Source: a virus
Lineage: Duplodnaviria; Caudoviricetes
Length of the DNA: 64,000 nucleotides
Virus record (IMG/VR): IMGVR_UViG_3300032295_003763
Location: 135,928 to 199,927 of that record
Reading direction: 5' to 3' (one strand)
Positions 1 to 64,000 of this stretch are shown here, piece after piece. How positions within the stretch are numbered: position 1 is the first letter of the stretch; every line of letters begins with the position of its first letter. Under the pieces are notes generated by a model. It did not search any database. It was given only the letters and a program-made list of their open reading frames with translations, and was not told the DNA's origin. A program made the translations under genes and the position numbers.

Positions 1-419
1 TTACCTTGATTGCCTTGAGTACCCTGAACTCCTTGAACACCTTGGGTCCCTTGAACCCCTTGAGTTCCTTGATTGCCTTGAGTACCCTGAACTCCTTGAA
101 CACCTTGGGTCCCTTGAACCCCTTGAGTTCCTTGATTTCCTTGGTTACCTTGATTTCCTTGGTTACCTTGAGTACCTTGAACCCCTTGAGCTCCTTGAAC
201 CCCTTGCGTACCTTGAGCACCATCAAAACCTAAAGTCCCTTGAACTCCTTGAGGACCTTGAGCACCATCAAAACCTAAAGTCCCTTGAACACCTTGAGCA
301 CCTTGAGCACCATCAAAACCTAAAGTCCCTTGAACACCTTGAGCACCTTGAGTACCTTGATTGCCTTGAACTCCCGTATCACCTTGTGTACCCTGGACAC
401 CTTGAGCACCTTGAGCACC
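1..419 (-). repeat. 9-bp Gly-X-Gln codon repeat with higher-order 63-bp and 45-bp units
   Basis: ccttgannn periodicity; 63-bp duplication at about 5-130; GTLGFDGAQ unit x3 at about 211-340. Confidence 0.9.
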
Positions 420-1820
420 ATCTAATGGAGCTGGATAATCTATCCATAGTCCAGTGGAAGTTTGATAACCCAAATATGCACCATCAGCTGGTGTTGTTAT
501 TGTAACATCATTTAAATCATCTAAATTAATATTAGTAACTGATTCTCCCCCACCAGAAGAAAGACTTCGTATTAATCCACCTTGAATAAAAATCGCATCA
601 CTACCACTTGATAAATCAGTTGCCCCACCTCTTATTACTAGATACCCAAGAAAAACAGCATTTTGTAAAGTTATAGGGGATTCAGCAAATGCTTCATAAG
701 GAAGCCCATTTAAAGCAGAACCTAAACTTGAATACTCCTTAACACCATAATAAACAATAATATCACTAGGCGAATCTGGTATTTGAAATAATCTCTGTAC
801 AGACCATTTATTAGTAGATACAGTAGCTAATGTTCCATCTCCATCATCATAACTTGCTGGATCTATATCTGTATAAAAAGTTCCTGAATTATTATCATAC
901 ACAAATCCACCACTTCCGTCTGCATACATTCTACATAAACTCGAAGGAGTACTTGGTGTTAATGTAGTTATATCGGGTTCAAATGGATCACTTGAATAAT
1001 TATTACCTATAATATAGGCTTTACCAGATGCCCTATCTATTCTGAGATTATTACCATTTGCAGATATATTTAAACCTTCTTTTTTAATCGGTCCAAGTGT
1101 ATTTAAGATTTCATATACCTTATGATTTACACCATATGAAGTAAATGGATCAGTTGTTACTAAATTTACATTTGTAAGATTTATATGACATAAATGACCA
1201 ATAACAATATAATTCTTATAATCATCGTCTGTAAATGGTGTTGTTTTTTGCTGTAGAGCTCCAGTACTATCAATATAAATATAAGTAAATGGGTCAGTTA
1301 ATAAATTTGTGATAGTTTGGTTTGCGAATGCATTCCATTTTACTTCAGTAATATCCTGTGAAAGTTCTCCTGAAACAATTGAGTGTGTGACTATTTGACC
1401 TTGACCTTCTGAAACATTAAATGTAGTTCCACCGATTGTAGCACTTAAAAAACCCCCTGTTTTTATACCTGTAATTTCTATCCCTTCAATATTATTATTT
1501 TCTTCTACTAACCATTTATTATCCCCATAATATACAATAGTTATACCCTGACCTTTACCATCCCATAAATATTGCGAGTTACCTTGAATAGTAGCACCAG
1601 TATCACTACTATTAGGCTTAATGATAATATTACTTACATAATTTGCAGTATCTAATATATGTAACTTATAGCCAAAAGAAATTATACTCCCAGACGCTGT
1701 AATCTGAGGTAGCGTTAATATAGAACCCCCAGCATTAGAACCAGTTACTCGAACTAATTCATAAAGTTGATTTATACTAAGATTACCAGTTGACCAATTA
1801 TATGTATTTTTATACCCCAT
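1..1820 (-). CDS. Collagen-like fibre protein (3' end outside window); ~467-aa N-terminal domain then Gly-X-Gln repeats
   Basis: Not in ORF track. ATG at 1820 (MGYKNTYNWSTG...) is in frame with linker LDDLNDVTITTPADGAYLGY and with GAQ/GTQ/GNQ repeats from 419. Frame checked at both ends and at sample points only. Confidence 0.85.
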   Translation of the reverse strand, partial: MGYKNTYNWSTGNLSINQLYELVRVTGSNAGGSILTLPQITASGSIISFGYKLHILDTANYVSNIIIKPNSSDTGATIQGNSQYLWDGKGQGITIVYYGDNKWLVEENNNIEGIEITGIKTGGFLSATIGGTTFNVSEGQGQIVTHSIVSGELSQDITEVKWNAFANQTITNLLTDPFTYIYIDSTGALQQKTTPFTDDDYKNYIVIGHLCHINLTNVNLVTTDPFTSYGVNHKVYEILNTLGPIKKEGLNISANGNNLRIDRASGKAYIIGNNYSSDPFEPDITTLTPSTPSSLCRMYADGSGGFVYDNNSGTFYTDIDPASYDDGDGTLATVSTNKWSVQRLFQIPDSPSDIIVYYGVKEYSSLGSALNGLPYEAFAESPITLQNAVFLGYLVIRGGATDLSSGSDAIFIQGGLIRSLSSGGGESVTNINLDDLNDVTITTPADGAYLGYQTSTGLWIDYPAPLDGAQGAQGVQGTQGDTGVQGNQGTQGAQGVQGTLGFDGAQGAQGVQGTLGFDGAQGPQGVQGTLGFDGAQGTQGVQGAQGVQGTQGNQGNQGNQGNQGTQGVQGTQGVQGVQGTQGNQGTQGVQGTQGVQGVQGTQGNQG

Positions 1821-1886
1821 TGGGTATTGATTTTTATTTTATTTGGGATTATACCTTTATGGGTACAATTTATATTCTCCTTTGCC

Positions 1887-1894
1887 TATATATC
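1887..1894 (-). promoter_or_regulatory. Putative phage late promoter GATATATA
   Basis: Exact motif upstream of collagen gene start 1820. Confidence 0.7.
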
Positions 1895-1968
1895 TTAAAA
1901 TCAAAGTCTAAACTATAGTCATAGACATTATTAAGAATTAAGAAATGTATTCTCAAATATTTTCAAGA

Positions 1969-3615
1969 TTAAACAATCGAGCCCGTTCCAAGATAAGTCC
2001 AATTTTGACCATTTAGGTCTCCTCTCCATACTCTACTTGTTGTAGATGCAGCTTGAGCAACTGATGGAACATTATATGGGCCTACAGTTCCTTCTCCTGT
2101 CGTTTTGACTCTTGTTTCGACATATTGATATTGTGAATCTCTATACAAATTTAATACATACGTTCTTGGAGATGTTGTATTTCCAAATCTACCGCAATAC
2201 ACTATATTTTTAATAGAGTATTTAGAACCTTGATTATCTATTTTATAATACCAGTTTTGAGTATCACCATCAGTATTAACTAATCCTTTCGCCAACCATA
2301 AGTCTGCTGAATTTCCTGCTATAGTTGCAGATGCTGAACCTACAGCAGCATTAGGGGCTGAATAAATATTACCATTTCCTGCATTTAGTGTGATATAACC
2401 ATTTGTACTCAAATATAAATTTGTACTAGATACACCATTAGATGCAAATGTAGGAATTGTTATAGCTGTAGAACTATTACCATCATCTGCATTTGTGAAT
2501 GTTCCAGAATATAATGTATATCCAGTTGCGTCTGAAGGGAATGCTATCGTATTTGTAGAGAATCTCCATCCGAATCTTGTTGATATTGCATTATAGTTTT
2601 GTAAAATTTCAGTTGGGGATAATGCTCTATTATAAACTTGAACAATTGGAATTTTACCATCGATAGTTTCCAAGTCGTCCCATCTACGAGCAATATAATA
2701 ACCCAATCCACTTGATAATGGGGTTACACTTGTTGTAAGTGTAGATTCTTGAGTTCCATTTTTGTATAATCTTACAGTTGTACCATCATAAGTAACTGCA
2801 GCATTATACCAAACTCCAGTTGAAGGGGTAAACCCCGCTGGAACTTTGAATCCATCGGCAGAAGTAAAAAAACCACCTGTTATTTTTCCATCCCAAGGAC
2901 TTGCACAAAATCCCAAAACAAAATTTATGTTACTTGCATCAACATATCTTTCTGTTATAATTTGAGGGATTACATTTGTTGAAGGAATAGAGTCTAACTT
3001 AAACCAAGCATTTACTGTGAAATTTGTTAGTGCCCCACCACTAAAATCAGAAATTGAAACGTGGTCATTTGTTCCATCGAAATCTAATAAACCTCCATCA
3101 TTAGCATCAACAGAAAATGTAGGAGAATTTACAAGAGTCCCATTATTACTATTATTACTGAAATCATACCAAGTAGAACCAACAAGGGGATATGAATCTA
3201 AGAAACCTGAATCTAAATTCATTACTAATCCACTTGTAACAATAGAAGGATAAATTCTATTTACTAAAATATATCTACCAGTCCCCTTTAACCATGTAAT
3301 AGCATCTGCCAACGTAGAATGATTAGTCTGACCAAACATTTCTTGAAGTTTATTAATAGTTTGCAATAATTCGGATTCTGTTGTTCCAACAGTTATCCAT
3401 GCAGTAGGTCTTCCTTCTTCAAGTGCTGTAAACCCTTGAGAGTAAGTATCAGAATAAATAATAAAACCATTAGGATTATTTACCCCACTCCACCATTTAT
3501 ATCCTGAATAGTTAGCTTCATAAAAATCGTCACCTATACCTATTGCAACATTACCCTTTTGAATAGTATTAGGTATAGAAGAACCATTATTAAATGTTAT
3601 AGGATTCCTTGACAT
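1969..3615 (-). CDS. LamG/concanavalin A-like lectin domain virion protein
   Basis: IVTSGLVMNLD..SYP..GSTWYD, WYNAAVTYDGTTVRLYKNG, VQVYNRALSPTEILQNYNA; starts 1 nt after the collagen stop. Confidence 0.8.
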   Translation of the reverse strand: MSRNPITFNNGSSIPNTIQKGNVAIGIGDDFYEANYSGYKWWSGVNNPNGFIIYSDTYSQGFTALEEGRPTAWITVGTTESELLQTINKLQEMFGQTNHSTLADAITWLKGTGRYILVNRIYPSIVTSGLVMNLDSGFLDSYPLVGSTWYDFSNNSNNGTLVNSPTFSVDANDGGLLDFDGTNDHVSISDFSGGALTNFTVNAWFKLDSIPSTNVIPQIITERYVDASNINFVLGFCASPWDGKITGGFFTSADGFKVPAGFTPSTGVWYNAAVTYDGTTVRLYKNGTQESTLTTSVTPLSSGLGYYIARRWDDLETIDGKIPIVQVYNRALSPTEILQNYNAISTRFGWRFSTNTIAFPSDATGYTLYSGTFTNADDGNSSTAITIPTFASNGVSSTNLYLSTNGYITLNAGNGNIYSAPNAAVGSASATIAGNSADLWLAKGLVNTDGDTQNWYYKIDNQGSKYSIKNIVYCGRFGNTTSPRTYVLNLYRDSQYQYVETRVKTTGEGTVGPYNVPSVAQAASTTSRVWRGDLNGQNWTYLGTGSIV

Positions 3616-3616
3616 A

Positions 3617-6600
3617 TTAGTAAGTTGGATCTTTTAAAGTCAGCATATTAGTAATTAAAGGCTGACGAGTTAAGTTAAATACAATAGCAGTTCCAGTTGC
3701 ACTAGGATCTTTATAATTTGTAATACAATCAGTACCTATTACCATACCATAAGAACCACTAGAACTTACACCCACATCGGTTATTACTCCATAGTTTGTT
3801 GAAGAATCACTATAAAATATTACGTCACTCAGTTCGCAATAATAATCTGAATATGTCTTAGCATCAATCTTTATAATAATTGCTGGATTACCAGATGTGT
3901 ATGATTTTACAATACTATTTTTAAGTATTACTAAATTTTGAACATTATTTGTATCAGGGAAGTGTTTAATAATTCCATTTGTTGATGTCGATGTTCCATG
4001 TATAGAACCTAAAACAAATGAAAATGCTACTGCACCTGTCACTGAAACAACTTCAACACTAGAAGAAGTTGAATATAAATTACATCTTGATAAACTTACT
4101 TCAGAAAGTGTAGATAAGGATGCTGATGATAAGTCTAATATCATTCCAGCAGATTTAACTGTTATATCTGTTAGTTTTACTCTAACATCAGATGCACCAT
4201 TTGTAGATAAAAATTTACTTGATGAGTTTGATAATATAAATTTACTTTGAATTAAACTATCATCATAAGTTGAACCATTATCTTTTCCAGTTATTGAAAG
4301 AGCATCTATATGTGCCATATCGAATAAAATAGAACTACCAGAATATGTTATAGAAGTACTAGAATTTAATTCAATGTATAAACTTGTTAAATCATTAGTC
4401 CATGTTGGTGATGTTGTCTCTGAATAAATCCCAGGTAAAATATGTATAGTATAGCCGTTTAAACTATTTGTCGATAAATAATTAATTGCAGATACTATTG
4501 TTCTCCAAGGTTTTGTTAAATCACCCACAACTGGATTATATGCAGAATAAGGACCAACGTATCCTGCATCACTGGAAGAATCTGATCCATAATTATCAAC
4601 ATATAAAATATTTTTAAATTGGAAATTAGGTCCAATAGCACCTTGAACACCTATAATACCTTGAATACCCTGAATACCCTGAATACCTTGAACACCTTGA
4701 TCTCCTTGAGTTCCTTGAACACCTTGATCACCTTGAGTGCCTTGGTTGCCTTGAGCACCATCATAACCTTGATCTCCTTGAGTTCCTTGAACACCTTGAG
4801 CACCATCATAACCTTGATCACCTTGAGTGCCTTGGTTACCTTGAGCACCATCATAACCTTGATCGCCTTGAGTGCCTTGAACACCTTGAGTACCGTCATA
4901 ACCTTGATCACCTTGAGTGCCTTGGTTACCTTGGTTACCCTGAGTACCTTGAACACCTTGATCCCCCTGGGTTCCTTGATTGCCCTGATTACCTTGATTA
5001 CCCTGGTTACCTTGAACTCCTTGAATCCCTTGGGTTCCCTGAACTCCTTGAGTACCTTGACTACCTTGGTTACCTTGGTTACCTTGATTTCCTTGGGTAC
5101 CTTGAACACCCTGATCACCTTGGGATCCTTGATTCCCTTGATTCCCCTGGTTACCTTGAGTACCTTGGTTACCTTGAGTACCTTGAACTCCTTGATCTCC
5201 TTGGGTGCCTTGATTTCCCTGATTTCCTTGATTGCCCTGATTCCCTTGGTTACCTTGAACCCCCTGAATCCCTTGGGTTCCCTGAACTCCTTGAGTACCT
5301 TGACTACCTTGGTTTCCTTGGTTTCCTTGGTTTCCTTGATTACCCTGTGTACCTTGAACACCTTGATCTCCTTGAGTTCCTTGATTACCCTGATTACCCT
5401 GATTTCCTTGGTTACCTTGATTTCCTTGAACACCTTGAATCCCTTGCGTTCCTTGAGCACCTTGATTTCCTTGATTCCCTTGGTTACCTTGATTTCCTTG
5501 ATTCCCTTGGTTACCCTGAACACCTTGATCTCCTTGGGTGCCTTGGTTACCTTGATTTCCTTGGTTACCTTGATTTCCTTGAACACCTTGAATCCCTTGC
5601 GTTCCTTGAGCACCTTGATTTCCTTGATTCCCTTGGTTACCTTGATTTCCTTGATTCCCTTGGTTACCTTGGTTACCTTGAGTACCCTGAACACCTTGAG
5701 TTCCCTGTGAACCTTGGTTACCCTGATTACCTTGATTACCTTGGTTACCTTGATTACCTTGAGTACCCTGAACACCTTGAGTTCCCTGTGAACCTTGATT
5801 GCCCTGATTTCCTTGGTTACCTTGAGTACCTTGAGTACCTTGAGTTCCCTGAACGCCTTGTGTACCTTGTGTACCTTGGTTGCCTTGATTACCTTGATTA
5901 CCCTGGTTACCTTGATTACCTTGAACTCCTTGAGTACCCTGAGCACCTTGATTTCCTTGGTTACCTTGGTTTCCTTGTGTACCCTGAGTTCCTTGATTAC
6001 CTTGATTACCCTGAGTACCTTGAACACCTTGTGTTCCTTGGTTACCTTGATTTCCTTGATTACCCTGGTTACCTTGATTACCCTGAACACCTTGAATCCC
6101 TTGAGTACCTTGAGCACCTTGATTTCCTTGGTTACCTTGGTTACCTTGGTTTCCTTGTGTACCTTGAGTTCCCTGAACACCTTGTGTACCTTGAACCCCT
6201 TGAGTGCCCTGCGTACCTTGGTTTCCTTGATTACCCTGATTACCTTGAGTTCCCTGTACACCTTGTGTACCTTGAACCCCTTGAGTACCTTGGGTTCCTT
6301 GATTACCTTGGTTACCCTGATTTCCTTGATTACCCTGAACACCTTGAGTACCTTGAACTCCTTGAGTGCCCTGTGTACCTTGGTTACCTTGATTCCCTTG
6401 ATTACCCTGAACTCCTTGAATTCCTTGAGTACCCTGAGCACCTTGATTCCCTTGATTACCTTGGTTTCCTTGATTACCCTGATTGCCTTGGTTACCCTGA
6501 TTACCTTGAGTACCTTGAACCCCTTGGGCACCCTGTGTACCTTGGTTACCTTGATTCCCTTGATTACCCTGAACTCCTTGAATTCCTTGAGTACCCTGAG

Positions 6601-7750
6601 CACCTTGATTCCCTTGATTACCTTGATTACCTTGGTTACCTTGGTTACCTTGAGTACCTTGAACCCCTTGTGTACCTTGAACTCCCTGAGTACCCTGTGT
6701 ACCTTGAACCCCTTGAGTTCCCTGTGTACCCTGCTCACCATTTAAACCATTATAACCAGATATACCCTGAAGACCAGTAATACCTTGTACCCCTTGAGTA
6801 CCTTGTGGTCCTTGATTACCTTGGTTACCTTGGTTACCTTGGTTACCTTGTCTTCCTTGATTGCCCTGATTACCCTGAGCCCCTTGGACACCTTGTGTAC
6901 CCTGTGTTCCTTGATTACCTTGATAACCCTGAACACCTTGTTCACCTTGAGTTCCTTGAACACCCTGAGCACCTTGAGCACCCTGTGAACCATCTATACC
7001 TTGATAACCTTGTGATCCCACAAAACCATCTTTACCTTGAAGACCTTGAGTACCCTGTGCACCGTTTATACCTTGATAGCCCTGGTCTCCACGTTCTCCT
7101 TGATCACCTTTAATACTAATACCAATGGGACCCTGTAAACCAATTTGACCTTGCTGTCCAGTTATGCCTTGATTACCTTGTTGACCATTCGGACCTTGAA
7201 ATCCTTGAATACCTCTTAAACCTTGAATACCTTGAGTACCTTGAGTACCTCTTCCTTGAACACCTTGAGTTCCTTGCAAACCCTGAACACCTTGTTCACC
7301 CAATCCAGATTGCTGAGGACCTAATGCTCCTTGATTACCTTGATTTCCTTGTCTACCTTGAGATCCAGAACACCCCTGTGGACCTTGACTACCATCTGAT
7401 CCATCTGTACCATCTGAACCAGAAAGACCTTGAGGACCTTGATCACCCAGCCCCGATTGTTGAGGCCCCATAACACCTTGCAAGCCTATACCAGTAGGCC
7501 CCTGATGTCCTTGATAACCTACTATACCTCGAACACCTTGAAATCCTTGATTACCAACAGGTCCCTGAATACCTTGGATACCACGCAAACCTTGAATACC
7601 TTGGTTTCCTTGAGTACCACGTCCTTGTGTACCCTGCGGTCCCTGTATACCTTGTAAACCTTGATCTCCAATACCTTGAAGACCTTGTATACCTTGAAAT
7701 CCTAATACTCCATTGGTTTCATCAAGAATAATGTTATAAATAATTGACAT
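3617..7750 (-). CDS. Giant collagen-like fibre protein with C-terminal beta-helix-like domain
   Basis: About 1025 aa of Gly-X-Gln, then ILYVD..GSD...GDLTKPWRTIVSAI...IHILPGIYSE, typical of pectin-lyase-like beta-helix caps. Confidence 0.9.
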   Translation of the reverse strand: MSIIYNIILDETNGVLGFQGIQGLQGIGDQGLQGIQGPQGTQGRGTQGNQGIQGLRGIQGIQGPVGNQGFQGVRGIVGYQGHQGPTGIGLQGVMGPQQSGLGDQGPQGLSGSDGTDGSDGSQGPQGCSGSQGRQGNQGNQGALGPQQSGLGEQGVQGLQGTQGVQGRGTQGTQGIQGLRGIQGFQGPNGQQGNQGITGQQGQIGLQGPIGISIKGDQGERGDQGYQGINGAQGTQGLQGKDGFVGSQGYQGIDGSQGAQGAQGVQGTQGEQGVQGYQGNQGTQGTQGVQGAQGNQGNQGRQGNQGNQGNQGNQGPQGTQGVQGITGLQGISGYNGLNGEQGTQGTQGVQGTQGTQGVQGTQGVQGTQGNQGNQGNQGNQGNQGAQGTQGIQGVQGNQGNQGNQGTQGAQGVQGTQGNQGNQGNQGNQGNQGNQGNQGAQGTQGIQGVQGNQGNQGNQGTQGTQGVQGTQGVQGNQGNQGNQGNQGTQGTQGVQGTQGVQGTQGNQGNQGNQGTQGTQGVQGTQGVQGTQGTQGNQGNQGNQGNQGAQGTQGIQGVQGNQGNQGNQGNQGNQGTQGVQGTQGNQGNQGTQGTQGNQGNQGNQGAQGTQGVQGNQGNQGNQGNQGNQGTQGTQGVQGTQGTQGTQGNQGNQGNQGSQGTQGVQGTQGNQGNQGNQGNQGNQGSQGTQGVQGTQGNQGNQGNQGNQGNQGNQGNQGAQGTQGIQGVQGNQGNQGNQGNQGTQGDQGVQGNQGNQGNQGNQGNQGNQGAQGTQGIQGVQGNQGNQGNQGNQGNQGTQGDQGVQGTQGNQGNQGNQGNQGSQGTQGVQGTQGIQGVQGNQGNQGNQGNQGNQGTQGDQGVQGTQGNQGTQGNQGNQGNQGSQGDQGVQGTQGNQGNQGNQGSQGTQGVQGTQGIQGVQGNQGNQGNQGNQGTQGDQGVQGTQGNQGNQGTQGDQGYDGTQGVQGTQGDQGYDGAQGNQGTQGDQGYDGAQGVQGTQGDQGYDGAQGNQGTQGDQGVQGTQGDQGVQGIQGIQGIQGIIGVQGAIGPNFQFKNILYVDNYGSDSSSDAGYVGPYSAYNPVVGDLTKPWRTIVSAINYLSTNSLNGYTIHILPGIYSETTSPTWTNDLTSLYIELNSSTSITYSGSSILFDMAHIDALSITGKDNGSTYDDSLIQSKFILSNSSSKFLSTNGASDVRVKLTDITVKSAGMILDLSSASLSTLSEVSLSRCNLYSTSSSVEVVSVTGAVAFSFVLGSIHGTSTSTNGIIKHFPDTNNVQNLVILKNSIVKSYTSGNPAIIIKIDAKTYSDYYCELSDVIFYSDSSTNYGVITDVGVSSSGSYGMVIGTDCITNYKDPSATGTAIVFNLTRQPLITNMLTLKDPTY
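4630..7700 (-). repeat. About 3 kb of 9-bp periodic collagen repeat
   Basis: Continuous GNQ/GTQ/GVQ/GAQ triplets with nested longer duplications. Confidence 0.95.
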
Positions 7751-7782
7751 GCTAAAGGTAATCTTTAATTGCCATAAATAAA

Positions 7783-7825
7783 TTATGGAATTCCTCGGTT
7801 ATATATCCGAAATGGAATTCCATAA
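7783..7825 (-). promoter_or_regulatory. Late promoter GATATATA (7800-7807) enclosed by a 12-bp perfect inverted repeat
   Basis: ttatggaattcc tcgg ttatatat ccga aat ggaattccataa. Confidence 0.7.
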
Positions 7826-7866
7826 AGTAATAAAAAGGCAAATTTTATTTTCTTGGGTATTTTTAT

Positions 7867-10029
7867 TTATCTCAATCGTTCTACCGAAAACTGAAGTGGA
7901 TTAGTAGAAATACAAATAACTTCAAACATTGGTTTACCATTTGCATCTTCGAATTCTCCCGATGCTATACTTGTAATTTGAATAGAGTACGGAGCAGTCA
8001 ATTTCGATACATTTTGAGCATCTGTTAATACGAAAAATCTAAAAATTCCAAAAGTATTATCAACATCTACACCCGCCCCACCAAAAGAAACTTTTAAGCT
8101 TTGGCCAACTTTCCATTTATTTAGAGTATCATCAACAAATAAGACTATATTTCTATCAGAATTTAAGATATTTACTGTATCAATTCTTAAGTAATTATTT
8201 GCTGGCTGTAAAGGATGTGTATAATTCCAAGAATCCGCACCCTTGAACCAGTCTTGTTCCATTATGGTTATAGGTTTATTTGTAAGATTATACGATCCAA
8301 ATGTATTCCTTAGTCTTACTCTATTTACAATACTTCTATCTACTTCAATACCATCAACTTTTGGTTCAGTATATAAAATATCAGCATTATATGAAACTGA
8401 TATAGGAGTATTATTATTTATTAGATCTTGAAACTGTTGATAGTTTCTATCAATCAATTCAATAATAGCCCCTGTATCCTTTATTAAAGCATCTGATGCC
8501 TGTAAAGAATTTTCAACAGCTGTTAATCTTGCTTGTATTTCTTCTTCAACTGTGCTATTTATTAAAGATTGTTCTACATCTTCTACTCTTGTCTTTAAAT
8601 TACTAAGTTCAAAAACAGCAGTTTCTAAATTGCGAGATGCTCTAACCATTTCATTCATGGCTCCAACATACACTTCTAATGAAAATGTAGAATAATCATT
8701 AACCGATGTTTCGATCGCTGCATCTTCTGTATTTACATCAAATCTAAAACGAACTGCAATGTTATATGAAGTACCATTAGTACCTAAAATTGAATCAGGT
8801 TTGATTTTAGATAATGTAGGTATTTTACCACCACCATCGTCAGTTGGATCAACATTATCTAAGAATAAAACACCAAATAAATTAGTCTCTGCTTGATCTG
8901 GGAATCCCTTTGGGAAGGTTTCATAATAAACTAAGACAGCATTAAATTCAAAACTGCTAGAAGCCTCAGTTGCATTAAATTGATGCCAAGAATTTATTCT
9001 TGAATCTTGGACAGCACCTAAATATGAATTTAGGTCAAAATCAACCATAATACCATCAAGGCGCGATCTTAGATATGTAACTGGTGTAAATTTACCAGTT
9101 TGTATATTTACACCTGTTATACGGAGCTTATCATTTCTCCAATCGTCAAATCGTACTGGCTCAGAAAAATATGAATTTGCTTGTGGACTAGGGAACCAAT
9201 ATCCACTCTCCCAAGTATCAGTCGTTTCATTATATTTTTCTAATGTATAATCAGTATTACTATAGGATCCAGTATCAGAGTCAAAATAACCCAAAAAGTT
9301 CAATCCAAATGGATGAGTATCATTAGGACCTCTACCAACGATATACTCATTCTTCAATGGATCCGTTGGAGTATTTTGAATATACATATCTGGGAAATAG
9401 TTTTCATCCGATACGGATTTAAACATTACAACTGGTGTATTACCATCTTTTGTGGGTATATGACAAAAGAATTCTGTAAATGTATTTGCAGTATGTCTTA
9501 CAGAATTAACAACATCAATTTCGCCAATATACTTTACTACTCTACTATAATCAATCCCACCAGTAGTTGTACCATCAGATTCATCTTCTTCAACAAATCT
9601 TTGCCCAGTTACTAAATTTGATACTTCCGATGTATTAGCTTCTCTAAATCTTAAAGCACCTATTTCTTTCATCCATTTCCAAAATAATCTTTCAGAAACA
9701 GTTCTATTGCTTATCTGGTTATAATCTTCTTTTGATGTAAGAAGCGTTTCAAAATTTAATAGATAGTTTTGAAAAGATTCTGATAAATATCTATTCCAAT
9801 CGCTACCAGTTACCTGTAAATATGCCCCTGGGATAGTATCTAATTGAATTGTATTTGAATCAGCTGTATTATCTAAAATTTTTGGTATGTTCAATAATAC
9901 ATATTTACTAAAACGCATAGTTCTCGAATCATCTCCATATGCAAAAGACATATCTTCTGCAGTAGAAGGCATTATATAAAATGTACCACCTTGCGTTTTA
10001 ATCGGTTTAATAAATGGAGTAACTGCCAT
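7867..10029 (-). CDS. Putative virion structural protein with central coiled coil
   Basis: 720-aa ORF with its own late-type promoter, next to fibre genes; family not recognised. Confidence 0.55.
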   Translation of the reverse strand: MAVTPFIKPIKTQGGTFYIMPSTAEDMSFAYGDDSRTMRFSKYVLLNIPKILDNTADSNTIQLDTIPGAYLQVTGSDWNRYLSESFQNYLLNFETLLTSKEDYNQISNRTVSERLFWKWMKEIGALRFREANTSEVSNLVTGQRFVEEDESDGTTTGGIDYSRVVKYIGEIDVVNSVRHTANTFTEFFCHIPTKDGNTPVVMFKSVSDENYFPDMYIQNTPTDPLKNEYIVGRGPNDTHPFGLNFLGYFDSDTGSYSNTDYTLEKYNETTDTWESGYWFPSPQANSYFSEPVRFDDWRNDKLRITGVNIQTGKFTPVTYLRSRLDGIMVDFDLNSYLGAVQDSRINSWHQFNATEASSSFEFNAVLVYYETFPKGFPDQAETNLFGVLFLDNVDPTDDGGGKIPTLSKIKPDSILGTNGTSYNIAVRFRFDVNTEDAAIETSVNDYSTFSLEVYVGAMNEMVRASRNLETAVFELSNLKTRVEDVEQSLINSTVEEEIQARLTAVENSLQASDALIKDTGAIIELIDRNYQQFQDLINNNTPISVSYNADILYTEPKVDGIEVDRSIVNRVRLRNTFGSYNLTNKPITIMEQDWFKGADSWNYTHPLQPANNYLRIDTVNILNSDRNIVLFVDDTLNKWKVGQSLKVSFGGAGVDVDNTFGIFRFFVLTDAQNVSKLTAPYSIQITSIASGEFEDANGKPMFEVICISTNPLQFSVERLR

Positions 10030-10069
10030 GGTTTCTTTGTATTTAAGTAAATTAATTTATGATATACAC

Positions 10070-10077
10070 TATATATC
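10070..10077 (-). promoter_or_regulatory. Putative late promoter GATATATA
   Basis: Exact motif 40 nt upstream of 10029. Confidence 0.7.
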
Positions 10078-10097
10078 AAAAATAAAAATTAAGTATT

Positions 10098-10123
10098 AAA
10101 AAAGCCTCAGTTAGAGGCTTTTT
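10098..10123 (-). terminator. Intrinsic terminator overlapping the phosphoesterase stop
   Basis: aaaaagcctc-agtta-gaggcttttt hairpin with A/T tracts. Confidence 0.7.
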
Positions 10124-10827
10124 AAATCGTGTTCATAAAAATAATCAATTCCACAACATTGAAAATTGCTTTTTTCATATTTAGTTAAAATGGTTTTGTG
10201 CATATGTCCATAAACCCAGAGTTTTGGAGCATAACCATTGTGTTCAATTACTTTTGAATATAATAAATCAAGTCTCTTTCTTTCATTGATTAGTTCTTGT
10301 TCTAATCTAGGATCAAGTGCAATAAAACTTTTTACAATATGATTCAATTCAGTAGGCCAAACAAAAGATGGGCAATTATGCGTACACACCACATCTATTT
10401 TAATATCATCGTCCACAATATCTTTAATATCAGGAATTATGTATGGAAGTTCTTCTCCCTTCCAATATGATATTCCAGCTTTTCTATGTACTCTATCAAT
10501 AGAAATAGCACCACCTACAATCAAAATATTTTTGTTTTCTACATTAATAACTGAAAAATCTTTTAAGAATTTTATATTACTATAATCAAAAGGACAATTT
10601 TCATAATAATCTGGATTATCATGATTCCCTCTAAACACATACAGCGTATTATTTCGTTCAACTAAATGTTCATTTATGGAATTAAGATATTCTTTATCAT
10701 TATCTAATGGTCTAAATCCTACACCAAAGTCCCCTACTTGAATCATATGGGTATTTTTGTAACTACTTTCCTCTAGAGTTTTAAGGAAAGTTCTGAAATT
10801 ACCATGAATATCACCGATAAATATCAT
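10111..10827 (-). CDS. Calcineurin-like metallophosphoesterase
   Basis: GDIHG, GDFG, GNHD, TH, GHMH motifs. Confidence 0.9.
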   Translation of the reverse strand: MIFIGDIHGNFRTFLKTLEESSYKNTHMIQVGDFGVGFRPLDNDKEYLNSINEHLVERNNTLYVFRGNHDNPDYYENCPFDYSNIKFLKDFSVINVENKNILIVGGAISIDRVHRKAGISYWKGEELPYIIPDIKDIVDDDIKIDVVCTHNCPSFVWPTELNHIVKSFIALDPRLEQELINERKRLDLLYSKVIEHNGYAPKLWVYGHMHKTILTKYEKSNFQCCGIDYFYEHDLKSL

Positions 10828-12200
10828 TCTTCAATCTCCAATTCATCTTCAATTTCTTCTTCTGGTCCTTCCCATATATTTATACCATTCAATTCTTTAG
10901 GTTGTCTAAATTCATCAAAGAGGCTATTAGCTACTTTAATTTTCGCCTTTGTTACAAATTTCAATGATTTCAATACTTTTTCTTGTAATTTGACATCTTG
11001 ATTAAAAGTTTTAAGTCTTTGAGTTTCTTCTTTAATTGAGATTTCTGTTTCTTTTATCGTCTCTGCATTTAGAGATGATAATCGAATTACATCTAATCTA
11101 TCAGAAATAGCATTAGGATATTTCTTCAAGAAATCTAAAACTTGTTGTCTGTTTCTTTTAGACTCAAGCATATATTTCAAATATTCAAGCTTTGCTTTTA
11201 AAAATTCTAATTCATAAGAAGATTTATCTCTTCTATACATTAACACTTCTAATTTAAGAATTTCAAGATAATCTTTGAAATCATCCAAGTAATCCTCAAT
11301 AGTATCATATTCAACTACTGTTTTATCTTTAATGAATACGATTGATTCTTTAACTACAATACGTGTGAACTTTTCAATTTGTAATTTAAATGAAGCCCAA
11401 TTTTCTGCGGTATCGGATCTTCCAAATTTTAAGAGAATATCAATATCCTCTTGGGATTCATTGATAAAATCAAAATCATAATATTCAGACAAATCTCTTA
11501 CACGATCTATGAATCGTTCATACTTTATAACAGGTGGTAATCCCTTAACCCGTATTGTTCTTTTAGATTCATCAATCTCTAAATTAGACTCAATAAGCCA
11601 AGATGAGTCCATACCTTTAACTTTAGTAATCTTACCTTGAAAACCTTTATATGATGGCTTTAAAGATTTAATTTTACCAGAAAGATAATCTTTGATTGAT
11701 GTAGAAGATCTAGGCAGAATAACTGATTTATAACCAACCGCTATACCCATTACTCCAGTAAACATACCTAGTGGCATACCTACTTTTAAATAATCAATTT
11801 CAGAAATCTCCCCCTTATTTAAAAAGGACATTTCCGAAATAAGTTCTAAACTACCTTTACTTAGCTTTACAGATGTATATCTTGGTGCTGCTGGATGATC
11901 TTTAAAGGGTGTACCAAAGTTACCATCACCTTCTAAAAGACTCTCTGCTACTGAATGAGGCTTTGCTAAACGAGCAATAGCATTAGCTAGGGAAGCATCG
12001 CCATGAGAGTATCCAGATTCAGTCACACTTCCAATCAAACTATTTGTTTTTTGAAATGTTTTAGGTGCACATGAAAGTATCATTCTTTGTACATTAGTCA
12101 AGCAATCATGCCAATCAGGAATACCTCTGTGCTCTAATGTATAAAAAGCATATTCTCTAAAATTTATATCAATATGTTCAGTTATAGTAAGGCGTTCCAT
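10824..12200 (-). CDS. gp52: Type IIA topoisomerase, breakage-reunion subunit (T4 gp52/GyrA-like)
   Basis: YSHGDASL, GDGNFG, catalytic PAAPRYT. Confidence 0.9.
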   Translation of the reverse strand: MERLTITEHIDINFREYAFYTLEHRGIPDWHDCLTNVQRMILSCAPKTFQKTNSLIGSVTESGYSHGDASLANAIARLAKPHSVAESLLEGDGNFGTPFKDHPAAPRYTSVKLSKGSLELISEMSFLNKGEISEIDYLKVGMPLGMFTGVMGIAVGYKSVILPRSSTSIKDYLSGKIKSLKPSYKGFQGKITKVKGMDSSWLIESNLEIDESKRTIRVKGLPPVIKYERFIDRVRDLSEYYDFDFINESQEDIDILLKFGRSDTAENWASFKLQIEKFTRIVVKESIVFIKDKTVVEYDTIEDYLDDFKDYLEILKLEVLMYRRDKSSYELEFLKAKLEYLKYMLESKRNRQQVLDFLKKYPNAISDRLDVIRLSSLNAETIKETEISIKEETQRLKTFNQDVKLQEKVLKSLKFVTKAKIKVANSLFDEFRQPKELNGINIWEGPEEEIEDELEIEE

Positions 12201-13246
12201 TGCTCGTTCTCTCTTTTAAAATAAATAGGTACATAATCTTTTAATTCTTCAGTCTCTTCAGCATTAAACCAGTATGACAAATAAAGCATATCACTTGCTA
12301 AATCTTCCATACCTTTTAATTTACAAATATCATGTCCAATTTTACAGACATGATAATCTATTTTTTTCAATTTAATCAAATATAACAGATAACCATATGC
12401 AAATTCAAATCCTCTGGTAATTAGGATTGTATGCAATTTATCATATTCATCTTTATATTCTATTTTATATTTTTCAATAAAATTATCAAGTATTATAGTT
12501 CTAATTTTTTCTGAAACATTATCCTTTAATTCACTTTGAGTTTCTTTCAAAAGAAGTTTCCAATTCCTTAAGGTCTCATTACCGAATTCAGTTAAACTAT
12601 TAGTACCATCTAATCTATGTTGGATAGTAGCCAAAGTTTGTGGATTATTATGGAATTTAAAAAATTTGGAAGCTGAAAGTAAGAATCTCCATCCATTTAA
12701 AGATTGAATATTTGTAAATTTTACAATATCAATAATATCTCTTGTATGCACAACTGATGATAAATGAATAAAAGGTTCGGTTAGTAATACTTCTCTATCA
12801 AATGATTTAACATTATATGGTATAGATATAAAGTGTTGAACATACTTTTTATCAATATCATGATAAATCTGATCTCGTAGATGGTAATTACAATACACTA
12901 AATCACAACCTACTCTTTCAAGTTCTTTAACTTGTTCTTCTAAATAAGTATTCGACCACAGATCATCATCATCTAAATAAGAAATATATGATCCTCTAGA
13001 ATTTTCTATACCTATATTTCTGGCATATCCAGATCCACAGTTATCTGGAACATCTATTAATCGTACTCTTTCTTTACATTGAGATAATAGGAAATTTAAA
13101 TCTGATTCTATATTATACGACTCTTCTTTTACTACAATAACTTCCCAACTTTGATATGTTTGATATATCAAATTACTAAAAGAATCTTTAATATGATCTT
13201 TTCTTTTCCCATTAGTTGGGTAAATTACACTTACTAGTTTTGGCAT
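12182..13246 (-). CDS. GT2-family glycosyltransferase with C-terminal extension
   Basis: LVSVIYPT, ARNIGI, YLDDDDLW. Confidence 0.85.
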   Translation of the reverse strand: MPKLVSVIYPTNGKRKDHIKDSFSNLIYQTYQSWEVIVVKEESYNIESDLNFLLSQCKERVRLIDVPDNCGSGYARNIGIENSRGSYISYLDDDDLWSNTYLEEQVKELERVGCDLVYCNYHLRDQIYHDIDKKYVQHFISIPYNVKSFDREVLLTEPFIHLSSVVHTRDIIDIVKFTNIQSLNGWRFLLSASKFFKFHNNPQTLATIQHRLDGTNSLTEFGNETLRNWKLLLKETQSELKDNVSEKIRTIILDNFIEKYKIEYKDEYDKLHTILITRGFEFAYGYLLYLIKLKKIDYHVCKIGHDICKLKGMEDLASDMLYLSYWFNAEETEELKDYVPIYFKRENEQWNALL

Positions 13247-13247
13247 T

Positions 13248-15056
13248 TTAATTCACAGGAGTTGATAACCAAATCTTTCTATCTTCTACATTCTCACCCA
13301 TTGCGATTTGAAGTGATTTATTAGCCTTCTTATCAGCAACAATTTTAACAAGATTCATATTTTTATAGACCCATTCCCAATCTTGAGAATTCATAGAGCC
13401 AAGACCTTTCAAATACCTTACATCTTCAGATTTCTTATTTTTCACAGTTCTATTAAATTCATCTTTAGAATAAAAATATTTTCTTTTTACGCCTTGTCCA
13501 ACTCTAACTAGAGGAGATTTTAATATCAATAATTTACCTGATTTAATTACATTTGGAAACCATTTCCAAATAAAATTAATAAGCAAGGATGATATATGAT
13601 GCCCATCTGGATCCGCATCAGCAGCAATGATAATTTTTTCCCATTTCAAATCAACTTCTTTCCCTGGTTCTAATCCCATTATATGAATCAAATCCAGAAC
13701 TTCTTTATTGGATGCTAAATCCTTTACAGTCCTTACATTCTTAACTTTACCTTTCAAAGCATATACACCATCAGTCTGAGGATTTCTACCTTGACAAAGA
13801 CCACCAGCTGCAGAATGACCTTCACATATAAATAGATTTACTTGCTTTTTAGCAGGGGGCGTATATTTATCACTAATTTGGACTTTAGATTGTCTTTTAG
13901 CTGAACGAACTTTTCTTAAACTTTCAGCGTCATTTTTCTCTTGAATTAACTTCTTAATTTCTTTGAAATAACGCCATTTTGATATTTCTCTTTTTACTTT
14001 CGGTAGCATTTGCTTTGAAAGTATTTCTTCCATTTCAGATTTAGGAGTTACGAATTTAGTTTTATTTTGATCCCCAAATCTGACATTCTGAGCAGGCAAG
14101 TCAAAAACAACCATCATTTCATAAAAATGATGTGCAGTAGTGCTATCAAATACTTCATTAATAGTATCTCTCAATATATTTATATGAGATCCAGTACATA
14201 ATGCACCATTAATGAACCCCAATGTAGATGAATCTTGAAATGATTTGAATACCCATACATTACCTAATTCATTTTTTATATGCATAAAATCTTCATGAAT
14301 TATGGGTGCATTTAAATCCAGTTTTTTACCATCAAAATAAACTTCAAAATTCAAAGTTGATATATCCTTTGAAACCTTTATAAGCAAGTTTCTAAGGATC
14401 ATTTTTGTATAAACTATATCATATTCTGGAGAACAATTCTCAAAGACATTACTTCTAGGTTTAAACCTGATGATAGTTCCAGTCTTATTTTTTTTAGTGG
14501 CTTTTTTAATTTCTTTATATTCAATTTTGGTAAAATTTACCCATTTTTGCTTATAAATTATTGAACCATTACATGTTTCTATCTCTAACCAATCCGAAAG
14601 AATAGTACAAAGAGAAACACCCATACCATTCATACCCACTACTGTAGAACCATTCTCTTCATTAAAGAAATTGCTACCGCTTCTTAATTTGGTTAAGGCT
14701 GTTTCAATATTTGTTAAACCTGTTTTGGGGTTTTTCTTTTCACCATCTTTAAACCCTCTACCAGTATCTTCAACTTCTATAACCCCTTCCTTTGAATCAA
14801 ATCTAACTATAACAGATTGCATAGGTTTCTTTTCACGAGCACATCTCTTTGCTTCATCTATAGCATTATCAATAACTTCATCAATTATTTTCCAATATGC
14901 TATGGAAATAGATCTAAGTTCAGATAAAAAATAACCATCTCTATAAATTGGAATCTTTTCATCGGATTTAGTTATAGACCCAACATACAGTGCTGGCCTT
15001 TTAAGAACATGTTCATGATCTTCAAATGCAACTATGTCTCTTTCTGATTTTGCCAT
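13248..15056 (-). CDS. gp39: Type IIA topoisomerase ATPase+TOPRIM subunit (gp39+gp60 in one ORF, GyrB-like)
   Basis: EHVLKRP, EVIDNAIDE, DTGRG, GMNGMG, ICEGHSA, DADPDG, YLKGLG. Confidence 0.92.
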   Translation of the reverse strand: MAKSERDIVAFEDHEHVLKRPALYVGSITKSDEKIPIYRDGYFLSELRSISIAYWKIIDEVIDNAIDEAKRCAREKKPMQSVIVRFDSKEGVIEVEDTGRGFKDGEKKNPKTGLTNIETALTKLRSGSNFFNEENGSTVVGMNGMGVSLCTILSDWLEIETCNGSIIYKQKWVNFTKIEYKEIKKATKKNKTGTIIRFKPRSNVFENCSPEYDIVYTKMILRNLLIKVSKDISTLNFEVYFDGKKLDLNAPIIHEDFMHIKNELGNVWVFKSFQDSSTLGFINGALCTGSHINILRDTINEVFDSTTAHHFYEMMVVFDLPAQNVRFGDQNKTKFVTPKSEMEEILSKQMLPKVKREISKWRYFKEIKKLIQEKNDAESLRKVRSAKRQSKVQISDKYTPPAKKQVNLFICEGHSAAGGLCQGRNPQTDGVYALKGKVKNVRTVKDLASNKEVLDLIHIMGLEPGKEVDLKWEKIIIAADADPDGHHISSLLINFIWKWFPNVIKSGKLLILKSPLVRVGQGVKRKYFYSKDEFNRTVKNKKSEDVRYLKGLGSMNSQDWEWVYKNMNLVKIVADKKANKSLQIAMGENVEDRKIWLSTPVN

Positions 15057-15087
15057 GATTTTAAACTAAAGGAAATAATTAATAAAG

Positions 15088-15118
15088 CAAAGATAATAAA
15101 AACTAATGAATATTCAAA
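15088..15118 (-). promoter_or_regulatory. Bacteroidota-type host promoter for the topoisomerase operon
   Basis: TTTG-N19-TATCTTTG on the minus strand. Confidence 0.7.
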
Positions 15119-15149
15119 ATATATTTTTAAAAACAAATTTGTTCAAAAA

Positions 15150-15182
15150 TAAAAAGGGAGAGCTCCCTTACTAGCTCTCCCT
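15150..15182 (-). terminator. Intrinsic terminator after tail tube gene
   Basis: agggagagct/agctctccct 10-bp stem plus U-tract on the minus strand. Confidence 0.8.
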
Positions 15183-15227
15183 CTAATGAAATACAAGTTA
15201 TTTGAAAACTTGAATTTAAATTTATTT

Positions 15228-15797
15228 TTACAATGTGATATCTTCCCAGTAGTCAGCTCTAAGTTTAAACCCTGTTACTTTGAATATATTTTGATTTGTG
15301 TAATCTAATGACATCTGAGTAATTGGGCTACTAGGGAAAACACTTGCAAATATCCATGTACGGATAATATCCCCATTTTTCTTGTACAAATGGATAGTCA
15401 TAAGAGATTGCTTTGAAGCATATGATAACTTAGGAGTCATTGCGCCAGTTAAAGGATCACGGACTAAGTCACACCATCTACGAAGTGCTTTATACACATA
15501 CATAGAATTATCATTATTAACGTTAACTTCAAAATCTAATTCAACATCAGTATATGTATTAGCTACAATTGATCCAGCATATGATCTTTTATGACCTTTG
15601 AATGTTTGTTCTGTTGGAGTTGGCATTTGTTCAACATTCAAACCTCTTACTGCAATAACATTTTCAATTATCAATTCTTTATCCCATACAGTTACACCTG
15701 GAGGTGGAATTAAAGAAACTTGGAACAGATTCAAATACACAGGTTCGAATTGTTCCATACCTGCTTTCGAGTTTTTATAGTGTGGTAAAAGTCCCAT
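15228..15797 (-). CDS. gp19: Tail tube protein
   Basis: 189 aa downstream of sheath; W..LVRDPLTG, VFPSSPI..LDY, ADYWED resemble T4-type tube proteins. Confidence 0.8.
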   Translation of the reverse strand: MGLLPHYKNSKAGMEQFEPVYLNLFQVSLIPPPGVTVWDKELIIENVIAVRGLNVEQMPTPTEQTFKGHKRSYAGSIVANTYTDVELDFEVNVNNDNSMYVYKALRRWCDLVRDPLTGAMTPKLSYASKQSLMTIHLYKKNGDIIRTWIFASVFPSSPITQMSLDYTNQNIFKVTGFKLRADYWEDITL

Positions 15798-15861
15798 TGT
15801 TTTCGGGTTCTTATTTTTATCTTTCGTTTTTAAACGATTTTATCGTTTATTCTTCTTTTAC

Positions 15862-15869
15862 TATATATC
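15862..15869 (-). promoter_or_regulatory. Putative late promoter GATATATA
   Basis: Exact motif upstream of tube gene. Confidence 0.75.
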
Positions 15870-15914
15870 AAAATATAAAATTAAAATATTTTTATATTAG
15901 ATAATAAAGCCTTT

Positions 15915-16289
15915 TTATTCACTAGTGTAGAATCTTCTTGGATTTTTTCCAATAAGAATATTTAAAATCTTATCGGGAGTTCCTTTTACATTATCAAGCA
16001 TACCGCCATCTAAAGTATTTATTTTCAATAAATTACCTTCTAATGAAAAGTCATGCTCAATTTCATTTATCAACACTTTTACAATAGGTTTTCCTTTAAG
16101 TATCTCTTCTCCTATAATTTGGATTTCAATACCCGCTTCTGATGCTGAACCTGCTATTTCATTCACATATTGTATAAGCATTTCTTTATCAGTCGCTATA
16201 TCTTTATTCAGTGAAGTTGCCTCAATATTATTTGATTCGTATTGAGACAACTTCTTTGAATTATATTCTGAAAATGTTAATATTTTCAT
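15915..16289 (-). CDS. Hypothetical protein, candidate internal head protein
   Basis: N-terminus MKILTFSEY resembles the T4 capsid-targeting sequence. Confidence 0.6.
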   Translation of the reverse strand: MKILTFSEYNSKKLSQYESNNIEATSLNKDIATDKEMLIQYVNEIAGSASEAGIEIQIIGEEILKGKPIVKVLINEIEHDFSLEGNLLKINTLDGGMLDNVKGTPDKILNILIGKNPRRFYTSE

Positions 16290-16302
16290 TGTAGTCCTAT
16301 TG

Positions 16303-16328
16303 TAAAGTGGTCGAATTTGACCACTTTA
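16303..16328 (-). other. 10-bp hairpin directly after the sheath stop, without a U-tract
   Basis: taaagtggtc-gaattt-gaccacttta. Confidence 0.55.
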
Positions 16329-16330
16329 TG

Positions 16331-19300
16331 TTAAACAAATTGGAATGCAGAAGCATTTGCTCCACCAGTTTTGGTGACTGTGATTCTAGAAATTGCAATT
16401 TGAATACCTCTTGCAGGCTCAACAGCAATATCTATAATCGCCTTGTTTTGATCAATAATTTCAGGTGGATTGTTTGTTTCATCCATTTGTGTGAAGAAGT
16501 TGTAAATACCACCAGCAGATCTTACACCATCTAAGAATGTATCCACAATCGATTTGATTTCCAAACGAGTTGTAGCATCGTTAAATTCAAAGATGTATCT
16601 TGCTAAAATATCTTCAACACCTTCTTCAATTGTGATGAGCAAGTCTCTAACATGAACATTGTTCAAAGCAGAAGGAACTTTCTGATATGCTGTTTGATTT
16701 CCATAAATCATAGTTCCTATTCTCGCTCTCTTAACAATTGGGTTTAAACCAAATGGTTCGAGTGACTCGCGATCTCCGTCTGACAAATCTATTTCAGGAC
16801 CTACCAATCTACTATCGGACAAGATACCTCTTCTAGGACCTGCAACGATTGAATATGGGAAACCATTAATAAATTTGAGAACAAAATTATTAGAAACATG
16901 TGCAGCAGGAGGAACTGTTAAATTCTTAGTTCCATCTCTCAATATCAAGTATGGGAAGAAGAATGCTGCATGTTTCGCTCCATTCAATTCATCAGGTAAT
17001 GAATATGAGAAGCTTGGTCCAAGAGTCTGATTACCACCTGTTGCAATATATGATGTATTCAAAAGTGGTCTTGGGTTTCCACCTACTGGATCTGGTTCAT
17101 CTGTAAATCTAGGATCTGTAGATGCCTCAAATTGTTTAGCAGAAGGAGGATTCAAGATAGCCAAACACTTAAGTCTTTCCTTTGCTAATTTAGCAAGGAT
17201 ATTCTTAGGATAGTTGTTTGGTTGTAAACCACCATCAAAAGTATCAATAATATAACGGAATTGAATTACATCTCTACTTGTAAGAGCTTCGAATAAGTTA
17301 GTATTCTCAAGAACTTCATAAATTTTCTCCATTTGAGATTGTTTATTTGTTCTATCTCCAGGTAAGTGATATGATGTAAGTTTGAATCCGCTTAATCCAG
17401 AGAATTCATATGTACTTACGAAATCATCAATATTCTTATATCTAGTAACTGTTTTATCACCAGCACCAAATTCATTATTTATAAGAATAGGTTGATTTAC
17501 TGTATAACGGAATCTGAAAAGAGATGTCAATTCATCAAAGATCTTTCTCTTTCTGATGATTTTTGTAAGTCTATAAACATCTGCACCTTCGTCATCTGTA
17601 GTATATGATACTAAATATTGGCCTACTTCCAATCCTACTGCGTCTTCTACATTAATATCTACTTCAGATTTTGTACCGTTCCATGATTGAACTACAAAAG
17701 TTGCGGAGAAAGAATCCGCTAAAGGATAAATATAGAAATCACCACCAGTATTCACAGAACCTGCTTTTTCATAATTCAATATATCAATGAAAGGTCCTAT
17801 TTGAGTATATGTTCCAGTTACCGCACCTTGTAAGTTAAGTGCTACAGCAGGTTCACCAGAGTTATTTGTTGTAATAACCGTCGATCCATCAAATACATCT
17901 GTGATTTCAACTGTTGCATCCGCTGTAATATCCCCGCCTGTTCCATCAGCTGTATAGTATCCAATAACTTGGAATATTTCATTACCAGTACTTGTAGATG
18001 CACCCATATAATCAAGTTCAGCTACAAAGCTACCTGTAGCTAAATTAGTACCATTACCAGGTGCACTCAAAGCCCAGTATGTTGTACCAACAACATATGC
18101 AGCATCAGGCTGACCTGTAAGTGCAGCATTTACTTCAATGTATGTAGTAGATTCTGTTACAACTGTACTTAAAGTACTATCTTCATATGCTCTAATTTCT
18201 AAAACAGGAACACCATCAGTATCTGTGGTTTTAATGTATTTTAAGAAATAAAAGTCTGTAGGGCTATAATAATACTTATCACCATCTACTAAGAATCCTG
18301 AATCATAATCTTTATAAACTTGTGAATACTGATAACAGACAAATCTATTTACAGTACCACTTGTGTTAAAAGTAATCAAATCTGGTGTATAAGCGATAGT
18401 TATTTGATCTCCTGATAAATCTGGAAATTCTTGAGCACCAAAAGTAGATGTGTAATAACTAGGATTCAAAGACATATCCTGTAAAGAAATTATGTTATTT
18501 ACAGGAACAATAGTATTTGTTGATCCATTAAGAATAGGAGCATCATTCACATCAACATAGAATGTTGTTGTATCTACTTTATTCTTAATTAATACTTCAT
18601 CACCATCATCTATAGATGCTGTGTGATCTCCACTCAAAGTTACAGATGACAAGAATGTAACAACTACACTTGCACTTGTAGTCGCATTAGCTGACATTGT
18701 TACAACACCACTTGTAATATCTGTGATATAAGTACCAGAAGGAATACCTACACCTGAAAGTGGTTGATTTACACGGAGTTGCGTAGTTGAAGTAGGTGTG
18801 AATGTATCATCACCTGATGTCAACGCTACTGTTTGTGTAGTTGTAAATGAAGCACCTAATACATTTACAGGTGTCATTGTCAATTCACCTGATTTATTTG
18901 GATGTGAGAATGTAATCTTCAGTACTGTATTGCCATTTGAATCTAAAGTTTCTTGCTTAGATTCAACTTTTGCCCAGTTTCCACTATCCATTTCTATTAA
19001 TGAACCACCAACTGTCAAATTGCTTACGATAAACTGATATTCAGCATATTTTGCTACTGATGTAGATAAAGGACGCTTAAGAACTAATACATTCTTAAAT
19101 GCACCCAAAATACCTTTACCTTTATATGATTCAGTATAGAAATCACCAGAAGTTTCTGCATCATATACAGTTGTATCGAAAGAACCTGTTTTTTCTGTGA
19201 ATTGGAATTCTTCCTTTACATTTGTCTTATATGATAACATATCTAAATAGTCTACAGTATATGCAGGGTCAGCCAAGTGGTGACCAACTACATCATATCT

Positions 19301-20236
19301 TGAAGTAGAAGTTTCATAATCAGCTAAAGCTTCTTTATTGAATGCTAAAAATACTCCAGTTGTAGCTACGCTATTATTAACAATCGTATCAAGAGAATGG
19401 TTAACACCATTACCGTCAACAAAATCAGGTATCAAACATCCTGTAAATCTTGCAACTGTATTAATTTCTTCAGAAGACAAGAATGCATTCAATTGTGATT
19501 TAAGAATACCTCTATCACTGAAATACTTTGAGAATACAGGATCAGTTGCAAGTTTCTTATAGTTTGTCCAATTACCTTGAACTATAATAACTTCAACAAA
19601 ATAATCTGCTATATAATCGAATTCTTCAATGTATGCTGGTTTCTCTTCTCCTGATTGACCGTACCAATCACGAGCTGTGATATCAAAGCCATTTACTGCT
19701 GTTTTCTTTATGATAACAGATAAAGGACCTTGACTCAAATTCACAACATGCAACAATTTACCCGTATTAAGAGCATTTGCATTTGCAATTGCAATCATAT
19801 TACTTTCATCTGGGAACCAGAATCTTTGGGTATTATAAAAGTTTGAATAAAGAGCTTTAGTTACAATACCGTTTGATTCAGCGGTATCAACCGAGAATGA
19901 TCTATACTCAACCGCATCTCCGCCTTGAGTAATAGGTTGATTATTAAGTGGTAACAAATTGAGACCAAATACTGGTCCAATTTCCAAACATGTAAATAAT
20001 GATCTATGGAAGAAACTACCTCTTGATTCCAAGAAGGGATCTATTTCTCCAAATATTCGTCTCGCAGTCTTCACATCTGGAAGGTATACTGGGGAGTTGA
20101 AAGGTCCTTTTCTTGAGAAACCTACAACAAGACGAACAGTCTGAGTATTCAATATAATACTTTCTGAAGCGTCAAATTCTAATGTGTATACACCAGATGC
20201 TTTGAACTGGGTCAAATCCAGTTTAATCTTAGCCAT
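16331..20236 (-). CDS. gp18: Tail sheath protein, 1301 aa, with large insertions
   Basis: SGVYTLE, VGFSRKGP, VPPAAHV, AGPRRG, LNPI, GNQT, VHVRDLL, FEFND; ATG 20236 preferred over TTG 20263. Confidence 0.93.
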   Translation of the reverse strand: MAKIKLDLTQFKASGVYTLEFDASESIILNTQTVRLVVGFSRKGPFNSPVYLPDVKTARRIFGEIDPFLESRGSFFHRSLFTCLEIGPVFGLNLLPLNNQPITQGGDAVEYRSFSVDTAESNGIVTKALYSNFYNTQRFWFPDESNMIAIANANALNTGKLLHVVNLSQGPLSVIIKKTAVNGFDITARDWYGQSGEEKPAYIEEFDYIADYFVEVIIVQGNWTNYKKLATDPVFSKYFSDRGILKSQLNAFLSSEEINTVARFTGCLIPDFVDGNGVNHSLDTIVNNSVATTGVFLAFNKEALADYETSTSRYDVVGHHLADPAYTVDYLDMLSYKTNVKEEFQFTEKTGSFDTTVYDAETSGDFYTESYKGKGILGAFKNVLVLKRPLSTSVAKYAEYQFIVSNLTVGGSLIEMDSGNWAKVESKQETLDSNGNTVLKITFSHPNKSGELTMTPVNVLGASFTTTQTVALTSGDDTFTPTSTTQLRVNQPLSGVGIPSGTYITDITSGVVTMSANATTSASVVVTFLSSVTLSGDHTASIDDGDEVLIKNKVDTTTFYVDVNDAPILNGSTNTIVPVNNIISLQDMSLNPSYYTSTFGAQEFPDLSGDQITIAYTPDLITFNTSGTVNRFVCYQYSQVYKDYDSGFLVDGDKYYYSPTDFYFLKYIKTTDTDGVPVLEIRAYEDSTLSTVVTESTTYIEVNAALTGQPDAAYVVGTTYWALSAPGNGTNLATGSFVAELDYMGASTSTGNEIFQVIGYYTADGTGGDITADATVEITDVFDGSTVITTNNSGEPAVALNLQGAVTGTYTQIGPFIDILNYEKAGSVNTGGDFYIYPLADSFSATFVVQSWNGTKSEVDINVEDAVGLEVGQYLVSYTTDDEGADVYRLTKIIRKRKIFDELTSLFRFRYTVNQPILINNEFGAGDKTVTRYKNIDDFVSTYEFSGLSGFKLTSYHLPGDRTNKQSQMEKIYEVLENTNLFEALTSRDVIQFRYIIDTFDGGLQPNNYPKNILAKLAKERLKCLAILNPPSAKQFEASTDPRFTDEPDPVGGNPRPLLNTSYIATGGNQTLGPSFSYSLPDELNGAKHAAFFFPYLILRDGTKNLTVPPAAHVSNNFVLKFINGFPYSIVAGPRRGILSDSRLVGPEIDLSDGDRESLEPFGLNPIVKRARIGTMIYGNQTAYQKVPSALNNVHVRDLLITIEEGVEDILARYIFEFNDATTRLEIKSIVDTFLDGVRSAGGIYNFFTQMDETNNPPEIIDQNKAIIDIAVEPARGIQIAISRITVTKTGGANASAFQFV

Positions 20237-20284
20237 AATTAAGAAGCATAATTTTTCCTCCAATAGAGGTCGTTTTCTATTTTC

Positions 20285-20292
20285 TATATATC
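20285..20292 (-). promoter_or_regulatory. Putative late promoter GATATATA
   Basis: Exact motif 48 nt upstream of the sheath ATG. Confidence 0.75.
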
Positions 20293-20374
20293 AAATTAAA
20301 TTTTGAAATTTAGTAAAAAACATGAAAAATCAAATAATAAATATAATTATATTCTTGAATAAGAGTAGTAAAAT

Positions 20375-20409
20375 AAAAAAACCCAACTCGAAAAGAGTAG
20401 GGTATTTTT
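20375..20409 (-). terminator. Intrinsic terminator
   Basis: acccaactc-gaaaa-gagtagggt hairpin flanked by A/T tracts. Confidence 0.65.
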
Positions 20410-20431
20410 ATTTCTAAGTCTAAAAATTAGT

Positions 20432-20761
20432 TTATTTATTTTTAGAAAAGTAGAATTTTAAAATGTTTAATAAGGACGGTCTTTTAAATTCTGAACGATA
20501 GATTTCTTTAGCAAATGCCTCCTTTACAGCCATTCTATCGAAATCTTTAATTTCTTTCAAAGAGTCTTCATATAATCTTTCAATATATGATTCATTCTTA
20601 AAAATGATACTAGACGAAGATTGCTTTCTATTATCTAGGATTCTAGATCTATTTTTAGAATTTGATTTCAGAAATATGATGGTGTTTTCTACACCATTTT
20701 CATCTAAAACCTTGATAGCATCATCTTCGACAATAACTGAAACATCATTATGATATTCCAT
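20432..20761 (-). CDS. Hypothetical protein
   Basis: 109-aa ORF with its own promoter and terminator. Confidence 0.65.
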   Translation of the reverse strand: MEYHNDVSVIVEDDAIKVLDENGVENTIIFLKSNSKNRSRILDNRKQSSSSIIFKNESYIERLYEDSLKEIKDFDRMAVKEAFAKEIYRSEFKRPSLLNILKFYFSKNK

Positions 20762-20801
20762 ATTTTCCTCTTTTATTATTTAGAAATAATATATTCAATT
20801 A

Positions 20802-20832
20802 CAAATATAGTATAAAGAATAATAAAAACAAA
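20802..20832 (-). promoter_or_regulatory. Bacteroidota-type host promoter
   Basis: TTTG-N19-TATATTTG. Confidence 0.65.
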
Positions 20833-20833
20833 A

Positions 20834-21637
20834 TTATATTTTCAATTTCAATAAAGATAATAAAAGCTCTTCGGTTGATGCCTTTGGTATGTCTAATGGA
20901 TTACAACCATGTTTCATAGAAAAATAAATATCAGCACCCCTTAGCCTCTCTTCATATTTTTCATCCTTTTGTATAGTAGTATTTCTAAATTCAGATCCAT
21001 CTCCAATATATTGATGCGCATTTGCAATATCTGCAAAATACCAAAAAGGTGGATGTAATTCTTCTTTAATTATTCTATACGTAAAATCTACATGCTCATG
21101 TATATTATAAAATCTTTCGTCCAAATAACCTACTCTTTCTATACACTCTCGATGCATATACATTAAAGGACCTGAACACCAATGATAAAAACAAATTTGA
21201 ATATCATTATAATCAACACAATATACTGGAGTAGGGTGGTTGATTGTCCCATCACTATGTCTATTAGCATTACCATAACCCTGTAATGCATAATTGAAAT
21301 GTTTTATACCAGATATCTCAGATGCTTCAATATATTTTTGAAAAATAGAGGTATCCTTAATAACTATATCATCTTCTAGTATAAATATATGCTCACAACC
21401 TTGACCCATCAAATATCGTATAGCCGAGTTTTTAGCTATGGCTACACCTTTATTTATAGAGTGTTGTATAACATCATATCTATTTTGATAAATAGAATGA
21501 TCATACGGTGTTCCATCATTTACTATAACAACATTCTCAATGAAATCTGGAAGTGTATTAAGTAATGATTGTAGTCTAGTTGGAGAATTATATGTTGTAA
21601 TCCCAATACCTATTTTTTTATAATCTATTTGTTCCAT
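20834..21637 (-). CDS. GT2-family glycosyltransferase
   Basis: IGITTYN, IVNDG, GVAIAKN, ILEDD, VGYLDERF, EHVD. Confidence 0.88.
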   Translation of the reverse strand: MEQIDYKKIGIGITTYNSPTRLQSLLNTLPDFIENVVIVNDGTPYDHSIYQNRYDVIQHSINKGVAIAKNSAIRYLMGQGCEHIFILEDDIVIKDTSIFQKYIEASEISGIKHFNYALQGYGNANRHSDGTINHPTPVYCVDYNDIQICFYHWCSGPLMYMHRECIERVGYLDERFYNIHEHVDFTYRIIKEELHPPFWYFADIANAHQYIGDGSEFRNTTIQKDEKYEERLRGADIYFSMKHGCNPLDIPKASTEELLLSLLKLKI

Positions 21638-22121
21638 AATATTCTGGGTCTATTATTGCTAAACCTTTTTCTTGTAAATTATAAATATCAAAGTGTTTAG
21701 ATGTTAAATAATAATATGCTTTTCCAATATTTGACAATAAATTATCACAATGGATTATATCAAAATTGTGGTATATCTGAACTTTAAGATCTATACTTTC
21801 CTCAGTAACTTCATAAAAATGAGGTAAAAAATTATAGTTAGGCTTATAATTCCCATAACCAATTCTATCTGTTACTAAATCGGTTATTGTGTAAAGATCC
21901 ATTAAAGTCAAATGAACAAATCCTTTCATTATCGGAATAACATCGCTATAATTATAATAGGATTCTTCGTTTTTATCATTTATCGTAAGAATATTATTTT
22001 CTAGTACATTTAAAACCTTAGATATACCTGATTTTGTTATTACAAAGGTACCAGGCGTTATTGCAGTTTTAAGAAGATCTACGTCATCCCTTTTAACATG
22101 AGTTATCATATCAATCCTCAC
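21618..22121 (-). CDS. Hypothetical phage protein
   Basis: C-terminal [14 protein letters not shown] resembles the HFD..L..KGLA motif recalled from Bacteroidota phage proteins. Confidence 0.6.
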
Positions 22122-23115
22122 ATATTCTCTTTAAAGATTCTAATTGGTCTGGTGTTAAATCTTGTTTCGGTATGTGTAGTTTAACTCTTATGTATGTTTT
22201 ACCACCAACAAAAGGACCTTCACACAAACGTATTAGAGTATCTGTATCAAACCATTTTTCTATATAATAAGTATATTTATAATCTTTATCATTAAACATA
22301 CTTATATTTTTTGATGAACCTGTGACTAAATCAATATATCGTACTTCATCAGTAATAACAATGTCATTACCCACTCTTTCATGATTATCTTCAGGTTGTT
22401 CAATTACCTTTATTATAACATCACCCCTATGTCCTCTTTGATTTGGAGATTCATGACCTCCATGTCGTATCCTTAACGCTGTAGTTTTATCTATACCCTT
22501 TGGTATATCAACGATAATTGTAAAGTCCTCTAATAAAAATCCATCTTTACATCCTGGAGGACATGTTTCTTTTCTTCTTTTAATTGAACCCGCACCTTTA
22601 CAAGTATTACAAGGCTGTCGCTGTTCTACTCTAAAATAGCCATTACCCCTAACTTCAACAACAACTCCGCTCCCACCACAATTATTACATCTTACATGTG
22701 TATCTGCACAACTACTACACCAAGTTTTTCTTTTATACTTAACAGTTTTCTTAGCACCAAAAGCAGCATCCTTTATACTGCAATAACAATCAACTTCTAA
22801 CGGTGGTATAGCTACTTCCCTTCTTTCAAATACTTCTTCAGTAAAACTAAATCCAGAAAAGAAACCATCCGTTGATGAAAACATATCACTCCAATTACCA
22901 GAAAAACTATTACCTGAACTTTGGAAATCATATTGTTTTCTTTTAGTAGCATCAGATAATACTTGATATGCTTCATTGATTTCTTTAAATCTTTCTGCAC
23001 CTTCTGGATTTTTATCTGGATGATATTTCAAAGATAATGTTCTGAATGCTCTCTTAATTTCGTCTTGAGTTGCACCTGAATTCAATTCTAGTATTTCGTA
23101 ATAATTCTTTTTCAT
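22111..23115 (-). CDS. dnaJ: DnaJ co-chaperone (class A architecture)
   Basis: J-domain with HPD, G/F-rich linker, CxxCxGxG zinc-finger repeats, C-terminal domain. Confidence 0.93.
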
Positions 23116-23160
23116 TTAAGAAGCTCTTTGTGGATTTTATATTATATCTTAAAATATAAT

Positions 23161-23191
23161 TTTGTTTTTATTATTTTTTTTCTTATCTTTG
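23161..23191 (+). promoter_or_regulatory. Bacteroidota-type host promoter, probably giving a leaderless mRNA
   Basis: TTTG-N19-TATCTTTG ending 4 nt before ATG 23196. Confidence 0.7.
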
Positions 23192-23195
23192 TTCT

Positions 23196-23906
23196 ATGAA
23201 AATAAAAAATACATTTTTAGAATTAGTAGGAACTACTGTTCCTCATGGATATGAATCTTTGATCTATCCTTTATTACCTAAGCACGATTTAGATCCCTTC
23301 GGTAATGCTTACATACATATAGGTGATACCAAACCTAAAGTAATGTTTACTGCACACTTAGATACCTTTAGTAAAGGAGATCCTGAAAAAATCAATCATA
23401 AAATTTCAGGCAATATAATAAAAACTAATGGTAAAACAATACTAGGAGCAGATGATAAAGCAGGCGTTGCACTATTAATTTCTATGATTGAAGCTCAAGT
23501 ACCTGGCCTTTATTATTTTTTCACTGCTGAAGAAGTAGGTAGATACGGTTCAAGATTTGCCGCTGAATCTCATGAATTTAATAGTTTAGGATCAAAGATA
23601 AAAAATGTAATTAGTTTTGATCGTAAAGGATATAATTCAATTATAACGCACCAGTCGAATATCAGAACTTGTGATGATAAATTTGCAATGAAATTATCAT
23701 CAGATTTTAAAAATTATGGAATTAACCTAGAATTAGATTCAAATGGAAGCTATACAGATTCCTTTAGTTTTTTAGATAAAAAGAATATTAAAAACTGTAC
23801 AAATATCTCAGTAGGTTATTTTAACCCTCATAGTAATAAAGAAACTCAAGATATTGAGTTTTTACAAAAGCTTTCAGACGCTTGTATATCTATGAATTGG
23901 GATTAA
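23196..23906 (+). CDS. Zn-dependent peptidase/hydrolase, M20/M28 clan
   Basis: FTAHLDT, GADDKAG, AEEVG, SFDR, GYFNPH. Confidence 0.85.
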   Translation: MKIKNTFLELVGTTVPHGYESLIYPLLPKHDLDPFGNAYIHIGDTKPKVMFTAHLDTFSKGDPEKINHKISGNIIKTNGKTILGADDKAGVALLISMIEAQVPGLYYFFTAEEVGRYGSRFAAESHEFNSLGSKIKNVISFDRKGYNSIITHQSNIRTCDDKFAMKLSSDFKNYGINLELDSNGSYTDSFSFLDKKNIKNCTNISVGYFNPHSNKETQDIEFLQKLSDACISMNWD

Positions 23907-23907
23907 A

Positions 23908-23936
23908 CAAAAAAACCCATCGAATCCGATGGGTTT
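23908..23936. terminator. Terminator between convergent genes
   Basis: aaacccatcg-aatc-cgatgggttt. Confidence 0.8.
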
Positions 23937-23954
23937 AGATTGTTTAATTAAGAA

Positions 23955-24674
23955 TTAATATAGGCCACTTCTCATTTTACCAGCACCCATGCCCTTTTCA
24001 CTATAAGATTCTTTTTCATAATCAGGAGTTTCCAAAGATTCTTCAAATTGAGAAACCAATTCTTCAAGTTTAACTGAAGTCCCAATTATCTTCTTTCTGA
24101 AAGAAGAAAGCCAATCTGAGATTCTATCTTTAATTTTTACATACCATGGTTTCTTCATTTCCATTTCTTCTGCTTCTGTTACACCTTCAGCGGAAGCATC
24201 TTCTCTTTTTACACTTAAACTAGAACTAACTTCTACAGGTTGCTTAAATGCACTCTCTGTTTTAAGTTTATTAATTAGTTCTTTACCACCTTCTAATTCT
24301 AATTCAATAATCTCTAACATCAATTTTTGTGATGGTGGATTCCAGCGTAAAGTACCCTTTCTATGTTTTAAAACTAATCCGTGAACTTTGTGATTTGATT
24401 TATTAATAGATTCCATTGCTATTTTAATATCTTCAAGCAATCTCCCTTCATGTTGTTTCAAATCAGCTACATTCAATTCCTTTTCCAACTCTTCGATTTT
24501 TTTTGTAACTAAATCCATTTGATCCATTACACTCTTGAGCTCTTCAATTTTTTCATCTAATTTCTGTACCGATAGAGTCCATACTTTAGTATGTTCAGGA
24601 CTACCTATTGAAAATTCTTGCATTTCATCAGAATCCTCAAAGGATTCGAAAAGTTTTACATACTTTTGTGTCAT
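23955..24674 (-). CDS. Coiled-coil protein, candidate internal head/ejection protein
   Basis: MTQKYVKLFESF N-terminus; late promoter. Confidence 0.65.
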   Translation of the reverse strand: MTQKYVKLFESFEDSDEMQEFSIGSPEHTKVWTLSVQKLDEKIEELKSVMDQMDLVTKKIEELEKELNVADLKQHEGRLLEDIKIAMESINKSNHKVHGLVLKHRKGTLRWNPPSQKLMLEIIELELEGGKELINKLKTESAFKQPVEVSSSLSVKREDASAEGVTEAEEMEMKKPWYVKIKDRISDWLSSFRKKIIGTSVKLEELVSQFEESLETPDYEKESYSEKGMGAGKMRSGLY

Positions 24675-24696
24675 ATTCGATTTTTTATATTTTTTC

Positions 24697-24704
24697 TATA
24701 TATC
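24697..24704 (-). promoter_or_regulatory. Putative late promoter GATATATA
   Basis: Exact motif 22 nt upstream of 24674. Confidence 0.7.
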
Positions 24705-24966
24705 ATTTACCTTTGATGATTTTATTAACTTCATCAAGGATATTTTTTTCAAAATTCTTAGCTTCTTCTTCAAGTTTAGCAACCTTCATAGTAATTTCAA
24801 GTTGTTTAGATCGAACATCGAGCAATAGACATTTTTGTTCTTCTGTTAAATTATTATACCAATTTATATACACATGTGGAGATATTCTTGATGCCTCATA
24901 CACGAGAATAAATTCAGCAATAAATTCTACTAAATCATCATATTCAAATAAATTATCATCTGACAT
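24703..24966 (-). CDS. Hypothetical protein
   Basis: 87-aa ORF with promoter motif upstream. Confidence 0.6.
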   Translation of the reverse strand: MSDDNLFEYDDLVEFIAEFILVYEASRISPHVYINWYNNLTEEQKCLLLDVRSKQLEITMKVAKLEEEAKNFEKNILDEVNKIIKGK

Positions 24967-24999
24967 ATTTCAATCCTTATTATAATTAATCAGTTATAT

Positions 25000-25093
25000 T
25001 ATATATCACCTTTTTTCATGTGCATTGTAAATTATCACATTATTTTCTAATTAACAATAATTCTACCCTATTATTTTAAATGCTAGATATATA
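25000..25093. promoter_or_regulatory. Back-to-back late promoters: GATATATA on minus (25000-25007) and on plus (25086-25093)
   Basis: Each copy faces its divergent downstream gene. Confidence 0.7.
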
Positions 25094-25114
25094 AAATAAA
25101 ATTAGAAATTCTGA

Positions 25115-25834
25115 ATGGAAATTTTACAAAGAGCACCTGAATTTGTCGGTCAGTCTGCTTTAGATAATTCAGAGATACAAACTATTGATATTGTAGATAT
25201 TATAATTAATAATACTGATTACAATAGACCACGTGATGCAAAAAGATATACATTTGTTGAATTATTAGTTTCTGGTAATTATACAGATATTTTAGGATAT
25301 GCAGGTGAATTTGAAAATTCACCTGGTGGAAATGTATCAGCAAAGGGGAATGATCTTATACTTTTTAATAAAATTACAAAAGAACAGTTTCTTACATTAA
25401 TAGTAAATTCTACATATAATTCTAGTGAAGATACTACTACTATAACAGTAAAAACCTTAGATTCATCTATATCGAAAATCCAAAAATTGAATAATACTTG
25501 GGATAACTGGAATATAATATTATCATGTGGGTTAGATTGGGTTCAAACAATAGTTGAATGTGCGGATGCTACTGATTTAATATCTACATTTATTACAAGA
25601 AATAGCGTTCAATTACAATGGAAGTCTGGATTTGGAGCAGAAGTAAATTATATTAGATTGAAAACAAGAGATACTGCTGATTGGTCTATTTATAATTCAT
25701 CTGGTTCAAATTCTTATTTAAAAATATTTGGATTAATTCCAAACACAAGATATGATTGGCAGATTTGTTCGACTTGCGAATTAACTAAGTCCAACTTTTA
25801 TTCAGCAATTCAGACATTTGAAACCCAACCTTAA
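25115..25834 (+). CDS. Protein with C-terminal fibronectin type III-like domain
   Basis: SVQLQW..Y.IR...GLIPNTRYDWQI...FET. Confidence 0.7.
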   Translation: MEILQRAPEFVGQSALDNSEIQTIDIVDIIINNTDYNRPRDAKRYTFVELLVSGNYTDILGYAGEFENSPGGNVSAKGNDLILFNKITKEQFLTLIVNSTYNSSEDTTTITVKTLDSSISKIQKLNNTWDNWNIILSCGLDWVQTIVECADATDLISTFITRNSVQLQWKSGFGAEVNYIRLKTRDTADWSIYNSSGSNSYLKIFGLIPNTRYDWQICSTCELTKSNFYSAIQTFETQP

Positions 25835-25849
25835 AAATAATACTTACTT

Positions 25850-26548
25850 ATGAGTGGTAAAACTCGAAGACTACAACGTTCCGCTAAAACTAATTCTAAT
25901 GAATTAAGAAAATCGATTCAATTAACACCTAATCAAAGGAAATTTGCAGAAGCAATAGAAAACAATCAAATAATCATTTGCACAGGTCCTGCTGGAACTG
26001 CAAAAACTTTTGTGACTATGTATACATCTTTAAAACTTATAGGTGCACGTGAATATGATAAAGTAATAATCACTAAGCCTGCTCAAGAGTCTGGAGAGAA
26101 ATTAGGTTTTTTACCTGGTGATATTGATGAAAAAATAGCACCCTATATGGAATCTTTTATCACTACTCTAGAAAAAATGATTGGTAAAGTAGAAACAAAG
26201 CAATTTGTAGAAAAGGGTTTTATTGAACCTAGACCATTAGCCTATATGAGAGGGTCAACATTTGATAGATCAATCATGATATTAGATGAAGCCCAAAATT
26301 GTGATTTAAGACAACTTATATTATTTGTTACTAGAATGGGCGAAACTTCAAAAGTTATCATTTGTGGAGATGTTGAACAATATGATATTGCAAAAAATCA
26401 GTCTGGATTGAATGATTTTATGAAAATTATTGAGAAAATTGACGGTGCATCTACTTTTAATTTTGATAGATCAGATATTGTTCGTTCTAAAATACTCGTA
26501 GATATTACTGATAACTATAATAAATGGAAGTTAAAAAACAATAAATAA
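25850..26548 (+). CDS. phoH: PhoH-like ATPase
   Basis: GPAGTAKT, LGFLPG, YMRGSTF, LDEAQN, TRMG, GD..Q.D, DIVRS. Confidence 0.95.
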   Translation: MSGKTRRLQRSAKTNSNELRKSIQLTPNQRKFAEAIENNQIIICTGPAGTAKTFVTMYTSLKLIGAREYDKVIITKPAQESGEKLGFLPGDIDEKIAPYMESFITTLEKMIGKVETKQFVEKGFIEPRPLAYMRGSTFDRSIMILDEAQNCDLRQLILFVTRMGETSKVIICGDVEQYDIAKNQSGLNDFMKIIEKIDGASTFNFDRSDIVRSKILVDITDNYNKWKLKNNK

Positions 26549-26551
26549 TAA

Positions 26552-26559
26552 GATATATA
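26552..26559 (+). promoter_or_regulatory. Putative late promoter GATATATA
   Basis: Exact motif 23 nt upstream of 26583. Confidence 0.7.
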
Positions 26560-26582
26560 AGTAATAATTTTCAAAAAGACTT

Positions 26583-27422
26583 ATGTATTTATTTGCAAAC
26601 ACAGCTTCTCTAAATAATTCAACAATAGATAATCTCATTACATTTTTTACCACATTTGGTAGTGTAGGGGGATTATCTATTATTGTTTTCTGCTTTTCAT
26701 TATTTATTGGATATAAATATTTCATCTATAAACTAGAACAAAACAGAGACAAAACTGAAAAGGATTTAGAAGAAGCTAGAGAAAAGATAGATGCTTTAAA
26801 TAATCAATTATCTCAAACTAAATTATCATATGAGCTTCAAATCAAAGATATCATTAATGATGAAAAGGTAGAATCTATTAAAGAAGCCTCTAAATTAAGA
26901 AGCCATCCATTCTTTCAATCATGTGAATACTGGATAACAAGAGTAGAATTATTTCCACATAGAGACCGATTTAGACATACTGTTTTCGTAGATTATGTAA
27001 GTATATTTTTAAGAAATGGAAAGGAAGTATGGGAAGAGCTTATTGAAGATTTAGTTCCTACTATAGAAGATCTTTCAACTATGGAATTATACTCAAGACT
27101 AGTCAAATTACTCCATAGAAAGAATACCTTAACCGAACAAGAATGTAAAGATCTGGGTATACCAGATGTATTTATAGATAAAGTTTCTGAAGAATGGAAT
27201 GGTTCAACAGAAAAGATATTATATGTGTGCATATCATCAATATGTAATTCAGATAGATTTGAGTCTAACGCAAATCGAATAGCCGTTATATTGAATTTAA
27301 TGACTGCTTTATATGAAATTATCGTATTTGAAGCAGAATCTTTAGTTGAAGAACTCAATGGTGAACTTGAAGGAGCTATGTATAAAGGTATGATATGCTG
27401 CGAAAAAAAACCTAATAATTGA
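26583..27422 (+). CDS. Membrane-anchored coiled-coil protein, possibly lysis-related
   Basis: N-terminal hydrophobic helix, coiled coil, soluble domain. Confidence 0.6.
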   Translation: MYLFANTASLNNSTIDNLITFFTTFGSVGGLSIIVFCFSLFIGYKYFIYKLEQNRDKTEKDLEEAREKIDALNNQLSQTKLSYELQIKDIINDEKVESIKEASKLRSHPFFQSCEYWITRVELFPHRDRFRHTVFVDYVSIFLRNGKEVWEELIEDLVPTIEDLSTMELYSRLVKLLHRKNTLTEQECKDLGIPDVFIDKVSEEWNGSTEKILYVCISSICNSDRFESNANRIAVILNLMTALYEIIVFEAESLVEELNGELEGAMYKGMICCEKKPNN

Positions 27423-27423
27423 T

Positions 27424-27960
27424 ATGTCAAAAGATTGTGATAACTTTGGTGATTTTTTTGTTTATAGACTTGAAAACATTTTATTAAAAGGTCTTAGAAA
27501 AGAATCTAATAAACAACTCATTTCAAGAGTAATAAAAAACAACGAAGACTTTATTAAGAGTGAATTTAATTTTTACTTAAGTAATAAGGTTAAGGCACTT
27601 ACCCCACCTAAAAGATCTAAGTTTTGGAACTTTATTTTAGAAAGTTGGAGACCCGTTATGATGTATTTATTTATGTATATTATTGGTCAATACTATATTA
27701 TTAACCCTATTATTGAATTCACATGGCCTAGTATAGAACTTAAAGAACTTCCACCAGAAATGTGGACTTTATTAACTGTTGCAGTAGGTGGTTATATTAC
27801 CTCTAGAGGCGTAGAAAAGGGTATAAAAATATGGAAGGGAAGGGATGAATCCCCAGTCATTTTAGCTGATAATATGAATGGTATTCCAGATTCTTCATAC
27901 GAAGGGACTCCTTTAGATGAAGAAGAATTTTCTGAAGAAAAAGAAGACGATTTAGCTTAA
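27424..27960 (+). CDS. Putative holin (3TM holin-like)
   Basis: SWRP motif, hydrophobic helices, LPPEMWTLL..GGY..SRGVEK. Confidence 0.65.
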   Translation: MSKDCDNFGDFFVYRLENILLKGLRKESNKQLISRVIKNNEDFIKSEFNFYLSNKVKALTPPKRSKFWNFILESWRPVMMYLFMYIIGQYYIINPIIEFTWPSIELKELPPEMWTLLTVAVGGYITSRGVEKGIKIWKGRDESPVILADNMNGIPDSSYEGTPLDEEEFSEEKEDDLA

Positions 27961-27963
27961 TAA

Positions 27964-27995
27964 TTTGGAATTATTAAATAATTTAATTACATTTG
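27964..27995 (+). promoter_or_regulatory. Bacteroidota-type host promoter
   Basis: TTTG-N20-TACATTTG. Confidence 0.7.
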
Positions 27996-28029
27996 CTACA
28001 ATTTAAAAATAAAGTAGCAAAGAGGAATT

Positions 28030-28704
28030 ATGTTAATAATATCAAAATATTTATTAGGTACTAGATCAATAGAAAGTATATCCACCAGAGAAAAACACAA
28101 AATTTTAAATGTCAGGGTTGAGAATGATTATTCGGATCCTGAGATTTATATTTTGGAAGAATCTGAAACACCAGAGGTTGTAAAAAATCTTTTAATTATT
28201 GAAGAAAATATACAACTCAATTATAAATTTAGTGAATTAAATTACATAAACACATTTGAGTTTAGAAAAGGATTACATAAATTTTTCGTTTTTGAAATAA
28301 TTAACAATGAAAATATCAATATAAATCATATATCTAAAAGAAAAGACTTTATAAAAGTCAAATCTAATCTTGATAATTTTGAAACAGAAATAGATGTTTA
28401 TAAAAAATACGCAAGAGTACCTAAACCTGATTTAGATAAAGACTATAGCAAAGACGAACTCTTAAAAATGCATCCCACCAAACAGTTAAAGCATTTACTC
28501 TTAAATAAATATAATCTCAAGAATAAAGTTTGTAAGAAATTAAGTATTGAAAATCAAATTGATTTTATATTAAATTCACAAGAAGGTAAAAAGATAGATC
28601 CTCTTTCTTTAGTAAATCCAAAAGAAATTCAGTTATTTAATACTGAAGATACTCCAAATAATATAAAAATGGTATCATATTCTAATAATGATCCACAATT
28701 CTGA
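28030..28704 (+). CDS. Hypothetical protein
   Basis: 224-aa ORF between promoter and terminator. Confidence 0.65.
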   Translation: MLIISKYLLGTRSIESISTREKHKILNVRVENDYSDPEIYILEESETPEVVKNLLIIEENIQLNYKFSELNYINTFEFRKGLHKFFVFEIINNENININHISKRKDFIKVKSNLDNFETEIDVYKKYARVPKPDLDKDYSKDELLKMHPTKQLKHLLLNKYNLKNKVCKKLSIENQIDFILNSQEGKKIDPLSLVNPKEIQLFNTEDTPNNIKMVSYSNNDPQF

Positions 28705-28709
28705 TAAAT

Positions 28710-28737
28710 AAAAAAAGGGGCTCGAAAGCCCCTTTTT
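28710..28737. terminator. Bidirectional terminator ending the capsid transcript
   Basis: aaaaaggggct-cgaa-agccccttttt; UUCG loop on the minus strand. Confidence 0.88.
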
Positions 28738-28759
28738 ATTTTGCCTATAATCTTTAAGA

Positions 28760-30502
28760 TTATACCAATGTACCGCCATCAAGAGCAATGTAGAATGTAT
28801 AATACATTGTTTGTGGAAGTTGACCTGCTTCAACAAGAGCATAACGGCTCTTAACTGCGATCTTTGGTGACATTGTACCTTCAGAAATTGTCTGAATTGG
28901 TTCTGCCATCAAATAAGGCATGAATTTCAAACCTGGCTCTTCGTCTGTACCTTTGCGACCAACAAGAACGCGAGTATCTGTCCATTCCATGTTAGGATCA
29001 ACATATACTGTCATACCTGCCAATGTTCCGATAGGATAAAGAGAACCATTGTTTTGATTGATTGTGTTTGCCATAGGAGCAAATGTGAATTGTGCAACAT
29101 CTGCAAGTGCTGTAGCAACGTGAGCATTTGTAACAACAAAGTTTGCTGGACCACGACGGCCACGTGAAGCGATAATGTTACCAGCTGCAAGAATCTTGGA
29201 AACAACACGGCGTTGAACTGTTGACAAGTTCTCGAAACCTGTTGAGTTTACAAGGTAGAAATCGTTAACATCGATTGCAAGACCTGCAGCAGCTTTACCT
29301 GTATAAGTAACAGATGTTGTTGTTGCTGTTGAATCCAATGAGAAGTTCATAGTTTCGCCCATAACTTGCCAGAATTCATAGTTGTTTGACCAACCAAGAG
29401 CAAATGCACGACCTAAGATGTGCTTGTTGATAGATTGTGAAATCTCGTTAACAAGTGCATTCTCAACCATAGCAACAACATCAATACCATACTGACGATT
29501 CAAATCTTGAATTTGCTCAGTTGTGATAGATGCTGCAACTTGGTAAGTTGTTGCTTCTACGAATTTTGTATAAGCTTTCAAGCCCATAACGCGATAGTAG
29601 GTAGATTCACCAGTACCACGATCCATTGGCTGATAGCTTTGTGAAGGACTTACTAAGTCACCTTGCCAGTTATCTGCATCAGTTGGACCTGCACCTGAGA
29701 AACCATGAATATGGTTTTCAAGAGCATTCACCAAAGAAGCTGTTGCTGCAGTTGCAACGAATGTTGCTGAACCACCTGTTGTATTTGTTGGAAGACCACC
29801 GCTATTTGTTGTAATAACTGCATCACCATTCAATACATCTGCTACTGTAATAGTATCATTTGCTACTTTAGAAGCTGCTGCATCTGAAGCATATGTAACA
29901 CTATATGTTGCCATAACTCTAAAAATAGGAAGACCAGAAATACGTGACTTACCGATATATTTCAATTCAATTGCATCGTATGTTCCGTTATCCATGTTTG
30001 TAGGATATGCTGCAACAGCACTTGTATCAACTGCCCAATATGTTGTACCAACAACAAGAGCACCTGCTGGAATTGTTACTGTAGCTGACAATTCAATGAT
30101 TTCTGGCTTAGTTGCGCTGTCTGTTTTACCACCAGCATATACATAATCAAGATATGTAAGAACGCCAGCAGGACCTGACATAGGAACAACATTAACAATG
30201 TCAAAACCTACTGTCTTAGCAGCTACTTGAATAGCCAAAGGAAGAAGTGATGGGAATTTATCACCAGAACCTTGGTTTGATGATGTGTAGAAACCAGATG
30301 CGCCACCACCAAAAGTTGGAGCAGCTACTGCACCCATACCTGGTGTACCACCAAGAGTTTGGTAAGCAGATGATTCATTTAAGGTGTGATAGTGGCAATA
30401 TTTAGAAAGCCAGTTGAGTTTTTCACGATCCTTAATACCAGTCTGGGACTCAATAATAGGAGACCAGGTTTCGTGGATTTTTGCTTCATTTAAAACTTGC
30501 AT
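28760..30502 (-). CDS. gp23: Major capsid protein, T4 gp23-like
   Basis: V.PMSGPAG, TTEQIQDL..YGID, EI..SINK, RRG.ANF, GTLAGMTVYVDP, FMPY, PKIAVKSRYAL. Confidence 0.93.
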   Translation of the reverse strand: MQVLNEAKIHETWSPIIESQTGIKDREKLNWLSKYCHYHTLNESSAYQTLGGTPGMGAVAAPTFGGGASGFYTSSNQGSGDKFPSLLPLAIQVAAKTVGFDIVNVVPMSGPAGVLTYLDYVYAGGKTDSATKPEIIELSATVTIPAGALVVGTTYWAVDTSAVAAYPTNMDNGTYDAIELKYIGKSRISGLPIFRVMATYSVTYASDAAASKVANDTITVADVLNGDAVITTNSGGLPTNTTGGSATFVATAATASLVNALENHIHGFSGAGPTDADNWQGDLVSPSQSYQPMDRGTGESTYYRVMGLKAYTKFVEATTYQVAASITTEQIQDLNRQYGIDVVAMVENALVNEISQSINKHILGRAFALGWSNNYEFWQVMGETMNFSLDSTATTTSVTYTGKAAAGLAIDVNDFYLVNSTGFENLSTVQRRVVSKILAAGNIIASRGRRGPANFVVTNAHVATALADVAQFTFAPMANTINQNNGSLYPIGTLAGMTVYVDPNMEWTDTRVLVGRKGTDEEPGLKFMPYLMAEPIQTISEGTMSPKIAVKSRYALVEAGQLPQTMYYTFYIALDGGTLV

Positions 30503-30531
30503 ATTAAAAAATTATTTTTTTTTCGTTTTTA

Positions 30532-32550
30532 TTAACGATTGAATTTGTTTGCTAATTGACTTGCTATGTTTGCAACGAAATCGCTGTTATATCCCAAGTC
30601 ATTAGCGTTACCTACATCAAACTTATTATTTACTGACTCATTAAGATTTACAGTCTTGCCTTTCATTTGATCAAGACCTCTTGTTGACCAGAAATTTTTA
30701 ATTTGATATGCCGTATCCAAACGATACATTTTAGATTGTGCAACGATGCGATTCTTTTCATCTGTATTCATAGATTCCCAAATTGGAGCAAATTCTACAG
30801 GCATTTCCTGTATCCATTTTGGAGCACCATTACTAGATGTTGTCAATGCATTATTCCAAATTCTAATAATATCGCTTTCGCCAAACCAAACACTCTCATT
30901 CAACGCTTTGACGACCTTTTGTTTTTTAGTTTCATCAAGAGCAAGGAAATCGTTTTGTCTAGATTCACTCAAGAGTGACATGAATTGATAGTTATTCTTT
31001 TTAGCTACGGCTTCTACCTTTTGTTTTCTGACAGATTCCAATATAGCATCAATTCTCTCATCGAGTGGTCTATCTTGATTTATATTTAAAGATGTGTTTT
31101 CATTAATTGATTCATTTACAGATTCATTTACAGATTCATTTACTGGATTTGTATTTTCAACAAAACCACCATTAATACTTTCTGCTACATATTCAGTATA
31201 ACGAATAGTATTTTCTAAATGCTCAGACAAATAATCATTGTGTTGAATTGATTTATCCAATGTTTCTGCTAAGTAGTTTGAATACTTTTGTGTATTATCT
31301 ACATTTTCAGCAATATAATCAGCATATTGTAAACCAATATCTAATTTCTCTGAAAGATAATTTGAATAACGGATGTTCTTATCTAAATTTTGTGCCAAAT
31401 AATCTGAATAATTTTGTGATTTATTAAGATTTTCAGCCAAATAGTTTGAATATTGAATACCTTTATCCAAGTTTTCAGCAATATATTCTGTGTAACGAAT
31501 AGCTTCGTTAGTTTTCTTCGCTTGAACTTCAACTTCTTCACCAACATGTTCAGTATATTGGATACTCTTATCCAAACTTTCTGCCAAATAGTTAGTGTAT
31601 TTTTGTGTTCTTTCAACATGTTCAGCAATATGCTCTGAGTAATTAATTGAATTATTTACATTTTCAGCAATATAATTACTATAATCACGAACACTTTGGG
31701 TATTTTCCGCAAGATAATTCGAGTATTCAATGACTTGATCAAGTTTTTCTGCCAAGTAATTAATATACTTAGTCATACGCTCAAACTCTGTTAAGAAATT
31801 CGCCGAAGTTTCGGATACATTTCCAGTCTTCATCTCATCGAGACGCTTTGTGATTCTCTCGAATTCTTTACGGATCTCTTTTGAGTAGTCATTCAAGACT
31901 TCCTCGGTTACATAATGATCCATTTTAGAAGGTTGATTTTTAGATTGCGGTTCTAGATTATCAATAGCATCTTCGACACTCGCATATTTTGAACTCATAT
32001 CATAAATATTGATTGATTCGTTTGTAAATCCCAAAGATTCATTCAATCTTGAGAGTTGTGCATTTGCAAATCCAGGATCTGCAACAAGGTCATATGTAAA
32101 AATTCTTTTAATTTTTACAGATTTATCGGATTCAACGACACCAGCTGCTCTTGATGAAATTGACAATTGAACACCATCATCAATTAAAGCACGAGCATCT
32201 TTACCTGAACGTGTAGATAAAAGACGAACCTTACCAACAACTTGTCTTTTGCCATTATCATATTCAAGACTTTCAATAAGATGTGAAGCTTGTGATAAAC
32301 GAACTTCAAAGTCTTGAGGATGATCCAATTGACCAGTAAGATTACCTAGTTTGATTTTCTCTTGTAGATAATCTAAATGTGGAAGGTATTCCTTTTCTTC
32401 ATAAATTCTTCGGTTATTATTCTCAACGCCAAATTGACAGAATACACCTTCTAAGATATATCTATCATTTTCTTTGTCTTTAACCTGTAATTTATGATTG
32501 CTATTTTCAACAATCAGAACAACTTTTTGTCCATCGAGTGTCATATCCAT
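30532..32550 (-). CDS. gp21: Prohead protease (gp21-like) fused to a scaffold-like coiled coil
   Basis: NNNRRIY, GQLDHP, SH, ISSRAAG, YDLVADPG, then 14-aa repeats. Confidence 0.9.
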   Translation of the reverse strand: MDMTLDGQKVVLIVENSNHKLQVKDKENDRYILEGVFCQFGVENNNRRIYEEKEYLPHLDYLQEKIKLGNLTGQLDHPQDFEVRLSQASHLIESLEYDNGKRQVVGKVRLLSTRSGKDARALIDDGVQLSISSRAAGVVESDKSVKIKRIFTYDLVADPGFANAQLSRLNESLGFTNESINIYDMSSKYASVEDAIDNLEPQSKNQPSKMDHYVTEEVLNDYSKEIRKEFERITKRLDEMKTGNVSETSANFLTEFERMTKYINYLAEKLDQVIEYSNYLAENTQSVRDYSNYIAENVNNSINYSEHIAEHVERTQKYTNYLAESLDKSIQYTEHVGEEVEVQAKKTNEAIRYTEYIAENLDKGIQYSNYLAENLNKSQNYSDYLAQNLDKNIRYSNYLSEKLDIGLQYADYIAENVDNTQKYSNYLAETLDKSIQHNDYLSEHLENTIRYTEYVAESINGGFVENTNPVNESVNESVNESINENTSLNINQDRPLDERIDAILESVRKQKVEAVAKKNNYQFMSLLSESRQNDFLALDETKKQKVVKALNESVWFGESDIIRIWNNALTTSSNGAPKWIQEMPVEFAPIWESMNTDEKNRIVAQSKMYRLDTAYQIKNFWSTRGLDQMKGKTVNLNESVNNKFDVGNANDLGYNSDFVANIASQLANKFNR
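31170..31767 (-). repeat. 14 x 14-aa repeat (consensus YSNYLAENLDKSIQ)
   Basis: Read from the translation; one unit has a 7-aa insertion. Confidence 0.9.
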
Positions 32551-32625
32551 ATGACCCCATATAATTTTAGACCCTAAAAATTAGGGAAAGGTTAGCCTTA
32601 TACTCAAGACTCCCTTTATTTTTTA

Positions 32626-32634
32626 CTATATATG
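32626..32634 (-). promoter_or_regulatory. Late promoter variant CATATATAG for the protease/capsid operon
   Basis: One mismatch to GATATATAG, upstream of 32550. Confidence 0.6.
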
Positions 32635-32720
32635 AGTTATTTTTTACCTTTTTTTTAAAAAAAATGCGTTTTGGAGTGTATTTTGATGTTTTTTGCATAT
32701 TTTTTTATGCAATTTTTTAA

Positions 32721-33605
32721 TTATGCGGTATTTTTATCTGTATTTCCCATAAATAATGAGGACTCTCTCTCTCTTCTTCGTCTTAATCCCTTTTCATATT
32801 TTGTACCCAAATTAATCTTTTCTGTCTTCCATCGTAAAAATGCTTCTTTATATTTCTTTTGATTAATTAAACTAGCAGTCTCAGAACTTGCAAACCCATG
32901 TCCACCAGCATTATATGCAAATGCAACACAAGCAGCGTACATATTTAATGTCATAGGAACATGAATAGCTCCTTTAACAGCTTCCTCAAATCTTTGCAAA
33001 TCACTTTTATAGAGTTCTTCTGCCTTTTCTTGAGTAATCCTTTCCCCCATTTCGTATTGACTATTCAACATATGTCCATACCCAATAGCCCAATGTTTTA
33101 CATCCCAGAACGGTTCAAGTCTTGCTCTACCCTCAAGTCCTCTTATAAAATCTATAGCTTCATCTGTTAAATACCATTTATCCTTTTCAAGATAAACCCC
33201 CTTCATATCTTCCACAACTTCCTTTTTCTGCAAGTCTATAGACCAAGTTGATACAACTGAAAAATCTATATGTGGAAATATTTTTTCAAGTTCTTTAGCT
33301 AAAGAGTCTATTTTTACTATATCTTCTTTTCTTGTTACTATTTTTTCAGATATTTCTATGAAATTAATAGACTGTAATGTTGCAATACCACTAGTACCCC
33401 TTAAGTTATTTACATCTAAAGTTATTCTCACCTCATCATTTGCTTCCAGTATATGAGCACCGTCTTTTAATAGCTTTTGATCGATTGCCTGTACCATTAC
33501 ATCTGGAAATCCCTTTTGTAATAATTCTTCTAATAAATTAAAAGGTACAAATATCTTAATACGATTAGTTACATCTGGACTATTTTCTAGAATCAAAGAT
33601 TTCAT
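32721..33605 (-). CDS. GH24 phage lysozyme with ~140-aa N-terminal extension
   Basis: FIRGLEG..L..FWD..WAIGYGH, AFAYNAG, GLRRRRERE. Confidence 0.88.
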   Translation of the reverse strand: MKSLILENSPDVTNRIKIFVPFNLLEELLQKGFPDVMVQAIDQKLLKDGAHILEANDEVRITLDVNNLRGTSGIATLQSINFIEISEKIVTRKEDIVKIDSLAKELEKIFPHIDFSVVSTWSIDLQKKEVVEDMKGVYLEKDKWYLTDEAIDFIRGLEGRARLEPFWDVKHWAIGYGHMLNSQYEMGERITQEKAEELYKSDLQRFEEAVKGAIHVPMTLNMYAACVAFAYNAGGHGFASSETASLINQKKYKEAFLRWKTEKINLGTKYEKGLRRRRERESSLFMGNTDKNTA

Positions 33606-33624
33606 GTAAGAAATTAATTTGATT

Positions 33625-34356
33625 CTATATATTCAGAATTTTAGTTGAAAATTGAAAATGTTTATCCCATTCTTCTTTTATTCTACAAGGATATTGATAA
33701 TTATGACCCCATTTTCTTTCTTTATTGATTTGACTTAATCTTTTTTCATACAACTTTCGTCTTTCTTCTAATCTTTCAAGGCCGCCTATATTTTTACAAT
33801 GTAGTAATTTTAATGAAGGATATTTATCATATACTATAGCCCCAGATGGAAAACATGCATGGCAACCATGTTTGAATCCGATTTCTTCTATAAGACTTGG
33901 ATCAAAAATTGGTGTTTTGTCATACCATGTATCTCGCATTCCCTTTGTTATTTCAGTCCATATTGGTTTATTTGAATCAGGTAATGTTTCAGACCACATA
34001 GAAAATCCAGTTGTCTGAGGTATACTTATTCCCTTTCTTTTACATGATATTAAAAATGATTCTAAATCTGGGTGATAAATAAATTCATCTAGATCTAATA
34101 CACAAACCCAATCATAATCTCTGAATTCTTTCCAAGCATTATTTTTAATATCTAAATAAACATCGTCCCTAATTTCACCGTTTGTATCATAAACTCTTCT
34201 TTCTACCAAGGGATGTTCATCACATATTTTAGCAGTTTCATCATCAGATTGATTGTCATAGACAATAATTTTTTCGCAAAATTTTTCATAATGATTTAAA
34301 AATATTGGCATTAATGCTTGTTCATTCCAAGCAATTGTAATACATACCATCTTCAT
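33625..34356 (-). CDS. GT2-like glycosyltransferase
   Basis: IAWNE, YDNQSDDET, WVCVLDLDEF. Confidence 0.85.
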   Translation of the reverse strand: MKMVCITIAWNEQALMPIFLNHYEKFCEKIIVYDNQSDDETAKICDEHPLVERRVYDTNGEIRDDVYLDIKNNAWKEFRDYDWVCVLDLDEFIYHPDLESFLISCKRKGISIPQTTGFSMWSETLPDSNKPIWTEITKGMRDTWYDKTPIFDPSLIEEIGFKHGCHACFPSGAIVYDKYPSLKLLHCKNIGGLERLEERRKLYEKRLSQINKERKWGHNYQYPCRIKEEWDKHFQFSTKILNI

Positions 34357-34847
34357 GGTAATTTACCTGTATGTTTAAGAATTATGTATTCTACATATTC
34401 TTCAGAATCTTTTTGATCTCTAATTAAATTTTCCCAGCTTTCTTTAAAATAAAAAGGTACTGGATGAATTCCTATATTAATCCATAATCCAATACACATG
34501 TTTTCTTCTTCATCTTCTACACAATCACCGACACTATGACTTATATCTAAAGAAATAAGTGCTTCAAATATCAGTTCCATAGCTTTTGCTATTTCTTTAA
34601 ATGTTGCTTCTAAATCATCTCCAGCGAAATGTATAGTATCTATCACTGAAACTACATAATCATCTGGGTCTACTCCTTCATCTATTATAGCTTGTTCAGC
34701 AGTTTTTAAGTCTAATTCAAATTCTTCAACACCTAATAGATTAATTATAAGTGTTGGATTACCATCTTCATCTTCACTTTTAATATAAACACCTGACCCC
34801 CATTTATTATTAAAAGCTTCAATTATGTAATCTGAAACATCTATCAT
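34353..34847 (-). CDS. Highly acidic hypothetical protein with an internal two-fold repeat
   Basis: About 38 D/E versus about 10 K/R in 164 aa; ATG 34847 in TAATG overlap. Confidence 0.7.
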   Translation of the reverse strand: MIDVSDYIIEAFNNKWGSGVYIKSEDEDGNPTLIINLLGVEEFELDLKTAEQAIIDEGVDPDDYVVSVIDTIHFAGDDLEATFKEIAKAMELIFEALISLDISHSVGDCVEDEEENMCIGLWINIGIHPVPFYFKESWENLIRDQKDSEEYVEYIILKHTGKLP

Positions 34848-35545
34848 TATGTTCTCCAATTTAATGTATCCAAAACATTATTTCTATTATTAACATCATT
34901 TGATATGTGATAAACCCATTCAGTCTGATATTGTAAATTTTGTGGATACATATAGTTCCAGCATTCTTCAGAATATTCAAAAAATGTATCATTCATATCA
35001 GGCGATATACATCTTGCTGCATAATTAAACAGGGCTTGTTCATAAATTGCATTAAATCTATCATAATTCAATTCTGGCATAATACATCTTACCATATGAC
35101 ATAATCTTCTGAAAGTAGAAATATCAGCTAGCATAAAGCCTGTATTAAAATACATATCTGGTCTTTCTATTATATTCAACATTTGTTGTTGTTGATTAAT
35201 TCTTAAAAGATTATATGTATGTTGATTTAATGTATTTTGGTAATTACCTATTCTCTCATTACCATTTTGAACTGCCCTCAATTTATTAGGAACAATCAAA
35301 GTAAAAGGAGTCGGTGTGTCTTGTCTAATTATGCAATCAGCATCGAAAAATGCTACTTGATCATAATCCTTTACAATATGGTCAATATAAGCTTTTGTAA
35401 AGGTTATACCAAAAGAATCACCTAATATATTTTGATCGAATGAAATAAAATCAGCATCCCATCTTTTAGATGCTTCAATCATCGAATCTTTAGAGTTTTG
35501 ACTTTGGAAATCATTTATATCAATTGTTAAGACTACTCTTTTCAT
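34847..35545 (-). CDS. GT-A fold glycosyltransferase, GT8-like
   Basis: FFDAD, YFNTGFML, YEQALFN, WNY, VYH; ATG 35545 in ATGA overlap. Confidence 0.8.
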   Translation of the reverse strand: MKRVVLTIDINDFQSQNSKDSMIEASKRWDADFISFDQNILGDSFGITFTKAYIDHIVKDYDQVAFFDADCIIRQDTPTPFTLIVPNKLRAVQNGNERIGNYQNTLNQHTYNLLRINQQQQMLNIIERPDMYFNTGFMLADISTFRRLCHMVRCIMPELNYDRFNAIYEQALFNYAARCISPDMNDTFFEYSEECWNYMYPQNLQYQTEWVYHISNDVNNRNNVLDTLNWRT

Positions 35546-36270
35546 TTTGATCTCCAATCATAATCTTTTATGGTGTCTTTTATTTTCCAAAAGTTATATC
35601 CTGTAAAATGCCAGACATAACTATTCATTCTAGGTTCTTCAATAGGAGGCTCTAAATAATTCCAAGATTCATTTATAATAGTTAGATCATTCGGACGTAT
35701 TCCCTGAACAATATAATTAAATAAAGCTTGTTCATAATGTGCAGAAAAAGAAAATATCTCTCGACCATCTGTTAAGGGAAGTGCTTGAGATATAGCTTTA
35801 AAAATAGACTTATGCCTTTTGGTAGAACATAAGAAAAATCCTGAATTGAAGAATTTATCTAAAAAGATTTCTCTAGATATATTCCATCCAAATTGTTGTT
35901 CTAGTATATTATAATAATACTCTTGATTATTATTCTTTACATTAAACCACATCTCTTCATCCTTTTTATATCTTTGTGGATGAATGTCTAATGTAGCATA
36001 AAATTTATTTTCATCTGAAAAAACTTCAAAAGGATTAGGCGTATCAATATGAATCAGCATATCAGAATCAAAATATACAGCCCTTTCGTAACCTTCTATT
36101 TTTTCAAATGAACATATTTTAGCAAAAGATGGATATAATCTAGTGTCAAATATTGTTCGTATTTCTAAATAGTCACATCCCCATCTATCAGCAGCGTGAG
36201 AAATAGATTCTCTAGCATTAGATGACATGTGATTATTTATATTTACTGTCCAAACAAGATTCTTACTCAT
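35542..36270 (-). CDS. GT-A fold glycosyltransferase, GT8-like, paralog of 34847-35545
   Basis: YFDSD, DTPNPF, FFNSGFFL, YEQALFNY, WNY, VWHF. Confidence 0.8.
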   Translation of the reverse strand: MSKNLVWTVNINNHMSSNARESISHAADRWGCDYLEIRTIFDTRLYPSFAKICSFEKIEGYERAVYFDSDMLIHIDTPNPFEVFSDENKFYATLDIHPQRYKKDEEMWFNVKNNNQEYYYNILEQQFGWNISREIFLDKFFNSGFFLCSTKRHKSIFKAISQALPLTDGREIFSFSAHYEQALFNYIVQGIRPNDLTIINESWNYLEPPIEEPRMNSYVWHFTGYNFWKIKDTIKDYDWRSK

Positions 36271-36888
36271 TTAGATATGAACTCCAAGAACTTTTTCAAC
36301 TCTTACATGTCTAAACTCTTTTGAAAGAGCTTCATATGTATAACCATCAGAATAAAACCCTTGCTCTGCTACCCAACCTATCTTTTCAATAGCTTCTCTT
36401 TTTACAACAACTTGTAATGTATCTATACCACCAACAACTATCGGCCAACCTGTAAGAACTTGAGGCGGTTTACCTACCCACGCTTGAAGTGGACCCATAT
36501 GGAGAATCTGACATACAGCAAATCCTACATCTGAATCTGTACCTTCCAATGCACCTACCATCTCTTCAAGGAATTCTGGAAACATTACATTATCATCATC
36601 TAAGAATGCAATGTATTTCCCATTTAACATAGGCATAGCAAGTTTTCTTACCGATGCACCATAATCAGCATGATTCTCTTCTAATTCTATAAATTGTCTT
36701 TTAGGATCATCTTTTGATTTTACTGAAAAATATTCACGCAAAACTGGATCAGGTCCATCTGAAACAATAACATGTTCCCAATCTTGAAATGATTGCCAAT
36801 TAACACAAGCCATGCAACGATTCAGCATTTTTATCCCTCTATTCCAAGTGGGAGTTAAAACGCTTATTGTTGGGTTTTTCTTTTTCAT
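36271..36888 (-). CDS. GT2-family glycosyltransferase
   Basis: ISVLTPTWNR, WEHVIVSDG, YIAFLDDDN. Confidence 0.88.
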   Translation of the reverse strand: MKKKNPTISVLTPTWNRGIKMLNRCMACVNWQSFQDWEHVIVSDGPDPVLREYFSVKSKDDPKRQFIELEENHADYGASVRKLAMPMLNGKYIAFLDDDNVMFPEFLEEMVGALEGTDSDVGFAVCQILHMGPLQAWVGKPPQVLTGWPIVVGGIDTLQVVVKREAIEKIGWVAEQGFYSDGYTYEALSKEFRHVRVEKVLGVHI

Positions 36889-36924
36889 ATAAATCTCTTT
36901 AGAATGTTTTTTATTATATGTTTT

Positions 36925-38235
36925 TTATTTAGTAAAGTTCAATCCGTTATCAATAAAAATTTTAGCAGTTTTATTAACATTACTCTGTTTTATAGATTTT
37001 AAAATTTCTCTACCTATTCTTTGTGCAACATTTACATTAGTAGCTCTGCCCATTAATATCCAGCTTGTTCGCCATCCCAGTGCAACTTTATATTCTTCAG
37101 GAAATCCTTGTAATCTACATAACTCTCTGGGAGAAAGTCTTCTTAAGAACTCATCATTTACCCTTTGTCCAGTTTCTAAAAATTCTGGAGCGTTTATTTC
37201 ATCATATATTAAATTCCTATCCCATCCTTGTCCACCAAATGAAATAGATTTAGATTCTCGTTCTGGATCTAAAATAATAGATGTATATTGATATCCCCTA
37301 TCAAGATTTTTCTTATTCATTTTATTTAAATAATCTAAATGAGTCTGAGTTAAGTAAAGATTTGGATTAGGATTATTTTCTAAAATATCCTTTAGCTTCC
37401 AAACTCTTTTTTCAGGTTTTGGCCAATTGAAAGTTAAAGCAGACAGTGGATTAGCAAATGCTACTATCCACACTCTTTTTCTTAATTGCGGTACTCCATA
37501 ATCAAGTGCATTAAGAAATGATGGGTTTACTACATAGTATCCAGTTTCTTCTTTTAATGTACGACAAGCAACTGCTGTAGAAACCTCTAAAGATTCATCT
37601 CTTTGAGTTTTTCTACATTCTATCATTATTGCTTCTGGTTGTAGTTTATTTATTAATTGTAATAAAAGATACCAGTTAGTATCTGTCATCTTATCAGCCT
37701 TAGGCTTAATACCTTTGTTCAAAGGTAAAGATTCAATATTAACTGAAGACGTTAGTACATCTACTTTGGGGAAATTACCATGATAATTATCTATATTAGT
37801 AAAAGGTATGACACCAAAATTTGAATAGTATGATTTTATAAAACTAGTATGCTCATATTTATCTTCAAATGCAAATGTACACGCTCCACCCTCTTTCATT
37901 AAAGCTACCGTAGCTCCACCAGAATTACAAAATATATCAGCAAACTTGAAATTAAAATGTTCAGGAGGAGGAATAGGTATATCATAATCTATTAAAGTTT
38001 TATCTTTAATACATTCATTCAATATCCTTTTGAAACTTGTACTGATTTTTGATCTTTTTATTATTTGTATAATGTCATCAAAATACAATACTTCCTCATT
38101 AGATATAGCTCTTGAAAATAAATGGGTTATTGCAGAAGCATGAGATGTGTATCTTTTACGAGTTCCTCTAGAAAATTTTTCTATATCTGGAATTTTCCAT
38201 TTTAAATCTTCAAAGATTTTTTTCAAGGAATACAT
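36925..38235 (-). CDS. C5-cytosine DNA methyltransferase homolog, predicted inactive
   Basis: Motifs VIII (YGVPQLRKR) and IX (RLSPRELCRLQGFP) intact; motifs I, IV (PC), VI (ENV) and X (GN) substituted. Confidence 0.85.
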   Translation of the reverse strand: MYSLKKIFEDLKWKIPDIEKFSRGTRKRYTSHASAITHLFSRAISNEEVLYFDDIIQIIKRSKISTSFKRILNECIKDKTLIDYDIPIPPPEHFNFKFADIFCNSGGATVALMKEGGACTFAFEDKYEHTSFIKSYYSNFGVIPFTNIDNYHGNFPKVDVLTSSVNIESLPLNKGIKPKADKMTDTNWYLLLQLINKLQPEAIMIECRKTQRDESLEVSTAVACRTLKEETGYYVVNPSFLNALDYGVPQLRKRVWIVAFANPLSALTFNWPKPEKRVWKLKDILENNPNPNLYLTQTHLDYLNKMNKKNLDRGYQYTSIILDPERESKSISFGGQGWDRNLIYDEINAPEFLETGQRVNDEFLRRLSPRELCRLQGFPEEYKVALGWRTSWILMGRATNVNVAQRIGREILKSIKQSNVNKTAKIFIDNGLNFTK

Positions 38236-38514
38236 TTACCACCTTGGCTCAGATAGGGGACATTTTGTTAATGTTAATCTAGCTTTAGCTTTAATAAAAC
38301 AACCACAAGCCATACAACGCTCTTTTACAGGGTCTCTATAATTACATGATCTACAAATTTCAACTCTTTGTAAATATAATGGATCTGTATCTGATAGTAT
38401 ATGAGATTGATGCTTGGGTTCAGATACCGTATTAGTTACTGTCTGTGTAGTTTCTGATAATTTAGTTGTAGTCTTAATTATATTTTCTTTTGATTTATTA
38501 CAACCACATCCCAT
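38236..38514 (-). CDS. Small Cys-rich, probably Zn-binding protein
   Basis: MGCGC start; R..IC..C, C..CGCFI..K, CP...W. Confidence 0.75.
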   Translation of the reverse strand: MGCGCNKSKENIIKTTTKLSETTQTVTNTVSEPKHQSHILSDTDPLYLQRVEICRSCNYRDPVKERCMACGCFIKAKARLTLTKCPLSEPRW

Positions 38515-38541
38515 ACTTATTCTCCTTAAAAATATTGAAAA

Positions 38542-39807
38542 TTATAAAACTAACCAACGACCTTGAGCACCTGCGGTTGAAGACGAATATACAACTTTTA
38601 CTGCTGCATATGGATTTATTTCTAGATCAGAACCACTTTGAGTCATTATTCTTCTCGATGTTGCTCCAGCAGTTAGAGAATTATTTCTAACAAACATAGA
38701 ATATGCTGTTTCATTAGAAATTATAATGTCTCGTCCATCTGTATTATCTGCAATACCAACCAGAGAAAAAGATGATGTAGGATTACCTCCAATTTTAGCA
38801 AATGATGTATCAGCATTAAGTGTCAGTTCTAAAGCAGTTGAATCATTTTTTGTTATATTTTGATTTACCTTTGGACAATCACAAGGTCCTTGAGGTCCTT
38901 GGACTCCCTGAAAACCTTGTGTACCTTGATCCCCTTGAGGTCCATCTGGCCCTTGATAACCTTGAAAACCTCTAGGTCCAGTTGGACCTTGTTCACCAGT
39001 CGCACCTTGAACTCCCTGTGTACCTTGAGGTCCTTGAGGTCCTTGTGGACCTTGGTTTCCTTGATTACCTCCACCTTGATTACCCTGATTACCCTGTTGT
39101 CCTTGACGACCCTGATTACCTTGAGGTCCAATAATTCCTTGAACACCTTGTAATCCTTGAGATCCTTGAATTCCTTGAACACCCTGAATACCTTGATTCC
39201 CTTGAGGTCCATTCAAACCTTGAGGTCCCGTTCTACCTTGAAAACCTTGTCCTCCAGTTATACTAGCAGGGTATCCTTTTTCTCCTTCATATTTATATGC
39301 AGTAACCGCACATGGATTAGATATAGAAACGCCTTCTGGTAATCCATTAAAAAATGTAATGACACCTGAATTATAATTAAAAATCCAATCATTTTGTCCC
39401 AATGGGATAGGTAACCATGTTGATGTACCTATATCGTATTTCCAAACTTTTGCTTGATAATCTACTCCAAACAAACTAGGAGGAATACAATCTTTCAAAT
39501 CACCAGTAGAATCATAAAACGCATTATCACTACCTTCATCAAATGTTAAAGCATATTTATGATATTTGGTAAATATTAGATCTCCTGAATCAGAATATGT
39601 TGTACCATCTGGGACAGCATCAGATTTATGAGGATTAGTTGCAGGTATTCTATCAGAATCTATCCAAAGCTGATTTGGATTAATTGGCATTACTTCTGAA
39701 AATGATTCTTCAAAATGCTCAAGACTTATATTTGTTGTAGCTTTATTAGCTTCAACTATATTATAGGTTACATGACTTTTTTGATTAGGGGTTAATCCAG
39801 TACTCAT
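38542..39807 (-). CDS. Collagen-like virion protein with a central ~125-aa triple-helix region
   Basis: G-X-Q repeats ending QGPCDCPK, globular domains on both sides. Confidence 0.85.
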   Translation of the reverse strand: MSTGLTPNQKSHVTYNIVEANKATTNISLEHFEESFSEVMPINPNQLWIDSDRIPATNPHKSDAVPDGTTYSDSGDLIFTKYHKYALTFDEGSDNAFYDSTGDLKDCIPPSLFGVDYQAKVWKYDIGTSTWLPIPLGQNDWIFNYNSGVITFFNGLPEGVSISNPCAVTAYKYEGEKGYPASITGGQGFQGRTGPQGLNGPQGNQGIQGVQGIQGSQGLQGVQGIIGPQGNQGRQGQQGNQGNQGGGNQGNQGPQGPQGPQGTQGVQGATGEQGPTGPRGFQGYQGPDGPQGDQGTQGFQGVQGPQGPCDCPKVNQNITKNDSTALELTLNADTSFAKIGGNPTSSFSLVGIADNTDGRDIIISNETAYSMFVRNNSLTAGATSRRIMTQSGSDLEINPYAAVKVVYSSSTAGAQGRWLVL

Positions 39808-39817
39808 AGTTTATTTA

Positions 39818-40246
39818 TTACTTTGTTGCCAATATTTCAAGTCTAACATTGAACGATCTTTGATTCCTTACATAAATCAAGTTATTCTCTCCAGTCACTA
39901 CCATCATTTCTCTTAGCTTATTCCAAGTAGTATTATCTAAAGACCATTCAACGTATTTTTCAGATGAAGATATACTTTCATCCACTGGATATGTTACCAT
40001 GATAATCATAAATTTCATATCACTAACGCCATTCAAAAGTACATCCCCATTCGTGAGTTCTGTGCTAGTATGTGTAAATTCAGAAATAGGTATAGATATT
40101 TTCGATAAATCTACTTTGTCCAAAGTATTTGATCCTTGAACTACACTAGCTCTACCACATAAATTAAATGTTACGAATCTTTGTGATGCATATCCTGCTT
40201 CATCGTAACAATCAAGGGGCATATTTTGAACAAATGTTATTGCCAT
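39818..40246 (-). CDS. Hypothetical protein, possibly virion
   Basis: 142-aa ORF; a GATATATA lies upstream at 40430-40437 inside the preceding gene. Confidence 0.6.
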   Translation of the reverse strand: MAITFVQNMPLDCYDEAGYASQRFVTFNLCGRASVVQGSNTLDKVDLSKISIPISEFTHTSTELTNGDVLLNGVSDMKFMIIMVTYPVDESISSSEKYVEWSLDNTTWNKLREMMVVTGENNLIYVRNQRSFNVRLEILATK

Positions 40247-40314
40247 TTACATTGATTAATTTTATAACCTAAACATATTTATATGTTGTGGATGAATTTT
40301 TACTGATAGATTAT

Positions 40315-41304
40315 TTAAAGACTTTTTTTTTCATTGTCTTCATTTTCATCATGTTCAAAATTATCATAATGTTCTTCTATTGTAGTATCATCAAAAAATG
40401 AATCTTCAGGCTCATCTTCTTTCTCTTCATATATATCTACATTTTCTTCATTTAATTCTACTTCGGTTTCTTTATTTTCAATTTCAGTTTCTATAATTGA
40501 TTCTAATTCCGAGTCTGTTTCTAAACTCAGTTCTTCTAGATTTCTTTCTATTGGTTCAAAATGTTCTTCTGTTTCGATTATAGTTGTTTCTTCTATATGA
40601 TTATCTTCTATTTCTGATTCTTTGATCTCTTGAGTTTCTTCTTGAATTTTAGATATAGTCGTTACTGAGTCTGTAATTTGACTGTTAACTTCTGAATCAC
40701 CAGAAATCTTGAAAGATGTTTGATCTATAATAGCTTCTTCCTTTTTAGATTCTTCTATAACCTCTTTATTTTCAATTACTTCTACTGATTCTTCTACCTT
40801 TTTATCAATTATTGAGGTAGTTTCTTCTTTTTCTTCGGGCTTTAAATAATCAGAAACAGATTTCAAGAATGCTAGTGATATAACTGGAATAGGTAAACCA
40901 ATCAAAAGTGATAAAATAAACTTGGTGGTTCTTTGTTCAAGCTTTTGCATTGTCATCATTTCTACAAGATCAATGAATGAATCTATCCATTTTGGATTAG
41001 AAGCCATTGCATTTGATATGAAGTCATATGTATAATATACATTACCTAACATTTGCATTATAACTAATACAAAGAAAATAAACCATACTGCTGCTTTGTT
41101 AATTTTATCTAAAACTGTCAAAGTCATCAAAGATGCAATAGATCCTATTTCAAAGGCAAGTGCAAGAATAATAGCCATCCATGCCATATTACCTAAACCG
41201 AAAAAGGTTATAATGTGTATAGTCGAAATCAACGAAGATAAAAATGGAACAGCCAAAAATGAAGCTATCACAATTTTTCTAAAATCATCGGGTTTAAGTT
41301 TCAT
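40315..41304 (-). CDS. Multi-pass membrane protein with long Glu-rich tail
   Basis: About 4 hydrophobic helices, then ~170 acidic low-complexity residues. Confidence 0.75.
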   Translation of the reverse strand: MKLKPDDFRKIVIASFLAVPFLSSLISTIHIITFFGLGNMAWMAIILALAFEIGSIASLMTLTVLDKINKAAVWFIFFVLVIMQMLGNVYYTYDFISNAMASNPKWIDSFIDLVEMMTMQKLEQRTTKFILSLLIGLPIPVISLAFLKSVSDYLKPEEKEETTSIIDKKVEESVEVIENKEVIEESKKEEAIIDQTSFKISGDSEVNSQITDSVTTISKIQEETQEIKESEIEDNHIEETTIIETEEHFEPIERNLEELSLETDSELESIIETEIENKETEVELNEENVDIYEEKEDEPEDSFFDDTTIEEHYDNFEHDENEDNEKKSL

Positions 41305-41331
41305 TATCAAATATGATTTAATTTGAGAGGT

Positions 41332-41339
41332 TATATATC
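41332..41339 (-). promoter_or_regulatory. Putative late promoter GATATATA
   Basis: Exact motif upstream of 41304. Confidence 0.7.
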
Positions 41340-41341
41340 TT

Positions 41342-41382
41342 AAAAAAAACGAAAGCCACCATACTTTTAGGTATGATGGCTT
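41342..41382 (-). terminator. Possible terminator hairpin
   Basis: aagccaccatac-ttttag-gtatgatggctt with downstream U-tract on minus. Confidence 0.5.
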
Positions 41383-41399
41383 AAATTCGTCAGTTTTTT

Positions 41400-41675
41400 T
41401 TACTTTTTGATTACTATGTAGTTAGCTTGAGATTTTTTATTTACTCCACCATACATAGCAGAATCAATCTTCGTTTCTATTTTCTTCATTGCTTCACCGT
41501 TAGACTTAACCTGATATGAATATTCAATCATCAATGAATCAGTGAATTTTTTCTGACTTTCAACAGCAGTAACTGCATTTGATACTCTAGAACAAGTTGT
41601 ACACTGTGAGAGCATTGTTGCTAAACAAAAGAAAATAGCGATTAATGGAAGATTTCCTTTGATCTTTTCTAACAT
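41400..41675 (-). CDS. Small secreted, membrane or lipoprotein-like protein
   Basis: Signal-like N-terminus ending SQC; AATATATAG at 41714-41722. Confidence 0.6.
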   Translation of the reverse strand: MLEKIKGNLPLIAIFFCLATMLSQCTTCSRVSNAVTAVESQKKFTDSLMIEYSYQVKSNGEAMKKIETKIDSAMYGGVNKKSQANYIVIKK

Positions 41676-41721
41676 TTTATTGTTTTTATTTTTACTAAAT
41701 TAATAGTTATGTACTATATAT

Positions 41722-42291
41722 TTAGTTTTCCTCTTCAGCTGGGATTTCTCCAGAAATACCATTTTCTAAAGATCCTAACTTCAGTTTTAAGTTTTGAAGA
41801 AGTTGAGCATCTTTACGATACACATTTACAGTATCGGAAATTGGAACTAAAAGTTTTTCATAAAAAGTTTTAGCTGAGTCCAAACCTACACCCTCTGCTG
41901 ATTGAAGAGTCTGCAAAAGTGGTTCAATCCAAATACCTGTAATCTCAAATACTTGCGTTTTACGGCAATCTTTAATTGCTTGTTCAACTTCATTGTTAAG
42001 ATTAACTACTAGAAAAGCATCTGTAAATCTCCATTTTACACGATCTTTAATATATTTCTTAAGTTCCATACCAGCATCTAAACCACCTTGAACCAAATAT
42101 CTTTTAGTGATTGATTCATTTTCCAATCGTTGTACTTCATTTGATAGTGCTTCAATACGTTGCTCAATCGGTAAGTTCTGGTCATCCCATACTCCATTCA
42201 GGGATGCTTCTTGTGATGAGGTTTGAACAGGAACTTGTACTACATCTTCAACCATTTCGGTTGCATTTTCTAAATCGATGACTTTAGCCAT
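41722..42291 (-). CDS. Hypothetical helical protein
   Basis: ATG 42291 preceded by GGAG; late promoter at 42332-42339. Confidence 0.7.
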   Translation of the reverse strand: MAKVIDLENATEMVEDVVQVPVQTSSQEASLNGVWDDQNLPIEQRIEALSNEVQRLENESITKRYLVQGGLDAGMELKKYIKDRVKWRFTDAFLVVNLNNEVEQAIKDCRKTQVFEITGIWIEPLLQTLQSAEGVGLDSAKTFYEKLLVPISDTVNVYRKDAQLLQNLKLKLGSLENGISGEIPAEEEN

Positions 42292-42331
42292 TACGATCTC
42301 CAAAAAAAATAAAAATAATCAATTATATCAC

Positions 42332-42339
42332 TATATATC
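42332..42339 (-). promoter_or_regulatory. Putative late promoter GATATATA
   Basis: Exact motif. Confidence 0.7.
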
Positions 42340-42387
42340 TGATTTTTTTAAAAAGTTCATCGGTTTCAAAAAAAATTTTTTGAGGTT

Positions 42388-42408
42388 TTTTTAACAAAGT
42401 TATCCACA
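42388..42408 (+). promoter_or_regulatory. Tandem DnaA-box-like sites
   Basis: TTTTTAACA-aag-TTATCCACA; the second site is a perfect consensus. Confidence 0.5.
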
Positions 42409-42445
42409 TAATGTAACCTTTTGGCGTTTCGCGTGTAATATATAG

Positions 42446-42775
42446 TATAGGGTGATTGTAATTAACTGCAAGAAATCCTAGGATTCTTAAGCTTTCACTG
42501 AGAATCTTTAAGTTTGCTTACAACTCTCATCTTTTCTATTTTTTCTCTTATTTTTCTTTTATTATCTATTATTTTGTATTTTTAGTTCTTAAGTTAATTC
42601 AAGAAAAAATAAAAAAGAATAATAAAGAAGTTTTAAAATATACAACTTAAGTACTTACATATTAACAATTTAAGTTACTTAAAATGTACACATTAAACAT
42701 ACCTGTGTTTATTGACCCCGAAGTGTGTCCACTCTGAAAGATTGGACTAATTAATGTCAATAAGCACTTTTTTAT
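42446..42775 (+). ncRNA. Candidate structured non-coding transcript
   Basis: AATATATAG at 42437-42445, no ORF, hairpin 42456-42523, 12-bp stem 42705-42767 followed by a U-tract. Confidence 0.35.
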
Positions 42776-42889
42776 TTATTACTTTCTTTATTTTTTGTTT
42801 AATTAAACCATAATTAAGAATTTACGCTTGAGAAATAAAATATATAGAGCTAAAGGCCTAAGTGCCTAAACATTCTACGGAAACGCTCT

Positions 42890-43300
42890 ATGAGCTATAA
42901 TCTTTTTTTAGATAGTGAACAAACACCTAAAGATATCTGGAATACAAGTAAAACTCCTGAATATGCAGTTTATAATTGGTTAACAGTAACTGATTATGAT
43001 TCTTTTATTCAAACTATTATTAATAAGGGATTACCTTCTAGGATTTCTTTAAGTCATAACCTATCAGAAGAACATTCAGAATATAATAATACAAAGATTA
43101 TACCATACGATACATTTAAAATCAAAACAGGTTATGATTGTATAGTTTGGCTTATAGAGTATTGTATTGACTATAATTTAATTTTACCTAAATGTAAAGT
43201 GCATTCAGGTAATAATATAGGAAGAAAAAATATTGAAGATTTGGTATATAAGTTTGAGAAATATCAAAAAACTACTTCTTCTAGTAAAAAAAACAAATAA
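42890..43300 (+). CDS. Cyclic-phosphate-processing receiver-domain homolog with a degenerate active site
   Basis: LFLD, GLP..IS, KTGYDC..WL, VHS.N..G..NI kept; LDD has become LDS and DHD has become SHN. Confidence 0.7.
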   Translation: MSYNLFLDSEQTPKDIWNTSKTPEYAVYNWLTVTDYDSFIQTIINKGLPSRISLSHNLSEEHSEYNNTKIIPYDTFKIKTGYDCIVWLIEYCIDYNLILPKCKVHSGNNIGRKNIEDLVYKFEKYQKTTSSSKKNK

Positions 43301-43301
43301 A

Positions 43302-43781
43302 ATGAGTAATGTAGAGAAAAAACAGCATTATTTAGATGTAATGAAAAGATTGGAAAAATCACATAGTGATATTATTTCTATAAATAATTCTAATAATCCT
43401 TTTTCAGATATGTTAAAAACTAACAGCTCTGAAATTTATGATGTTATTCTCATGTATAGTAAATTCGATAAGTTGAGAAATTCTGTTAAAAACTCAGAAA
43501 AACTTCAAAACGAATTTGAAAATTATGTAGAACATACTGAAGAAATTATATCAAAAATTAGAGAATCAGCAAAAGAATTAGCAGAAACTGGTTTAAAATT
43601 CGGATCTATAGAAGAATCAAAAGCAGCTGAATTTGGTCAAATGATTAAAAAACAGTTCATCAAATTTAAGAATTGGATTGAACAGAAAAACAATCATATC
43701 TCTAAAATTAAAGATATGATTAAAGAAGATATGGCATTAATAGAAAGGGCTATTCAGAAAGAATTTTCAAATATTAAATAA
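43302..43781 (+). CDS. Coiled-coil hypothetical protein
   Basis: ATG 43302, 1 nt after the upstream stop. Confidence 0.7.
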   Translation: MSNVEKKQHYLDVMKRLEKSHSDIISINNSNNPFSDMLKTNSSEIYDVILMYSKFDKLRNSVKNSEKLQNEFENYVEHTEEIISKIRESAKELAETGLKFGSIEESKAAEFGQMIKKQFIKFKNWIEQKNNHISKIKDMIKEDMALIERAIQKEFSNIK

Positions 43782-43788
43782 TTAAGTA

Positions 43789-44421
43789 ATGAAAAATATA
43801 AGATCATACGAATCATTGATTACAGAAAATAACACTAATCTCAATTATTTTATCGATTGGTCTTTATTTGAGGGTGAAATTGAATATGATTCATTAACTG
43901 AAAAGGTTCATGTCGTTTTTAGTGAACATGGTAAAGCGGAAAGAATGAAAGATTTTAAAATAGAACCTTGGGAAATTGAAGAAATATTAAATAAAGCATC
44001 TAGTAAGTTAATAGATATGTACAAGAATAGTACTAAGGAAGGTAGAAAACATTATACTCTAAGAGACAGATCTGTTGAATATCCATTTGAACTTATTGTA
44101 ATTTATGATAAAGATGAATATCAGACTGTTGTTAAAACGAATATAGCTATAGTAGGAGAGCTATATGATGCTGAGAAAGTTAAAGAGTTAAAAACTAAAT
44201 ATGCAAGTCGTCAGATGGAACCATCTGATCCAGATAATTATTTTTTGAGAAAAATTAATAACATGGAAAGAAATCACAATTTAGTAATAAACCCTGAAGA
44301 TTTCGTTTTCCAAGTTATAACTACAAGAAGAAAACGTAACTTCTTGATTGATAAGAATAAATATCCAGATATGAGAATTTTGGAAGTTTATCCAGAAGGA
44401 ACGATTGAAGTTAATAAATAA
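43789..44421 (+). CDS. Candidate internal head protein with a possible RelE/BECR-like RNase fold
   Basis: MKNIRSYESLITE N-terminus; FSEHG.AER and QVITT motifs. Confidence 0.5.
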   Translation: MKNIRSYESLITENNTNLNYFIDWSLFEGEIEYDSLTEKVHVVFSEHGKAERMKDFKIEPWEIEEILNKASSKLIDMYKNSTKEGRKHYTLRDRSVEYPFELIVIYDKDEYQTVVKTNIAIVGELYDAEKVKELKTKYASRQMEPSDPDNYFLRKINNMERNHNLVINPEDFVFQVITTRRKRNFLIDKNKYPDMRILEVYPEGTIEVNK

Positions 44422-44432
44422 ACATACGATAT

Positions 44433-44855
44433 ATGAAAGAATTTAAAGAATATCTTAACGAATCTGTAGAAGTTATGGGTGACTCTTTTGAGTATATTCA
44501 AAATCTTCTTTCAGAAAAGAATATGCTCGGAAGACTTATGAGATTTGAAAGGGATTCCGTTGGTGATCTGACTTCAATTGCTTTCGATGTAAATGATATT
44601 TCTCCTAAAAAAAGAGAGAATATTATCAATTATATGCATAAGTATGGTTTTAAAAATGCAACTATTGAATTCCACGACTGGAATAAATTGTGGTTGATTT
44701 CTATTGACAAAATACGTATTCAAAGAAAAAGCTCTGCTAATGCTCTCATAAATTCATTTTATACTGGGTTGATTGAATCGCCGATAAAATCTGAGGAAAC
44801 CAAAGAAGAGAAAAAACTTTCAATGTTAGATAGAATTTTAGGGAAAAATAAATAA
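44433..44855 (+). CDS. Candidate internal head protein
   Basis: MKEFKEYLNE, close to T4 CTS MKTYQEFIAE. Confidence 0.7.
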   Translation: MKEFKEYLNESVEVMGDSFEYIQNLLSEKNMLGRLMRFERDSVGDLTSIAFDVNDISPKKRENIINYMHKYGFKNATIEFHDWNKLWLISIDKIRIQRKSSANALINSFYTGLIESPIKSEETKEEKKLSMLDRILGKNK

Positions 44856-44860
44856 TAACA

Positions 44861-45061
44861 ATGGGAAATTTTTTAGCAGAAGAGGATCTTAAAGTAAAGG
44901 CAGAACACTGTTTAGATGTTATGAATACTGTAAAAAATAGTCTTTTAGATTCACTTAAAGGGATAGACTGTTTTGAAAAGGAAAAGGATTGTTTAGAGAA
45001 ATTAAATATTTTCAGTCAAAGTGCTGAAATTCTAAAAGATATATTTAAAATTGAGGAATGA
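44861..45061 (+). CDS. Hypothetical protein
   Basis: 66-aa ORF within an operon. Confidence 0.6.
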   Translation: MGNFLAEEDLKVKAEHCLDVMNTVKNSLLDSLKGIDCFEKEKDCLEKLNIFSQSAEILKDIFKIEE

Positions 45062-45065
45062 TATT

Positions 45066-45485
45066 ATGAATCATATAAAATTATATGAAGAATTTAAAAA
45101 GGAACTAGAGTTTAATACTGAAAAAGAAATAGAATTAACGTTCAGATTTGTATTAAAACAAAATATAAATCCTCAAACCCTCAAAAGAAAAATCAAAGAG
45201 AGATTTATCGAAAGAATTAAACCACCTTTCAATTTTAATGATTTAACATTCTATTCTTTCGATATAGATTACATATCAGATGTTCCCTTCACCAAAAATA
45301 TGATGGCATCTGAGTATGCTATTAAAGCTAAAGTAGATATCGATGGGGATGCTCCTAAAAATTCAAAAGATTTAGACAAACTTATAAAAATTGGAATCGT
45401 ACAATTTTTAAAATTAGAAGAAGATAAATATTTTCAAAATGAAGTTGAAGAATCTATATTGATTTCATTTGAATATCTTAATTAA
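45066..45485 (+). CDS. Candidate internal head protein
   Basis: ATG 45066 gives MNHIKLYEEF. Confidence 0.65.
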   Translation: MNHIKLYEEFKKELEFNTEKEIELTFRFVLKQNINPQTLKRKIKERFIERIKPPFNFNDLTFYSFDIDYISDVPFTKNMMASEYAIKAKVDIDGDAPKNSKDLDKLIKIGIVQFLKLEEDKYFQNEVEESILISFEYLN

Positions 45486-47260
45486 GACATCATTTTATAG
45501 ATATCTCCCATATTCTTTACTCCAAATGGATTATCAGTAGCCATAGCTTCTAGCTTTTTGTTTATCTCTTTCTTATATCTATCTTGAACACCTTCATCCC
45601 AAATTTCACTTACACAATCTGGGAGAACCGCTGATTTAAAAAATGCCATAAGATTTACAGTACTCATAGCAAGATCATCATGACCTCTTTCATTTGAATA
45701 CGTTCCAGCTTCATTAACACCAAATGTTGTAAATTCAGCTATTGTCAAATCATGTGTTAAAATGATTCTTCTAGATCTGAAATTTGGTCTAAATTCTTCA
45801 CAATAAATTCGTTTCAATTGATTATTCAGTTTAATACCAGGTTTGAATACTTTGTCATCACTTTTATGTTTGGTTGTTACAAAGAGTTCTGAAAAATATT
45901 CTTCGTGCTGAGACATAAGTTCTAAGAAATAATTACCATTATAATTCATTTCTAATACTATCTTTAAACGTTCTTCACCTAGTACATCATAAACAACAGC
46001 ATTTACTATTTTAACAAAATCTGCTATAGATACTGTATTAGACCTAAATACACCTACTTGTTTTAATCCAAAAAAGTCCACTTCCCCACTGTATAGTTTA
46101 TGTCTCCTTATGGCTCCCATACTTAATGGAACTAATCTAAATATATTTAATATAGTGTAATCTCTATTAGCACCTTCTGCTAAATCTATAGACATTACAA
46201 AAAACTTTTTACCTAATCTAAATCTGCCATTGTTATCCTTATAATCAAAATCAAACGAAGAATCCCAAACTAAATCTTTATAGTTTATATCTTGATCATG
46301 AAGGGAATCTATTTCTCTAAATTCATATTTATTTTCGCATTTCTTTGCAAATGAAATAGATTGAGTATCCAATAAGAATGAAGAACTTGCAACAAATTGA
46401 TTACCGAATTCTTGATTAAAGGCTTCTTCACTACCTAGATCGTTAATCCATTTTTGTTTCCATACTTCATCTCTTCCTGGAACTTGCCACCAATCAACTC
46501 TCAAAGGTTTAAAGTCGCTCTTATTCTTTATGGCATTATCATAAATTTCGTAAAATAGATTTAACCCGTTCGCAGTTGAGGTTATTAACATTTTAGAATC
46601 TTTCACAGACGAAAGTGTAGGCAAGATTGATTTATAGAATGACCTTGCAATTTTCTCAGGAATATATGCAAACTCGTCAGCGAAAATAACATCAAAAGTA
46701 AAACCAATCGCTGGAGATTCTGTACAAGCTTCTGCGAACATACGACATCCGTTATCGAATGACATTTTACCCATATTATTTACCAGTGAACCAGGTTTCA
46801 TGAAAAAAGGTAAATGACGTAAAATTGTTTTGGTTTTATCTAAAATTTCTTCAGATGTTGCTCTTCTATTTGCGATAACCAAAACATTTTTATCTACATG
46901 GAAACATACATACCAAGCTAAAAATATACAGGTTGTGATAGTTTTTCCTATCTGTCTAGATGCTAAAAAGACTACTCTATCATTATCTGCATATGATTTG
47001 ATAACCTGTTCTTGATAATCTCTTAATTTAATTCTTTGAACGCCATTATCAGTTTTAGCATAACAATAATTATTAGCGAAATAAAGAATATCTCTTTGAC
47101 ATTTTATAATTTCTTCTAGTTCTTCTTGAGTGTATTCAAACGCAATTTTAGCAGCTCTCCAATCTGTGTCACCTTCAGCAAATGGGTTTTGTCTAGGTAA
47201 AGCTTCACCATTAGTAATTCTTTCAAATAATTCATTGACACTTTCAGTGCTCCAAGCCAT
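45482..47260 (-). CDS. gp17: Terminase large subunit
   Basis: LRDYQ, ASRQIGKT, IFADEFA, ITSTANG, NQEF, SIDLAEG, HDDLAM. Confidence 0.95.
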   Translation of the reverse strand: MAWSTESVNELFERITNGEALPRQNPFAEGDTDWRAAKIAFEYTQEELEEIIKCQRDILYFANNYCYAKTDNGVQRIKLRDYQEQVIKSYADNDRVVFLASRQIGKTITTCIFLAWYVCFHVDKNVLVIANRRATSEEILDKTKTILRHLPFFMKPGSLVNNMGKMSFDNGCRMFAEACTESPAIGFTFDVIFADEFAYIPEKIARSFYKSILPTLSSVKDSKMLITSTANGLNLFYEIYDNAIKNKSDFKPLRVDWWQVPGRDEVWKQKWINDLGSEEAFNQEFGNQFVASSSFLLDTQSISFAKKCENKYEFREIDSLHDQDINYKDLVWDSSFDFDYKDNNGRFRLGKKFFVMSIDLAEGANRDYTILNIFRLVPLSMGAIRRHKLYSGEVDFFGLKQVGVFRSNTVSIADFVKIVNAVVYDVLGEERLKIVLEMNYNGNYFLELMSQHEEYFSELFVTTKHKSDDKVFKPGIKLNNQLKRIYCEEFRPNFRSRRIILTHDLTIAEFTTFGVNEAGTYSNERGHDDLAMSTVNLMAFFKSAVLPDCVSEIWDEGVQDRYKKEINKKLEAMATDNPFGVKNMGDIYKMMS

Positions 47261-47277
47261 AAAATCAAATTTATTTT

Positions 47278-47296
47278 ATCTATATAGCGATATATA
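47278..47296. promoter_or_regulatory. Divergent late promoters: GATATATA on plus (47289-47296) and a TATATAG variant toward terminase
   Basis: atctatatagcgatatata in a 61-bp divergent gap. Confidence 0.6.
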
Positions 47297-47321
47297 CCCA
47301 ATAAATAAAATAAAAGAAAAC

Positions 47322-48086
47322 ATGGGAAAGCATATTAAACCATTTTTATCAGGATTTTATGATTTAAACGAAGATTCATATATTGATTATGAAAAGGAAG
47401 TGGGTAATAAATCAAAAGAGGGAATGTCTATTGATCCTGAACAAATTGAGCAAATGAAGGGTATTCATAAAGATATAAACATCAAAAGTATAGAATCTCA
47501 ACTAAAAATGGCTTTAGATGAATATTGGAAGAATAAAAAAGAAGCTGAAAATATAATACTTGAAGCAAGAGAACGATTAGATGTAAATTTACAGAGCATG
47601 TATAAGGCATTCGAGATTGCTGTTGAAAAATTAGATGCTTTGGGAATAGAGATTAAGAATGATGAAATACAGTTAAATGAGCTAACTGTTGTTCTTAGAA
47701 TGGAAAAGAAGATGTATGAGTTGTCTGATAAAGACAAAATTGAACTTTATGATATTTTCACAAGTCTCAATAAAAATCATGCTGATGCTTGTAAAGAATT
47801 GGCTAGAAGCATGAACTCTATTAGTGAATTTGTAAAATACACTGAATTTGGGGTATTTTATACTAAACCAGAGGGAGCAAAGAGATATAAAGAAGCGTAT
47901 TTCAGAAGTGAACTTGTAGAACCAATGAAAGAATCCTCGGAATTAAATGAATCATTCTTCTCAAAAATTTCTGAATTCTTTAAAACTATGGGTGAAAAAA
48001 TCAAAACTCATATTTTTAAGATCGAATCCTCTTTGGAAGAATTTGATAGTTTAATGGCAAGAGCTCAAAACATTATAAGTAAATAA
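47322..48086 (+). CDS. Coiled-coil candidate internal head/ejection protein
   Basis: ATG 47322 gives MGKHIKPF...LNE; the ORF-track start overlaps terminase. Confidence 0.7.
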   Translation: MGKHIKPFLSGFYDLNEDSYIDYEKEVGNKSKEGMSIDPEQIEQMKGIHKDINIKSIESQLKMALDEYWKNKKEAENIILEARERLDVNLQSMYKAFEIAVEKLDALGIEIKNDEIQLNELTVVLRMEKKMYELSDKDKIELYDIFTSLNKNHADACKELARSMNSISEFVKYTEFGVFYTKPEGAKRYKEAYFRSELVEPMKESSELNESFFSKISEFFKTMGEKIKTHIFKIESSLEEFDSLMARAQNIISK

Positions 48087-48814
48087 TGAAATATATTAAA
48101 CTCTTTGAAAATTACATAAGTGGTTTAGAAAATTATCTAGTTTATAAATACAAACTTCACTGGGTAGCCAAAGTAAAGCGTAATCTTTTTGCTAGTAGTG
48201 TAGAACAAAAGGACATTGAAAAGGCTTTAGAGGAATGGAGATACACTGGTGATTGTGTTGTAACCAAAGATGCTGTTTGCGAATTATGTGGACAACCTTA
48301 TTTACATTATCATTTTCAAATAAAAAACTTACTGAAAAGCAATGAGTTATGGGTTGGTAGTGAATGTATAAAAAGATTTAGTGCTGAAGATACTAAATCA
48401 ATTCAGTTTTTTGATAATTATGGCAATAGAATTACGGATGAAAGGTTAATTATCAAAACAGTTAATAAACAAATGGTAGATTTAAAAAAGGATAAGAAAG
48501 TACAAGAAGTATTAGAATTACTTTCGGATCTTTATAATAAAACAATGGAATCTGCTTTAAACGAACTATTCGATCAATATTCAAACAAGGAATATCTTAC
48601 TCCACTTCAAATGTTATGGTTAGATAATTATTTTTCAGAAAACAACATTGAAGTCAATCCACATATATTTAATGTTAATTTGAGCAATAGATTTTATTTA
48701 GATCAAGTATTTACAAGAAGTGCAGATTCTATTATGAGATTAGAGAACTACCTTACTCGCGATCAGAAAGAAATTCTTGATTATAATTTGAATAGAAAAA
48801 GAAGGTTATCATAA
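48086..48814 (+). CDS. Zn-finger protein with capsid-targeting-like N-terminus
   Basis: MKYIKLFENY; CELCG...H.F.I.N...L.VGSECI. Confidence 0.7.
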   Translation: MKYIKLFENYISGLENYLVYKYKLHWVAKVKRNLFASSVEQKDIEKALEEWRYTGDCVVTKDAVCELCGQPYLHYHFQIKNLLKSNELWVGSECIKRFSAEDTKSIQFFDNYGNRITDERLIIKTVNKQMVDLKKDKKVQEVLELLSDLYNKTMESALNELFDQYSNKEYLTPLQMLWLDNYFSENNIEVNPHIFNVNLSNRFYLDQVFTRSADSIMRLENYLTRDQKEILDYNLNRKRRLS

Positions 48815-48897
48815 ATATTTGGTTTTCTATAAAAAAATCTATATTTTAATAAACAAACTATTGATATTTAATATATTTAAGAAAATGGAGTTATACC

Positions 48898-49164
48898 ATG
48901 AATAATGCTGAACATAAGGTCTGGCATGAGATTAATGAACCCCTGAGTGCTGTTCAAAATTTGATAAATGGTTGTTTAGTGGGTCAGGCGAAGGGTGCAT
49001 ATTCATTTGAAGAATCAAGTTTGATTTGGGAATCAATCAAATATTTAGTAACTTTGCAAGTTAAGTTAAGAGAAAGTGAAGATGATCCTAATGAATTTAT
49101 TTTAAAAGAATTAGCAAAAAAGGATTCAGAAGAATCTGAAGAACCTCAAAAAGAAGTAGCATAA
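48898..49164 (+). CDS. Hypothetical protein
   Basis: 88 aa; GGAG upstream, terminator downstream. Confidence 0.7.
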   Translation: MNNAEHKVWHEINEPLSAVQNLINGCLVGQAKGAYSFEESSLIWESIKYLVTLQVKLRESEDDPNEFILKELAKKDSEESEEPQKEVA

Positions 49165-49172
49165 AGAGAAAT

Positions 49173-49196
49173 AAACCCACGCAAGTGGGTTTTTTA
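49173..49196 (+). terminator. Intrinsic terminator
   Basis: aaacccac-gcaa-gtgggttt plus U-tract. Confidence 0.85.
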
Positions 49197-49197
49197 A

Positions 49198-49229
49198 TTT
49201 GGTATTCTCAATTATTTTTATTATCTTTG
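49198..49229 (+). promoter_or_regulatory. Bacteroidota-type host promoter for DNA polymerase
   Basis: TTTG-N20-TATCTTTG. Confidence 0.7.
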
Positions 49230-49263
49230 AATTATTAGTGTAATTATTTTATAGAAGCTACTT

Positions 49264-50694
49264 ATGATTAATATTGAACAAAAGTCTAATAAAGTTATTA
49301 TTAGTAATTTTAATGATAAAGGTATGGTAGACTTACATGAGTTCATTCTACCTAAAAGTGAAATGTTTGAATGGCAATATTATTCAGACAAAAAGAAAGA
49401 TGAAATTATTAGAAGTTGGGATAATAGACCCGTACAAAAGAAAACCGATGTTAAAAGATTAAATCGATTCCGATTAATCGAATGGATGGAAAGTTTAAGT
49501 GAAGAAGAAAAGGAAAAAATATACGGCTTCCATCAACCAAAGAAATTCTTTTGTGATATCGAGGTTGAAATCCAGAATGAATTCCCCGATGCAAGTTTAG
49601 CAAAAACACCAGTTGTAACTATAGCGTTATCTGATGAAGATAACATTATTACAGTTATGGGTACAAGAGAAATTGCAGCAAAGGATGTTAAGCAAACAGA
49701 ACTAAAACTTCAAGAGTATTTTAAAGATTATACTCCAGATATTACATTCAAATATGTGTATTTTAATTCAGAATATGATATGCTATACACATTTTTTGTT
49801 AAGTTCTTACCTAGGATTCCATTTTTGACAGGGTGGTATTTCTTAGACTTTGACTGGAAGTATTTATTAAATAGAGCTCGGCAATTAGATATTCCTGTTG
49901 AAAAGTCTTCTTTGACCAAAAGATTATCTGGGATGCACGAAACTCCTATGCATAAAGTTATTGTAGATTATAAAGAAATCTACGAAAAATGGGATAAGTC
50001 TCTTAAAGAAAACCTAACTTTAGATTGGACTGCGAAAAACAGATTGGGTTTAACAAAGGTTAAATACCCAGGGAGTTTAAAAGATTTATTTGTAAATGAT
50101 TATTTACTTTTTGTTTTTTACAATGCAGTTGATACTCATCTAGTAAATCTTTTAGATAAGAAAACTTCAGTAGCTGATATTTTTTTTAAACTGGGTACTC
50201 TCACTAAATCTGAATACCAAAGAGCTTTTTCACCTGTACATATGACAGAAAATGTATTGTGTAGAGGTTTATTGGAAAAAAATCTAGTAATGATCCCTGA
50301 GGAAATCAAAAGAGCTAAAGATGCTAAATATAAAGGTGCACATGTTCATAAGCCTAAAGTTGGTCTATATGAATTTGTAGGAGCATTTGACTTTGCTAGT
50401 TTGTATCCTTCAGTTATGCGCCAATTTAACATTTCTCCAGAATCATATCTTGGTCAAATAGATGATGGATCCGATGAAGAAAGTAATGATATATTCAAGA
50501 CTAAAAAGGAAAAGATAGTCAATACGGAAGATAAAATAGTTTGTGCCAATGGTGCTGTTTTTAGTAAGGAAGAAAGCGTTTTAAAAAAGGCATTGGATTA
50601 TTTTTACGATAAAAGAAAAAAAGCGAAATATGAATCATATGAAGTAGAAAAGGAAATTGAAATATTGAAAAAGATATTAGAAACTAAGTCATGA
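49264..50694 (+). CDS. gp43: Family B DNA polymerase, N-terminal subunit of a split enzyme
   Basis: ExoI CDIEV, ExoII FDWKYL, ExoIII YNAVD, motif A DFASLYPS; no motif B or C. Confidence 0.9.
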   Translation: MINIEQKSNKVIISNFNDKGMVDLHEFILPKSEMFEWQYYSDKKKDEIIRSWDNRPVQKKTDVKRLNRFRLIEWMESLSEEEKEKIYGFHQPKKFFCDIEVEIQNEFPDASLAKTPVVTIALSDEDNIITVMGTREIAAKDVKQTELKLQEYFKDYTPDITFKYVYFNSEYDMLYTFFVKFLPRIPFLTGWYFLDFDWKYLLNRARQLDIPVEKSSLTKRLSGMHETPMHKVIVDYKEIYEKWDKSLKENLTLDWTAKNRLGLTKVKYPGSLKDLFVNDYLLFVFYNAVDTHLVNLLDKKTSVADIFFKLGTLTKSEYQRAFSPVHMTENVLCRGLLEKNLVMIPEEIKRAKDAKYKGAHVHKPKVGLYEFVGAFDFASLYPSVMRQFNISPESYLGQIDDGSDEESNDIFKTKKEKIVNTEDKIVCANGAVFSKEESVLKKALDYFYDKRKKAKYESYEVEKEIEILKKILETKS

Positions 50695-51377
50695 AAAATT
50701 GTGTTCTTTTGACTACTACTTCTAAAAGAGAAGGTATTGAGTACTACTCATATGAAAATAAAAATTTTGATCTTTTTATAATAGACTATACATCTGAAAA
50801 GGATGCAATAACCTTTTTAGAGGGTAATATAAAAGCTATATTTAATTGTAATGGTGGTTACAAGTATAAAAATATAAAAAAATGTATAGAAACCCTTGAT
50901 ATTTTAGTAAAATATGATTATATTTGGCTTCCTGATTGGGATGTAAATATACCTATCGAAAGCCTAAATGAACTTTTTACATTGGCTGAACAATATAATC
51001 TTGATTTATGTCAGCCATCTCTCAGTTCAGACTCTCATATGTCATGGTCTATAACCGAACATAATCCAGATTCAGTTGTAAGACTAACAAATTTTGTAGA
51101 AGTTATGTGTCCTTTATTTAAATCTTCATTTTTAAAGGAGGTTTTGTGGACATTTGATTTAAACTATTCGAGTTGGGGTTTAGACTTTTTGTGGTGCTCA
51201 ATTGGAAAGGAAAAGAATATAGGAATTATTGATTCTGTTATTGTAAAACATGAAAGACCTATATCTTCACATGAATGGATTTTACCTAATGGTAAAAATT
51301 CTCACCAAGAACTAGAAGAATTACAAAAAAAATATAATTTATTTTTGAATCCTACTGTTCTTAAATCCATGAATTAA
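50691..51377 (+). CDS. Glycosyltransferase-like protein (DUF707-like)
   Basis: YDYIWLPD.D, LCQPSL, TNFVEVMCP.F, WGLD. Confidence 0.7.
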   Translation: MKNCVLLTTTSKREGIEYYSYENKNFDLFIIDYTSEKDAITFLEGNIKAIFNCNGGYKYKNIKKCIETLDILVKYDYIWLPDWDVNIPIESLNELFTLAEQYNLDLCQPSLSSDSHMSWSITEHNPDSVVRLTNFVEVMCPLFKSSFLKEVLWTFDLNYSSWGLDFLWCSIGKEKNIGIIDSVIVKHERPISSHEWILPNGKNSHQELEELQKKYNLFLNPTVLKSMN

Positions 51378-51552
51378 ATGAACTTACAAATAGAGAAAAA
51401 TTGATTAAAAAAAATTAATCAAAAAAAAGCAGTTTAGTGAGTTTTTGTAAAATTAAAAGAACCTATATAGCAACAAGAATTTTACTTATGTGTAGAATTA
51501 AGATTAAAGGATATTTAATCATTTTAATAAATTAAAAAAATAAAGAAGTATT

Positions 51553-53733
51553 ATGGCCAAAAATCGTGATCTATCGATTGAGATACTTTCGGAGTTAACA
51601 GCATTTTCAAAATATGCTCGTTTTAACGAAGAAATAGGAAGAAGAGAAACTTGGGAAGAAAATGTATCCAGAGTTGAGGATATGCATGTTAGAAAATTCC
51701 CTGAATTAAAAGAAGATATTAATAAAGCCTTCGAATATGTTAAACGTAAAGAAGTTGTACCTTCTATGAGATCTATGCAGTTCGGGGGTGAAGCCATCGA
51801 AAAAATGAATATAAGAATTTTCAACTGTTCATTTATTGCTATTGAACGTCCAGCAATTTTTTCTGAAATTATGGTACTTTTGATGGCTGGAACTGGTGTT
51901 GGATATTCTGTTCAATATAGACATATCAATAAATTACCAGATATTAAAACTCCTAAAAGAAGTAGAAAATATGTAATTGAAGACACAATCGAAGGTTGGG
52001 CAAATTCTCTCAAAGCACTTTTGAAATCATATTTTTATGGTACACAGTTACCTATATTTGATTATTCTGGAATTAGACCAAAGGGCACACCTTTGAAAAC
52101 ATCAGGTGGAAAGGCACCAGGTCCAGATCCTTTGAGAAAATGTTTAGATGAAATCCAATCTATCTTTACGAGAAAGAATGTAGGTGAAAAGTTAAAGCCT
52201 ATCGAAGTTCATGATATTGTTTGTCATATTGCTGATTGTATTTTAGCAGGTGGTATTCGTAGATCAGCGACTATTGCTCTTTTTGATTCATTTGATGATG
52301 AAATGCTTAACTGTAAAGGTTATTTGTCTGCTGAAATTGAATCAGACTTCATTTATAATAAGCAAACAAAGCAATTTGTTGGAGATGCGAGACATCAAGG
52401 TAAAATTGTTCAAGTTTATCTTTCTAAACAAGAATTCGATAAGTTTGAAAATGAAGGTGTCTTGGCTTGGTATTGGTTCCATCCACAAAGAGCAAGAGCG
52501 AATAATTCAGCTGTATTTTTCAGAAAGAGATTTCTTGGAAAGGAAACAACTGAAGAAAAGATTATCGCTAAACTTAAAAAAGAATTTGGTATCAATGAAT
52601 ACTCTCAGGAATCATTAATTAATACCTTTACAAACTTTGTAAGTGAGTATTTAGCTGCTCATTTTGTAGATGGTAAGTATTATGAGGATATTGTTGATGC
52701 TACAACCCAAGACGATTTTATGAAAGTTTGGAAAGCATGTGAGGCTTCTGGTTCAGGTGAACCTGGTGTATTCTGGACAAATGATCCTGACTATGGAACG
52801 AATCCATGTGGTGAAATTTCATTGAAATCTGCACAAACCTGTAATCTTTCTTCAATTAATGTTAGTACATTAAAGGATCAAAAAGATTTAGAGAACAGAG
52901 TTTGGGCTGCTACTTTGATTGGTACTTTACAAGCTACTTATGATGGTTTCGAGTATATTTCAGAAAATTGGCAAGAAAATCAACAAGATGAAAGATTGTT
53001 GGGTGTTTCTTTGACAGGAATTTGTGATATCGATTATACAAAATTTGATTGGAATAAAGCATCCTTACATTCTGCTGAAGTAAATGCTAAATATGCTAAT
53101 ATTCTTGGTATAAATGAAGCAGCTAGAATTACATGTATTAAACCAGAAGGTACAGCATCATGTGTTATGGGTACTTCATCTGGCATTCATGCAAGACATT
53201 CTCAGTATTACATTAGACGTGTTCGTTATAACAAGCAAGAACCTATTGCTAAGTACTTGATGGAAAACCATCCTGAGTTAGTAGAGGAAGAAGAATTTAA
53301 TCCTTTGAATATCGTTGTGGCTTTACCGCAAAAATCTCCTGCTGAGTCAGTAACAAGAGAAAATGAATCAGCGATAGATACATTAGAGAGAGTAAAATTT
53401 TTTAATGAACACTGGGTTTCACCTGGTCATAGATATGGTCCTAACCAACATAATGTTTCATGTACTATTTCAGTAAGAAACAATGAATGGAATAAAGTTG
53501 GTAAATGGATGTGGGAAAATAGAGATGTTTATTCAGGTATAGCAGTTCTCCCCTACTCTGATGCAATTTATAAGCAAGCTCCATTCGAAGAATGTGATGA
53601 AGAAACTTACAATACAATGATGAAAAATCTGAAATCTATAGATTTGACAAAGGTTTTGGAAGTTGAAGATAATACAAATCTCTTAGGAGAATTGGCTTGT
53701 GCAGGTGGTGCTTGTGAAGTTACATTCGGTTAA
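51553..53733 (+). CDS. nrdJ: Class II (adenosylcobalamin) ribonucleotide reductase
   Basis: FNC, GTGVG, GGIRRSA, TNPCGEI, IKPEGT, C-terminal CAGGAC. Confidence 0.93.
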   Translation: MAKNRDLSIEILSELTAFSKYARFNEEIGRRETWEENVSRVEDMHVRKFPELKEDINKAFEYVKRKEVVPSMRSMQFGGEAIEKMNIRIFNCSFIAIERPAIFSEIMVLLMAGTGVGYSVQYRHINKLPDIKTPKRSRKYVIEDTIEGWANSLKALLKSYFYGTQLPIFDYSGIRPKGTPLKTSGGKAPGPDPLRKCLDEIQSIFTRKNVGEKLKPIEVHDIVCHIADCILAGGIRRSATIALFDSFDDEMLNCKGYLSAEIESDFIYNKQTKQFVGDARHQGKIVQVYLSKQEFDKFENEGVLAWYWFHPQRARANNSAVFFRKRFLGKETTEEKIIAKLKKEFGINEYSQESLINTFTNFVSEYLAAHFVDGKYYEDIVDATTQDDFMKVWKACEASGSGEPGVFWTNDPDYGTNPCGEISLKSAQTCNLSSINVSTLKDQKDLENRVWAATLIGTLQATYDGFEYISENWQENQQDERLLGVSLTGICDIDYTKFDWNKASLHSAEVNAKYANILGINEAARITCIKPEGTASCVMGTSSGIHARHSQYYIRRVRYNKQEPIAKYLMENHPELVEEEEFNPLNIVVALPQKSPAESVTRENESAIDTLERVKFFNEHWVSPGHRYGPNQHNVSCTISVRNNEWNKVGKWMWENRDVYSGIAVLPYSDAIYKQAPFEECDEETYNTMMKNLKSIDLTKVLEVEDNTNLLGELACAGGACEVTFG

Positions 53734-53750
53734 TCAATAAACTATTAACG

Positions 53751-53787
53751 AAAGGGTACCTATAATAAAAATAGGTATCCTTTTTTA
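53751..53787 (+). terminator. Intrinsic terminator after nrdJ
   Basis: aaagggtacctat/ataggtatccttt plus U-tract. Confidence 0.75.
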
Positions 53788-53798
53788 TTGAGGTAATT

Positions 53799-54233
53799 AT
53801 GGAGCTTTTTGATGTAGTAAAAGCTGTTTTTTCCAAATCTGAATGGAAAAATGTATCTCGTTATGATAAAGATAGAAATTTCTTTATGATAAATAGATTT
53901 ATTTCCATAGGTTTGCCCAAACAGGCTTCTATGTTTAATAGTAAGTATATCCCTAAAGAGCATGTTCTTGATTATTGGAATAGACAATTATCCAAACTTT
54001 ATAGTACAATTCCTCAATGGATATTTACAAAAGGGCAGAAAGCATCTAAAGAAGAAAATGAAAAATTTAAAGTAGACCTAGATCTAAAAAAATTATTTTG
54101 CGAATATAATAAGTGTAGTTTTGAGGAATTTGATTTATTGGCAAATATAAATCAAAAGGATTTAGAAAAAGAACTTGAAATGTATAAGAATATGTTAAAA
54201 GCTAAAAAAGAGTCAAAGTTTTCAGAAGAATAA
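53799..54233 (+). CDS. gp62: Clamp loader small (A) subunit, gp62-like
   Basis: FMINRFIS motif; adjacent to gp44. Confidence 0.6.
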   Translation: MELFDVVKAVFSKSEWKNVSRYDKDRNFFMINRFISIGLPKQASMFNSKYIPKEHVLDYWNRQLSKLYSTIPQWIFTKGQKASKEENEKFKVDLDLKKLFCEYNKCSFEEFDLLANINQKDLEKELEMYKNMLKAKKESKFSEE

Positions 54234-54245
54234 AAGGTTTATCTA

Positions 54246-55214
54246 ATGTCAGCGATACTTGAACAATTATTTACAGAAAAGTTTAGACCTAAAAAGGTCG
54301 AAGATATTATATTAGCACCTAGAATTAAAAGTGCTATAGGTCAAGGGATAATTCAACAGCATCTTTTATTGGTAGGTTCTCAAGGTATGGGTAAAACATC
54401 TACTGCTAAAGCAATAGCAGATAGATTCCCTAATATGTATATAAATGTTTCAGATGAATCCTCTGTAGATGTAATACGTGATAAAATTAAAGGTTATTGT
54501 GAAAGAATATCAGTTTTAGATGGAGAAGATTCCATGAAAATTGTAATTCTTGATGAGATCGATGGTGCATCTGATCAATTCTATAAAGCTCTTAGGGGCG
54601 TTATGGAAGATCAGAGATATATTTCAAAAGTAAGATTTATTGGAACTGCTAATTATATTAATAAAATACCAGATCCTGTTCGCTCTAGATTTTTTATTCT
54701 TGACTTTAATCCTACAACAAAAGAAGAAGAGCTTGGTTTAATGAAAGATCAAGCTAAACGAATTGCTTATCTTTTAAAAAGTTTAAATATAGAGTTTGAG
54801 AACGATGCAATAAAAGAATTTATTAAAAGAAATTTCCCTGACATGCGGGCAATGATTAATAAGATTCAGAACTGGCATATTTCTGGAAGAAATAAAATTA
54901 CATTAAATGAAATTAAAGAACTTAATTATTCATTTAATGATTTATTTGAACTATTAACTAAGAAAGATACTGATCCTGTTGAAAATTATAAGTACATAGT
55001 TAAGAATTGTTCAAATAAAGTCGATGATGTGTTAATGAGCTTACACAATGATTTCCCTCTGTGGATTTCAGAAAACAAACCAGATTTAACAAATAAAATT
55101 CCAATGTCTTTAGTTTTGATTGGGAAATGGCAAGCTGACAAACAGCTTTGTATTGATCCTATTGTTGCTTTGACAGGTTGTTTTTTTGAAATACAAATGC
55201 ATATGAAGTCATAA
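54246..55214 (+). CDS. gp44: Clamp loader AAA+ subunit
   Basis: EKFRP, GSQGMGKT, ILDEID, SRF, FPDMR. Confidence 0.93.
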   Translation: MSAILEQLFTEKFRPKKVEDIILAPRIKSAIGQGIIQQHLLLVGSQGMGKTSTAKAIADRFPNMYINVSDESSVDVIRDKIKGYCERISVLDGEDSMKIVILDEIDGASDQFYKALRGVMEDQRYISKVRFIGTANYINKIPDPVRSRFFILDFNPTTKEEELGLMKDQAKRIAYLLKSLNIEFENDAIKEFIKRNFPDMRAMINKIQNWHISGRNKITLNEIKELNYSFNDLFELLTKKDTDPVENYKYIVKNCSNKVDDVLMSLHNDFPLWISENKPDLTNKIPMSLVLIGKWQADKQLCIDPIVALTGCFFEIQMHMKS

Positions 55215-55942
55215 TGCAAACTGTTAAATTAACAAATCAAGAGATAAAATCAGTAGTTGATTTATTATTATTTAAATACATAATAATAGATGAGTCTAAT
55301 GCTGTAGTTGATGTTTTAAAAAGATTTGAAATAAGTCCAGAACATAGAATTAAAGGTCTATGTGAACCTATGTCATATATTTCCCAGAATTTTATTGAAC
55401 TTACTCAATATAAATCCTTGGGATCAAAAAATAGAATAGGTCGATTATCCGCTATTTCTGTTCTAGAAGAACAGATTGTAAAGGAATTTTGCTTTAAGGG
55501 TGTACATGCTTTAGATTTATCTATAAAGATAGATGCTCTTTCTGTTTTTCATGCACTACTAGATTATGGACATAAAGATCATTCTAGTCAAGCTGTTCAT
55601 ATAGCAGTTAAGTATTTACGGGTAGATATGCTCCATAGATTAGCGGAAGAAGGATTCGATTTTTGGCTAGTGCATCCTGATTGGGAAGCAAGACCTATAG
55701 ATACTTTACTTACTATGATGTCTTTCCAAGAAGAACTACCTTTTTTATCAGGTGTAAATATAAATCAACAGATCGCGGATTGTTTTGATATAATTGCTAA
55801 AAATAGCGATTTATCAAAGTTTATATCAATATCTGGAGAAAACTATGGAATATATAATGGGAACCCTATTGTTCGAAAAAGAAAGGGAATAGTACCAGAA
55901 ATAGAAGAAATTTTCTATAAAGTCGTACATGGGCTAGTATAA
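55214..55942 (+). CDS. Hypothetical protein with ankyrin-like segments
   Basis: ALDLSI......HALLDYG and VHIAV......HRLAEEGFD. Confidence 0.5.
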   Translation: MQTVKLTNQEIKSVVDLLLFKYIIIDESNAVVDVLKRFEISPEHRIKGLCEPMSYISQNFIELTQYKSLGSKNRIGRLSAISVLEEQIVKEFCFKGVHALDLSIKIDALSVFHALLDYGHKDHSSQAVHIAVKYLRVDMLHRLAEEGFDFWLVHPDWEARPIDTLLTMMSFQEELPFLSGVNINQQIADCFDIIAKNSDLSKFISISGENYGIYNGNPIVRKRKGIVPEIEEIFYKVVHGLV

Positions 55943-55945
55943 TTT

Positions 55946-55953
55946 GATATATA
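55946..55953 (+). promoter_or_regulatory. Putative late promoter GATATATA
   Basis: Exact motif upstream of 55982. Confidence 0.7.
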
Positions 55954-55981
55954 CTATATCAAAGTAAAATTTTATGAAAAT

Positions 55982-57580
55982 ATGCGTAACACAAAAGCTA
56001 TTATTGAAGCCATTTGTAATTATACAAGTTTTGATCCAGTTATAAAAACAGGATTAACTTATTTAAAAGAATCTGAAGTTGATATTGTTCACTGGAATGC
56101 TTTAAATGAGCAAGAAGAACAAAATGTCTTGAAATCAGATGAGGTTAAAGGGGCATTCAACAGATTTAGTTCATCTGTTACAGGAGAAATAGTAAAGGAA
56201 ACTAAACCTGAAGGATTTGATAATTGGGTAAAAAGAACTAACTTAACAAATAGTTCAATGTTTAGCACACCTCAAACAGATTCTCAAATGACAAAGGACG
56301 CAGTTCAAGCTGATAGGGAGAAATATAAGGCTAAACCAGGTTCATGGGAAGAAAGATTAAAGCATATAGAAAAAGAGGGAATGACAGATGCGGAGCGTAT
56401 TGAAGCATCTAAAAAGTCAGCAAATAATACATATTATGAAATTCTATCTCAAACCGAAAAAAAGGTAGGTAAAGAGAATATCAAGAACTATATCGAAAAA
56501 ATTTCTGATGATGTTCAAAATTTCGTTTCTTTAGTTACTTATCTAACAGATCAAATAGTAAAAGAAGCATGGGTTAATGCTCCACAGACAATACAAAAAG
56601 TATCTGGGAACAGATTATACTTCTTGGAACAAGCTGCTATGGAGATAAGAGGTAATAATGTTAATGCTTTCATAAAAGAAGCTAAAACTCTATTGAATGT
56701 TGCATTTGATCTAAGTAATTATTTTGTTCTTCAAAATGCTAATAATGATATTAAAAGATCAGTAGAAGAAGTTTGGCCAGAGGTTAAAAGATTAGCAAAA
56801 GAAAAAATTGACGCTATTAAAGCACCAGAGCCTGTAAGAACTATGTTTGCTTTTAATGAGACTTTGATGGATAATTTCAAATCTCAGTTGTCAGATGCTG
56901 TTTGGGAATCTATTCCAGCGTTAATTGAGAAACATGGTGATTCATTCTTCTTAATTATAGAATCAGAGCAGATAATGCCAATTCATGATGCTTTTAATAG
57001 TAGTAGATTCCAGGCATATCATCCTATATTCGAATCAATGTATTATGAATTAAAGGATAAAAAGCCATTCAATTGGTTATTAGAATTAGAGACATATCTT
57101 ATCGATGATAAAGAAATCGACAAAAATTTGACATATTGTGCTACGACTTTAGTTAGACAACAATTAGCAAAAAATGCAGATTTTACATTCCCTACTATCG
57201 GTAAAGTAGCAGGTTTTACTGCTCATAAATTAGCACAAGACGCATATAAAGCAGATGAAGGTCTTAGTGAGATATTAGGAGTAAAAGACTCCTTATGGAT
57301 TACTTCTGGCTACGTTCCAGGTACATTTGGTTTAATTCTTCTATTTTTTAATGTAGCATCAGCTGTTCTTTTTGTCGCATATGCTGAAGATGTTGTAGGC
57401 TTTGATATGGATAAATCTTATCCAGAAATGGCAAATTTACCTATTTGGAAATCTTTTAAAGAAAGTGCATTTGATCTAAAGGTTGAATATCAACAAAAGA
57501 GAAGAGAAGAAAAGAAAGATTTAAAAGTTGGCACTACTTCACCTAGAAGTGCAGCGAAGACTGGAATAAAAATCAAATAA
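55982..57580 (+). CDS. Large helical late protein with a C-terminal TM-like segment
   Basis: LNE/FNE sites; hydrophobic FGLILLFFNVASAVLFVAYA. Confidence 0.65.
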   Translation: MRNTKAIIEAICNYTSFDPVIKTGLTYLKESEVDIVHWNALNEQEEQNVLKSDEVKGAFNRFSSSVTGEIVKETKPEGFDNWVKRTNLTNSSMFSTPQTDSQMTKDAVQADREKYKAKPGSWEERLKHIEKEGMTDAERIEASKKSANNTYYEILSQTEKKVGKENIKNYIEKISDDVQNFVSLVTYLTDQIVKEAWVNAPQTIQKVSGNRLYFLEQAAMEIRGNNVNAFIKEAKTLLNVAFDLSNYFVLQNANNDIKRSVEEVWPEVKRLAKEKIDAIKAPEPVRTMFAFNETLMDNFKSQLSDAVWESIPALIEKHGDSFFLIIESEQIMPIHDAFNSSRFQAYHPIFESMYYELKDKKPFNWLLELETYLIDDKEIDKNLTYCATTLVRQQLAKNADFTFPTIGKVAGFTAHKLAQDAYKADEGLSEILGVKDSLWITSGYVPGTFGLILLFFNVASAVLFVAYAEDVVGFDMDKSYPEMANLPIWKSFKESAFDLKVEYQQKRREEKKDLKVGTTSPRSAAKTGIKIK

Positions 57581-57584
57581 ATAA

Positions 57585-58145
57585 ATGAGTTCTAAAATAG
57601 TTGAGCCATATAGTAAAGATGCACCTATTGTCCTTAAAACATTAGAGTGTAAAGCAATATATGATGATAAAATTCATACAATAACTATACAAGTTCCAAA
57701 TGGGGATGAATTCATTTGTTCTGCGAATACTTTCAAATGGGTAGAAGGATACCCTAAAAGTATAGGAGCATGTCATAAAAGATGTGAAAATGCTTTAAAT
57801 CATCTTAAGAATGATAACTTAATTGAAGTTTTTCAAGAAATTTATAAGTTGCCATATGCTCCTTTTTTCGTATATTTGTTTGAGAAAGATAAGCCAATGC
57901 TTAAGAATTTCTCTTACATTATAGATAAAGCTAACGATTCAGAGAAAGAGAAAGTTGAACTTTTTCTAAAATCTATCCTAGAAGAAAATGAGGATATAAA
58001 TAAATTGAAAAAGTCAGAAGTAGAAATTTATAATTTTTTAAAAGAGAACTTAGAAAATCTTATTTTATATCTAAAATCTAAGTGTGAAGTATTTTATTGG
58101 TTTTATCAAGGTCTTCCTCAACTTACTCAGTTTGGAATATGGTAA
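57585..58145 (+). CDS. Hypothetical protein
   Basis: 186-aa ORF within an operon. Confidence 0.65.
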   Translation: MSSKIVEPYSKDAPIVLKTLECKAIYDDKIHTITIQVPNGDEFICSANTFKWVEGYPKSIGACHKRCENALNHLKNDNLIEVFQEIYKLPYAPFFVYLFEKDKPMLKNFSYIIDKANDSEKEKVELFLKSILEENEDINKLKKSEVEIYNFLKENLENLILYLKSKCEVFYWFYQGLPQLTQFGIW

Positions 58146-58146
58146 T

Positions 58147-58443
58147 ATGATCGAGCATGAAAATCTTAATTTTGGTACTCCCGTAAAAGTAGAATATACT
58201 GTAGAAAATAAGGAATGTAAGAGAGTATATGCCAAAGTAATTTGTGCAAATGTTAAAGATAAAGAAATTTATTCTTGCATAACTCCACACGGTTCTATAA
58301 TAAAAACTCATTATTCTAATTTAGATATTTTAAATGATGATGAATACAATAATTTAAAAAATATAGAACAGAAAGCTTTCGAATCTAATAATATACTTTA
58401 TAATAATATCTTTTTTAACGATCAGAATACTGGAATTAAATAA
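58147..58443 (+). CDS. Hypothetical protein
   Basis: ATG 58147, 1 nt after the upstream stop. Confidence 0.6.
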   Translation: MIEHENLNFGTPVKVEYTVENKECKRVYAKVICANVKDKEIYSCITPHGSIIKTHYSNLDILNDDEYNNLKNIEQKAFESNNILYNNIFFNDQNTGIK

Positions 58444-59565
58444 ATGTTATATGTTCTTATAGATGCAAATAATTTTTTCATAAAAAATCTCTTCGCATAT
58501 AAAAGTGGTATGCGTAAAAGTGAAAAATTATTTGAAAAAGAAGAACAAGTTATAGAGTATTCTCATCTCTTAAGTAATTCTTTATTTAATTTAATAGATA
58601 AATTTGAAGGTAGAGTAGGATTTGTACTTTGTTTTGATAACAAAACTTGGCGCAAATCCTATTATAATTTATATAAGGCAAATCGAGAATATGATGATAA
58701 TGTGAACTGGGATGCTTATTTTAAGTTCGTTGAGGATTATTGTGAAAAAATGACATCTATTCATAATATCAATGTTTCAAAAATTGAGGGTGGTGAAGCA
58801 GATGACTTATTATACCTATGGTCAAAAAAACTCAATAATTCTGGATATGATTGTGTTATAGTTAGTGAAGATAAAGACTTATTACAATTAGTAAGAAACA
58901 CTAAGAAGAATAATTTTACGATAGTTTATAACAATTCATTTAAGAATCCTAAGATATACAAACATCCAGAAACAAATCTTAAAGAAAATGATATTGAATT
59001 TACAATATTTAATGCTTCTGATGCTTTATTGAATTCTAGATCTCTTATAAAATGGATTATGCAGGAAGCTGAATCTTTAGAAGATGTTGACATACAACAT
59101 TATCTTATTAAAAAGATATTAATAGGAGACGATGGGGATAATGTACCTTCTATTTGGATATGGCAAGATAAGAACGGTAAGAAAAAAAGAGTTACTCCCT
59201 CGGTAGCTGAAAAAATAATATCGAATTATTTAGCTATAAATGAAAATCCTATTTATTATCTTTTAAATGATTTTGAATTCTTTAAGACTTCTTTAGCTGA
59301 TTCGATAAAATTTGTTTTAGGTATTAAAATTGATATCGAAGAACTAAAAGAAAATGTTGAGCGCAATTGTAAACTTATGTGTTTACATCATAATTTTATG
59401 CCAAAGGAAATTTTAAAAGAATTTCAGAAAAATTATAATGATAGTATCGCAAGTAAAATAGATAAAGATACATTTTTGAAAGGGACTAAGTATTATCAAG
59501 ATCCTAGAAAAACTGTAGGTAAAACAGATAAACTAGATTCCTTTTTCAATTCCTTTGGAGATTAA
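58444..59565 (+). CDS. rnh: T4 RNase H-like 5'-3' exonuclease/flap endonuclease
   Basis: LIDANN, YKANR, EADD, SEDKD, GDDGDNVP. Confidence 0.9.
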   Translation: MLYVLIDANNFFIKNLFAYKSGMRKSEKLFEKEEQVIEYSHLLSNSLFNLIDKFEGRVGFVLCFDNKTWRKSYYNLYKANREYDDNVNWDAYFKFVEDYCEKMTSIHNINVSKIEGGEADDLLYLWSKKLNNSGYDCVIVSEDKDLLQLVRNTKKNNFTIVYNNSFKNPKIYKHPETNLKENDIEFTIFNASDALLNSRSLIKWIMQEAESLEDVDIQHYLIKKILIGDDGDNVPSIWIWQDKNGKKKRVTPSVAEKIISNYLAINENPIYYLLNDFEFFKTSLADSIKFVLGIKIDIEELKENVERNCKLMCLHHNFMPKEILKEFQKNYNDSIASKIDKDTFLKGTKYYQDPRKTVGKTDKLDSFFNSFGD

Positions 59566-59789
59566 TGAAACGTTTTATAGTTTATATGGAAACTGATAAA
59601 GACTATGAAGAAACTGTTATTGGTGAAGGGATTGAGTTTAGTAATGAAAATGTAGCAGTTTTTGAGTTCTTAACATCTACTATTTTAATTTTAGATTCAA
59701 CGGAGTTTATATCTAAACATTATGAAACCGTAGGAAATGTAAAGATTAAATGGATAGATTATGATTTATTTCAAAAAATAATTCATTAA
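59565..59789 (+). CDS. Hypothetical protein
   Basis: 74 aa; TAATG overlap with rnh. Confidence 0.6.
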   Translation: MKRFIVYMETDKDYEETVIGEGIEFSNENVAVFEFLTSTILILDSTEFISKHYETVGNVKIKWIDYDLFQKIIH

Positions 59790-59822
59790 TTATAAAATTT
59801 ATAAAAAACAAAATTTGATTTT

Positions 59823-59830
59823 GATATATA
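59823..59830 (+). promoter_or_regulatory. Putative late promoter GATATATA
   Basis: Exact motif upstream of the S1-like gene. Confidence 0.7.
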
Positions 59831-59879
59831 TAGTGTAGATATAAAATTTATTTTTTTCTCACTAGTAAGGAAAATATTT

Positions 59880-61034
59880 ATGACGAACAAAATCGTCACC
59901 GACCTTCTTCTAGGCAATTTTGATGATAATTTATTAGAAATGAGTAATGATACTTATTTTCAAAAAATCCTAGAACAACCCACCATTACTAAAGATCTTC
60001 AAACAGGAGCGGTTTACAAAATATCTCATATTTTACCATATGGTAAGGATAGAATTACTGTTGTTACTGAAGAATTTGGAGAAATTCCTGTACAGCTTCG
60101 TAAAGAAAAGGAATTTTTAAAGTTAATTGATTGTAGTATAGAACAATTCCTTGAAGCTCTATTAGAAGATGTACCTAGCGTTCAGCTCCCGACTCATGTA
60201 ATGACTGTTAAGTATGGTTCTGAGCTTGAAGGGACCTTAATGGGTGCTTATGTTCATGCCTTAAAACAAGAGCTATATTCAGAGATTAAAAATCCTGAAA
60301 AGGTTTATATGGCTCATGTTTTAGAGAGAAACAAAGGTGGATTTTTAGTTAATGTTAATGGACTTTATGGATTTCTACCAGGTTCATTAGCAGCTGCTAA
60401 TAGAATTCTAGATTTCGATTTGTATCTTAATACTAAAATTCCAGTTATGGTAGAAGATTATTTACAAGATTCTGATATGTTTATTTTCTCTAATAAGAAA
60501 TATATCAAGAATATGATTCCTATAGAAATTGAGAAATTATCGAAAACTGAAAAATATAAAGGTAATGTAACTGGAACTTCAAAATTTGGAATTTTTGTTG
60601 AGTTTAATACAATTTTGACTGGTCTTATTCATACAAGTGAAATGGACAAAGAACAAATTGAAGAATTCAAAAAAGGAAAATGGAAAGCAGGAAGCGAAAT
60701 AGAGTTCTGGATTAAAGAGATTACTAATGATAATAGACTTATTTTGACATTCGTAGATCAAAATGCTATGAATCAGAAATATGAATCTTTAGCTTCTTAT
60801 GAAGCACAGATGGAAGAGAGTGGTCAAAAGCCTATTTATTTAGGTCATATTGTTTCTGTCAAGCCTAATGTAGTTTTAGTAAAGATAGAGGATAATATTA
60901 TAGGAGCTCTGGCTGAAAAAGATTTCAAGAAATTTAAAACAGCACCTATGAAAGTATCTGATGAATTGAGAGTAAAAATCGAAAAGATTGATATTAGCAA
61001 GAGAAGAATGACATTAAATGTGGTAACTGCTTAA
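59880..61034 (+). CDS. Ribosomal protein bS1-like protein with three recognisable S1 domains
   Basis: NKGGFLV...GFLPGS; GNVTGTSKFGIFVEF...GLIHTSE; V.IEKID..KRRMTL. Confidence 0.85.
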   Translation: MTNKIVTDLLLGNFDDNLLEMSNDTYFQKILEQPTITKDLQTGAVYKISHILPYGKDRITVVTEEFGEIPVQLRKEKEFLKLIDCSIEQFLEALLEDVPSVQLPTHVMTVKYGSELEGTLMGAYVHALKQELYSEIKNPEKVYMAHVLERNKGGFLVNVNGLYGFLPGSLAAANRILDFDLYLNTKIPVMVEDYLQDSDMFIFSNKKYIKNMIPIEIEKLSKTEKYKGNVTGTSKFGIFVEFNTILTGLIHTSEMDKEQIEEFKKGKWKAGSEIEFWIKEITNDNRLILTFVDQNAMNQKYESLASYEAQMEESGQKPIYLGHIVSVKPNVVLVKIEDNIIGALAEKDFKKFKTAPMKVSDELRVKIEKIDISKRRMTLNVVTA

Positions 61035-61035
61035 T

Positions 61036-61398
61036 ATGGCTATAAGTGAAATATATTGCAAACTGACAAATGATCCTTACTTCGAATCGGATAGATTAGA
61101 AGTAACTAATGAAATAGAAGCATTAATTGAAAAGATAAGAATGATAATGCTTACGAAGAAAGGAGATGTTTTAGGTGAACCTGAATTTGGAGTTGATCTA
61201 GAGAAATATATTTTTGAGACATTTTTTGATAGAAGGGCTATACTTTCTGAAATTAATAATCAATTCTCAAAATATATCCCAGAACAAAATAGATTTGATC
61301 TCAATACAAGAGTTGATATATCTAAAGGAGAATTTAGGGATAACATAATTGTAGATATATTTATAAATCAAGAAAAAATACTAGGTTTTGCAATTTAA
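61036..61398 (+). CDS. gp25: Baseplate wedge protein gp25-like
   Basis: TKKGDVLGEPEFGVDLEKYIFE. Confidence 0.85.
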   Translation: MAISEIYCKLTNDPYFESDRLEVTNEIEALIEKIRMIMLTKKGDVLGEPEFGVDLEKYIFETFFDRRAILSEINNQFSKYIPEQNRFDLNTRVDISKGEFRDNIIVDIFINQEKILGFAI

Positions 61399-61401
61399 AT
61401 T

Positions 61402-61429
61402 AAAGGGGTCTACTTAGACCCCTTTTTTT
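61402..61429 (+). terminator. Intrinsic terminator
   Basis: aaaggggtct-actt-agaccccttt plus U-tract. Confidence 0.85.
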
Positions 61430-61460
61430 ATGCATAATTATTGTATTGCTTTAATTATTA

Positions 61461-61468
61461 GATATATA
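61461..61468 (+). promoter_or_regulatory. Putative late promoter GATATATA
   Basis: Exact motif upstream of gp6. Confidence 0.75.
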
Positions 61469-61493
61469 GAATATCTACAAAATTATATGAAAT

Positions 61494-63218
61494 ATGAAGC
61501 AATTTTTCAAGCTAAATAGAATTACATTCCAGCGTTTATATGAGGACGCTCAATCTTGGTTTCAGACTGTTTATAATTTAACTAGAGATCAATTTACACC
61601 AGCTTCTCCTTGGGGACAATTATTAGGTACACTGATAAATCTCGCACAAATGATATTTTATTATATTGAAGATAGTATAACAGAACTTAACATTAATACT
61701 GCTTCAAGAAGAGAATCCATTATAGGCATAGCTGCGATGAACGGTCATTCAGCGACTCGTTCAACTGGTGCTAGGGGTGATATAATTTTAGAATATTCTG
61801 GTGAAAATGTTGATATGTATGGTCAAAGTATAATCATACCAAATTATACTAAACTCTTTTGTTTAAATAATGGTCAAAGTTATATACTTGATTTAAATCA
61901 AGATGATATTAGAGTTAATATTACAAACAATGACAAAAATAAAGTAAAGATTATACAAGGAGTATGGGAAAATCAAACATTTACAGGAACTGGAGAAATA
62001 CTTCAATCATTTGAGGTGAATGTTAGAGGAAGAAAGGAAATTGATGAAAACTATGTATTCGTTTATGTAAATGGTGAGTTATATCCAAAATATGAGTCTT
62101 TATATGATATACCTTTAGGTAAAGCTGGATGTTTAATTAGAACTGGTATGACATCTGGTATAGATATTTTCTTTGGTACGGAATTTAATGGTAAAGTTCC
62201 TGCACTTGGTTCTACTATTAGAGTTGAATACCTAATAACTAATGGATCTTTAGGAAATATATTATCAAATATAAATGATGTTACATTACGTTGGGATGAA
62301 ACTGGTTATGATATTACTGGTAAAGAAATAGATTTAAATTCAGCTCTAAGCACTAGTTTAGCTACTCCTTTAGTATTTGGAACTGACCATGAGCCAATAG
62401 AATTAACAAGACTTATAGCACCTAAAATCAGTAGATCATTTGTTCTCGCAAATGCTGAAAATTATTCAATATTTTTACAAAAGATGAATTACTTCAGTAT
62501 TGTAGAATGTTTTTCTACATTTGACGATAATGTAGAAGAAGACGACAATGTAATTTATATTTTTGCTATACCTGATATTTTAAAAAGAGTAAGAAACAAT
62601 GAGGACTATTTTACAATACCTCAAGAACAATTTACTTTAACAGATACTGAAAAGAATTCAATTTACAGGCTTTTACAAGAGTCAGGTCAAATGATCGTAA
62701 CGACTGCTGTGAAAGTATTAGATCCAGTTATTATAAGATATGTTTTAAATGTTTCTATTATTGTATTTGAAGGTTATGATGTTGAAACAATCAGGGAAAA
62801 GATAGTAGAAAGAATCGCACAATATTTTCTAAACAATAAAAGAAGAGATAGAATACCTAAATCAGATTTAGTTGCTATAATAGAAGCTATAGATGGAGTC
62901 GATTCTGTCGATTTATATTTTGTAAATGAAGGAAATGAATTGAACAAATATAATTGGTTAGAAGAACTAAAGACTAACCCTAGTGCTGTAGAACCTGATG
63001 ATATTGGATTAGATGAACATGGTAATATAATTATTGGGAAAAGCGAATTGCCTATTTTAAGAGGCGGATGGTCAGATAGAAATGGAGTATCCTTTCAAGA
63101 TAATGCAGATTTAACTATAACCAGTTCTGTAAATGTTGACATATCTAGAATAACTCCTAGAACAGTTAATTCCGAATTACATTCGACTGGAATTAAAAAT
63201 CTTAAAGGCTTAAAATAA
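61494..63218 (+). CDS. gp6: Baseplate wedge protein gp6-like
   Basis: TASRRESI..IA...G, IFFG...GKVP..G..I.VEYL.TNG..GN, G.D.EPIE..R..AP. Confidence 0.85.
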   Translation: MKQFFKLNRITFQRLYEDAQSWFQTVYNLTRDQFTPASPWGQLLGTLINLAQMIFYYIEDSITELNINTASRRESIIGIAAMNGHSATRSTGARGDIILEYSGENVDMYGQSIIIPNYTKLFCLNNGQSYILDLNQDDIRVNITNNDKNKVKIIQGVWENQTFTGTGEILQSFEVNVRGRKEIDENYVFVYVNGELYPKYESLYDIPLGKAGCLIRTGMTSGIDIFFGTEFNGKVPALGSTIRVEYLITNGSLGNILSNINDVTLRWDETGYDITGKEIDLNSALSTSLATPLVFGTDHEPIELTRLIAPKISRSFVLANAENYSIFLQKMNYFSIVECFSTFDDNVEEDDNVIYIFAIPDILKRVRNNEDYFTIPQEQFTLTDTEKNSIYRLLQESGQMIVTTAVKVLDPVIIRYVLNVSIIVFEGYDVETIREKIVERIAQYFLNNKRRDRIPKSDLVAIIEAIDGVDSVDLYFVNEGNELNKYNWLEELKTNPSAVEPDDIGLDEHGNIIIGKSELPILRGGWSDRNGVSFQDNADLTITSSVNVDISRITPRTVNSELHSTGIKNLKGLK

Positions 63219-63230
63219 TTACCATAAACT

Positions 63231-64000
63231 GTGGCCGAGACTTCTAAATTTAGTTATACCTGCTGTTGTGTAGATGAATTAAAATTTTGGGTAAACCAAA
63301 CACAATCCCCTACCCCAGAAAGTGGTGCACAAGGTGCTCAAGGTATTGGTGTACAAGGACCTCAAGGTACTAGTGGAACGCAAGGTAGTGGTGCACAAGG
63401 CGCACAAGGTAGACAAGGTACTAATGGAACAATAGGTCAAGATGGCCTTCAAGGTGTACAAGGTACTCAAGGCGTACCTGGATTTGGTACTGGTACACAA
63501 GGTAATCAGGGTACTCAAGGTACTCAAGGCAGACAAGGTACTCAGGGTAACCAAGGCACTCAAGGTACGCAAGGTATACAAGGTGTTCAGGGAATTCAAG
63601 GCGTTCAAGGAACTCAGGGTGATCAAGGCAACCAAGGAAATCAAGGTTCTATAGGAATTGGTACACAGGGTAATCAAGGTGTTCAAGGATTACAGGGTGT
63701 TCAAGGTTCTGTAGGGAATGGTACACAAGGAGTTCAAGGAACTCAAGGCAACCAAGGCAACCAAGGTAACCAAGGTAACCAAGGTGCACAAGGTACACAG
63801 GGGGTTCAGGGAACTCAAGGCAACCAAGGAAATCAAGGTAACCAAGGTAACCAAGGTGCACAAGGTACACAGGGGGTTCAGGGAACTCAAGGCGTTCAAG
63901 GAAGACAAGGCAACCAAGGTAACCAAGGTAACCAAGGTGCACAAGGTACACAGGGGGTTCAGGGAACTCAAGGCGTTCAAGGAAGACAAGGCAACCAAGG
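63231..64000 (+). CDS. Collagen-like fibre protein (runs off window)
   Basis: Not in ORF track. GTG 63231 gives MAETSKFSYTCCCVDELKFW...ESGAQGAQG, then G-X-Q repeats to the end. Confidence 0.85.
   Translation, partial: MAETSKFSYTCCCVDELKFWVNQTQSPTPESGAQGAQGIGVQGPQGTSGTQGSGAQGAQGRQGTNGTIGQDGLQGVQGTQGVPGFGTGTQGNQGTQGTQGRQGTQGNQGTQGTQGIQGVQGIQGVQGTQGDQGNQGNQGSIGIGTQGNQGVQGLQGVQGSVGNGTQGVQGTQGNQGNQGNQGNQGAQGTQGVQGTQGNQGNQGNQGNQGAQGTQGVQGTQGVQGRQGNQGNQGNQGAQGTQGVQGTQGVQGRQGNQ

Follow-up and report, generated by a model that had tools for sequence, protein, structure and literature searches.

HpaII and MspI, both orthodox Type II restriction enzymes, recognise CCGG. Phage T4 has factors, such as Alc and the host-DNA nucleases, that attack cytosine DNA and leave its own hydroxymethylcytosine DNA alone. 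Mammalian DNMT3L is an inactive paralogue of the C5 cytosine methyltransferases that has been kept for a non-catalytic role. A survey of viral genomes showed that orthodox Type II sites are completely or near-completely lost from about one tenth of them, mainly those of non-temperate dsDNA phages (PMC6286503). C5 methyltransferases in which the catalytic cysteine has been mutated bind their sites very tightly and block replication forks, and such mutants are lethal (PMC4437897).

The DNA described here is a window of 64 kb (the whole stretch analysed, G000:C1:135928-199927) from a record of 199,927 bp that is approximately 52% complete (CheckV) and that represents an uncultured giant T4-like phage lineage. 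A manual, sequence-only reading had reported that CCGG appeared to be missing from the window, and the computed count on both strands is indeed 0, against an expectation of 13.8 from an order-2 Markov model, 25.0 from an order-1 model and 25.3 (sd 5.0) from dinucleotide shuffles. The estimate of about 100 CCG and 100 CGG trinucleotides was also accurate (102 and 96, none within a CCGG), and the other sites said to occur are present (GGCC 20, GCGC 9, CGCG 7, GATC 183 and CCWGG 34). When the k-mer comparison with Markov expectation that the reading had proposed was run on the entire record, CCGG was again 0, far below the 59.6 (order-2) or 84.8 (order-1) sites expected (Poisson P <= 1e-26). CCGG is the sole 4-mer with a zero count in the record, the next lowest being CGCG (19) and GCGC (24). 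All 16 flanking contexts of the form NCCGGN are absent, which implies a target of 4 bp. The CG palindromes are not all depleted to an equal degree, as the observed/expected ratios (order-2, record) run from 0.00 for CCGG through 0.39 for GCGC, 0.56 for CGCG and 0.62 for ACGT to 0.90 for TCGA.

The avoidance acts on the DNA independently of protein coding, since 66.5 CCGG sites are expected in the record when the proteins and codon usage are held fixed and none is observed. At the 707 dipeptides in which Ser, Pro, Thr or Ala precedes Gly, the combination NCC-GGN is used 0 times versus 43 expected. A comparison with the relative L125 gives the same picture over 21 kb aligned at 88% identity. The alignment contains 30 variable positions at which CCGG could be completed, and it is formed at none of them; CTGG and CAGG are exchanged by transversion 12 times while the transition between CTGG and CCGG occurs 0 times. 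Given how far the two genomes have diverged, approximately 15-18 new CCGG sites would be expected to have arisen in the aligned 21 kb; 0 are observed. The strong selection against CCGG that had been suggested from the window is thus borne out by both the codon-level test and the L125 comparison, and the avoidance is currently maintained by selection.

Close relatives likewise contain no CCGG where about 50 sites are expected (approximately 193 kb of contigs), and total CCGG loss is limited to this lineage. The distant T4-like relatives kept the site, with 28 observed and 59 expected in G001 and 224 observed and 141 expected in G002. They avoid other palindromes instead: CGCG (4/27 observed/expected) in G001, and GCGC (1/38), CTAG (24/315) and GATC (160/814) in G002. 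Members of the lineage itself avoid GATC, CTAG, ACGT and GCGC to a very unequal degree. L005 contains 2 GATC where 73 are expected and 0 CTAG where 45 are expected, and L034 contains 2 ACGT where 21 are expected; the present record has 528 GATC against 793 expected. Across this lineage, in which synonymous sites are saturated, CCGG avoidance is absolute and constant, whereas that of every other palindrome fluctuates. An unchanging factor encoded by the phage would account for this constancy at least as naturally as host restriction. Outside the lineage, the unrelated viral contig L015 also has 0 CCGG (about 30 expected), and it carries an active-looking methyltransferase.

The window encodes a homologue of the C5 cytosine methyltransferases, P0001, that comprises an N-terminal helical domain, a methyltransferase core, a target-recognition domain (TRD) and a short C-terminal tail (Table 1). 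It matches the family profile with 122.5 bits (E = 1.7e-36) and M.HhaI in a phmmer search (E = 2e-21), and M.HhaI is also the best Foldseek match (TM 0.73) of its AF2 model (pLDDT 87.7). In the alignment with M.HhaI, the Pro-Cys of motif IV is replaced by N166-I167, and a cysteine is found at the nucleophile position in none of the 23 full-length members of the clade. The SAM-binding motif I reads FCNSGG (FCNxGG in the clade) instead of FxGxG, motif X is GRAT (GRAT-like in the clade) instead of GNSV, and motif VI is ECR instead of ENV, with only the Glu retained in the IEC or IES of the clade. Other elements are intact: Q250, R252 and R254 of motif VIII (QxRxR) are invariant and motif IX (RxLxxxExxRLQGF) is conserved. 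The homologue is under purifying selection (dN/dS 0.10), and pairwise identity within the clade is similar in the recognition domain (0.56) and the core (0.59). Judging from these motifs, the protein is catalytically inactive across the whole clade, yet it remains under constraint. A search of the record found no active C5 methyltransferase partner.

The best-scoring full-length active relatives of P0001 are methylases encoded directly upstream of HpaII-family endonucleases, mostly in Bacteroidota. The gene downstream of the closest active relatives matches PF09561 in 9 of 10 cases (E 1e-64 to 1e-140), and an adjacent R.HpaII is present at 12 of 17 loci with a similar TRD versus 9 of 132 other loci. 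An hhalign comparison with the HpaII-operon methylases (E = 5.7e-56) covers 381 columns and stays collinear across the TRD, where about 30% of the residues are identical, and the TRD alone matches this methylase family with 38-52 bits in BLAST. In the tree, the inactive clade is monophyletic on a very long stem, with a sister group that the tree does not fix. Sequence comparison places the ancestry of P0001 among the HpaII-operon-type methylases. The recognition loop differs, being GGQGWDRN in the phage protein where active enzymes have GGMGRERN, with Q in place of M and W in place of R. The earlier suggestion that the avoided site matches the specificity of this protein stands for its ancestry alone, which is indicated by the HpaII-linked relatives and the collinear TRD. 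All relatives whose sequence spans the syntenic position carry the gene together with zero CCGG. The proposed test of whether CCGG loss tracks the gene among related phages is nevertheless uninformative because both are fixed in one clade and represent one event.

The gene is located among late structural genes. The stop codon of a small Cys-rich ORF directly abuts its start codon, and this ORF is found beside it in all orthologous loci. The glycosyltransferase and lysozyme-domain genes downstream are co-oriented with it and occur in the same order in L002-L005, L125, L126 and L128; they are regarded as conserved context, and a role in CCGG avoidance is not implied. Five matches to a Bacteroidota-type promoter are present in the window where 0.72 are expected (0 of 100 shuffles reach 5), and the spacer length of the pattern peaks at 19-20 nt genome-wide. 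These promoters suggest that the host phylum is Bacteroidota. HpaII-family endonucleases turned up in 9 of the 401 Bacteroidota genomes sampled, a sporadic occurrence that amounts to about 2% of the sampled species representatives with the two seed genomes set aside.

Table 1. Features of the 64-kb window (coordinates from the first nucleotide of the window)
Feature	Position	Strand	Basis
CCGG-free DNA	1..64000	none	0 CCGG in window, likewise in entire 199,927-bp record
Bacteroidota-type promoter match, TTTG-N19-TAnnTTTG	15088..15118	-	pattern match
Bacteroidota-type promoter match	20802..20832	-	pattern match
Bacteroidota-type promoter match	23161..23191	+	pattern match
GT2, GT8, GT8, uncharacterised 168-aa ORF, GT2, lysozyme-domain protein	32721..36888	-	Pfam and PHROGs matches
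C5 cytosine methyltransferase homologue, catalytically dead (P0001, 436 aa)	36925..38235	-	Pfam PF00145
Small Cys-rich ORF, 92 aa, DUF6171	38236..38514	-	Pfam PF19668, E = 1.3e-6, 29.1 bits (cut-off 27)
Bacteroidota-type promoter match	45842..45872	+	pattern match
Bacteroidota-type promoter match	61186..61216	+	pattern match

The absence of CCGG is probably a case of classical restriction-site avoidance, directed against CCGG-cutting enzymes of Bacteroidota hosts. In this reading, which enzyme selects, which host is infected and in what order the events took place are inferred. A lineage with presumably unmodified cytosines would infect Bacteroidota, as the promoters suggest, and its hosts would often enough carry a CCGG-cutting Type II enzyme, either an HpaII-family member or an isoschizomer. 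A search of the 200 kb found neither a dCMP-hydroxymethylase/thymidylate-synthase-like gene nor a TET/JBP gene. Phages that gained a CCGG would be cut in such hosts, so that each new site would be removed, mostly through synonymous codon choice, and the genome would end without any CCGG target. P0001 may then be a captured HpaII-type methylase that formerly protected progeny DNA. Its chemistry could have been lost once nothing remained to methylate or once methylation had turned into a liability, and the protein would have been kept for a second role, probably in DNA binding. Between the two causes first offered for the avoidance, host restriction fits better than self/non-self discrimination by a phage protein because avoidance of the other palindromes differs from member to member and because the unrelated L015, with its active-looking methyltransferase, is also CCGG-free. 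Restriction avoidance alone gives no account of why an inactive CCGG-type methylase is retained under purifying selection.

In a possible but rather unlikely alternative, the phage itself encodes a reader of CCGG: the inactive methylase would clamp host CCGG, and the phage genome would be kept free of the site so that its own protein leaves it alone. The protein would flip the cytosine without methylation or normal release and so act as a roadblock or as the targeting subunit for another activity, and this use may have come after an initial purge driven by restriction. That such an HpaII-type reader clamps host DNA only, leaving the phage invisible to its own weapon, is doubtful; its effect would be to obstruct host replication, transcription or packaging, or to label host DNA as the target of another enzyme. 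The conservation of the protein and of its recognition domain, which is as constrained as the core, argues for a reader, as does the invariance of the residues that hold the flipped base (the motif VI Glu and motif VIII) where the nucleophile and SAM motifs are lost. The HpaII-operon ancestry is consistent with it, and there is a precedent in M.EcoRII: with its catalytic Cys changed to Ala, this enzyme forms tight complexes at its sites, and these stall replication forks and are lethal to E. coli (PMC4437897). However, the altered recognition loop means that specificity may differ, and with the gene amid late structural genes an early action on host DNA would require packaging of the protein. 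Its putative capsid-targeting N-terminus is not conserved in orthologues, and cellular enzymes have a homologous N-terminal domain. Per site, a single bound protein would also exert weaker selection than a double-strand cut, and no nuclease partner was recognised among the genes of the operon. The constancy of CCGG avoidance amid variable avoidance of other palindromes, and the joint occurrence of the gene and zero CCGG in every relative covered, favor a reader, but this co-occurrence is a single clade-level event and L015 is fully CCGG-free without the inactive methylase.

The constancy of the avoidance would also fit a CCGG-specific endonuclease with which the phage degrades host DNA and which forces its own genome to lack the site, its gene lying in the half of the genome outside the record or in an ORF that was not recognised. 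This is improbable. Many ORFs have no family assignment, the record is about 52% complete, and the same methyltransferase protein is recorded on a 348-kb contig. However, no match to an HpaII-family (PF09561) or MspI-family (PF09208) endonuclease was found in the 200-kb record, the conserved neighborhood of the methyltransferase homologue holds no candidate, and the argument is drawn purely from missing data.

Still less probable is passive decay, in which CCGG was once methylated by an active phage methylase and lost through deamination of 5-methylcytosine, leaving the present absence as a historical relic without current selection. CTGG and CCAG are the products of deamination of the inner 5-methylcytosine of CCGG, and both are in excess of the order-1 expectation in the record (1.36 and 1.22), with no such excess in G002. 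CCTG is in equal excess (1.30), however, so the signal is not specific, and with a methylase that is dead in the entire clade the mutational drive would have ended long ago. The new sites expected over the divergence from L125, none of which is seen, largely refute this explanation.

Chance or base composition is refuted by the counts, for despite a GC content of 31% and a CpG observed/expected ratio of 0.50 in the record, Markov models that include the CpG depletion still give 60-85 sites, other CG palindromes are present, and G001 and G002 hold CCGG at the same GC content. An assembly or library artefact is unlikely because CCGG is equally missing from independent contigs of several metagenome sources.

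The absence of CCGG is thus a clean further example of a known restriction-avoidance phenomenon, and its companion gene is unusual. The scale is unusually large, with more than 100 CCGG expected in the full genome and none tolerated, and restriction avoidance would predict that CCGG-cutting enzymes are common in the Bacteroidota lineage to which the uncultured host belongs. Of greater interest is the companion gene, a methylase of the matching restriction-modification type that has lost all of its chemistry and is selected in a genome free of its substrate. Should the protein still read CCGG, it would show how an enzyme can naturally become a sequence-specific DNA clamp, and it would give a phage a new route by which to tell host DNA from its own. 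If it no longer does, it would still be a counter-defence gene recycled after loss of the sites made it redundant, of which few cases have been documented.

Among known systems, the non-temperate dsDNA phages surveyed by Rusinov et al. (2018, PMC6286503) share the complete loss of a short palindrome recognised by orthodox Type II enzymes, mostly at synonymous positions and in a lineage-specific manner, with weaker and variable avoidance of other palindromes. The present lineage differs from them in that its host and the cognate endonuclease are putative, the avoidance is absolute and invariant across deeply diverged, very large genomes, and these also encode an inactive but conserved homologue of the methylase for the avoided site. 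That homologue resembles the HpaII-type operon methylases (the P0027 family of Bacteroidota) in its N-terminal domain of about 90 aa, its collinear TRD and its GGxGxxRN loop. Unlike them, it lacks Pro-Cys, FxGxG, ENV and GNSV and has no adjacent endonuclease, and its gene lies in a late-gene block beside glycosyltransferases. Inactive Arabidopsis DRM3 (PMC2965745) is, like DNMT3L, similar in having a conserved methyltransferase fold, lost catalysis and a selected non-catalytic role. DRM3 and DNMT3L partner active paralogues, whereas no active C5 methyltransferase partner was found in the phage record. As in M.EcoRII-C186A (Henderson and Kreuzer 2015, PMC4437897), the nucleophile is gone and the recognition and base-holding parts are intact; however, M.EcoRII-C186A is a laboratory point mutant that keeps SAM binding, while the phage protein is natural, long diverged and without SAM motifs. 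The proposed reader of CCGG would share its logic with T4, in which a phage factor strikes host DNA since the phage DNA lacks the feature that is read. In T4 that distinction is made by base modification, whereas here it would be made by a missing 4-bp word.

The complete lack of CCGG that the sequence-only reading had reported for the window is fully confirmed, and it is much stronger than that reading could know. The window contains no CCGG where 25.3 ± 5.0 sites are expected from dinucleotide-preserving shuffles, 25.0 from an order-1 Markov model and 13.8 from an order-2 model. The absence extends to the whole 199,927-bp virus record, of which the window is the final 64 kb (0 observed against 59.6 expected at order 2 or 84.8 at order 1; Poisson P at most 1e-26). 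The earlier hand counts of about 100 CCG and about 100 CGG trinucleotides were accurate (computed values, 102 and 96), and GGCC, GCGC, CGCG, GATC and CCWGG all occur in the window, as had been stated. CCGG is the sole 4-mer with a zero count in the record, followed by CGCG (19) and GCGC (24). CpG depletion (observed/expected 0.50) is already part of the Markov expectations, and the remaining CG palindromes of the record are unequally reduced, mildly to moderately (observed/expected: TCGA 0.90, ACGT 0.62, CGCG 0.56, GCGC 0.39). All 16 NCCGGN contexts are absent from the record; thus, what is avoided is CCGG as such rather than a longer 6-bp site. GCGC is second in depletion among the 4-mers of the record (24 observed/62 expected), and AGGCCT (3/20) and GGCCC (13/58) are also low.

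The selection against CCGG that had been proposed is borne out at the codon level and by comparison with a close relative. When the proteins and per-amino-acid codon usage of 203 non-overlapping ORFs (92% of the genome) are held fixed, the expectation is 66.5 CCGG against 0 observed; an NCC codon precedes GGN in 0 of 707 Ser/Pro/Thr/Ala-Gly dipeptides, where 43 cases are expected. Contig L125 aligns with 21 kb of the window at 88% nucleotide identity (dS ~0.4). Between the two there are 30 sites at which three CCGG bases are kept and the fourth varies, and the completing base is found at none of them. Transversions between CTGG and CAGG (12) and between CCTG and CCAG (10) are present and the CTGG-CCGG transition is not (0), a transition of this type being normally commoner than transversions. 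Since these variable sites were never completed and an empirical substitution matrix predicts about 15-18 CCGG in the 21 kb, the absence is being upheld by ongoing selection rather than carried over as a relic.

The record has a GC content of 31% and an estimated completeness of ~52% (CheckV). Among its genes are those for a T4-type large terminase, a Gp23-type major capsid protein, a prohead protease, a baseplate wedge protein and a tail sheath, together with class II ribonucleotide reductase and topoisomerase II genes. This gene set identifies it as an uncultured, distant T4-like jumbo myovirus. The terminase gene has no match in the GenBank phage collection by megablast; the virus has no close match there.

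Contigs were assigned to the same lineage if their capsid was at least 77% identical, if their terminase was at least 85% identical, or if they carried an orthologue of the catalytically dead C5-methyltransferase described below. All are free of CCGG (about eight distinct phages, ~193 kb in total; 0 against 49.5-58 expected). Other palindromes are strongly avoided member by member: L005 (IMGVR_UViG_3300017788_000163) has GATC at 2/73 (observed/expected) and CTAG at 0/45, L034 has ACGT at 2/21, L027 has CTAG at 4/39, and GCGC is missing from L125, L126 and L003, where 7-8 per 21 kb are expected. The phage itself avoids GATC (528/793), CTAG (391/473) and ACGT only mildly. The member-specific avoidance in L005, L034, L027 and L003 suggests differing host restriction-modification repertoires inside one phage lineage. 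Two distant T4-like genomes differ again. The 172-kb G001 (capsid 40% identical) has CCGG at 28/40-59 and CGCG at 4/27, while in G002 (terminase 37% identical; IMGVR_UViG_3300043080_000181, 217,491 bp, the jumbo-phage record of contig L039) CCGG is over-represented (224/113-141) and GCGC (1/38), CTAG (24/315) and GATC (160/814) are avoided. G002 also carries two C5-methyltransferase-like ORFs (L044 and L045) and shows a strong peak of Bacteroidota-type promoter spacing at 20 nt (22 matches). An unrelated viral contig, L015 (IMGVR_UViG_3300020045_008535; 18.5 kb of 48.5 kb), likewise has no CCGG where ~26-30 are expected, and its C5-methyltransferase homologue is apparently active, with the SPCQ and ENV motifs intact. 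Complete avoidance of CCGG therefore also arises without any involvement of the dead-methyltransferase gene.

The dead methyltransferase (P0001, 436 aa) has M.HhaI as its best solved relative, which is also the top fold match of its AlphaFold model (pLDDT 87.7, pTM 0.89). In alignment the Pro-Cys of motif IV has become Asn-Ile, and motifs I, VI and X read FCNSGG, ECR and GRAT; motifs VIII (QxRxR) and IX are intact. About 25 orthologues (40-92% identity), all ~436 aa long, have the same motif losses, and a Cys at the catalytic position is found in 0 of 23 full-length members of the clade. An identical protein is encoded on a 348-kb contig, and some of the other orthologues are 70-74% identical. 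The gene is not decaying but is retained under selection: dN/dS against L125 is 0.10 at dS 0.38 (neighbouring genes, 0.03-0.22). Pairwise identity within the clade is 0.56 in the target-recognition domain, 0.59 in the core and 0.37 in the N-terminal domain. Searched exhaustively with a profile, 1.84 billion representatives yielded only three or four dead-form clusters at 50% identity and no half-dead intermediates, the motifs being intact everywhere outside the clade. Residues 1-93 form a confidently predicted small helical domain, the fastest-evolving part of the protein, which is common to the cellular HpaII-operon methylases. Ile-Phe-Glu at residues 7-9 (Ile-x-Glu) could look like a T4-type capsid-targeting cleavage site, but such a leader is not supported: the tripeptide is not conserved in orthologues, and the domain folds confidently and aligns from residue 27 with the N-terminal domain of the cellular enzymes. 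The literature searched gave nothing relevant on a dead C5-methyltransferase in a phage or on a CCGG-free phage genome.

The gene lies in a conserved block whose order is collagen-like fibre, DUF6171 ORF, dead C5-methyltransferase, GT2, GT8, GT8, an unknown 168-aa ORF, GT2 and a lysozyme-domain protein. The DUF6171 ORF is Cys-rich and 92 aa long, and its stop codon abuts the methyltransferase start codon. Gene order is identical at every orthologous locus (L002-L005, L125, L126 and L128) and is absent from G001 and G002. A DNA-methylase-fold protein heads a run of glycosyltransferases in this block. Neither a TET/JBP oxygenase nor a thymidylate-synthase-like/dCMP-hydroxymethylase enzyme is found in the 200-kb record.

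The best-scoring active relatives of the dead methyltransferase, P0027 and P0028, are from Bacteroidota, share 30-32% identity with it and have the same ~90-aa N-terminal domain. Members of their family were detected in 59 cellular genomes, for the most part of Bacteroidota, and a full-length HpaII-family endonuclease lies directly downstream at 9 of 10 loci tested. Among 149 methyltransferase-bearing loci, a sample seeded with P0027 relatives, an adjacent R.HpaII accompanies 12 of the 17 with a phage-like recognition domain vs 9 of 132 others (Mann-Whitney p = 4e-10). In a profile-profile comparison the dead protein and the HpaII-operon methylases align collinearly across 381 columns, which take in the N-terminal domain and all of the recognition domain (E = 5.7e-56). 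In a quick maximum-likelihood tree that also included HpaII-operon methylases and further methyltransferases, the dead clade is monophyletic on a stem so long that no sister group can be assigned. We conclude from these comparisons that the dead methyltransferase probably descends from an HpaII-operon-type methylase. Its continued recognition of CCGG can be suggested only tentatively because the recognition loop has changed from GGMGRERN in active enzymes to GGQGWDRN. At two cellular loci (L069 and L071) a P0027-type methylase is followed by a 208-aa ORF without a Pfam match in place of the endonuclease, which may point to another kind of partner nuclease or to a system that has degraded. Four other top active relatives (P0122, P0123, P0136 and P0138; 1014-1146 aa) have two to three tandem C5-methyltransferase-like modules, with the HpaII-type GGMGRERN loop in some.

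The window has 5 matches to the primary-sigma promoter pattern of Bacteroidota, TTTG-N19-TAnnTTTG (0.72 expected; 0 of 100 shuffles reach 5), and the spacer length of this pattern peaks at 19-20 nt genome-wide. This enrichment and spacer peak support Bacteroidota as the predicted host phylum. HpaII-family endonucleases are present but sporadic there, being found in 9 of 401 sampled species representatives (two of the nine are seed genomes) and in a Bacteroides thetaiotaomicron control.

Features located in the window
Feature	Position	Strand	Remarks
Conserved block	32721-39807	-	just upstream of prohead protease and capsid genes
Dead C5-methyltransferase (P0001, 436 aa)	36925-38235	-	PF00145 match
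TTTG-N19-TAnnTTTG	15088-15118	-	exact; intergenic, adjoins gene start
TTTG-N19-TAnnTTTG	20802-20832	-	exact; intergenic, adjoins gene start
TTTG-N19-TAnnTTTG	23161-23191	+	exact; intergenic, adjoins gene start
TTTG-N19-TAnnTTTG	45842-45872	+	exact consensus
TTTG-N19-TAnnTTTG	61186-61216	+	exact consensus

The most economical reading, which we hold with moderate confidence, is restriction-site avoidance: CCGG-cutting enzymes of the predicted Bacteroidota hosts would select against CCGG in the phage, and the dead methylase would be a former counter-defence gene put to new use. Shifting, lineage-specific avoidance of short palindromes is the footprint expected of Type II restriction pressure. This reading accounts poorly for the perfect constancy of CCGG avoidance among members in which all other avoided sites fluctuate, and for the retention under selection of an inactive methylase of matching type. 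The main rival, which seems rather unlikely, is that the protein now reads CCGG on host DNA, so that the phage itself must stay target-free. When M.EcoRII lacks the catalytic Cys, it binds its own sites in very tight complexes, blocks replication forks and is lethal (PMC4437897), a precedent that makes such a reader biochemically plausible, and the dead methyltransferase retains the residues by which a flipped cytosine is held. However, its recognition loop is altered, its gene is in a late-gene position with packaging unsupported, and the gene and the avoidance occur together as a single event at the level of the clade. Searches of viral contigs by capsid, terminase and neighbouring GT2 and of metagenomes by methyltransferase profile returned the same lineage only and no operon-bearing relative without the methyltransferase; contigs that lack the gene end before its position. 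The half of the genome that the record lacks may encode an unseen phage nuclease, but no positive evidence points to one, and no HpaII-family or MspI-family nuclease is found in the 200-kb record. Chance is effectively excluded, as is passive loss by 5mC deamination, for which the excess of CTGG and CCAG is no specific signal, since CCTG is over-represented too.

Restriction avoidance of this kind has been described before. About one tenth of viral genomes are reported to have eliminated a site completely or nearly so, mostly in non-temperate dsDNA phages and at sites of orthodox Type II enzymes, and DNA-modifying coliphages to avoid far fewer sites (Rusinov et al., PMC6286503). The CCGG purge is a new and very clean instance of this known phenomenon; its pairing with a dead methylase is unusual and offers a concrete, testable hypothesis.

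What the first reader, a model, noticed from the sequence alone, without database searches (positions are those of the whole stretch)
17845..18115. Tail sheath carries a copy of a ~90-aa module of this phage's major capsid protein
Seen: sheath P.AAYVVGTTYWA..TN...G....ELDYMG.S..G..IFQV...Y...TVEITDVFDGSTVITTNNSGEP is colinear with capsid P.GALVVGTTYWA..TN...G....ELKYIG.S..G..IFRV...Y...TITVADVLNGDAVITTNSGGLP (29785-30075). Similarity persists in DNA: 23/24 nt at 18072-18095 versus 30033-30056, and an exact 16-mer at 17863-17878 versus 29803-29818. The capsid copy lies in the variable region after PMSGPAG, where T4-type proteins carry their surface insertion domain. Inference: head and tail display the same surface domain, possibly a shared docking site for decoration or collagen fibres, or a shared glycosylation site. 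I do not know of a described capsid-to-sheath domain transfer.
Basis: partly seen in the sequence, partly recalled or inferred. Interest (0 to 1): 0.85.

Follow-up and report, generated by a model that had tools for sequence, protein, structure and literature searches.

The report
Capsid surface domain copied into tail sheath
A roughly 110-residue beta-barrel domain from the surface insertion of this uncultured giant phage's major capsid protein also sits in the variable outer part of its tail sheath; relatives show it has moved from capsid to sheath at least twice, and that the capsid copy is swapped between phages like a cassette.

Summary
Sheath residues 704-810 (window 17834-18154, minus strand) and capsid residues 129-242 (29777-30118, minus strand) are homologous: 39% identity over 104 aa, E 2e-12, shuffle z = 17. 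These are the only two copies in the 200-kb contig.

- **The copies are old and not each other's closest relatives.** Synonymous sites are saturated. The 23/24-nt and 16-nt DNA matches are two conserved peptides, VVGTTYWA and VITTN, written in a biased codon usage. The sheath copy is 55-61% identical to capsid modules of sister phages but only 39% to its own capsid.
- **The capsid is the donor.** Every capsid of the family carries the module, at the position of the T4 insertion domain. In sheaths it is sporadic: it occupies three different sites in a mosaic centre and comes from at least two capsid lineages (AU test p = 0.0002).
- **The capsid copy is a recombining hypervariable cassette.** Capsid pairs are 94-98% identical outside it and 36-43% identical inside it.
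- **Head and tail copies do not co-vary** in any of 8 genomes, and the capsid-specific loop GKSRIxGxPIF is lost in sheath copies. This argues against a shared docking site.

The fold is a small beta-barrel, modelled at pLDDT 94. Its best structural matches are Gp23-type capsids of related phages. What the domain does in the sheath is not shown.

The parts
16331..20236 (-). Tail sheath gene. The open frame runs up to a TTG at 20263; the probable start is the ATG at 20236 (1301 aa). The N-terminal (~1-365) and C-terminal (~820-1310) parts form the conserved core, and the centre is a mosaic of outer domains.
   Evidence: PF17482 hit. The C-terminus aligns with T4 gp18 492-649 at E 1e-16. Relatives align from residue 10, and the N- and C-terminal parts are about 86% identical across relatives while the centre is rearranged.
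17834..18154 (-). Capsid-derived beta-barrel module in the sheath (residues 704-810 of the 1310-aa frame). Measured against module-less sheaths, the inserted cassette with its trailing linker (NLQGAVTG...) reaches down to about 17786.
   Evidence: BLASTP E 2e-12 against the phage's own capsid. Profile domain E 2e-41. Clean presence/absence against P0153 and P0154. AlphaFold2 pLDDT 93.9. Best structural matches are Gp23-type capsids. Translation checked.
17804..19171 (-). Variable central region of the sheath (about residues 365-820), which holds the module and other shuffled outer domains.
   Evidence: Pairwise comparisons with P0158, P0144, P0156, P0145, P0146 and P0153 show rearranged, duplicated or missing blocks only in this region.
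28760..30502 (-). Major capsid protein of T4 gp23 type (580 aa).
   Evidence: PF07068 at E 8e-40. In the AlphaFold2 model the best solved match is T4 gp23, Z 20.6, 271 residues aligned.
29777..30118 (-). Capsid copy of the module (residues 129-242), at the insertion-domain position. It is hypervariable cassette 1 of the capsid.
   Evidence: Profile domain E 1e-37. Same order of strands and helix as the sheath model. Position relative to T4 gp23 (PMC9546572). Pairs of capsids 94-98% identical outside it are 36-43% identical inside it. Against L007, nucleotide identity drops from 94-98% to 55-65%.
29213..29350 (-). Second variable stretch of the capsid (about residues 385-430).
   Evidence: Amino-acid identity falls to 40-54% and nucleotide identity to 53-64% against L007, between flanks of 90-98%. 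Translation checked.
30532..32550 (-). Prohead protease fused to a long repeat-rich region, directly upstream of the capsid gene. Listed for context only.
   Evidence: PF03420 Peptidase_S77 at residues 24-142, E 3e-11. Repeats are visible in the translation.

Best explanation
The module is a self-contained small beta-barrel. It is the ancestral insertion domain of the gp23-type capsid protein in this group of uncultured giant phages, which are relatives of LR756500, the Lak phages and jumbo phages of Flavobacteriia. It was copied from capsid genes into loops of the sheath's non-essential outer region. This happened at least twice, at three different sites, and once into a 1984-aa BNR-repeat protein of a relative. 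The window's sheath copy has been inherited vertically with the sheath. It descends from a capsid variant still carried by sister phages. The window's own capsid now carries a different, strongly diverged variant, because the capsid domain is exchanged between closely related capsids as a cassette. What is shown: homology, restriction to this phage group, nesting of sheath copies among capsid copies, several insertion sites, cassette behaviour, absence of concerted evolution, and a confident fold. What is inferred: in the capsid the domain lies on a neighbouring subunit and forms the surface knob, as the T4 insertion domain does. In the sheath it is an exposed outer decoration that has shed the capsid-specific contact loop. 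There it most likely acts as one of several interchangeable surface domains that brace the tail or simply clothe it, rather than as a partner of the head copy.
For: 1. Homology: E 2e-12 and shuffle z = 17. An iterated profile finds the module in all 130 capsid homologues collected and in 36 sheath homologues.
2. Restricted distribution: 15 hits in 1.84 billion representatives, all capsids or sheaths except P0167 and one repeat protein matched only in part. There was no hit in Pfam and none in 50,697 phage genomes by tblastn.
3. Direction of transfer: capsid modules form the deep backbone of the tree and sheath modules nest inside it in two places. A single sheath clade is rejected, with log-likelihood lower by 83 and p-AU 0.0002. 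Sheaths P0159 and P0156 share the indel signature WGVSF--DP and YTDVT with capsids P0042 and P0048 and are 73-77% identical to them. The sheaths of LR756500 and Lak-A2 lack the module, while the LR756500 capsid keeps weak similarity.
4. Insertion polymorphism: the module sits at about residue 709 in the window, about 634 in P0145, P0159 and P0156, and about 356 in the 1441-aa sheaths. P0144 has two copies and P0153 and P0154 have none.
5. Old copy: synonymous sites are saturated. Even so, the window's sheath module DNA matches the capsid module DNA of L007 and L016 at 68-72% by blastn.
6. Cassette behaviour in the capsid.
7. Fold: the sheath module is modelled at pLDDT 93.9. Its best matches are the major capsid protein of Tenacibaculum phage pT24 (E 1.8e-3, TM 0.63) and an ESM Atlas Gp23 cluster (TM 0.63, rmsd 3.0 over 93 residues). 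The capsid model has the same order of secondary-structure elements at 135-234.
8. Outer position: extra sheath domains lie away from the tube and are dispensable (PMC9230969). The T4 I domain clamps a neighbouring subunit (PMC9546572).
9. Third carrier: P0167, in a contig syntenic with this genome, carries the module, but the window genome's orthologue does not.
Against: No structure of an assembled capsid or sheath of this group exists, so exposure and contacts are inferred by analogy. The module shows no detectable sequence or fold relation to the T4 insertion domain itself, so the T4 clamp analogy rests on position only. The module tree has only about 110 columns, many forks are unresolved, and it is rooted at the midpoint. 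One capsid (P0055) falls inside the main sheath clade, which could mean a back-transfer or a tree error. The sheath homologues were collected with a query that contained the module, so the share of sheaths carrying it is biased upward. The motif GTTYW is conserved in both carriers and could be a functional surface patch rather than core.
Confidence: 0.75

Rival explanations
1. Shared docking or modification site. Head and tail display the same domain so that one decoration protein, collagen-like fibre or glycosyltransferase can act on both.
For: The fold is the same on both carriers. The motif GTTYW and a few other positions are conserved in both. The genome is rich in collagen-like genes and glycosyltransferases according to earlier first-reader notes, and a weak GT-2 gene lies between capsid and sheath in relatives.
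Against: Own-genome copies are only 32-64% identical and never each other's best match in 8 genomes. Capsid cassettes are swapped without any matching change in the sheath. Some close sheaths lack the module altogether. The capsid-specific conserved basic loop is lost in sheaths.
Confidence: 0.1
2. Adhesin reading. The barrel is a glycan- or surface-binding domain displayed on head, sheath and a giant BNR protein so that the virion sticks to host envelopes or particles. Its variability tracks variable host surface structures.
For: Extreme cassette variability with sharp recombination boundaries suggests diversifying selection on an exposed surface. The third carrier is a BNR-repeat protein. 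Phage surface domains added to capsid, tail and sheath proteins have been proposed as weak adhesins (PMC9230969; Fraser et al. 2006, from my own knowledge). An invariant aromatic pair, Y-W, is present.
Against: No similarity to any known carbohydrate-binding family. Structural neighbours are generic small barrels with Z no higher than 5.6. The most conserved capsid loop looks like a subunit contact rather than a variable binding site. No experimental data exist.
Confidence: 0.2
3. Recent intragenomic duplication or gene conversion between the capsid and sheath genes of this phage.
For: A 23/24-nt match and an exact 16-nt match between the two genes.
Against: Overall nucleotide identity is 55% and synonymous sites are at the codon-bias expectation. 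The sheath copy groups with sheath copies of relatives and with other phages' capsid modules. The module sits at the same sheath site in 22 relatives.
Confidence: 0.02
4. Chance or compositional similarity between Thr/Gly/Ala-rich surface regions.
For: Both regions are rich in T, G, A and S.
Against: BLASTP with composition adjustment gives E 2e-12. Shuffle z = 17. Profile domain E-values reach 1e-41. The confident predicted fold matches capsid models.
Confidence: 0.01

Closest known systems
Insertion (I) domain of T4 gp23/gp24, the chitin-binding-like domain carried on E-loop-equivalent linkers
   Same: Same host protein family (PF07068; T4 gp23 is the best structural match, Z 20.6). Same topological position, between gp23 residues of about 133 and 246. 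It is a surface-protruding extra domain and the most variable part of T4-superfamily capsids.
   Different: No detectable sequence relation, and T4 gp23 does not appear among the structural neighbours of the module. The T4 domain is not known to occur in the T4 sheath. Here the domain behaves as a swappable cassette and is also found in sheaths.
Promiscuous Ig-like, FN3 and BIG2 domains on phage virion proteins (Fraser et al. 2006, J Mol Biol, from my own knowledge; summarised for sheaths in PMC9230969)
   Same: Small, autonomous, surface-exposed beta domains. They occur in capsid, tail and sheath proteins alike, move horizontally, and are dispensable for assembly.
   Different: This module matches no Ig-like Pfam family. 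Its neighbours are closed small barrels, of HerA N-terminal or EF-Tu domain 2 type, with Z no higher than 5.6. It is confined to one phage group. Its source can be traced to an integral domain of the capsid protein itself rather than to a free-floating domain pool.
Additional outer domains of multi-domain (type 3) tail sheath proteins of large phages
   Same: Inserted between the N- and C-terminal halves of the conserved core. Their number grows with genome size and they are variable between relatives.
   Different: The described cases are mostly Ig-like sandwiches of unknown origin. Here one of the outer domains has an identifiable donor, the capsid insertion domain.
Major capsid protein of Tenacibaculum phage pT24 and other jumbo phages of Flavobacteriia
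   Same: The capsid is 32% identical over its full length. It is the best BFVD structural match of the sheath module (E 1.8e-3, TM 0.63, 26% identity).
   Different: No BLAST-level match of the module to pT24 or any other deposited phage genome. The sheaths of the two megaphage relatives checked directly, LR756500 and Lak-A2, lack it.

Membership tests
T4 gp23-type major capsid protein (PF07068) | Match to the Gp23 profile above the curated cut-off | tested here: met
   137.8 bits against a cut-off of 24.4, E 8e-40.
T4 gp23-type major capsid protein (PF07068) | HK97 fold, with T4 gp23/gp24 as the nearest solved structures | tested here: met
   AlphaFold2 model (pLDDT 77.8): 7vrt gp23 Z 20.6, 1yue gp24 Z 18.3, HK97 about Z 15.
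T4 gp23-type major capsid protein (PF07068) | Extra domain inserted at the E-loop-equivalent position | tested here: met
   Window 83-124 aligns with gp23 92-133 and window 302 with gp23 246. The module (129-242) lies between them. In T4, I-domain linker 1 spans aa 132-160.
T4 insertion-domain fold (chitin-binding-like) | Sequence or fold similarity of the module to the I domain of gp23/gp24 | tested here: inconclusive
   The profile of 98 modules gives no hit to gp23 or gp24 among PDB sequences. gp23 and gp24 are not listed among Foldseek or VIA-align neighbours of the module model. A missing match does not show that the folds differ.
Contractile tail sheath (PF17482 and T4 gp18) | Conserved C-terminal sheath domain | tested here: met
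   PF17482 at 30.5 bits against a cut-off of 26.9. T4 gp18 492-649 aligns at E 1e-16.
Contractile tail sheath (PF17482 and T4 gp18) | Extra domains inserted between the conserved N- and C-terminal core parts | tested here: met
   Residues 1-365 and 820-1310 are conserved at about 86%, and the centre is rearranged among relatives. That these inserts face outward is taken from PMC9230969 and was not tested here.
Promiscuous Ig-like phage surface domains (BIG2, I-set, FN3) | Match to an Ig-like Pfam family or an Ig-like sandwich fold | tested here: not met
   No Pfam hit at E up to 10 apart from noise. Structural neighbours are small closed barrels, not Ig sandwiches.
Diversity-generating retroelement target (variable repeat / template repeat pair) | Two repeats of about 90% nucleotide identity differing at template adenines, plus a reverse transcriptase | tested here: not met
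   The two copies are 55% identical at nucleotide level. No RVT_1 match in the 200-kb contig, which is only about 52% of the genome.

The most novel reading that the evidence does not exclude
The capsid insertion domain of these giant phages is a family of allele-like, recombining surface cassettes under diversifying selection. The phages redeploy the same barrel on head, sheath and a giant fibre-like protein as a common exposed functional surface. It could be an adhesin for variable host or particle glycans, or a decoy or escape surface against a host factor that recognises virion proteins. That would be a virion-wide surface-variation system, built by domain transfer from the capsid protein itself.
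Probability: 0.2. Interest if true: 0.78.

Novelty: new variant of a known kind. Interest (0 to 1): 0.6.

Why it matters
Extra domains on phage capsids and sheaths are common, but their origin is rarely traceable. Here the donor (an integral capsid domain), the recipients (three sites in the sheath and one other large protein) and the number of events (at least two) can be read directly from metagenomic relatives. The same data show a capsid whose shell-forming parts are almost invariant while one surface domain is exchanged as a block. That is the signature expected of a surface under strong diversifying selection. It gives a concrete target for structural and binding studies in the uncultured giant phages predicted to infect Bacteroidota. 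It also warns that capsid-based phylogenies of this group should mask residues of about 125-250 and 385-430.

Tried and rejected
- **Other copies.** None were found in the window or the whole contig by tblastn or by profile search.
- **Pfam naming of the module.** No result, also with wide flanks. A partial profile hit to a Bacteroidota secreted protein made of Flg_new_2 repeats (P0166) covers only 45 profile positions and was dropped by the iterated profile. I treat it as unrelated or too weak to use.
- **Deposited phage genomes.** tblastn of the sheath module gave no match.
- **Solved structures.** Foldseek against PDB gave nothing at E <= 0.001. VIA-align against 48,161 chains gave only generic small barrels with Z no higher than 5.6, which is within the noise range stated by the tool. 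The sequence profile against PDB gave nothing.
- **Fetching whole capsid genes beside relatives' sheaths.** The 10-kb flank usually stopped inside the capsid C-terminus, and those records are not held for the genome search. Pairings were therefore made from partial capsid matches and contig lengths.
- **Concerted evolution or gene conversion.** Rejected.
- **Diversity-generating retroelement.** Rejected on nucleotide identity; no reverse transcriptase was found in the fragment.
- **Complex prediction.** Not run. No specific binding claim is made, and assemblies of capsomers or sheath rings exceed the tool's size limit.
Full report
**What is there**

The window is the last 64 kb of a 199,927-bp viral contig that CheckV estimates at about 52% complete. 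Its G+C content is 31%. Both genes lie on the minus strand.
- ORF 16331-20263 is a very large tail sheath. It matches PF17482 at its C-terminus, and that region aligns with T4 gp18 residues 492-649 at E 1e-16.
- All relatives align from residue 10, so the real start is probably the ATG at 20236, giving 1301 aa.
- ORF 28760-30502 is a gp23-type major capsid protein (PF07068, E 8e-40). A prohead protease fused to a repeat-rich region lies just upstream.
- The nearest deposited phages by capsid are the 462-kb metagenomic phage LR756500 (45% identity), the Lak megaphages of Prevotella (37%), and jumbo phages of Tenacibaculum and Flavobacterium (32%).
- Gene order between capsid and sheath (holin-like gene, PhoH, DnaJ, a weak GT-2) is conserved in all related contigs fetched.
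- The group may correspond to, or be close to, the aquatic "moraphages" predicted to infect Bacteroidota and noted for DnaJ/DnaK genes (PMC12619734). I could not test that membership.

- Sheath 709-805 and capsid 136-238 align at 39% identity over 104 columns, E 2e-12 with composition adjustment.
- The local alignment score is 17 standard deviations above 2000 shuffles.
- A profile built by iteration delimits the module as sheath 704-810 (17834-18154) and capsid 129-242 (29777-30118).
- There is no third copy in the contig.

**The copy is old**

Codon-threaded, the two copies are 55% identical in DNA. Of 44 identical residues, 26 use the same codon, and about 23 are expected from the codon usage of these genes. 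The 23/24 and 16-nt matches are therefore the peptides VVGTTYWA and VITTN written in a strongly biased A+T-rich code. They are not a trace of recent duplication.

**The two copies are not each other's closest relatives**

I collected 120 capsid homologues and 39 sheath homologues.
- The window's sheath module is 55-61% identical (E 1e-30 to 1e-36) to the capsid modules of sister phages such as P0055, P0045, P0047 and P0015. The capsids of these phages are 75-83% identical overall to the window's.
- The same sheath module is only 39% identical to the window's own capsid module.
- At DNA level, the window's sheath module matches the capsid module of relatives L007 and L016 at 68-72% by blastn.

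**Direction and number of transfers**

- Every capsid of the family has the module, down to members about 40% identical. The sheath-module model finds the capsid of Tenacibaculum phage pT24 and an ESM Atlas Gp23 cluster as its best structural matches.
- In sheaths the module is sporadic. It is absent from the LR756500 and Lak-A2 sheaths and from P0153, P0154, P0157, P0160 and P0161.
- Where it is present, it occupies three different sites: about residue 709 (the window and 21 relatives), about 634 (P0145, P0159, P0156) and about 356 (the 1441-aa sheaths). P0144 has two copies.
- The alignment shows clean, module-sized gaps at each site.
- In a maximum-likelihood tree of 167 modules, the capsid copies form the deep backbone and the sheath copies nest inside it in two places. 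One is a main clade. The other is a pair (P0159, P0156) inside a capsid clade with 97% SH-aLRT support.
- That pair shares a distinctive deletion and insertion (WGVSF--DP, YTDVT) with those capsids and is 73-77% identical to them.
- Forcing all sheath modules into one clade costs 83 log-likelihood units, p-AU 0.0002.
- The simplest reading is at least two capsid-to-sheath transfers, plus movement or replacement between sites within the sheath.
- One capsid (P0055) falls inside the main sheath clade without strong support. A back-transfer is possible but not shown.
- A third carrier exists. P0167 is a 1984-aa BNR-repeat protein on a contig syntenic with this genome. It holds a diverged copy, and the window genome's orthologue lacks one.
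- Outside this group the module is essentially unknown. A profile search of 1.84 billion representatives gave 15 hits, and there is no Pfam family.

**The capsid copy is a swappable cassette**

- Among 53 close capsids, identity outside the module is 81-100% while identity inside it is 32-100%, and the two are only weakly correlated (r = 0.38).
- Some pairs are 94-98% identical outside the module but 36-43% identical inside it, for example P0007 and P0025 at 97.8% versus 39.6%.
- Along the gene, window versus L007 runs at 94-98% nucleotide identity, drops to 55-65% across residues of about 121-252, and recovers to 94-98%. It dips again at residues of about 385-430.
- Such sharp boundaries indicate block replacement by recombination rather than gradual drift.
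- The window's own cassette type sits on a long, fully supported branch shared by 13 capsids. This explains why the phage's sheath copy resembles other phages' capsids more than its own.

**No co-variation of head and tail copies**

In 8 genomes where both genes could be paired, the sheath module is 32-64% identical to its own capsid module and always closer to some other phage's capsid. The sheath copy follows the sheath, while the capsid copy is exchanged independently.

Column statistics point the same way.
- Positions conserved in both carriers are G, T, Y and W of the GTTYW motif, plus S756, F764, Y770, V790 and P805. They are mostly aromatic or hydrophobic.
- The basic loop GKSRIxGxPIFR is close to invariant across the capsids (R 0.99, I 0.91, G 0.96) but is not conserved in sheath copies.
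- I read that loop as a capsid-specific contact that the sheath context does not need. This is inference.

**Fold**

- With 98 module sequences, AlphaFold2 gives the sheath module a pLDDT of 93.9 and a pTM of 0.87. The model has six strands and a short helix.
- The capsid model (pLDDT 77.8) shows the same order of elements at residues 135-234.
- Solved-structure searches give no significant Foldseek hit. VIA-align finds only generic small barrels of HerA N-terminal or EF-Tu domain 2/3 type, with Z no higher than 5.6.
- Neither fold search nor a sequence profile links the module to the T4 insertion domain, which is described as chitin-binding-like.
- The module is therefore an insertion domain by position. 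Window residues 83-124 and 302 onward bracket it exactly as gp23 residues 92-133 and 246 onward bracket the T4 domain and its linkers. It is not demonstrably a homologue of the T4 domain.

**How it most likely works**

- *Established for T4:* the insertion domain forms the surface protrusion and lies on the neighbouring subunit of the same capsomer, interlocking it (PMC9546572).
- *Established for sheaths:* domains inserted between the N- and C-terminal core parts lie away from the tube, are dispensable for assembly, and are proposed to brace the tail or help adhesion (PMC9230969).
- *By analogy:* the capsid copy is probably an exposed clamp, and the sheath copy an exposed outer decoration.
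- The cassette behaviour suggests selection on the exposed face, but the selective agent is unknown.
It gains nothing from the tests it proposed, and the missing co-variation and the lost loop count against it.

**Comparison with what is known**

Sharing of small surface domains between head and tail proteins is known for Ig-like domains (Fraser et al. 2006, from my own knowledge). Four things differ here:
- the domain is not Ig-like;
- it is confined to one phage lineage;
- its donor is an integral domain of the capsid protein;
- it has been donated repeatedly.

I found no description of this in the papers searched. That is a limited search and not proof of absence.

**Caveats**

- The tree rests on about 110 columns and a midpoint root.
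- The sheath sample was drawn with a module-containing query.
- Some capsid-sheath pairings rest on contig length.
- All relatives are metagenomic assemblies. However, each cassette type recurs in independent assemblies from several sources.
- No assembled-virion structure is available.

Noticed in passing
window 29213-29350 (-): Second variable stretch of the capsid protein (about residues 385-430). Identity to L007 falls to 40-54% at amino-acid level and 53-64% at nucleotide level, between flanks of 90-98%. It is probably another exposed loop that is exchanged or evolves fast.
   Followed up: partly
window 30532-32550 (-): The prohead protease domain (Peptidase_S77, residues 24-142) is fused to about 500 residues with a dozen or so degenerate repeats built around Y-[ST]-[NE]-Y-[LI]-A-E-x-[LV]. 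It may be a built-in scaffold or core protein.
   Followed up: no
window 20236-20263 (-): The mechanical sheath ORF starts at a TTG nine codons upstream of the ATG at which all relatives begin. The annotated start should be 20236.
   Followed up: yes
L013:4381-10335 (P0167), and G000:C1:41552-46789, outside the window: A 1984-aa BNR-repeat protein of a related phage carries a diverged copy of the module at residues 1393-1494. The orthologue in this genome is 55% identical but has no module. The neighbourhood is rich in ankyrin-repeat genes.
   Followed up: partly
window 20432-28704, with synteny in L010, L012 and L014-L017: The block between capsid and sheath is conserved in relatives. It encodes a DnaJ-type chaperone, PhoH, a holin-like 3TM protein and a weak GT-2. 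DnaJ/DnaK genes are a noted trait of the aquatic 'moraphages' predicted to infect Bacteroidota (PMC12619734).
   Followed up: partly
module model m8e4317ed40ca (window 17819-18166): Weak structural resemblance of the module to terminal domains of phage collagen-repeat proteins: BFVD probabilities 0.57-0.75, and an ESM Atlas row with TM 0.47 and rmsd 2.7 over 68 residues. This genome encodes several collagen-like proteins. The scores are too weak to interpret.
   Followed up: no

Follow-up and report, generated by a model that had tools for sequence, protein, structure and literature searches.

C5 DNA methyltransferases of the M.HpaII type recognize CCGG and are encoded in operons that unite Vsr, the methylase and R.HpaII, and some members carry an extra N-terminal domain. 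DNA methyltransferase-derived pseudoenzymes are well known in eukaryotes, where DNMT3L, the inactive paralogue of DNMT3A/B, is a selected protein of the C5-methyltransferase fold that has neither catalytic motifs nor a DNA-recognition region and binds an active DNMT3 partner. In laboratory mutants of M.EcoRII or M.HhaI in which the catalytic Cys is replaced, specific DNA binding is reportedly kept and can even become tighter. Such Cys-less mutants can be toxic. Phage C5-methyltransferases encoded in TET clusters show no methylase activity, with the catalytic Cys kept and motifs VIII-X missing or disrupted (Burke et al. 2021, PMC8256090). The gene analyzed here belongs to a phage family that is the converse of these proteins, having lost the Cys and kept motifs VIII-IX. 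In the literature searched, we found no description of methyltransferase-derived pseudoenzymes in phages or bacteria, nor of a conserved phage methylase family without the catalytic Cys, the search for which led only to the converse proteins of Burke et al.

The gene lies in the final 64 kb of a 199,927-base IMG/VR record that is estimated to be ~52% complete; this stretch of 64,000 nucleotides, analyzed as a whole, is referred to as the window. Its source is a T4-like freshwater jumbo phage, which encodes a Gp23-type major capsid protein, a Peptidase_S77 (gp21-type) prohead protease, a large terminase, a lysozyme and a collagen-repeat fibre, and whose relatives come from freshwater metagenomes. 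The open reading frame, P0001, is unbroken over 436 aa in a reading-frame check, and its parts are as follows.

36925..38235, minus strand: pseudo-methyltransferase ORF P0001, stop codon included; 436 aa, with an AlphaFold2 model and a Foldseek match to M.HhaI
38239..38245, minus strand: Shine-Dalgarno-like AAGGTGG, 3 nt before the ATG of the ORF
37951..38235, minus strand: N-terminal helical domain, residues 1-95, with a conserved TH(L/Y) motif (H38)
36997..37950, minus strand: C5-methyltransferase-fold core, residues 96-413 (Pfam PF00145; alignment to M.HhaI residues 10-321)
37915..37932, minus strand: altered motif I, F-C-N-S-G-G, residues 102-107
37732..37749, minus strand: former motif IV, S-S-V-N-I-E, residues 163-168, with Ile167 at the catalytic Cys position and Asn166 at the Pro position
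37141..37398, minus strand: HpaII-type target-recognition region, approximately residues 280-365 (GGQGWDRNLIYD...), from the alignment to P0027
36928..36996, minus strand: family-specific C-terminal extension (INKxAKxLIxxGLNF), not present in active relatives

By homology, P0001 is a member of the C5-methyltransferase superfamily, with a full-length profile match and a two-lobed fold. Residues 96-413 match Pfam PF00145 (DNA_methylase) over profile positions 1-324 of 324 (E=5.5e-35), and the core aligns by sequence to residues 10-321 of M.HhaI (E=2e-21). An AlphaFold2 model built with 25 sequences in the alignment reached pLDDT 89 and pTM 0.90, and its best Foldseek matches are M.HhaI structures (E=3e-19, probability 1.00). 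The N-terminal domain modelled alone reached pLDDT 75, and no structural match above Z 4 was found for its fold (best Z 4.0, not meaningful).

The sequence-only reading had called the protein HpaII-like, and its relatives bear this out. The nearest active relative is P0027 (32% identity, E=1e-45), whose gene, in an assembly from Bacteroidota, is flanked by a Vsr gene and an RE_HpaII gene, the classic HpaII arrangement. Compared alone, the recognition regions of the two proteins are 34% identical (E=6e-13), and their alignment needs 3 gap positions, at two places. The 95-residue N-terminal domain and its conserved TH motif are also found in active homologues (P0027, P0028, P0030, P0032 and P0037); because the domain is common to active cellular homologues, it was inherited and is not a leader added by the phage. 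Fold, motif order and type of recognition region are shared with the M.HpaII type as well, and the sequence comparisons indicate that P0001 descends from a HpaII-type (CCGG) C5 DNA methyltransferase. Recognition specificity may have drifted, with only 34% identity in the region that would confer it. Unlike M.HpaII-type operons, the locus has no restriction enzyme or Vsr gene nearby and is a phage structural operon; R.HpaII was not found anywhere in the 200-kb record.

Motif states were read from a residue-by-residue alignment of P0001 to M.HhaI. What sets P0001 apart from the M.HpaII type is a missing Pro-Cys, a missing Asn-Val of ENV and a Gly to Asn change in motif I, and its family further differs in motif X, where the Asn of GN is Arg or Met, and in an added C-terminal helix and tail. 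Motif IV reads SVNIE in place of GFPCQ, and motif X reads GRAT in place of GNSV. In motif I, the FAGLGG of M.HhaI has become FCNSGG, in which the first Gly alone is lost and the GG pair is kept; in motif VI, ENV has become ECR, in which the Glu is kept and Asn-Val is gone. The earlier claim that the chemistry motifs were all replaced thus stands for motifs IV and X and has to be narrowed for motifs I and VI, which are replaced in part only. The intact ORF and the retention of motifs VIII and IX were read correctly: the M.HhaI alignment pairs QKRER with QLRKR, so that QxRxR of motif VIII is kept, and RKLHPRE...GYP of motif IX with RRLSPRE...GFP. With its nucleophile and most AdoMet contacts lost, P0001 probably cannot methylate DNA. 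Judged by its sequence, the protein fails the defining enzymatic features and should not be annotated as a methyltransferase.

The same state is found throughout a family. A word-indexed search returned ~25 clusters of ~436 aa at 40-74% identity to P0001, after which identity falls to 32% and the matches are active methylases of the usual kind; no further distant members emerged when 1.8 billion representatives were searched exhaustively with a profile. All aligned members carry the same motif replacements and the C-terminal INKxAKxLIxxGLNF, and they form one clade (support 100/100) on a stem branch of 1.4 substitutions per site. The family pattern is FxDIFCNxGGAT for motif I, S-S-[VLI]-[DN]-[ITLF] for motif IV, IE followed by variable residues for motif VI, RRL(S/T)xRE..LQGFP for motif IX and [GA][RM]ATNV for motif X. 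In motif IV, all 17 aligned members have D/N and then I, T, L or F where active enzymes have the Pro-Cys nucleophile; P0025 has Ala at the D/N position.

Comparison of the family with 146 active homologues separates what has been lost from what has been kept. Asn104 replaces a motif I Gly that is conserved in 100% of the active homologues and, together with Gly to Ser164 and Val to Thr399, is a new residue fixed in the family. Positions that are 96-100% conserved in the active homologues are variable here, namely the Asp of motif III, the Gln of motif IV and the Asn-Val of motif VI. Motif III has lost its Asp and motif X its Asn, and in motif II the hydrophobic residue after the acid has given way to polar residues. 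In the catalytic loop, Ser at position 171 is changed to Pro and Arg at 184 is variable. Motifs I and X, though off the AdoMet-binding consensus, belong to the blocks that the family conserves most. On the retained side, the family shares with the active enzymes motif IX, residues G335, G337, N341, N360 and R365 of the recognition region, and E206, Q250, R252 and R254, the last four of which never vary within it.

One possible explanation for a lost Pro-Cys is an active methyltransferase with a non-canonical nucleophile. Cys103 (motif I) and Cys119 are indeed invariant in the family, but Cys119 is conserved in active enzymes too, and Cys at 103 also occurs in active enzymes (FCGIGG in P0141 and P0168), where Ala predominates. 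The Cys of ECR can be ruled out as a migrated nucleophile, since the residue is not conserved (C, S or I). Four AdoMet-binding motifs have, moreover, contacts lost or relaxed, and we consider a surviving enzyme of this kind highly improbable.

The pseudo-methyltransferase is kept under strong purifying selection. Compared with L042, a relative of 92% identity, the gene shows 80.5 synonymous and 38.5 non-synonymous differences (dN 0.038, dS 0.38, dN/dS 0.099), similar to its neighbours, for which dN/dS is 0.03-0.22 in the same pair; two further moderately diverged pairs gave 0.11 and 0.145. None of 23 aligned full-length homologues (40-74% identity) is broken by a frameshift or stop, and the gene is found at every examined locus that spans its slot in the T4-like freshwater phage group. 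The view that the protein is dead yet functional accordingly gains support, from replacements common to the whole family and from a dN/dS of 0.10 at unsaturated divergence, and the check across homologues that was suggested with it revealed neither relaxed selection nor a broken copy. A decaying relic, in which the methylase was made useless once CCGG had been purged from the genome, would fit the loss of the chemistry motifs, and between distant clades the protein does diverge faster than some of its neighbours (44-56% identity versus 64-87%). Such decay is opposed by the low dN/dS, the lack of any broken copy, the presence at every spanning locus and motif replacements that are identical across clades saturated at synonymous sites; the gene is also present in clades that retain CCGG. 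We therefore reject a relic as barely credible.

The phage itself lacks CCGG, as had been suggested from the sequence: the record contains 0 sites in 199,927 bases, against 59.6 expected from the counts of CCG, CGG and CG and 117 expected from base composition, and CCGG is the sole tetramer fully purged from it. The loci of clade A (the window, L031, L042, L046), clade B (L002-L004, L027, L028) and clade D (L005, L034) are CCGG-free. The same gene occurs together with CCGG in clade C (L033, L036, L037) and in clade E (L038), which branches earliest, with 39, 21, 15 and 13 sites in 4-19 kb (1-3 per kb), at or above expectation. The proposal that the phage spares itself by lacking CCGG consequently fails as a general principle, and the presence of the dead methylase is independent of CCGG in the phage's own genome. 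Either binding is not harmful in clades C and E, or the site is no longer CCGG. Other palindromes are depleted in individual loci, namely GATC (2 versus 72.9 expected) and CTAG (0 versus 45.3) in L005, and CTAG (0 versus 21.4) and AGCT (0 versus 22.1) in L036. The simplest reading is that palindromes are purged lineage by lineage, in ordinary host-dependent restriction avoidance by phages with unmodified DNA.

In L033 and L036, CCGG is the most over-represented of the 136 tetramers. Selection for binding sites was ruled out as the source of the clade C excess: at 81% DNA identity, 6 of 18 positions are shared, which is not beyond chance, and avoidance of CCWGG explains the excess. Clade C has 0, 0 and 1 CCWGG sites and writes Pro-Gly type codon pairs as CCSGG, whereas the CCGG-free clades write them as CCWGG.

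The gene stands in a co-directional string that runs from a 331-aa ORF and a 142-aa ORF through the collagen fibre, DUF6171, the pseudo-methyltransferase gene and a glycosyltransferase-like block to the lysozyme, prohead protease and capsid genes. The surrounding features are as follows.

41353-41382: terminator-like hairpin just upstream of the GATATATA motif
41332..41339, minus strand: GATATATA promoter-like motif that heads the co-directional string
38542..39807, minus strand: collagen-repeat tail-fibre-like protein
38236..38514, minus strand: 92-aa Cys-rich DUF6171 protein (Pfam), upstream of the pseudo-methyltransferase
33625..36888, minus strand: downstream block (four glycosyltransferase-like genes, one 168-aa ORF) with conserved synteny in every relative examined

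The GATATATA motif lies 20-40 nt upstream of many ORFs (16 copies versus 7.2 expected). It is absent directly before the pseudo-methyltransferase ORF, and no convincing terminator separates this gene from its neighbours. The DUF6171 gene is translationally abutted to the pseudo-methyltransferase in all loci, here with its stop codon against the ATG as TAAATG. DUF6171 was considered as a functional partner and rejected: in Synechococcus phage S-SRM01 a DUF6171 homologue follows the tail-fibre genes with no methylase nearby. Its protein probably belongs, by this comparison, to the fibre module and not to the methyltransferase-like gene. For the glycosyltransferases, a homologue search in phages gave generic matches only. 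A DNA hypermodification cluster made of the methylase and the glycosyltransferases was also rejected, given that the 200-kb record holds no thymidylate-synthase or dCMP-hydroxymethylase homologue and that wholesale palindrome avoidance argues for unmodified DNA. TET/JBP likewise had no match in the 200-kb record, in a search that also matched no control genome.

Position in this string bears on whether the protein could be a virion-packaged effector, which would be expressed late, enter the head by means of an N-terminal tag and be injected with the DNA, to act at once on host CCGG DNA or on HpaII-type R-M proteins. The gene lies among structural genes, between those for fibre and head, downstream of GATATATA and with no intervening terminator; for a host-DNA-targeting protein made together with structural genes, delivery would bring the greatest benefit. 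However, the string also includes glycosyltransferase genes, whose products are not expected in the virion, and position is thus weak evidence. T4-type capsid-targeted internal proteins have an N-terminal leader that ends in a prohead-protease [LI]xE site. The N-terminus of P0001, MYSLKKIFE, does contain a protease-type [LIV]xE (IFE) at residue 9 and forms a short amphipathic helix in the model, but [LIV]xE occurs at the leader site in only 4 of 23 homologues. Residues 1-10 are modelled at pLDDT 90 as packed onto the protein, as part of an N-terminal domain that is common to the active cellular homologues P0027, P0030, P0032 and P0037. The capsid-targeting tag that had been seen in these residues is therefore not upheld, and delivery with the genome appears unlikely. 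The role as a restriction-modification decoy or in anti-restriction that had also been suggested would be conjectural.

The same neighbourhood, together with the C-terminal extension, could point to a role away from DNA, either in the glycosyltransferase and fibre module, as its scaffold or an accessory subunit, or as a DNMT3L-like partner or inhibitor of an active phage or host methylase. An invariant neighbourhood with four glycosyltransferase-like genes and a family-specific C-terminal helix with a GLNF tail that resembles a protein-binding peptide speak for it. Yet the synteny of the entire block belongs to a single phage group, which deprives adjacency of its value as independent evidence, and a pure scaffold would not need the Glu, the Arg-x-Arg and the recognition-region residues that are kept. 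Like DNMT3L, P0001 is a selected C5-methyltransferase-fold protein without catalytic motifs; in contrast to it, P0001 keeps the recognition region and the cytosine pocket. The 200 kb yielded no active partner, be it a second PF00145, an N6/N4 or a Dam-type methylase, although the record covers only ~52% of the genome, which leaves room for one. A profile for the gp45 sliding clamp, a possible partner of the ...GLNF tail, matched nothing in the record, nor did the control search match anything. The tail is not clearly shared by other ORFs, the scan's other match (…ISFEYLN) having no real resemblance. Overall, we judge a non-DNA role to be quite unlikely.

We propose instead that the pseudo-methyltransferase, which keeps the fold and the parts that grip DNA and base, acts stoichiometrically as a site-specific DNA binder. 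A cytosine would be flipped into the retained Glu/Arg pocket and the protein would stay bound, as Cys-less C5 methylase mutants do; the outcome could be a roadblock, shielding, marking or the recruitment of another factor. As in the M.HhaI and M.EcoRII mutants, the nucleophile is gone and DNA recognition would be kept. The phage family differs from these laboratory proteins in being natural and conserved and in having lost AdoMet contacts as well. If CCGG specificity has been kept, host or other foreign DNA would be the only substrate common to the five clades, because three of them have no CCGG. Against the proposal stand the changed catalytic-loop positions (Pro at 171, a variable residue at 184), a recognition region that may have drifted from HpaII-type specificity, the tolerance of clades C and E for their own CCGG, and the new invariant polar residues with which motifs I and X have been re-made and which could mean a new ligand or chemistry. 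Weighing these points, we put the chances as roughly even that P0001 is a non-catalytic, site-specific, base-flipping DNA binder derived from a HpaII-type ancestor.

The re-made motifs would also fit a further hypothesis, in which the pocket has been re-lined for a new function and either reads a modified cytosine (e.g. host 5-methyl-CCGG) or carries out a cysteine-independent reaction, e.g. glycosylase-like cleavage. The invariant Asn104, Ser164, Asp/Asn166, Thr399 and Asn400 all lie in the former cofactor and catalytic pocket, the conservation of motifs I and X persists off the AdoMet consensus, and the long stem (1.4 substitutions per site) points to a burst of change with constraint setting in afterwards. 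No known glycosylase or deaminase residue pattern was identified, however; the motif I and X blocks are also part of the structural core, and their conservation may be structural; and the Asp/Asn site is not constant, with A instead of D or N in P0025. A re-lined pocket with a new activity thus seems rather improbable.

Use of a dead methylase domain to read DNA may not be confined to this family. The exhaustive profile search also returned HpaII-like domains without the Cys that are fused to a Vsr mismatch endonuclease (P0131, P0156) or to an HTH (P0171). P0131 and P0156 resemble the phage family in having no catalytic Cys and an altered ENV, and P0131 also has the motif X 'RAT'. They differ from it in their fusion to a mismatch endonuclease, in an intact motif I, in lying on non-phage contigs and in having lost the Cys independently. 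These fusions would provide an independent precedent for a dead methylase domain as a DNA-reading module. A bolder extension of the DNA-binder proposal, which we offer as doubtful, is that the phage protein is a natural programmable-reader module, i.e. a site-specific, base-flipping binder that works without methylation, has a cofactor pocket rebuilt for a new ligand or a cysteine-independent reaction, and marks, blocks or damages host DNA or reads host 5-methyl-CCGG, and which would form, with the Vsr fusions, a wider and hitherto unrecognized class of pseudo-C5-methyltransferases that act as DNA-targeting domains.

For annotation, the automatic label 'DNA (cytosine-5)-methyltransferase' on such genes is wrong as a statement of function and would mislead predictions of phage methylomes. 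If the DNA-reader reading holds, nature provides in P0001 a compact scaffold for sequence-specific DNA recognition. That a dead HpaII-type methylase is kept at dN/dS ~0.1 implies that the base-flipping fold does something useful without catalysis, and phages could thereby have a new means of reading or obstructing DNA at short sites.

The genes around the pseudo-methylase, a Cys-less HpaII-type C5-methyltransferase homologue, lie on the minus strand of the window.

32721-33605 (-), lysozyme gene
33625-36888 (-), four glycosyltransferase-like genes (GT2, two weak GT8-like, GT2_4) and a 168-aa ORF
38236-38514 (-), DUF6171 protein, 92 aa, Cys-rich, starting MGCGC

The glycosyltransferase-like block, which has the pseudo-methylase on one side and lysozyme, protease and capsid genes on the other, is highly conserved, with 64-87% identity between clades (sister phage lineages with the pseudo-methylase). 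The putative substrate of its products is likely the collagen-like fibre or the capsid. The DUF6171 gene comes after the collagen-like fibre gene, and in Synechococcus phage S-SRM01 a homologue comes after gp37/gp38-type fibre genes; its product may help to assemble the fibre or act as an accessory to it. Compared with the close relative L042, the window lysozyme has 74% amino acid identity and a dS of 1.15, whereas the genes flanking it have 91-98% identity and a dS of about 0.4, a far greater divergence of the lysozyme that suggests replacement by recombination between close relatives.

The motif GATATATA occurs 16 times in the window, against 7.2 expected, and almost every copy sits 20-40 nt ahead of an ORF start, which fits a candidate phage promoter element. 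Directly before one copy is a terminator-like hairpin.

41332-41339 (-) and 25086-25093 (+), example copies of GATATATA
41353-41382 (-), terminator-like hairpin, 12-bp stem

Independent Cys-less HpaII-like methylase domains were also found in proteins that do not belong to this phage family. In P0131 (L040:1155-2633) and P0156 the domain follows a fused N-terminal Vsr mismatch endonuclease, in P0171 it is fused to an HTH_3 domain, and P0192 is a stand-alone domain with a Cys-to-Ser change. Such proteins suggest that C5-methylase domains, once dead, have been put to new use as modules for DNA recognition.

Close relatives of the window phage have almost completely lost certain short palindromes, and which palindrome is lost differs by lineage (L005, L033, L036, L037 and others, compared with G000, the whole record of the window phage). 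CCGG is purged in the window phage and in clades B and D, GATC and CTAG in L005, CTAG and AGCT in L036, and CCWGG in clade C. At orthologous Pro-Gly positions, synonymous codon swaps are seen between relatives. These differing purges offer a clean natural series for studies of restriction avoidance.
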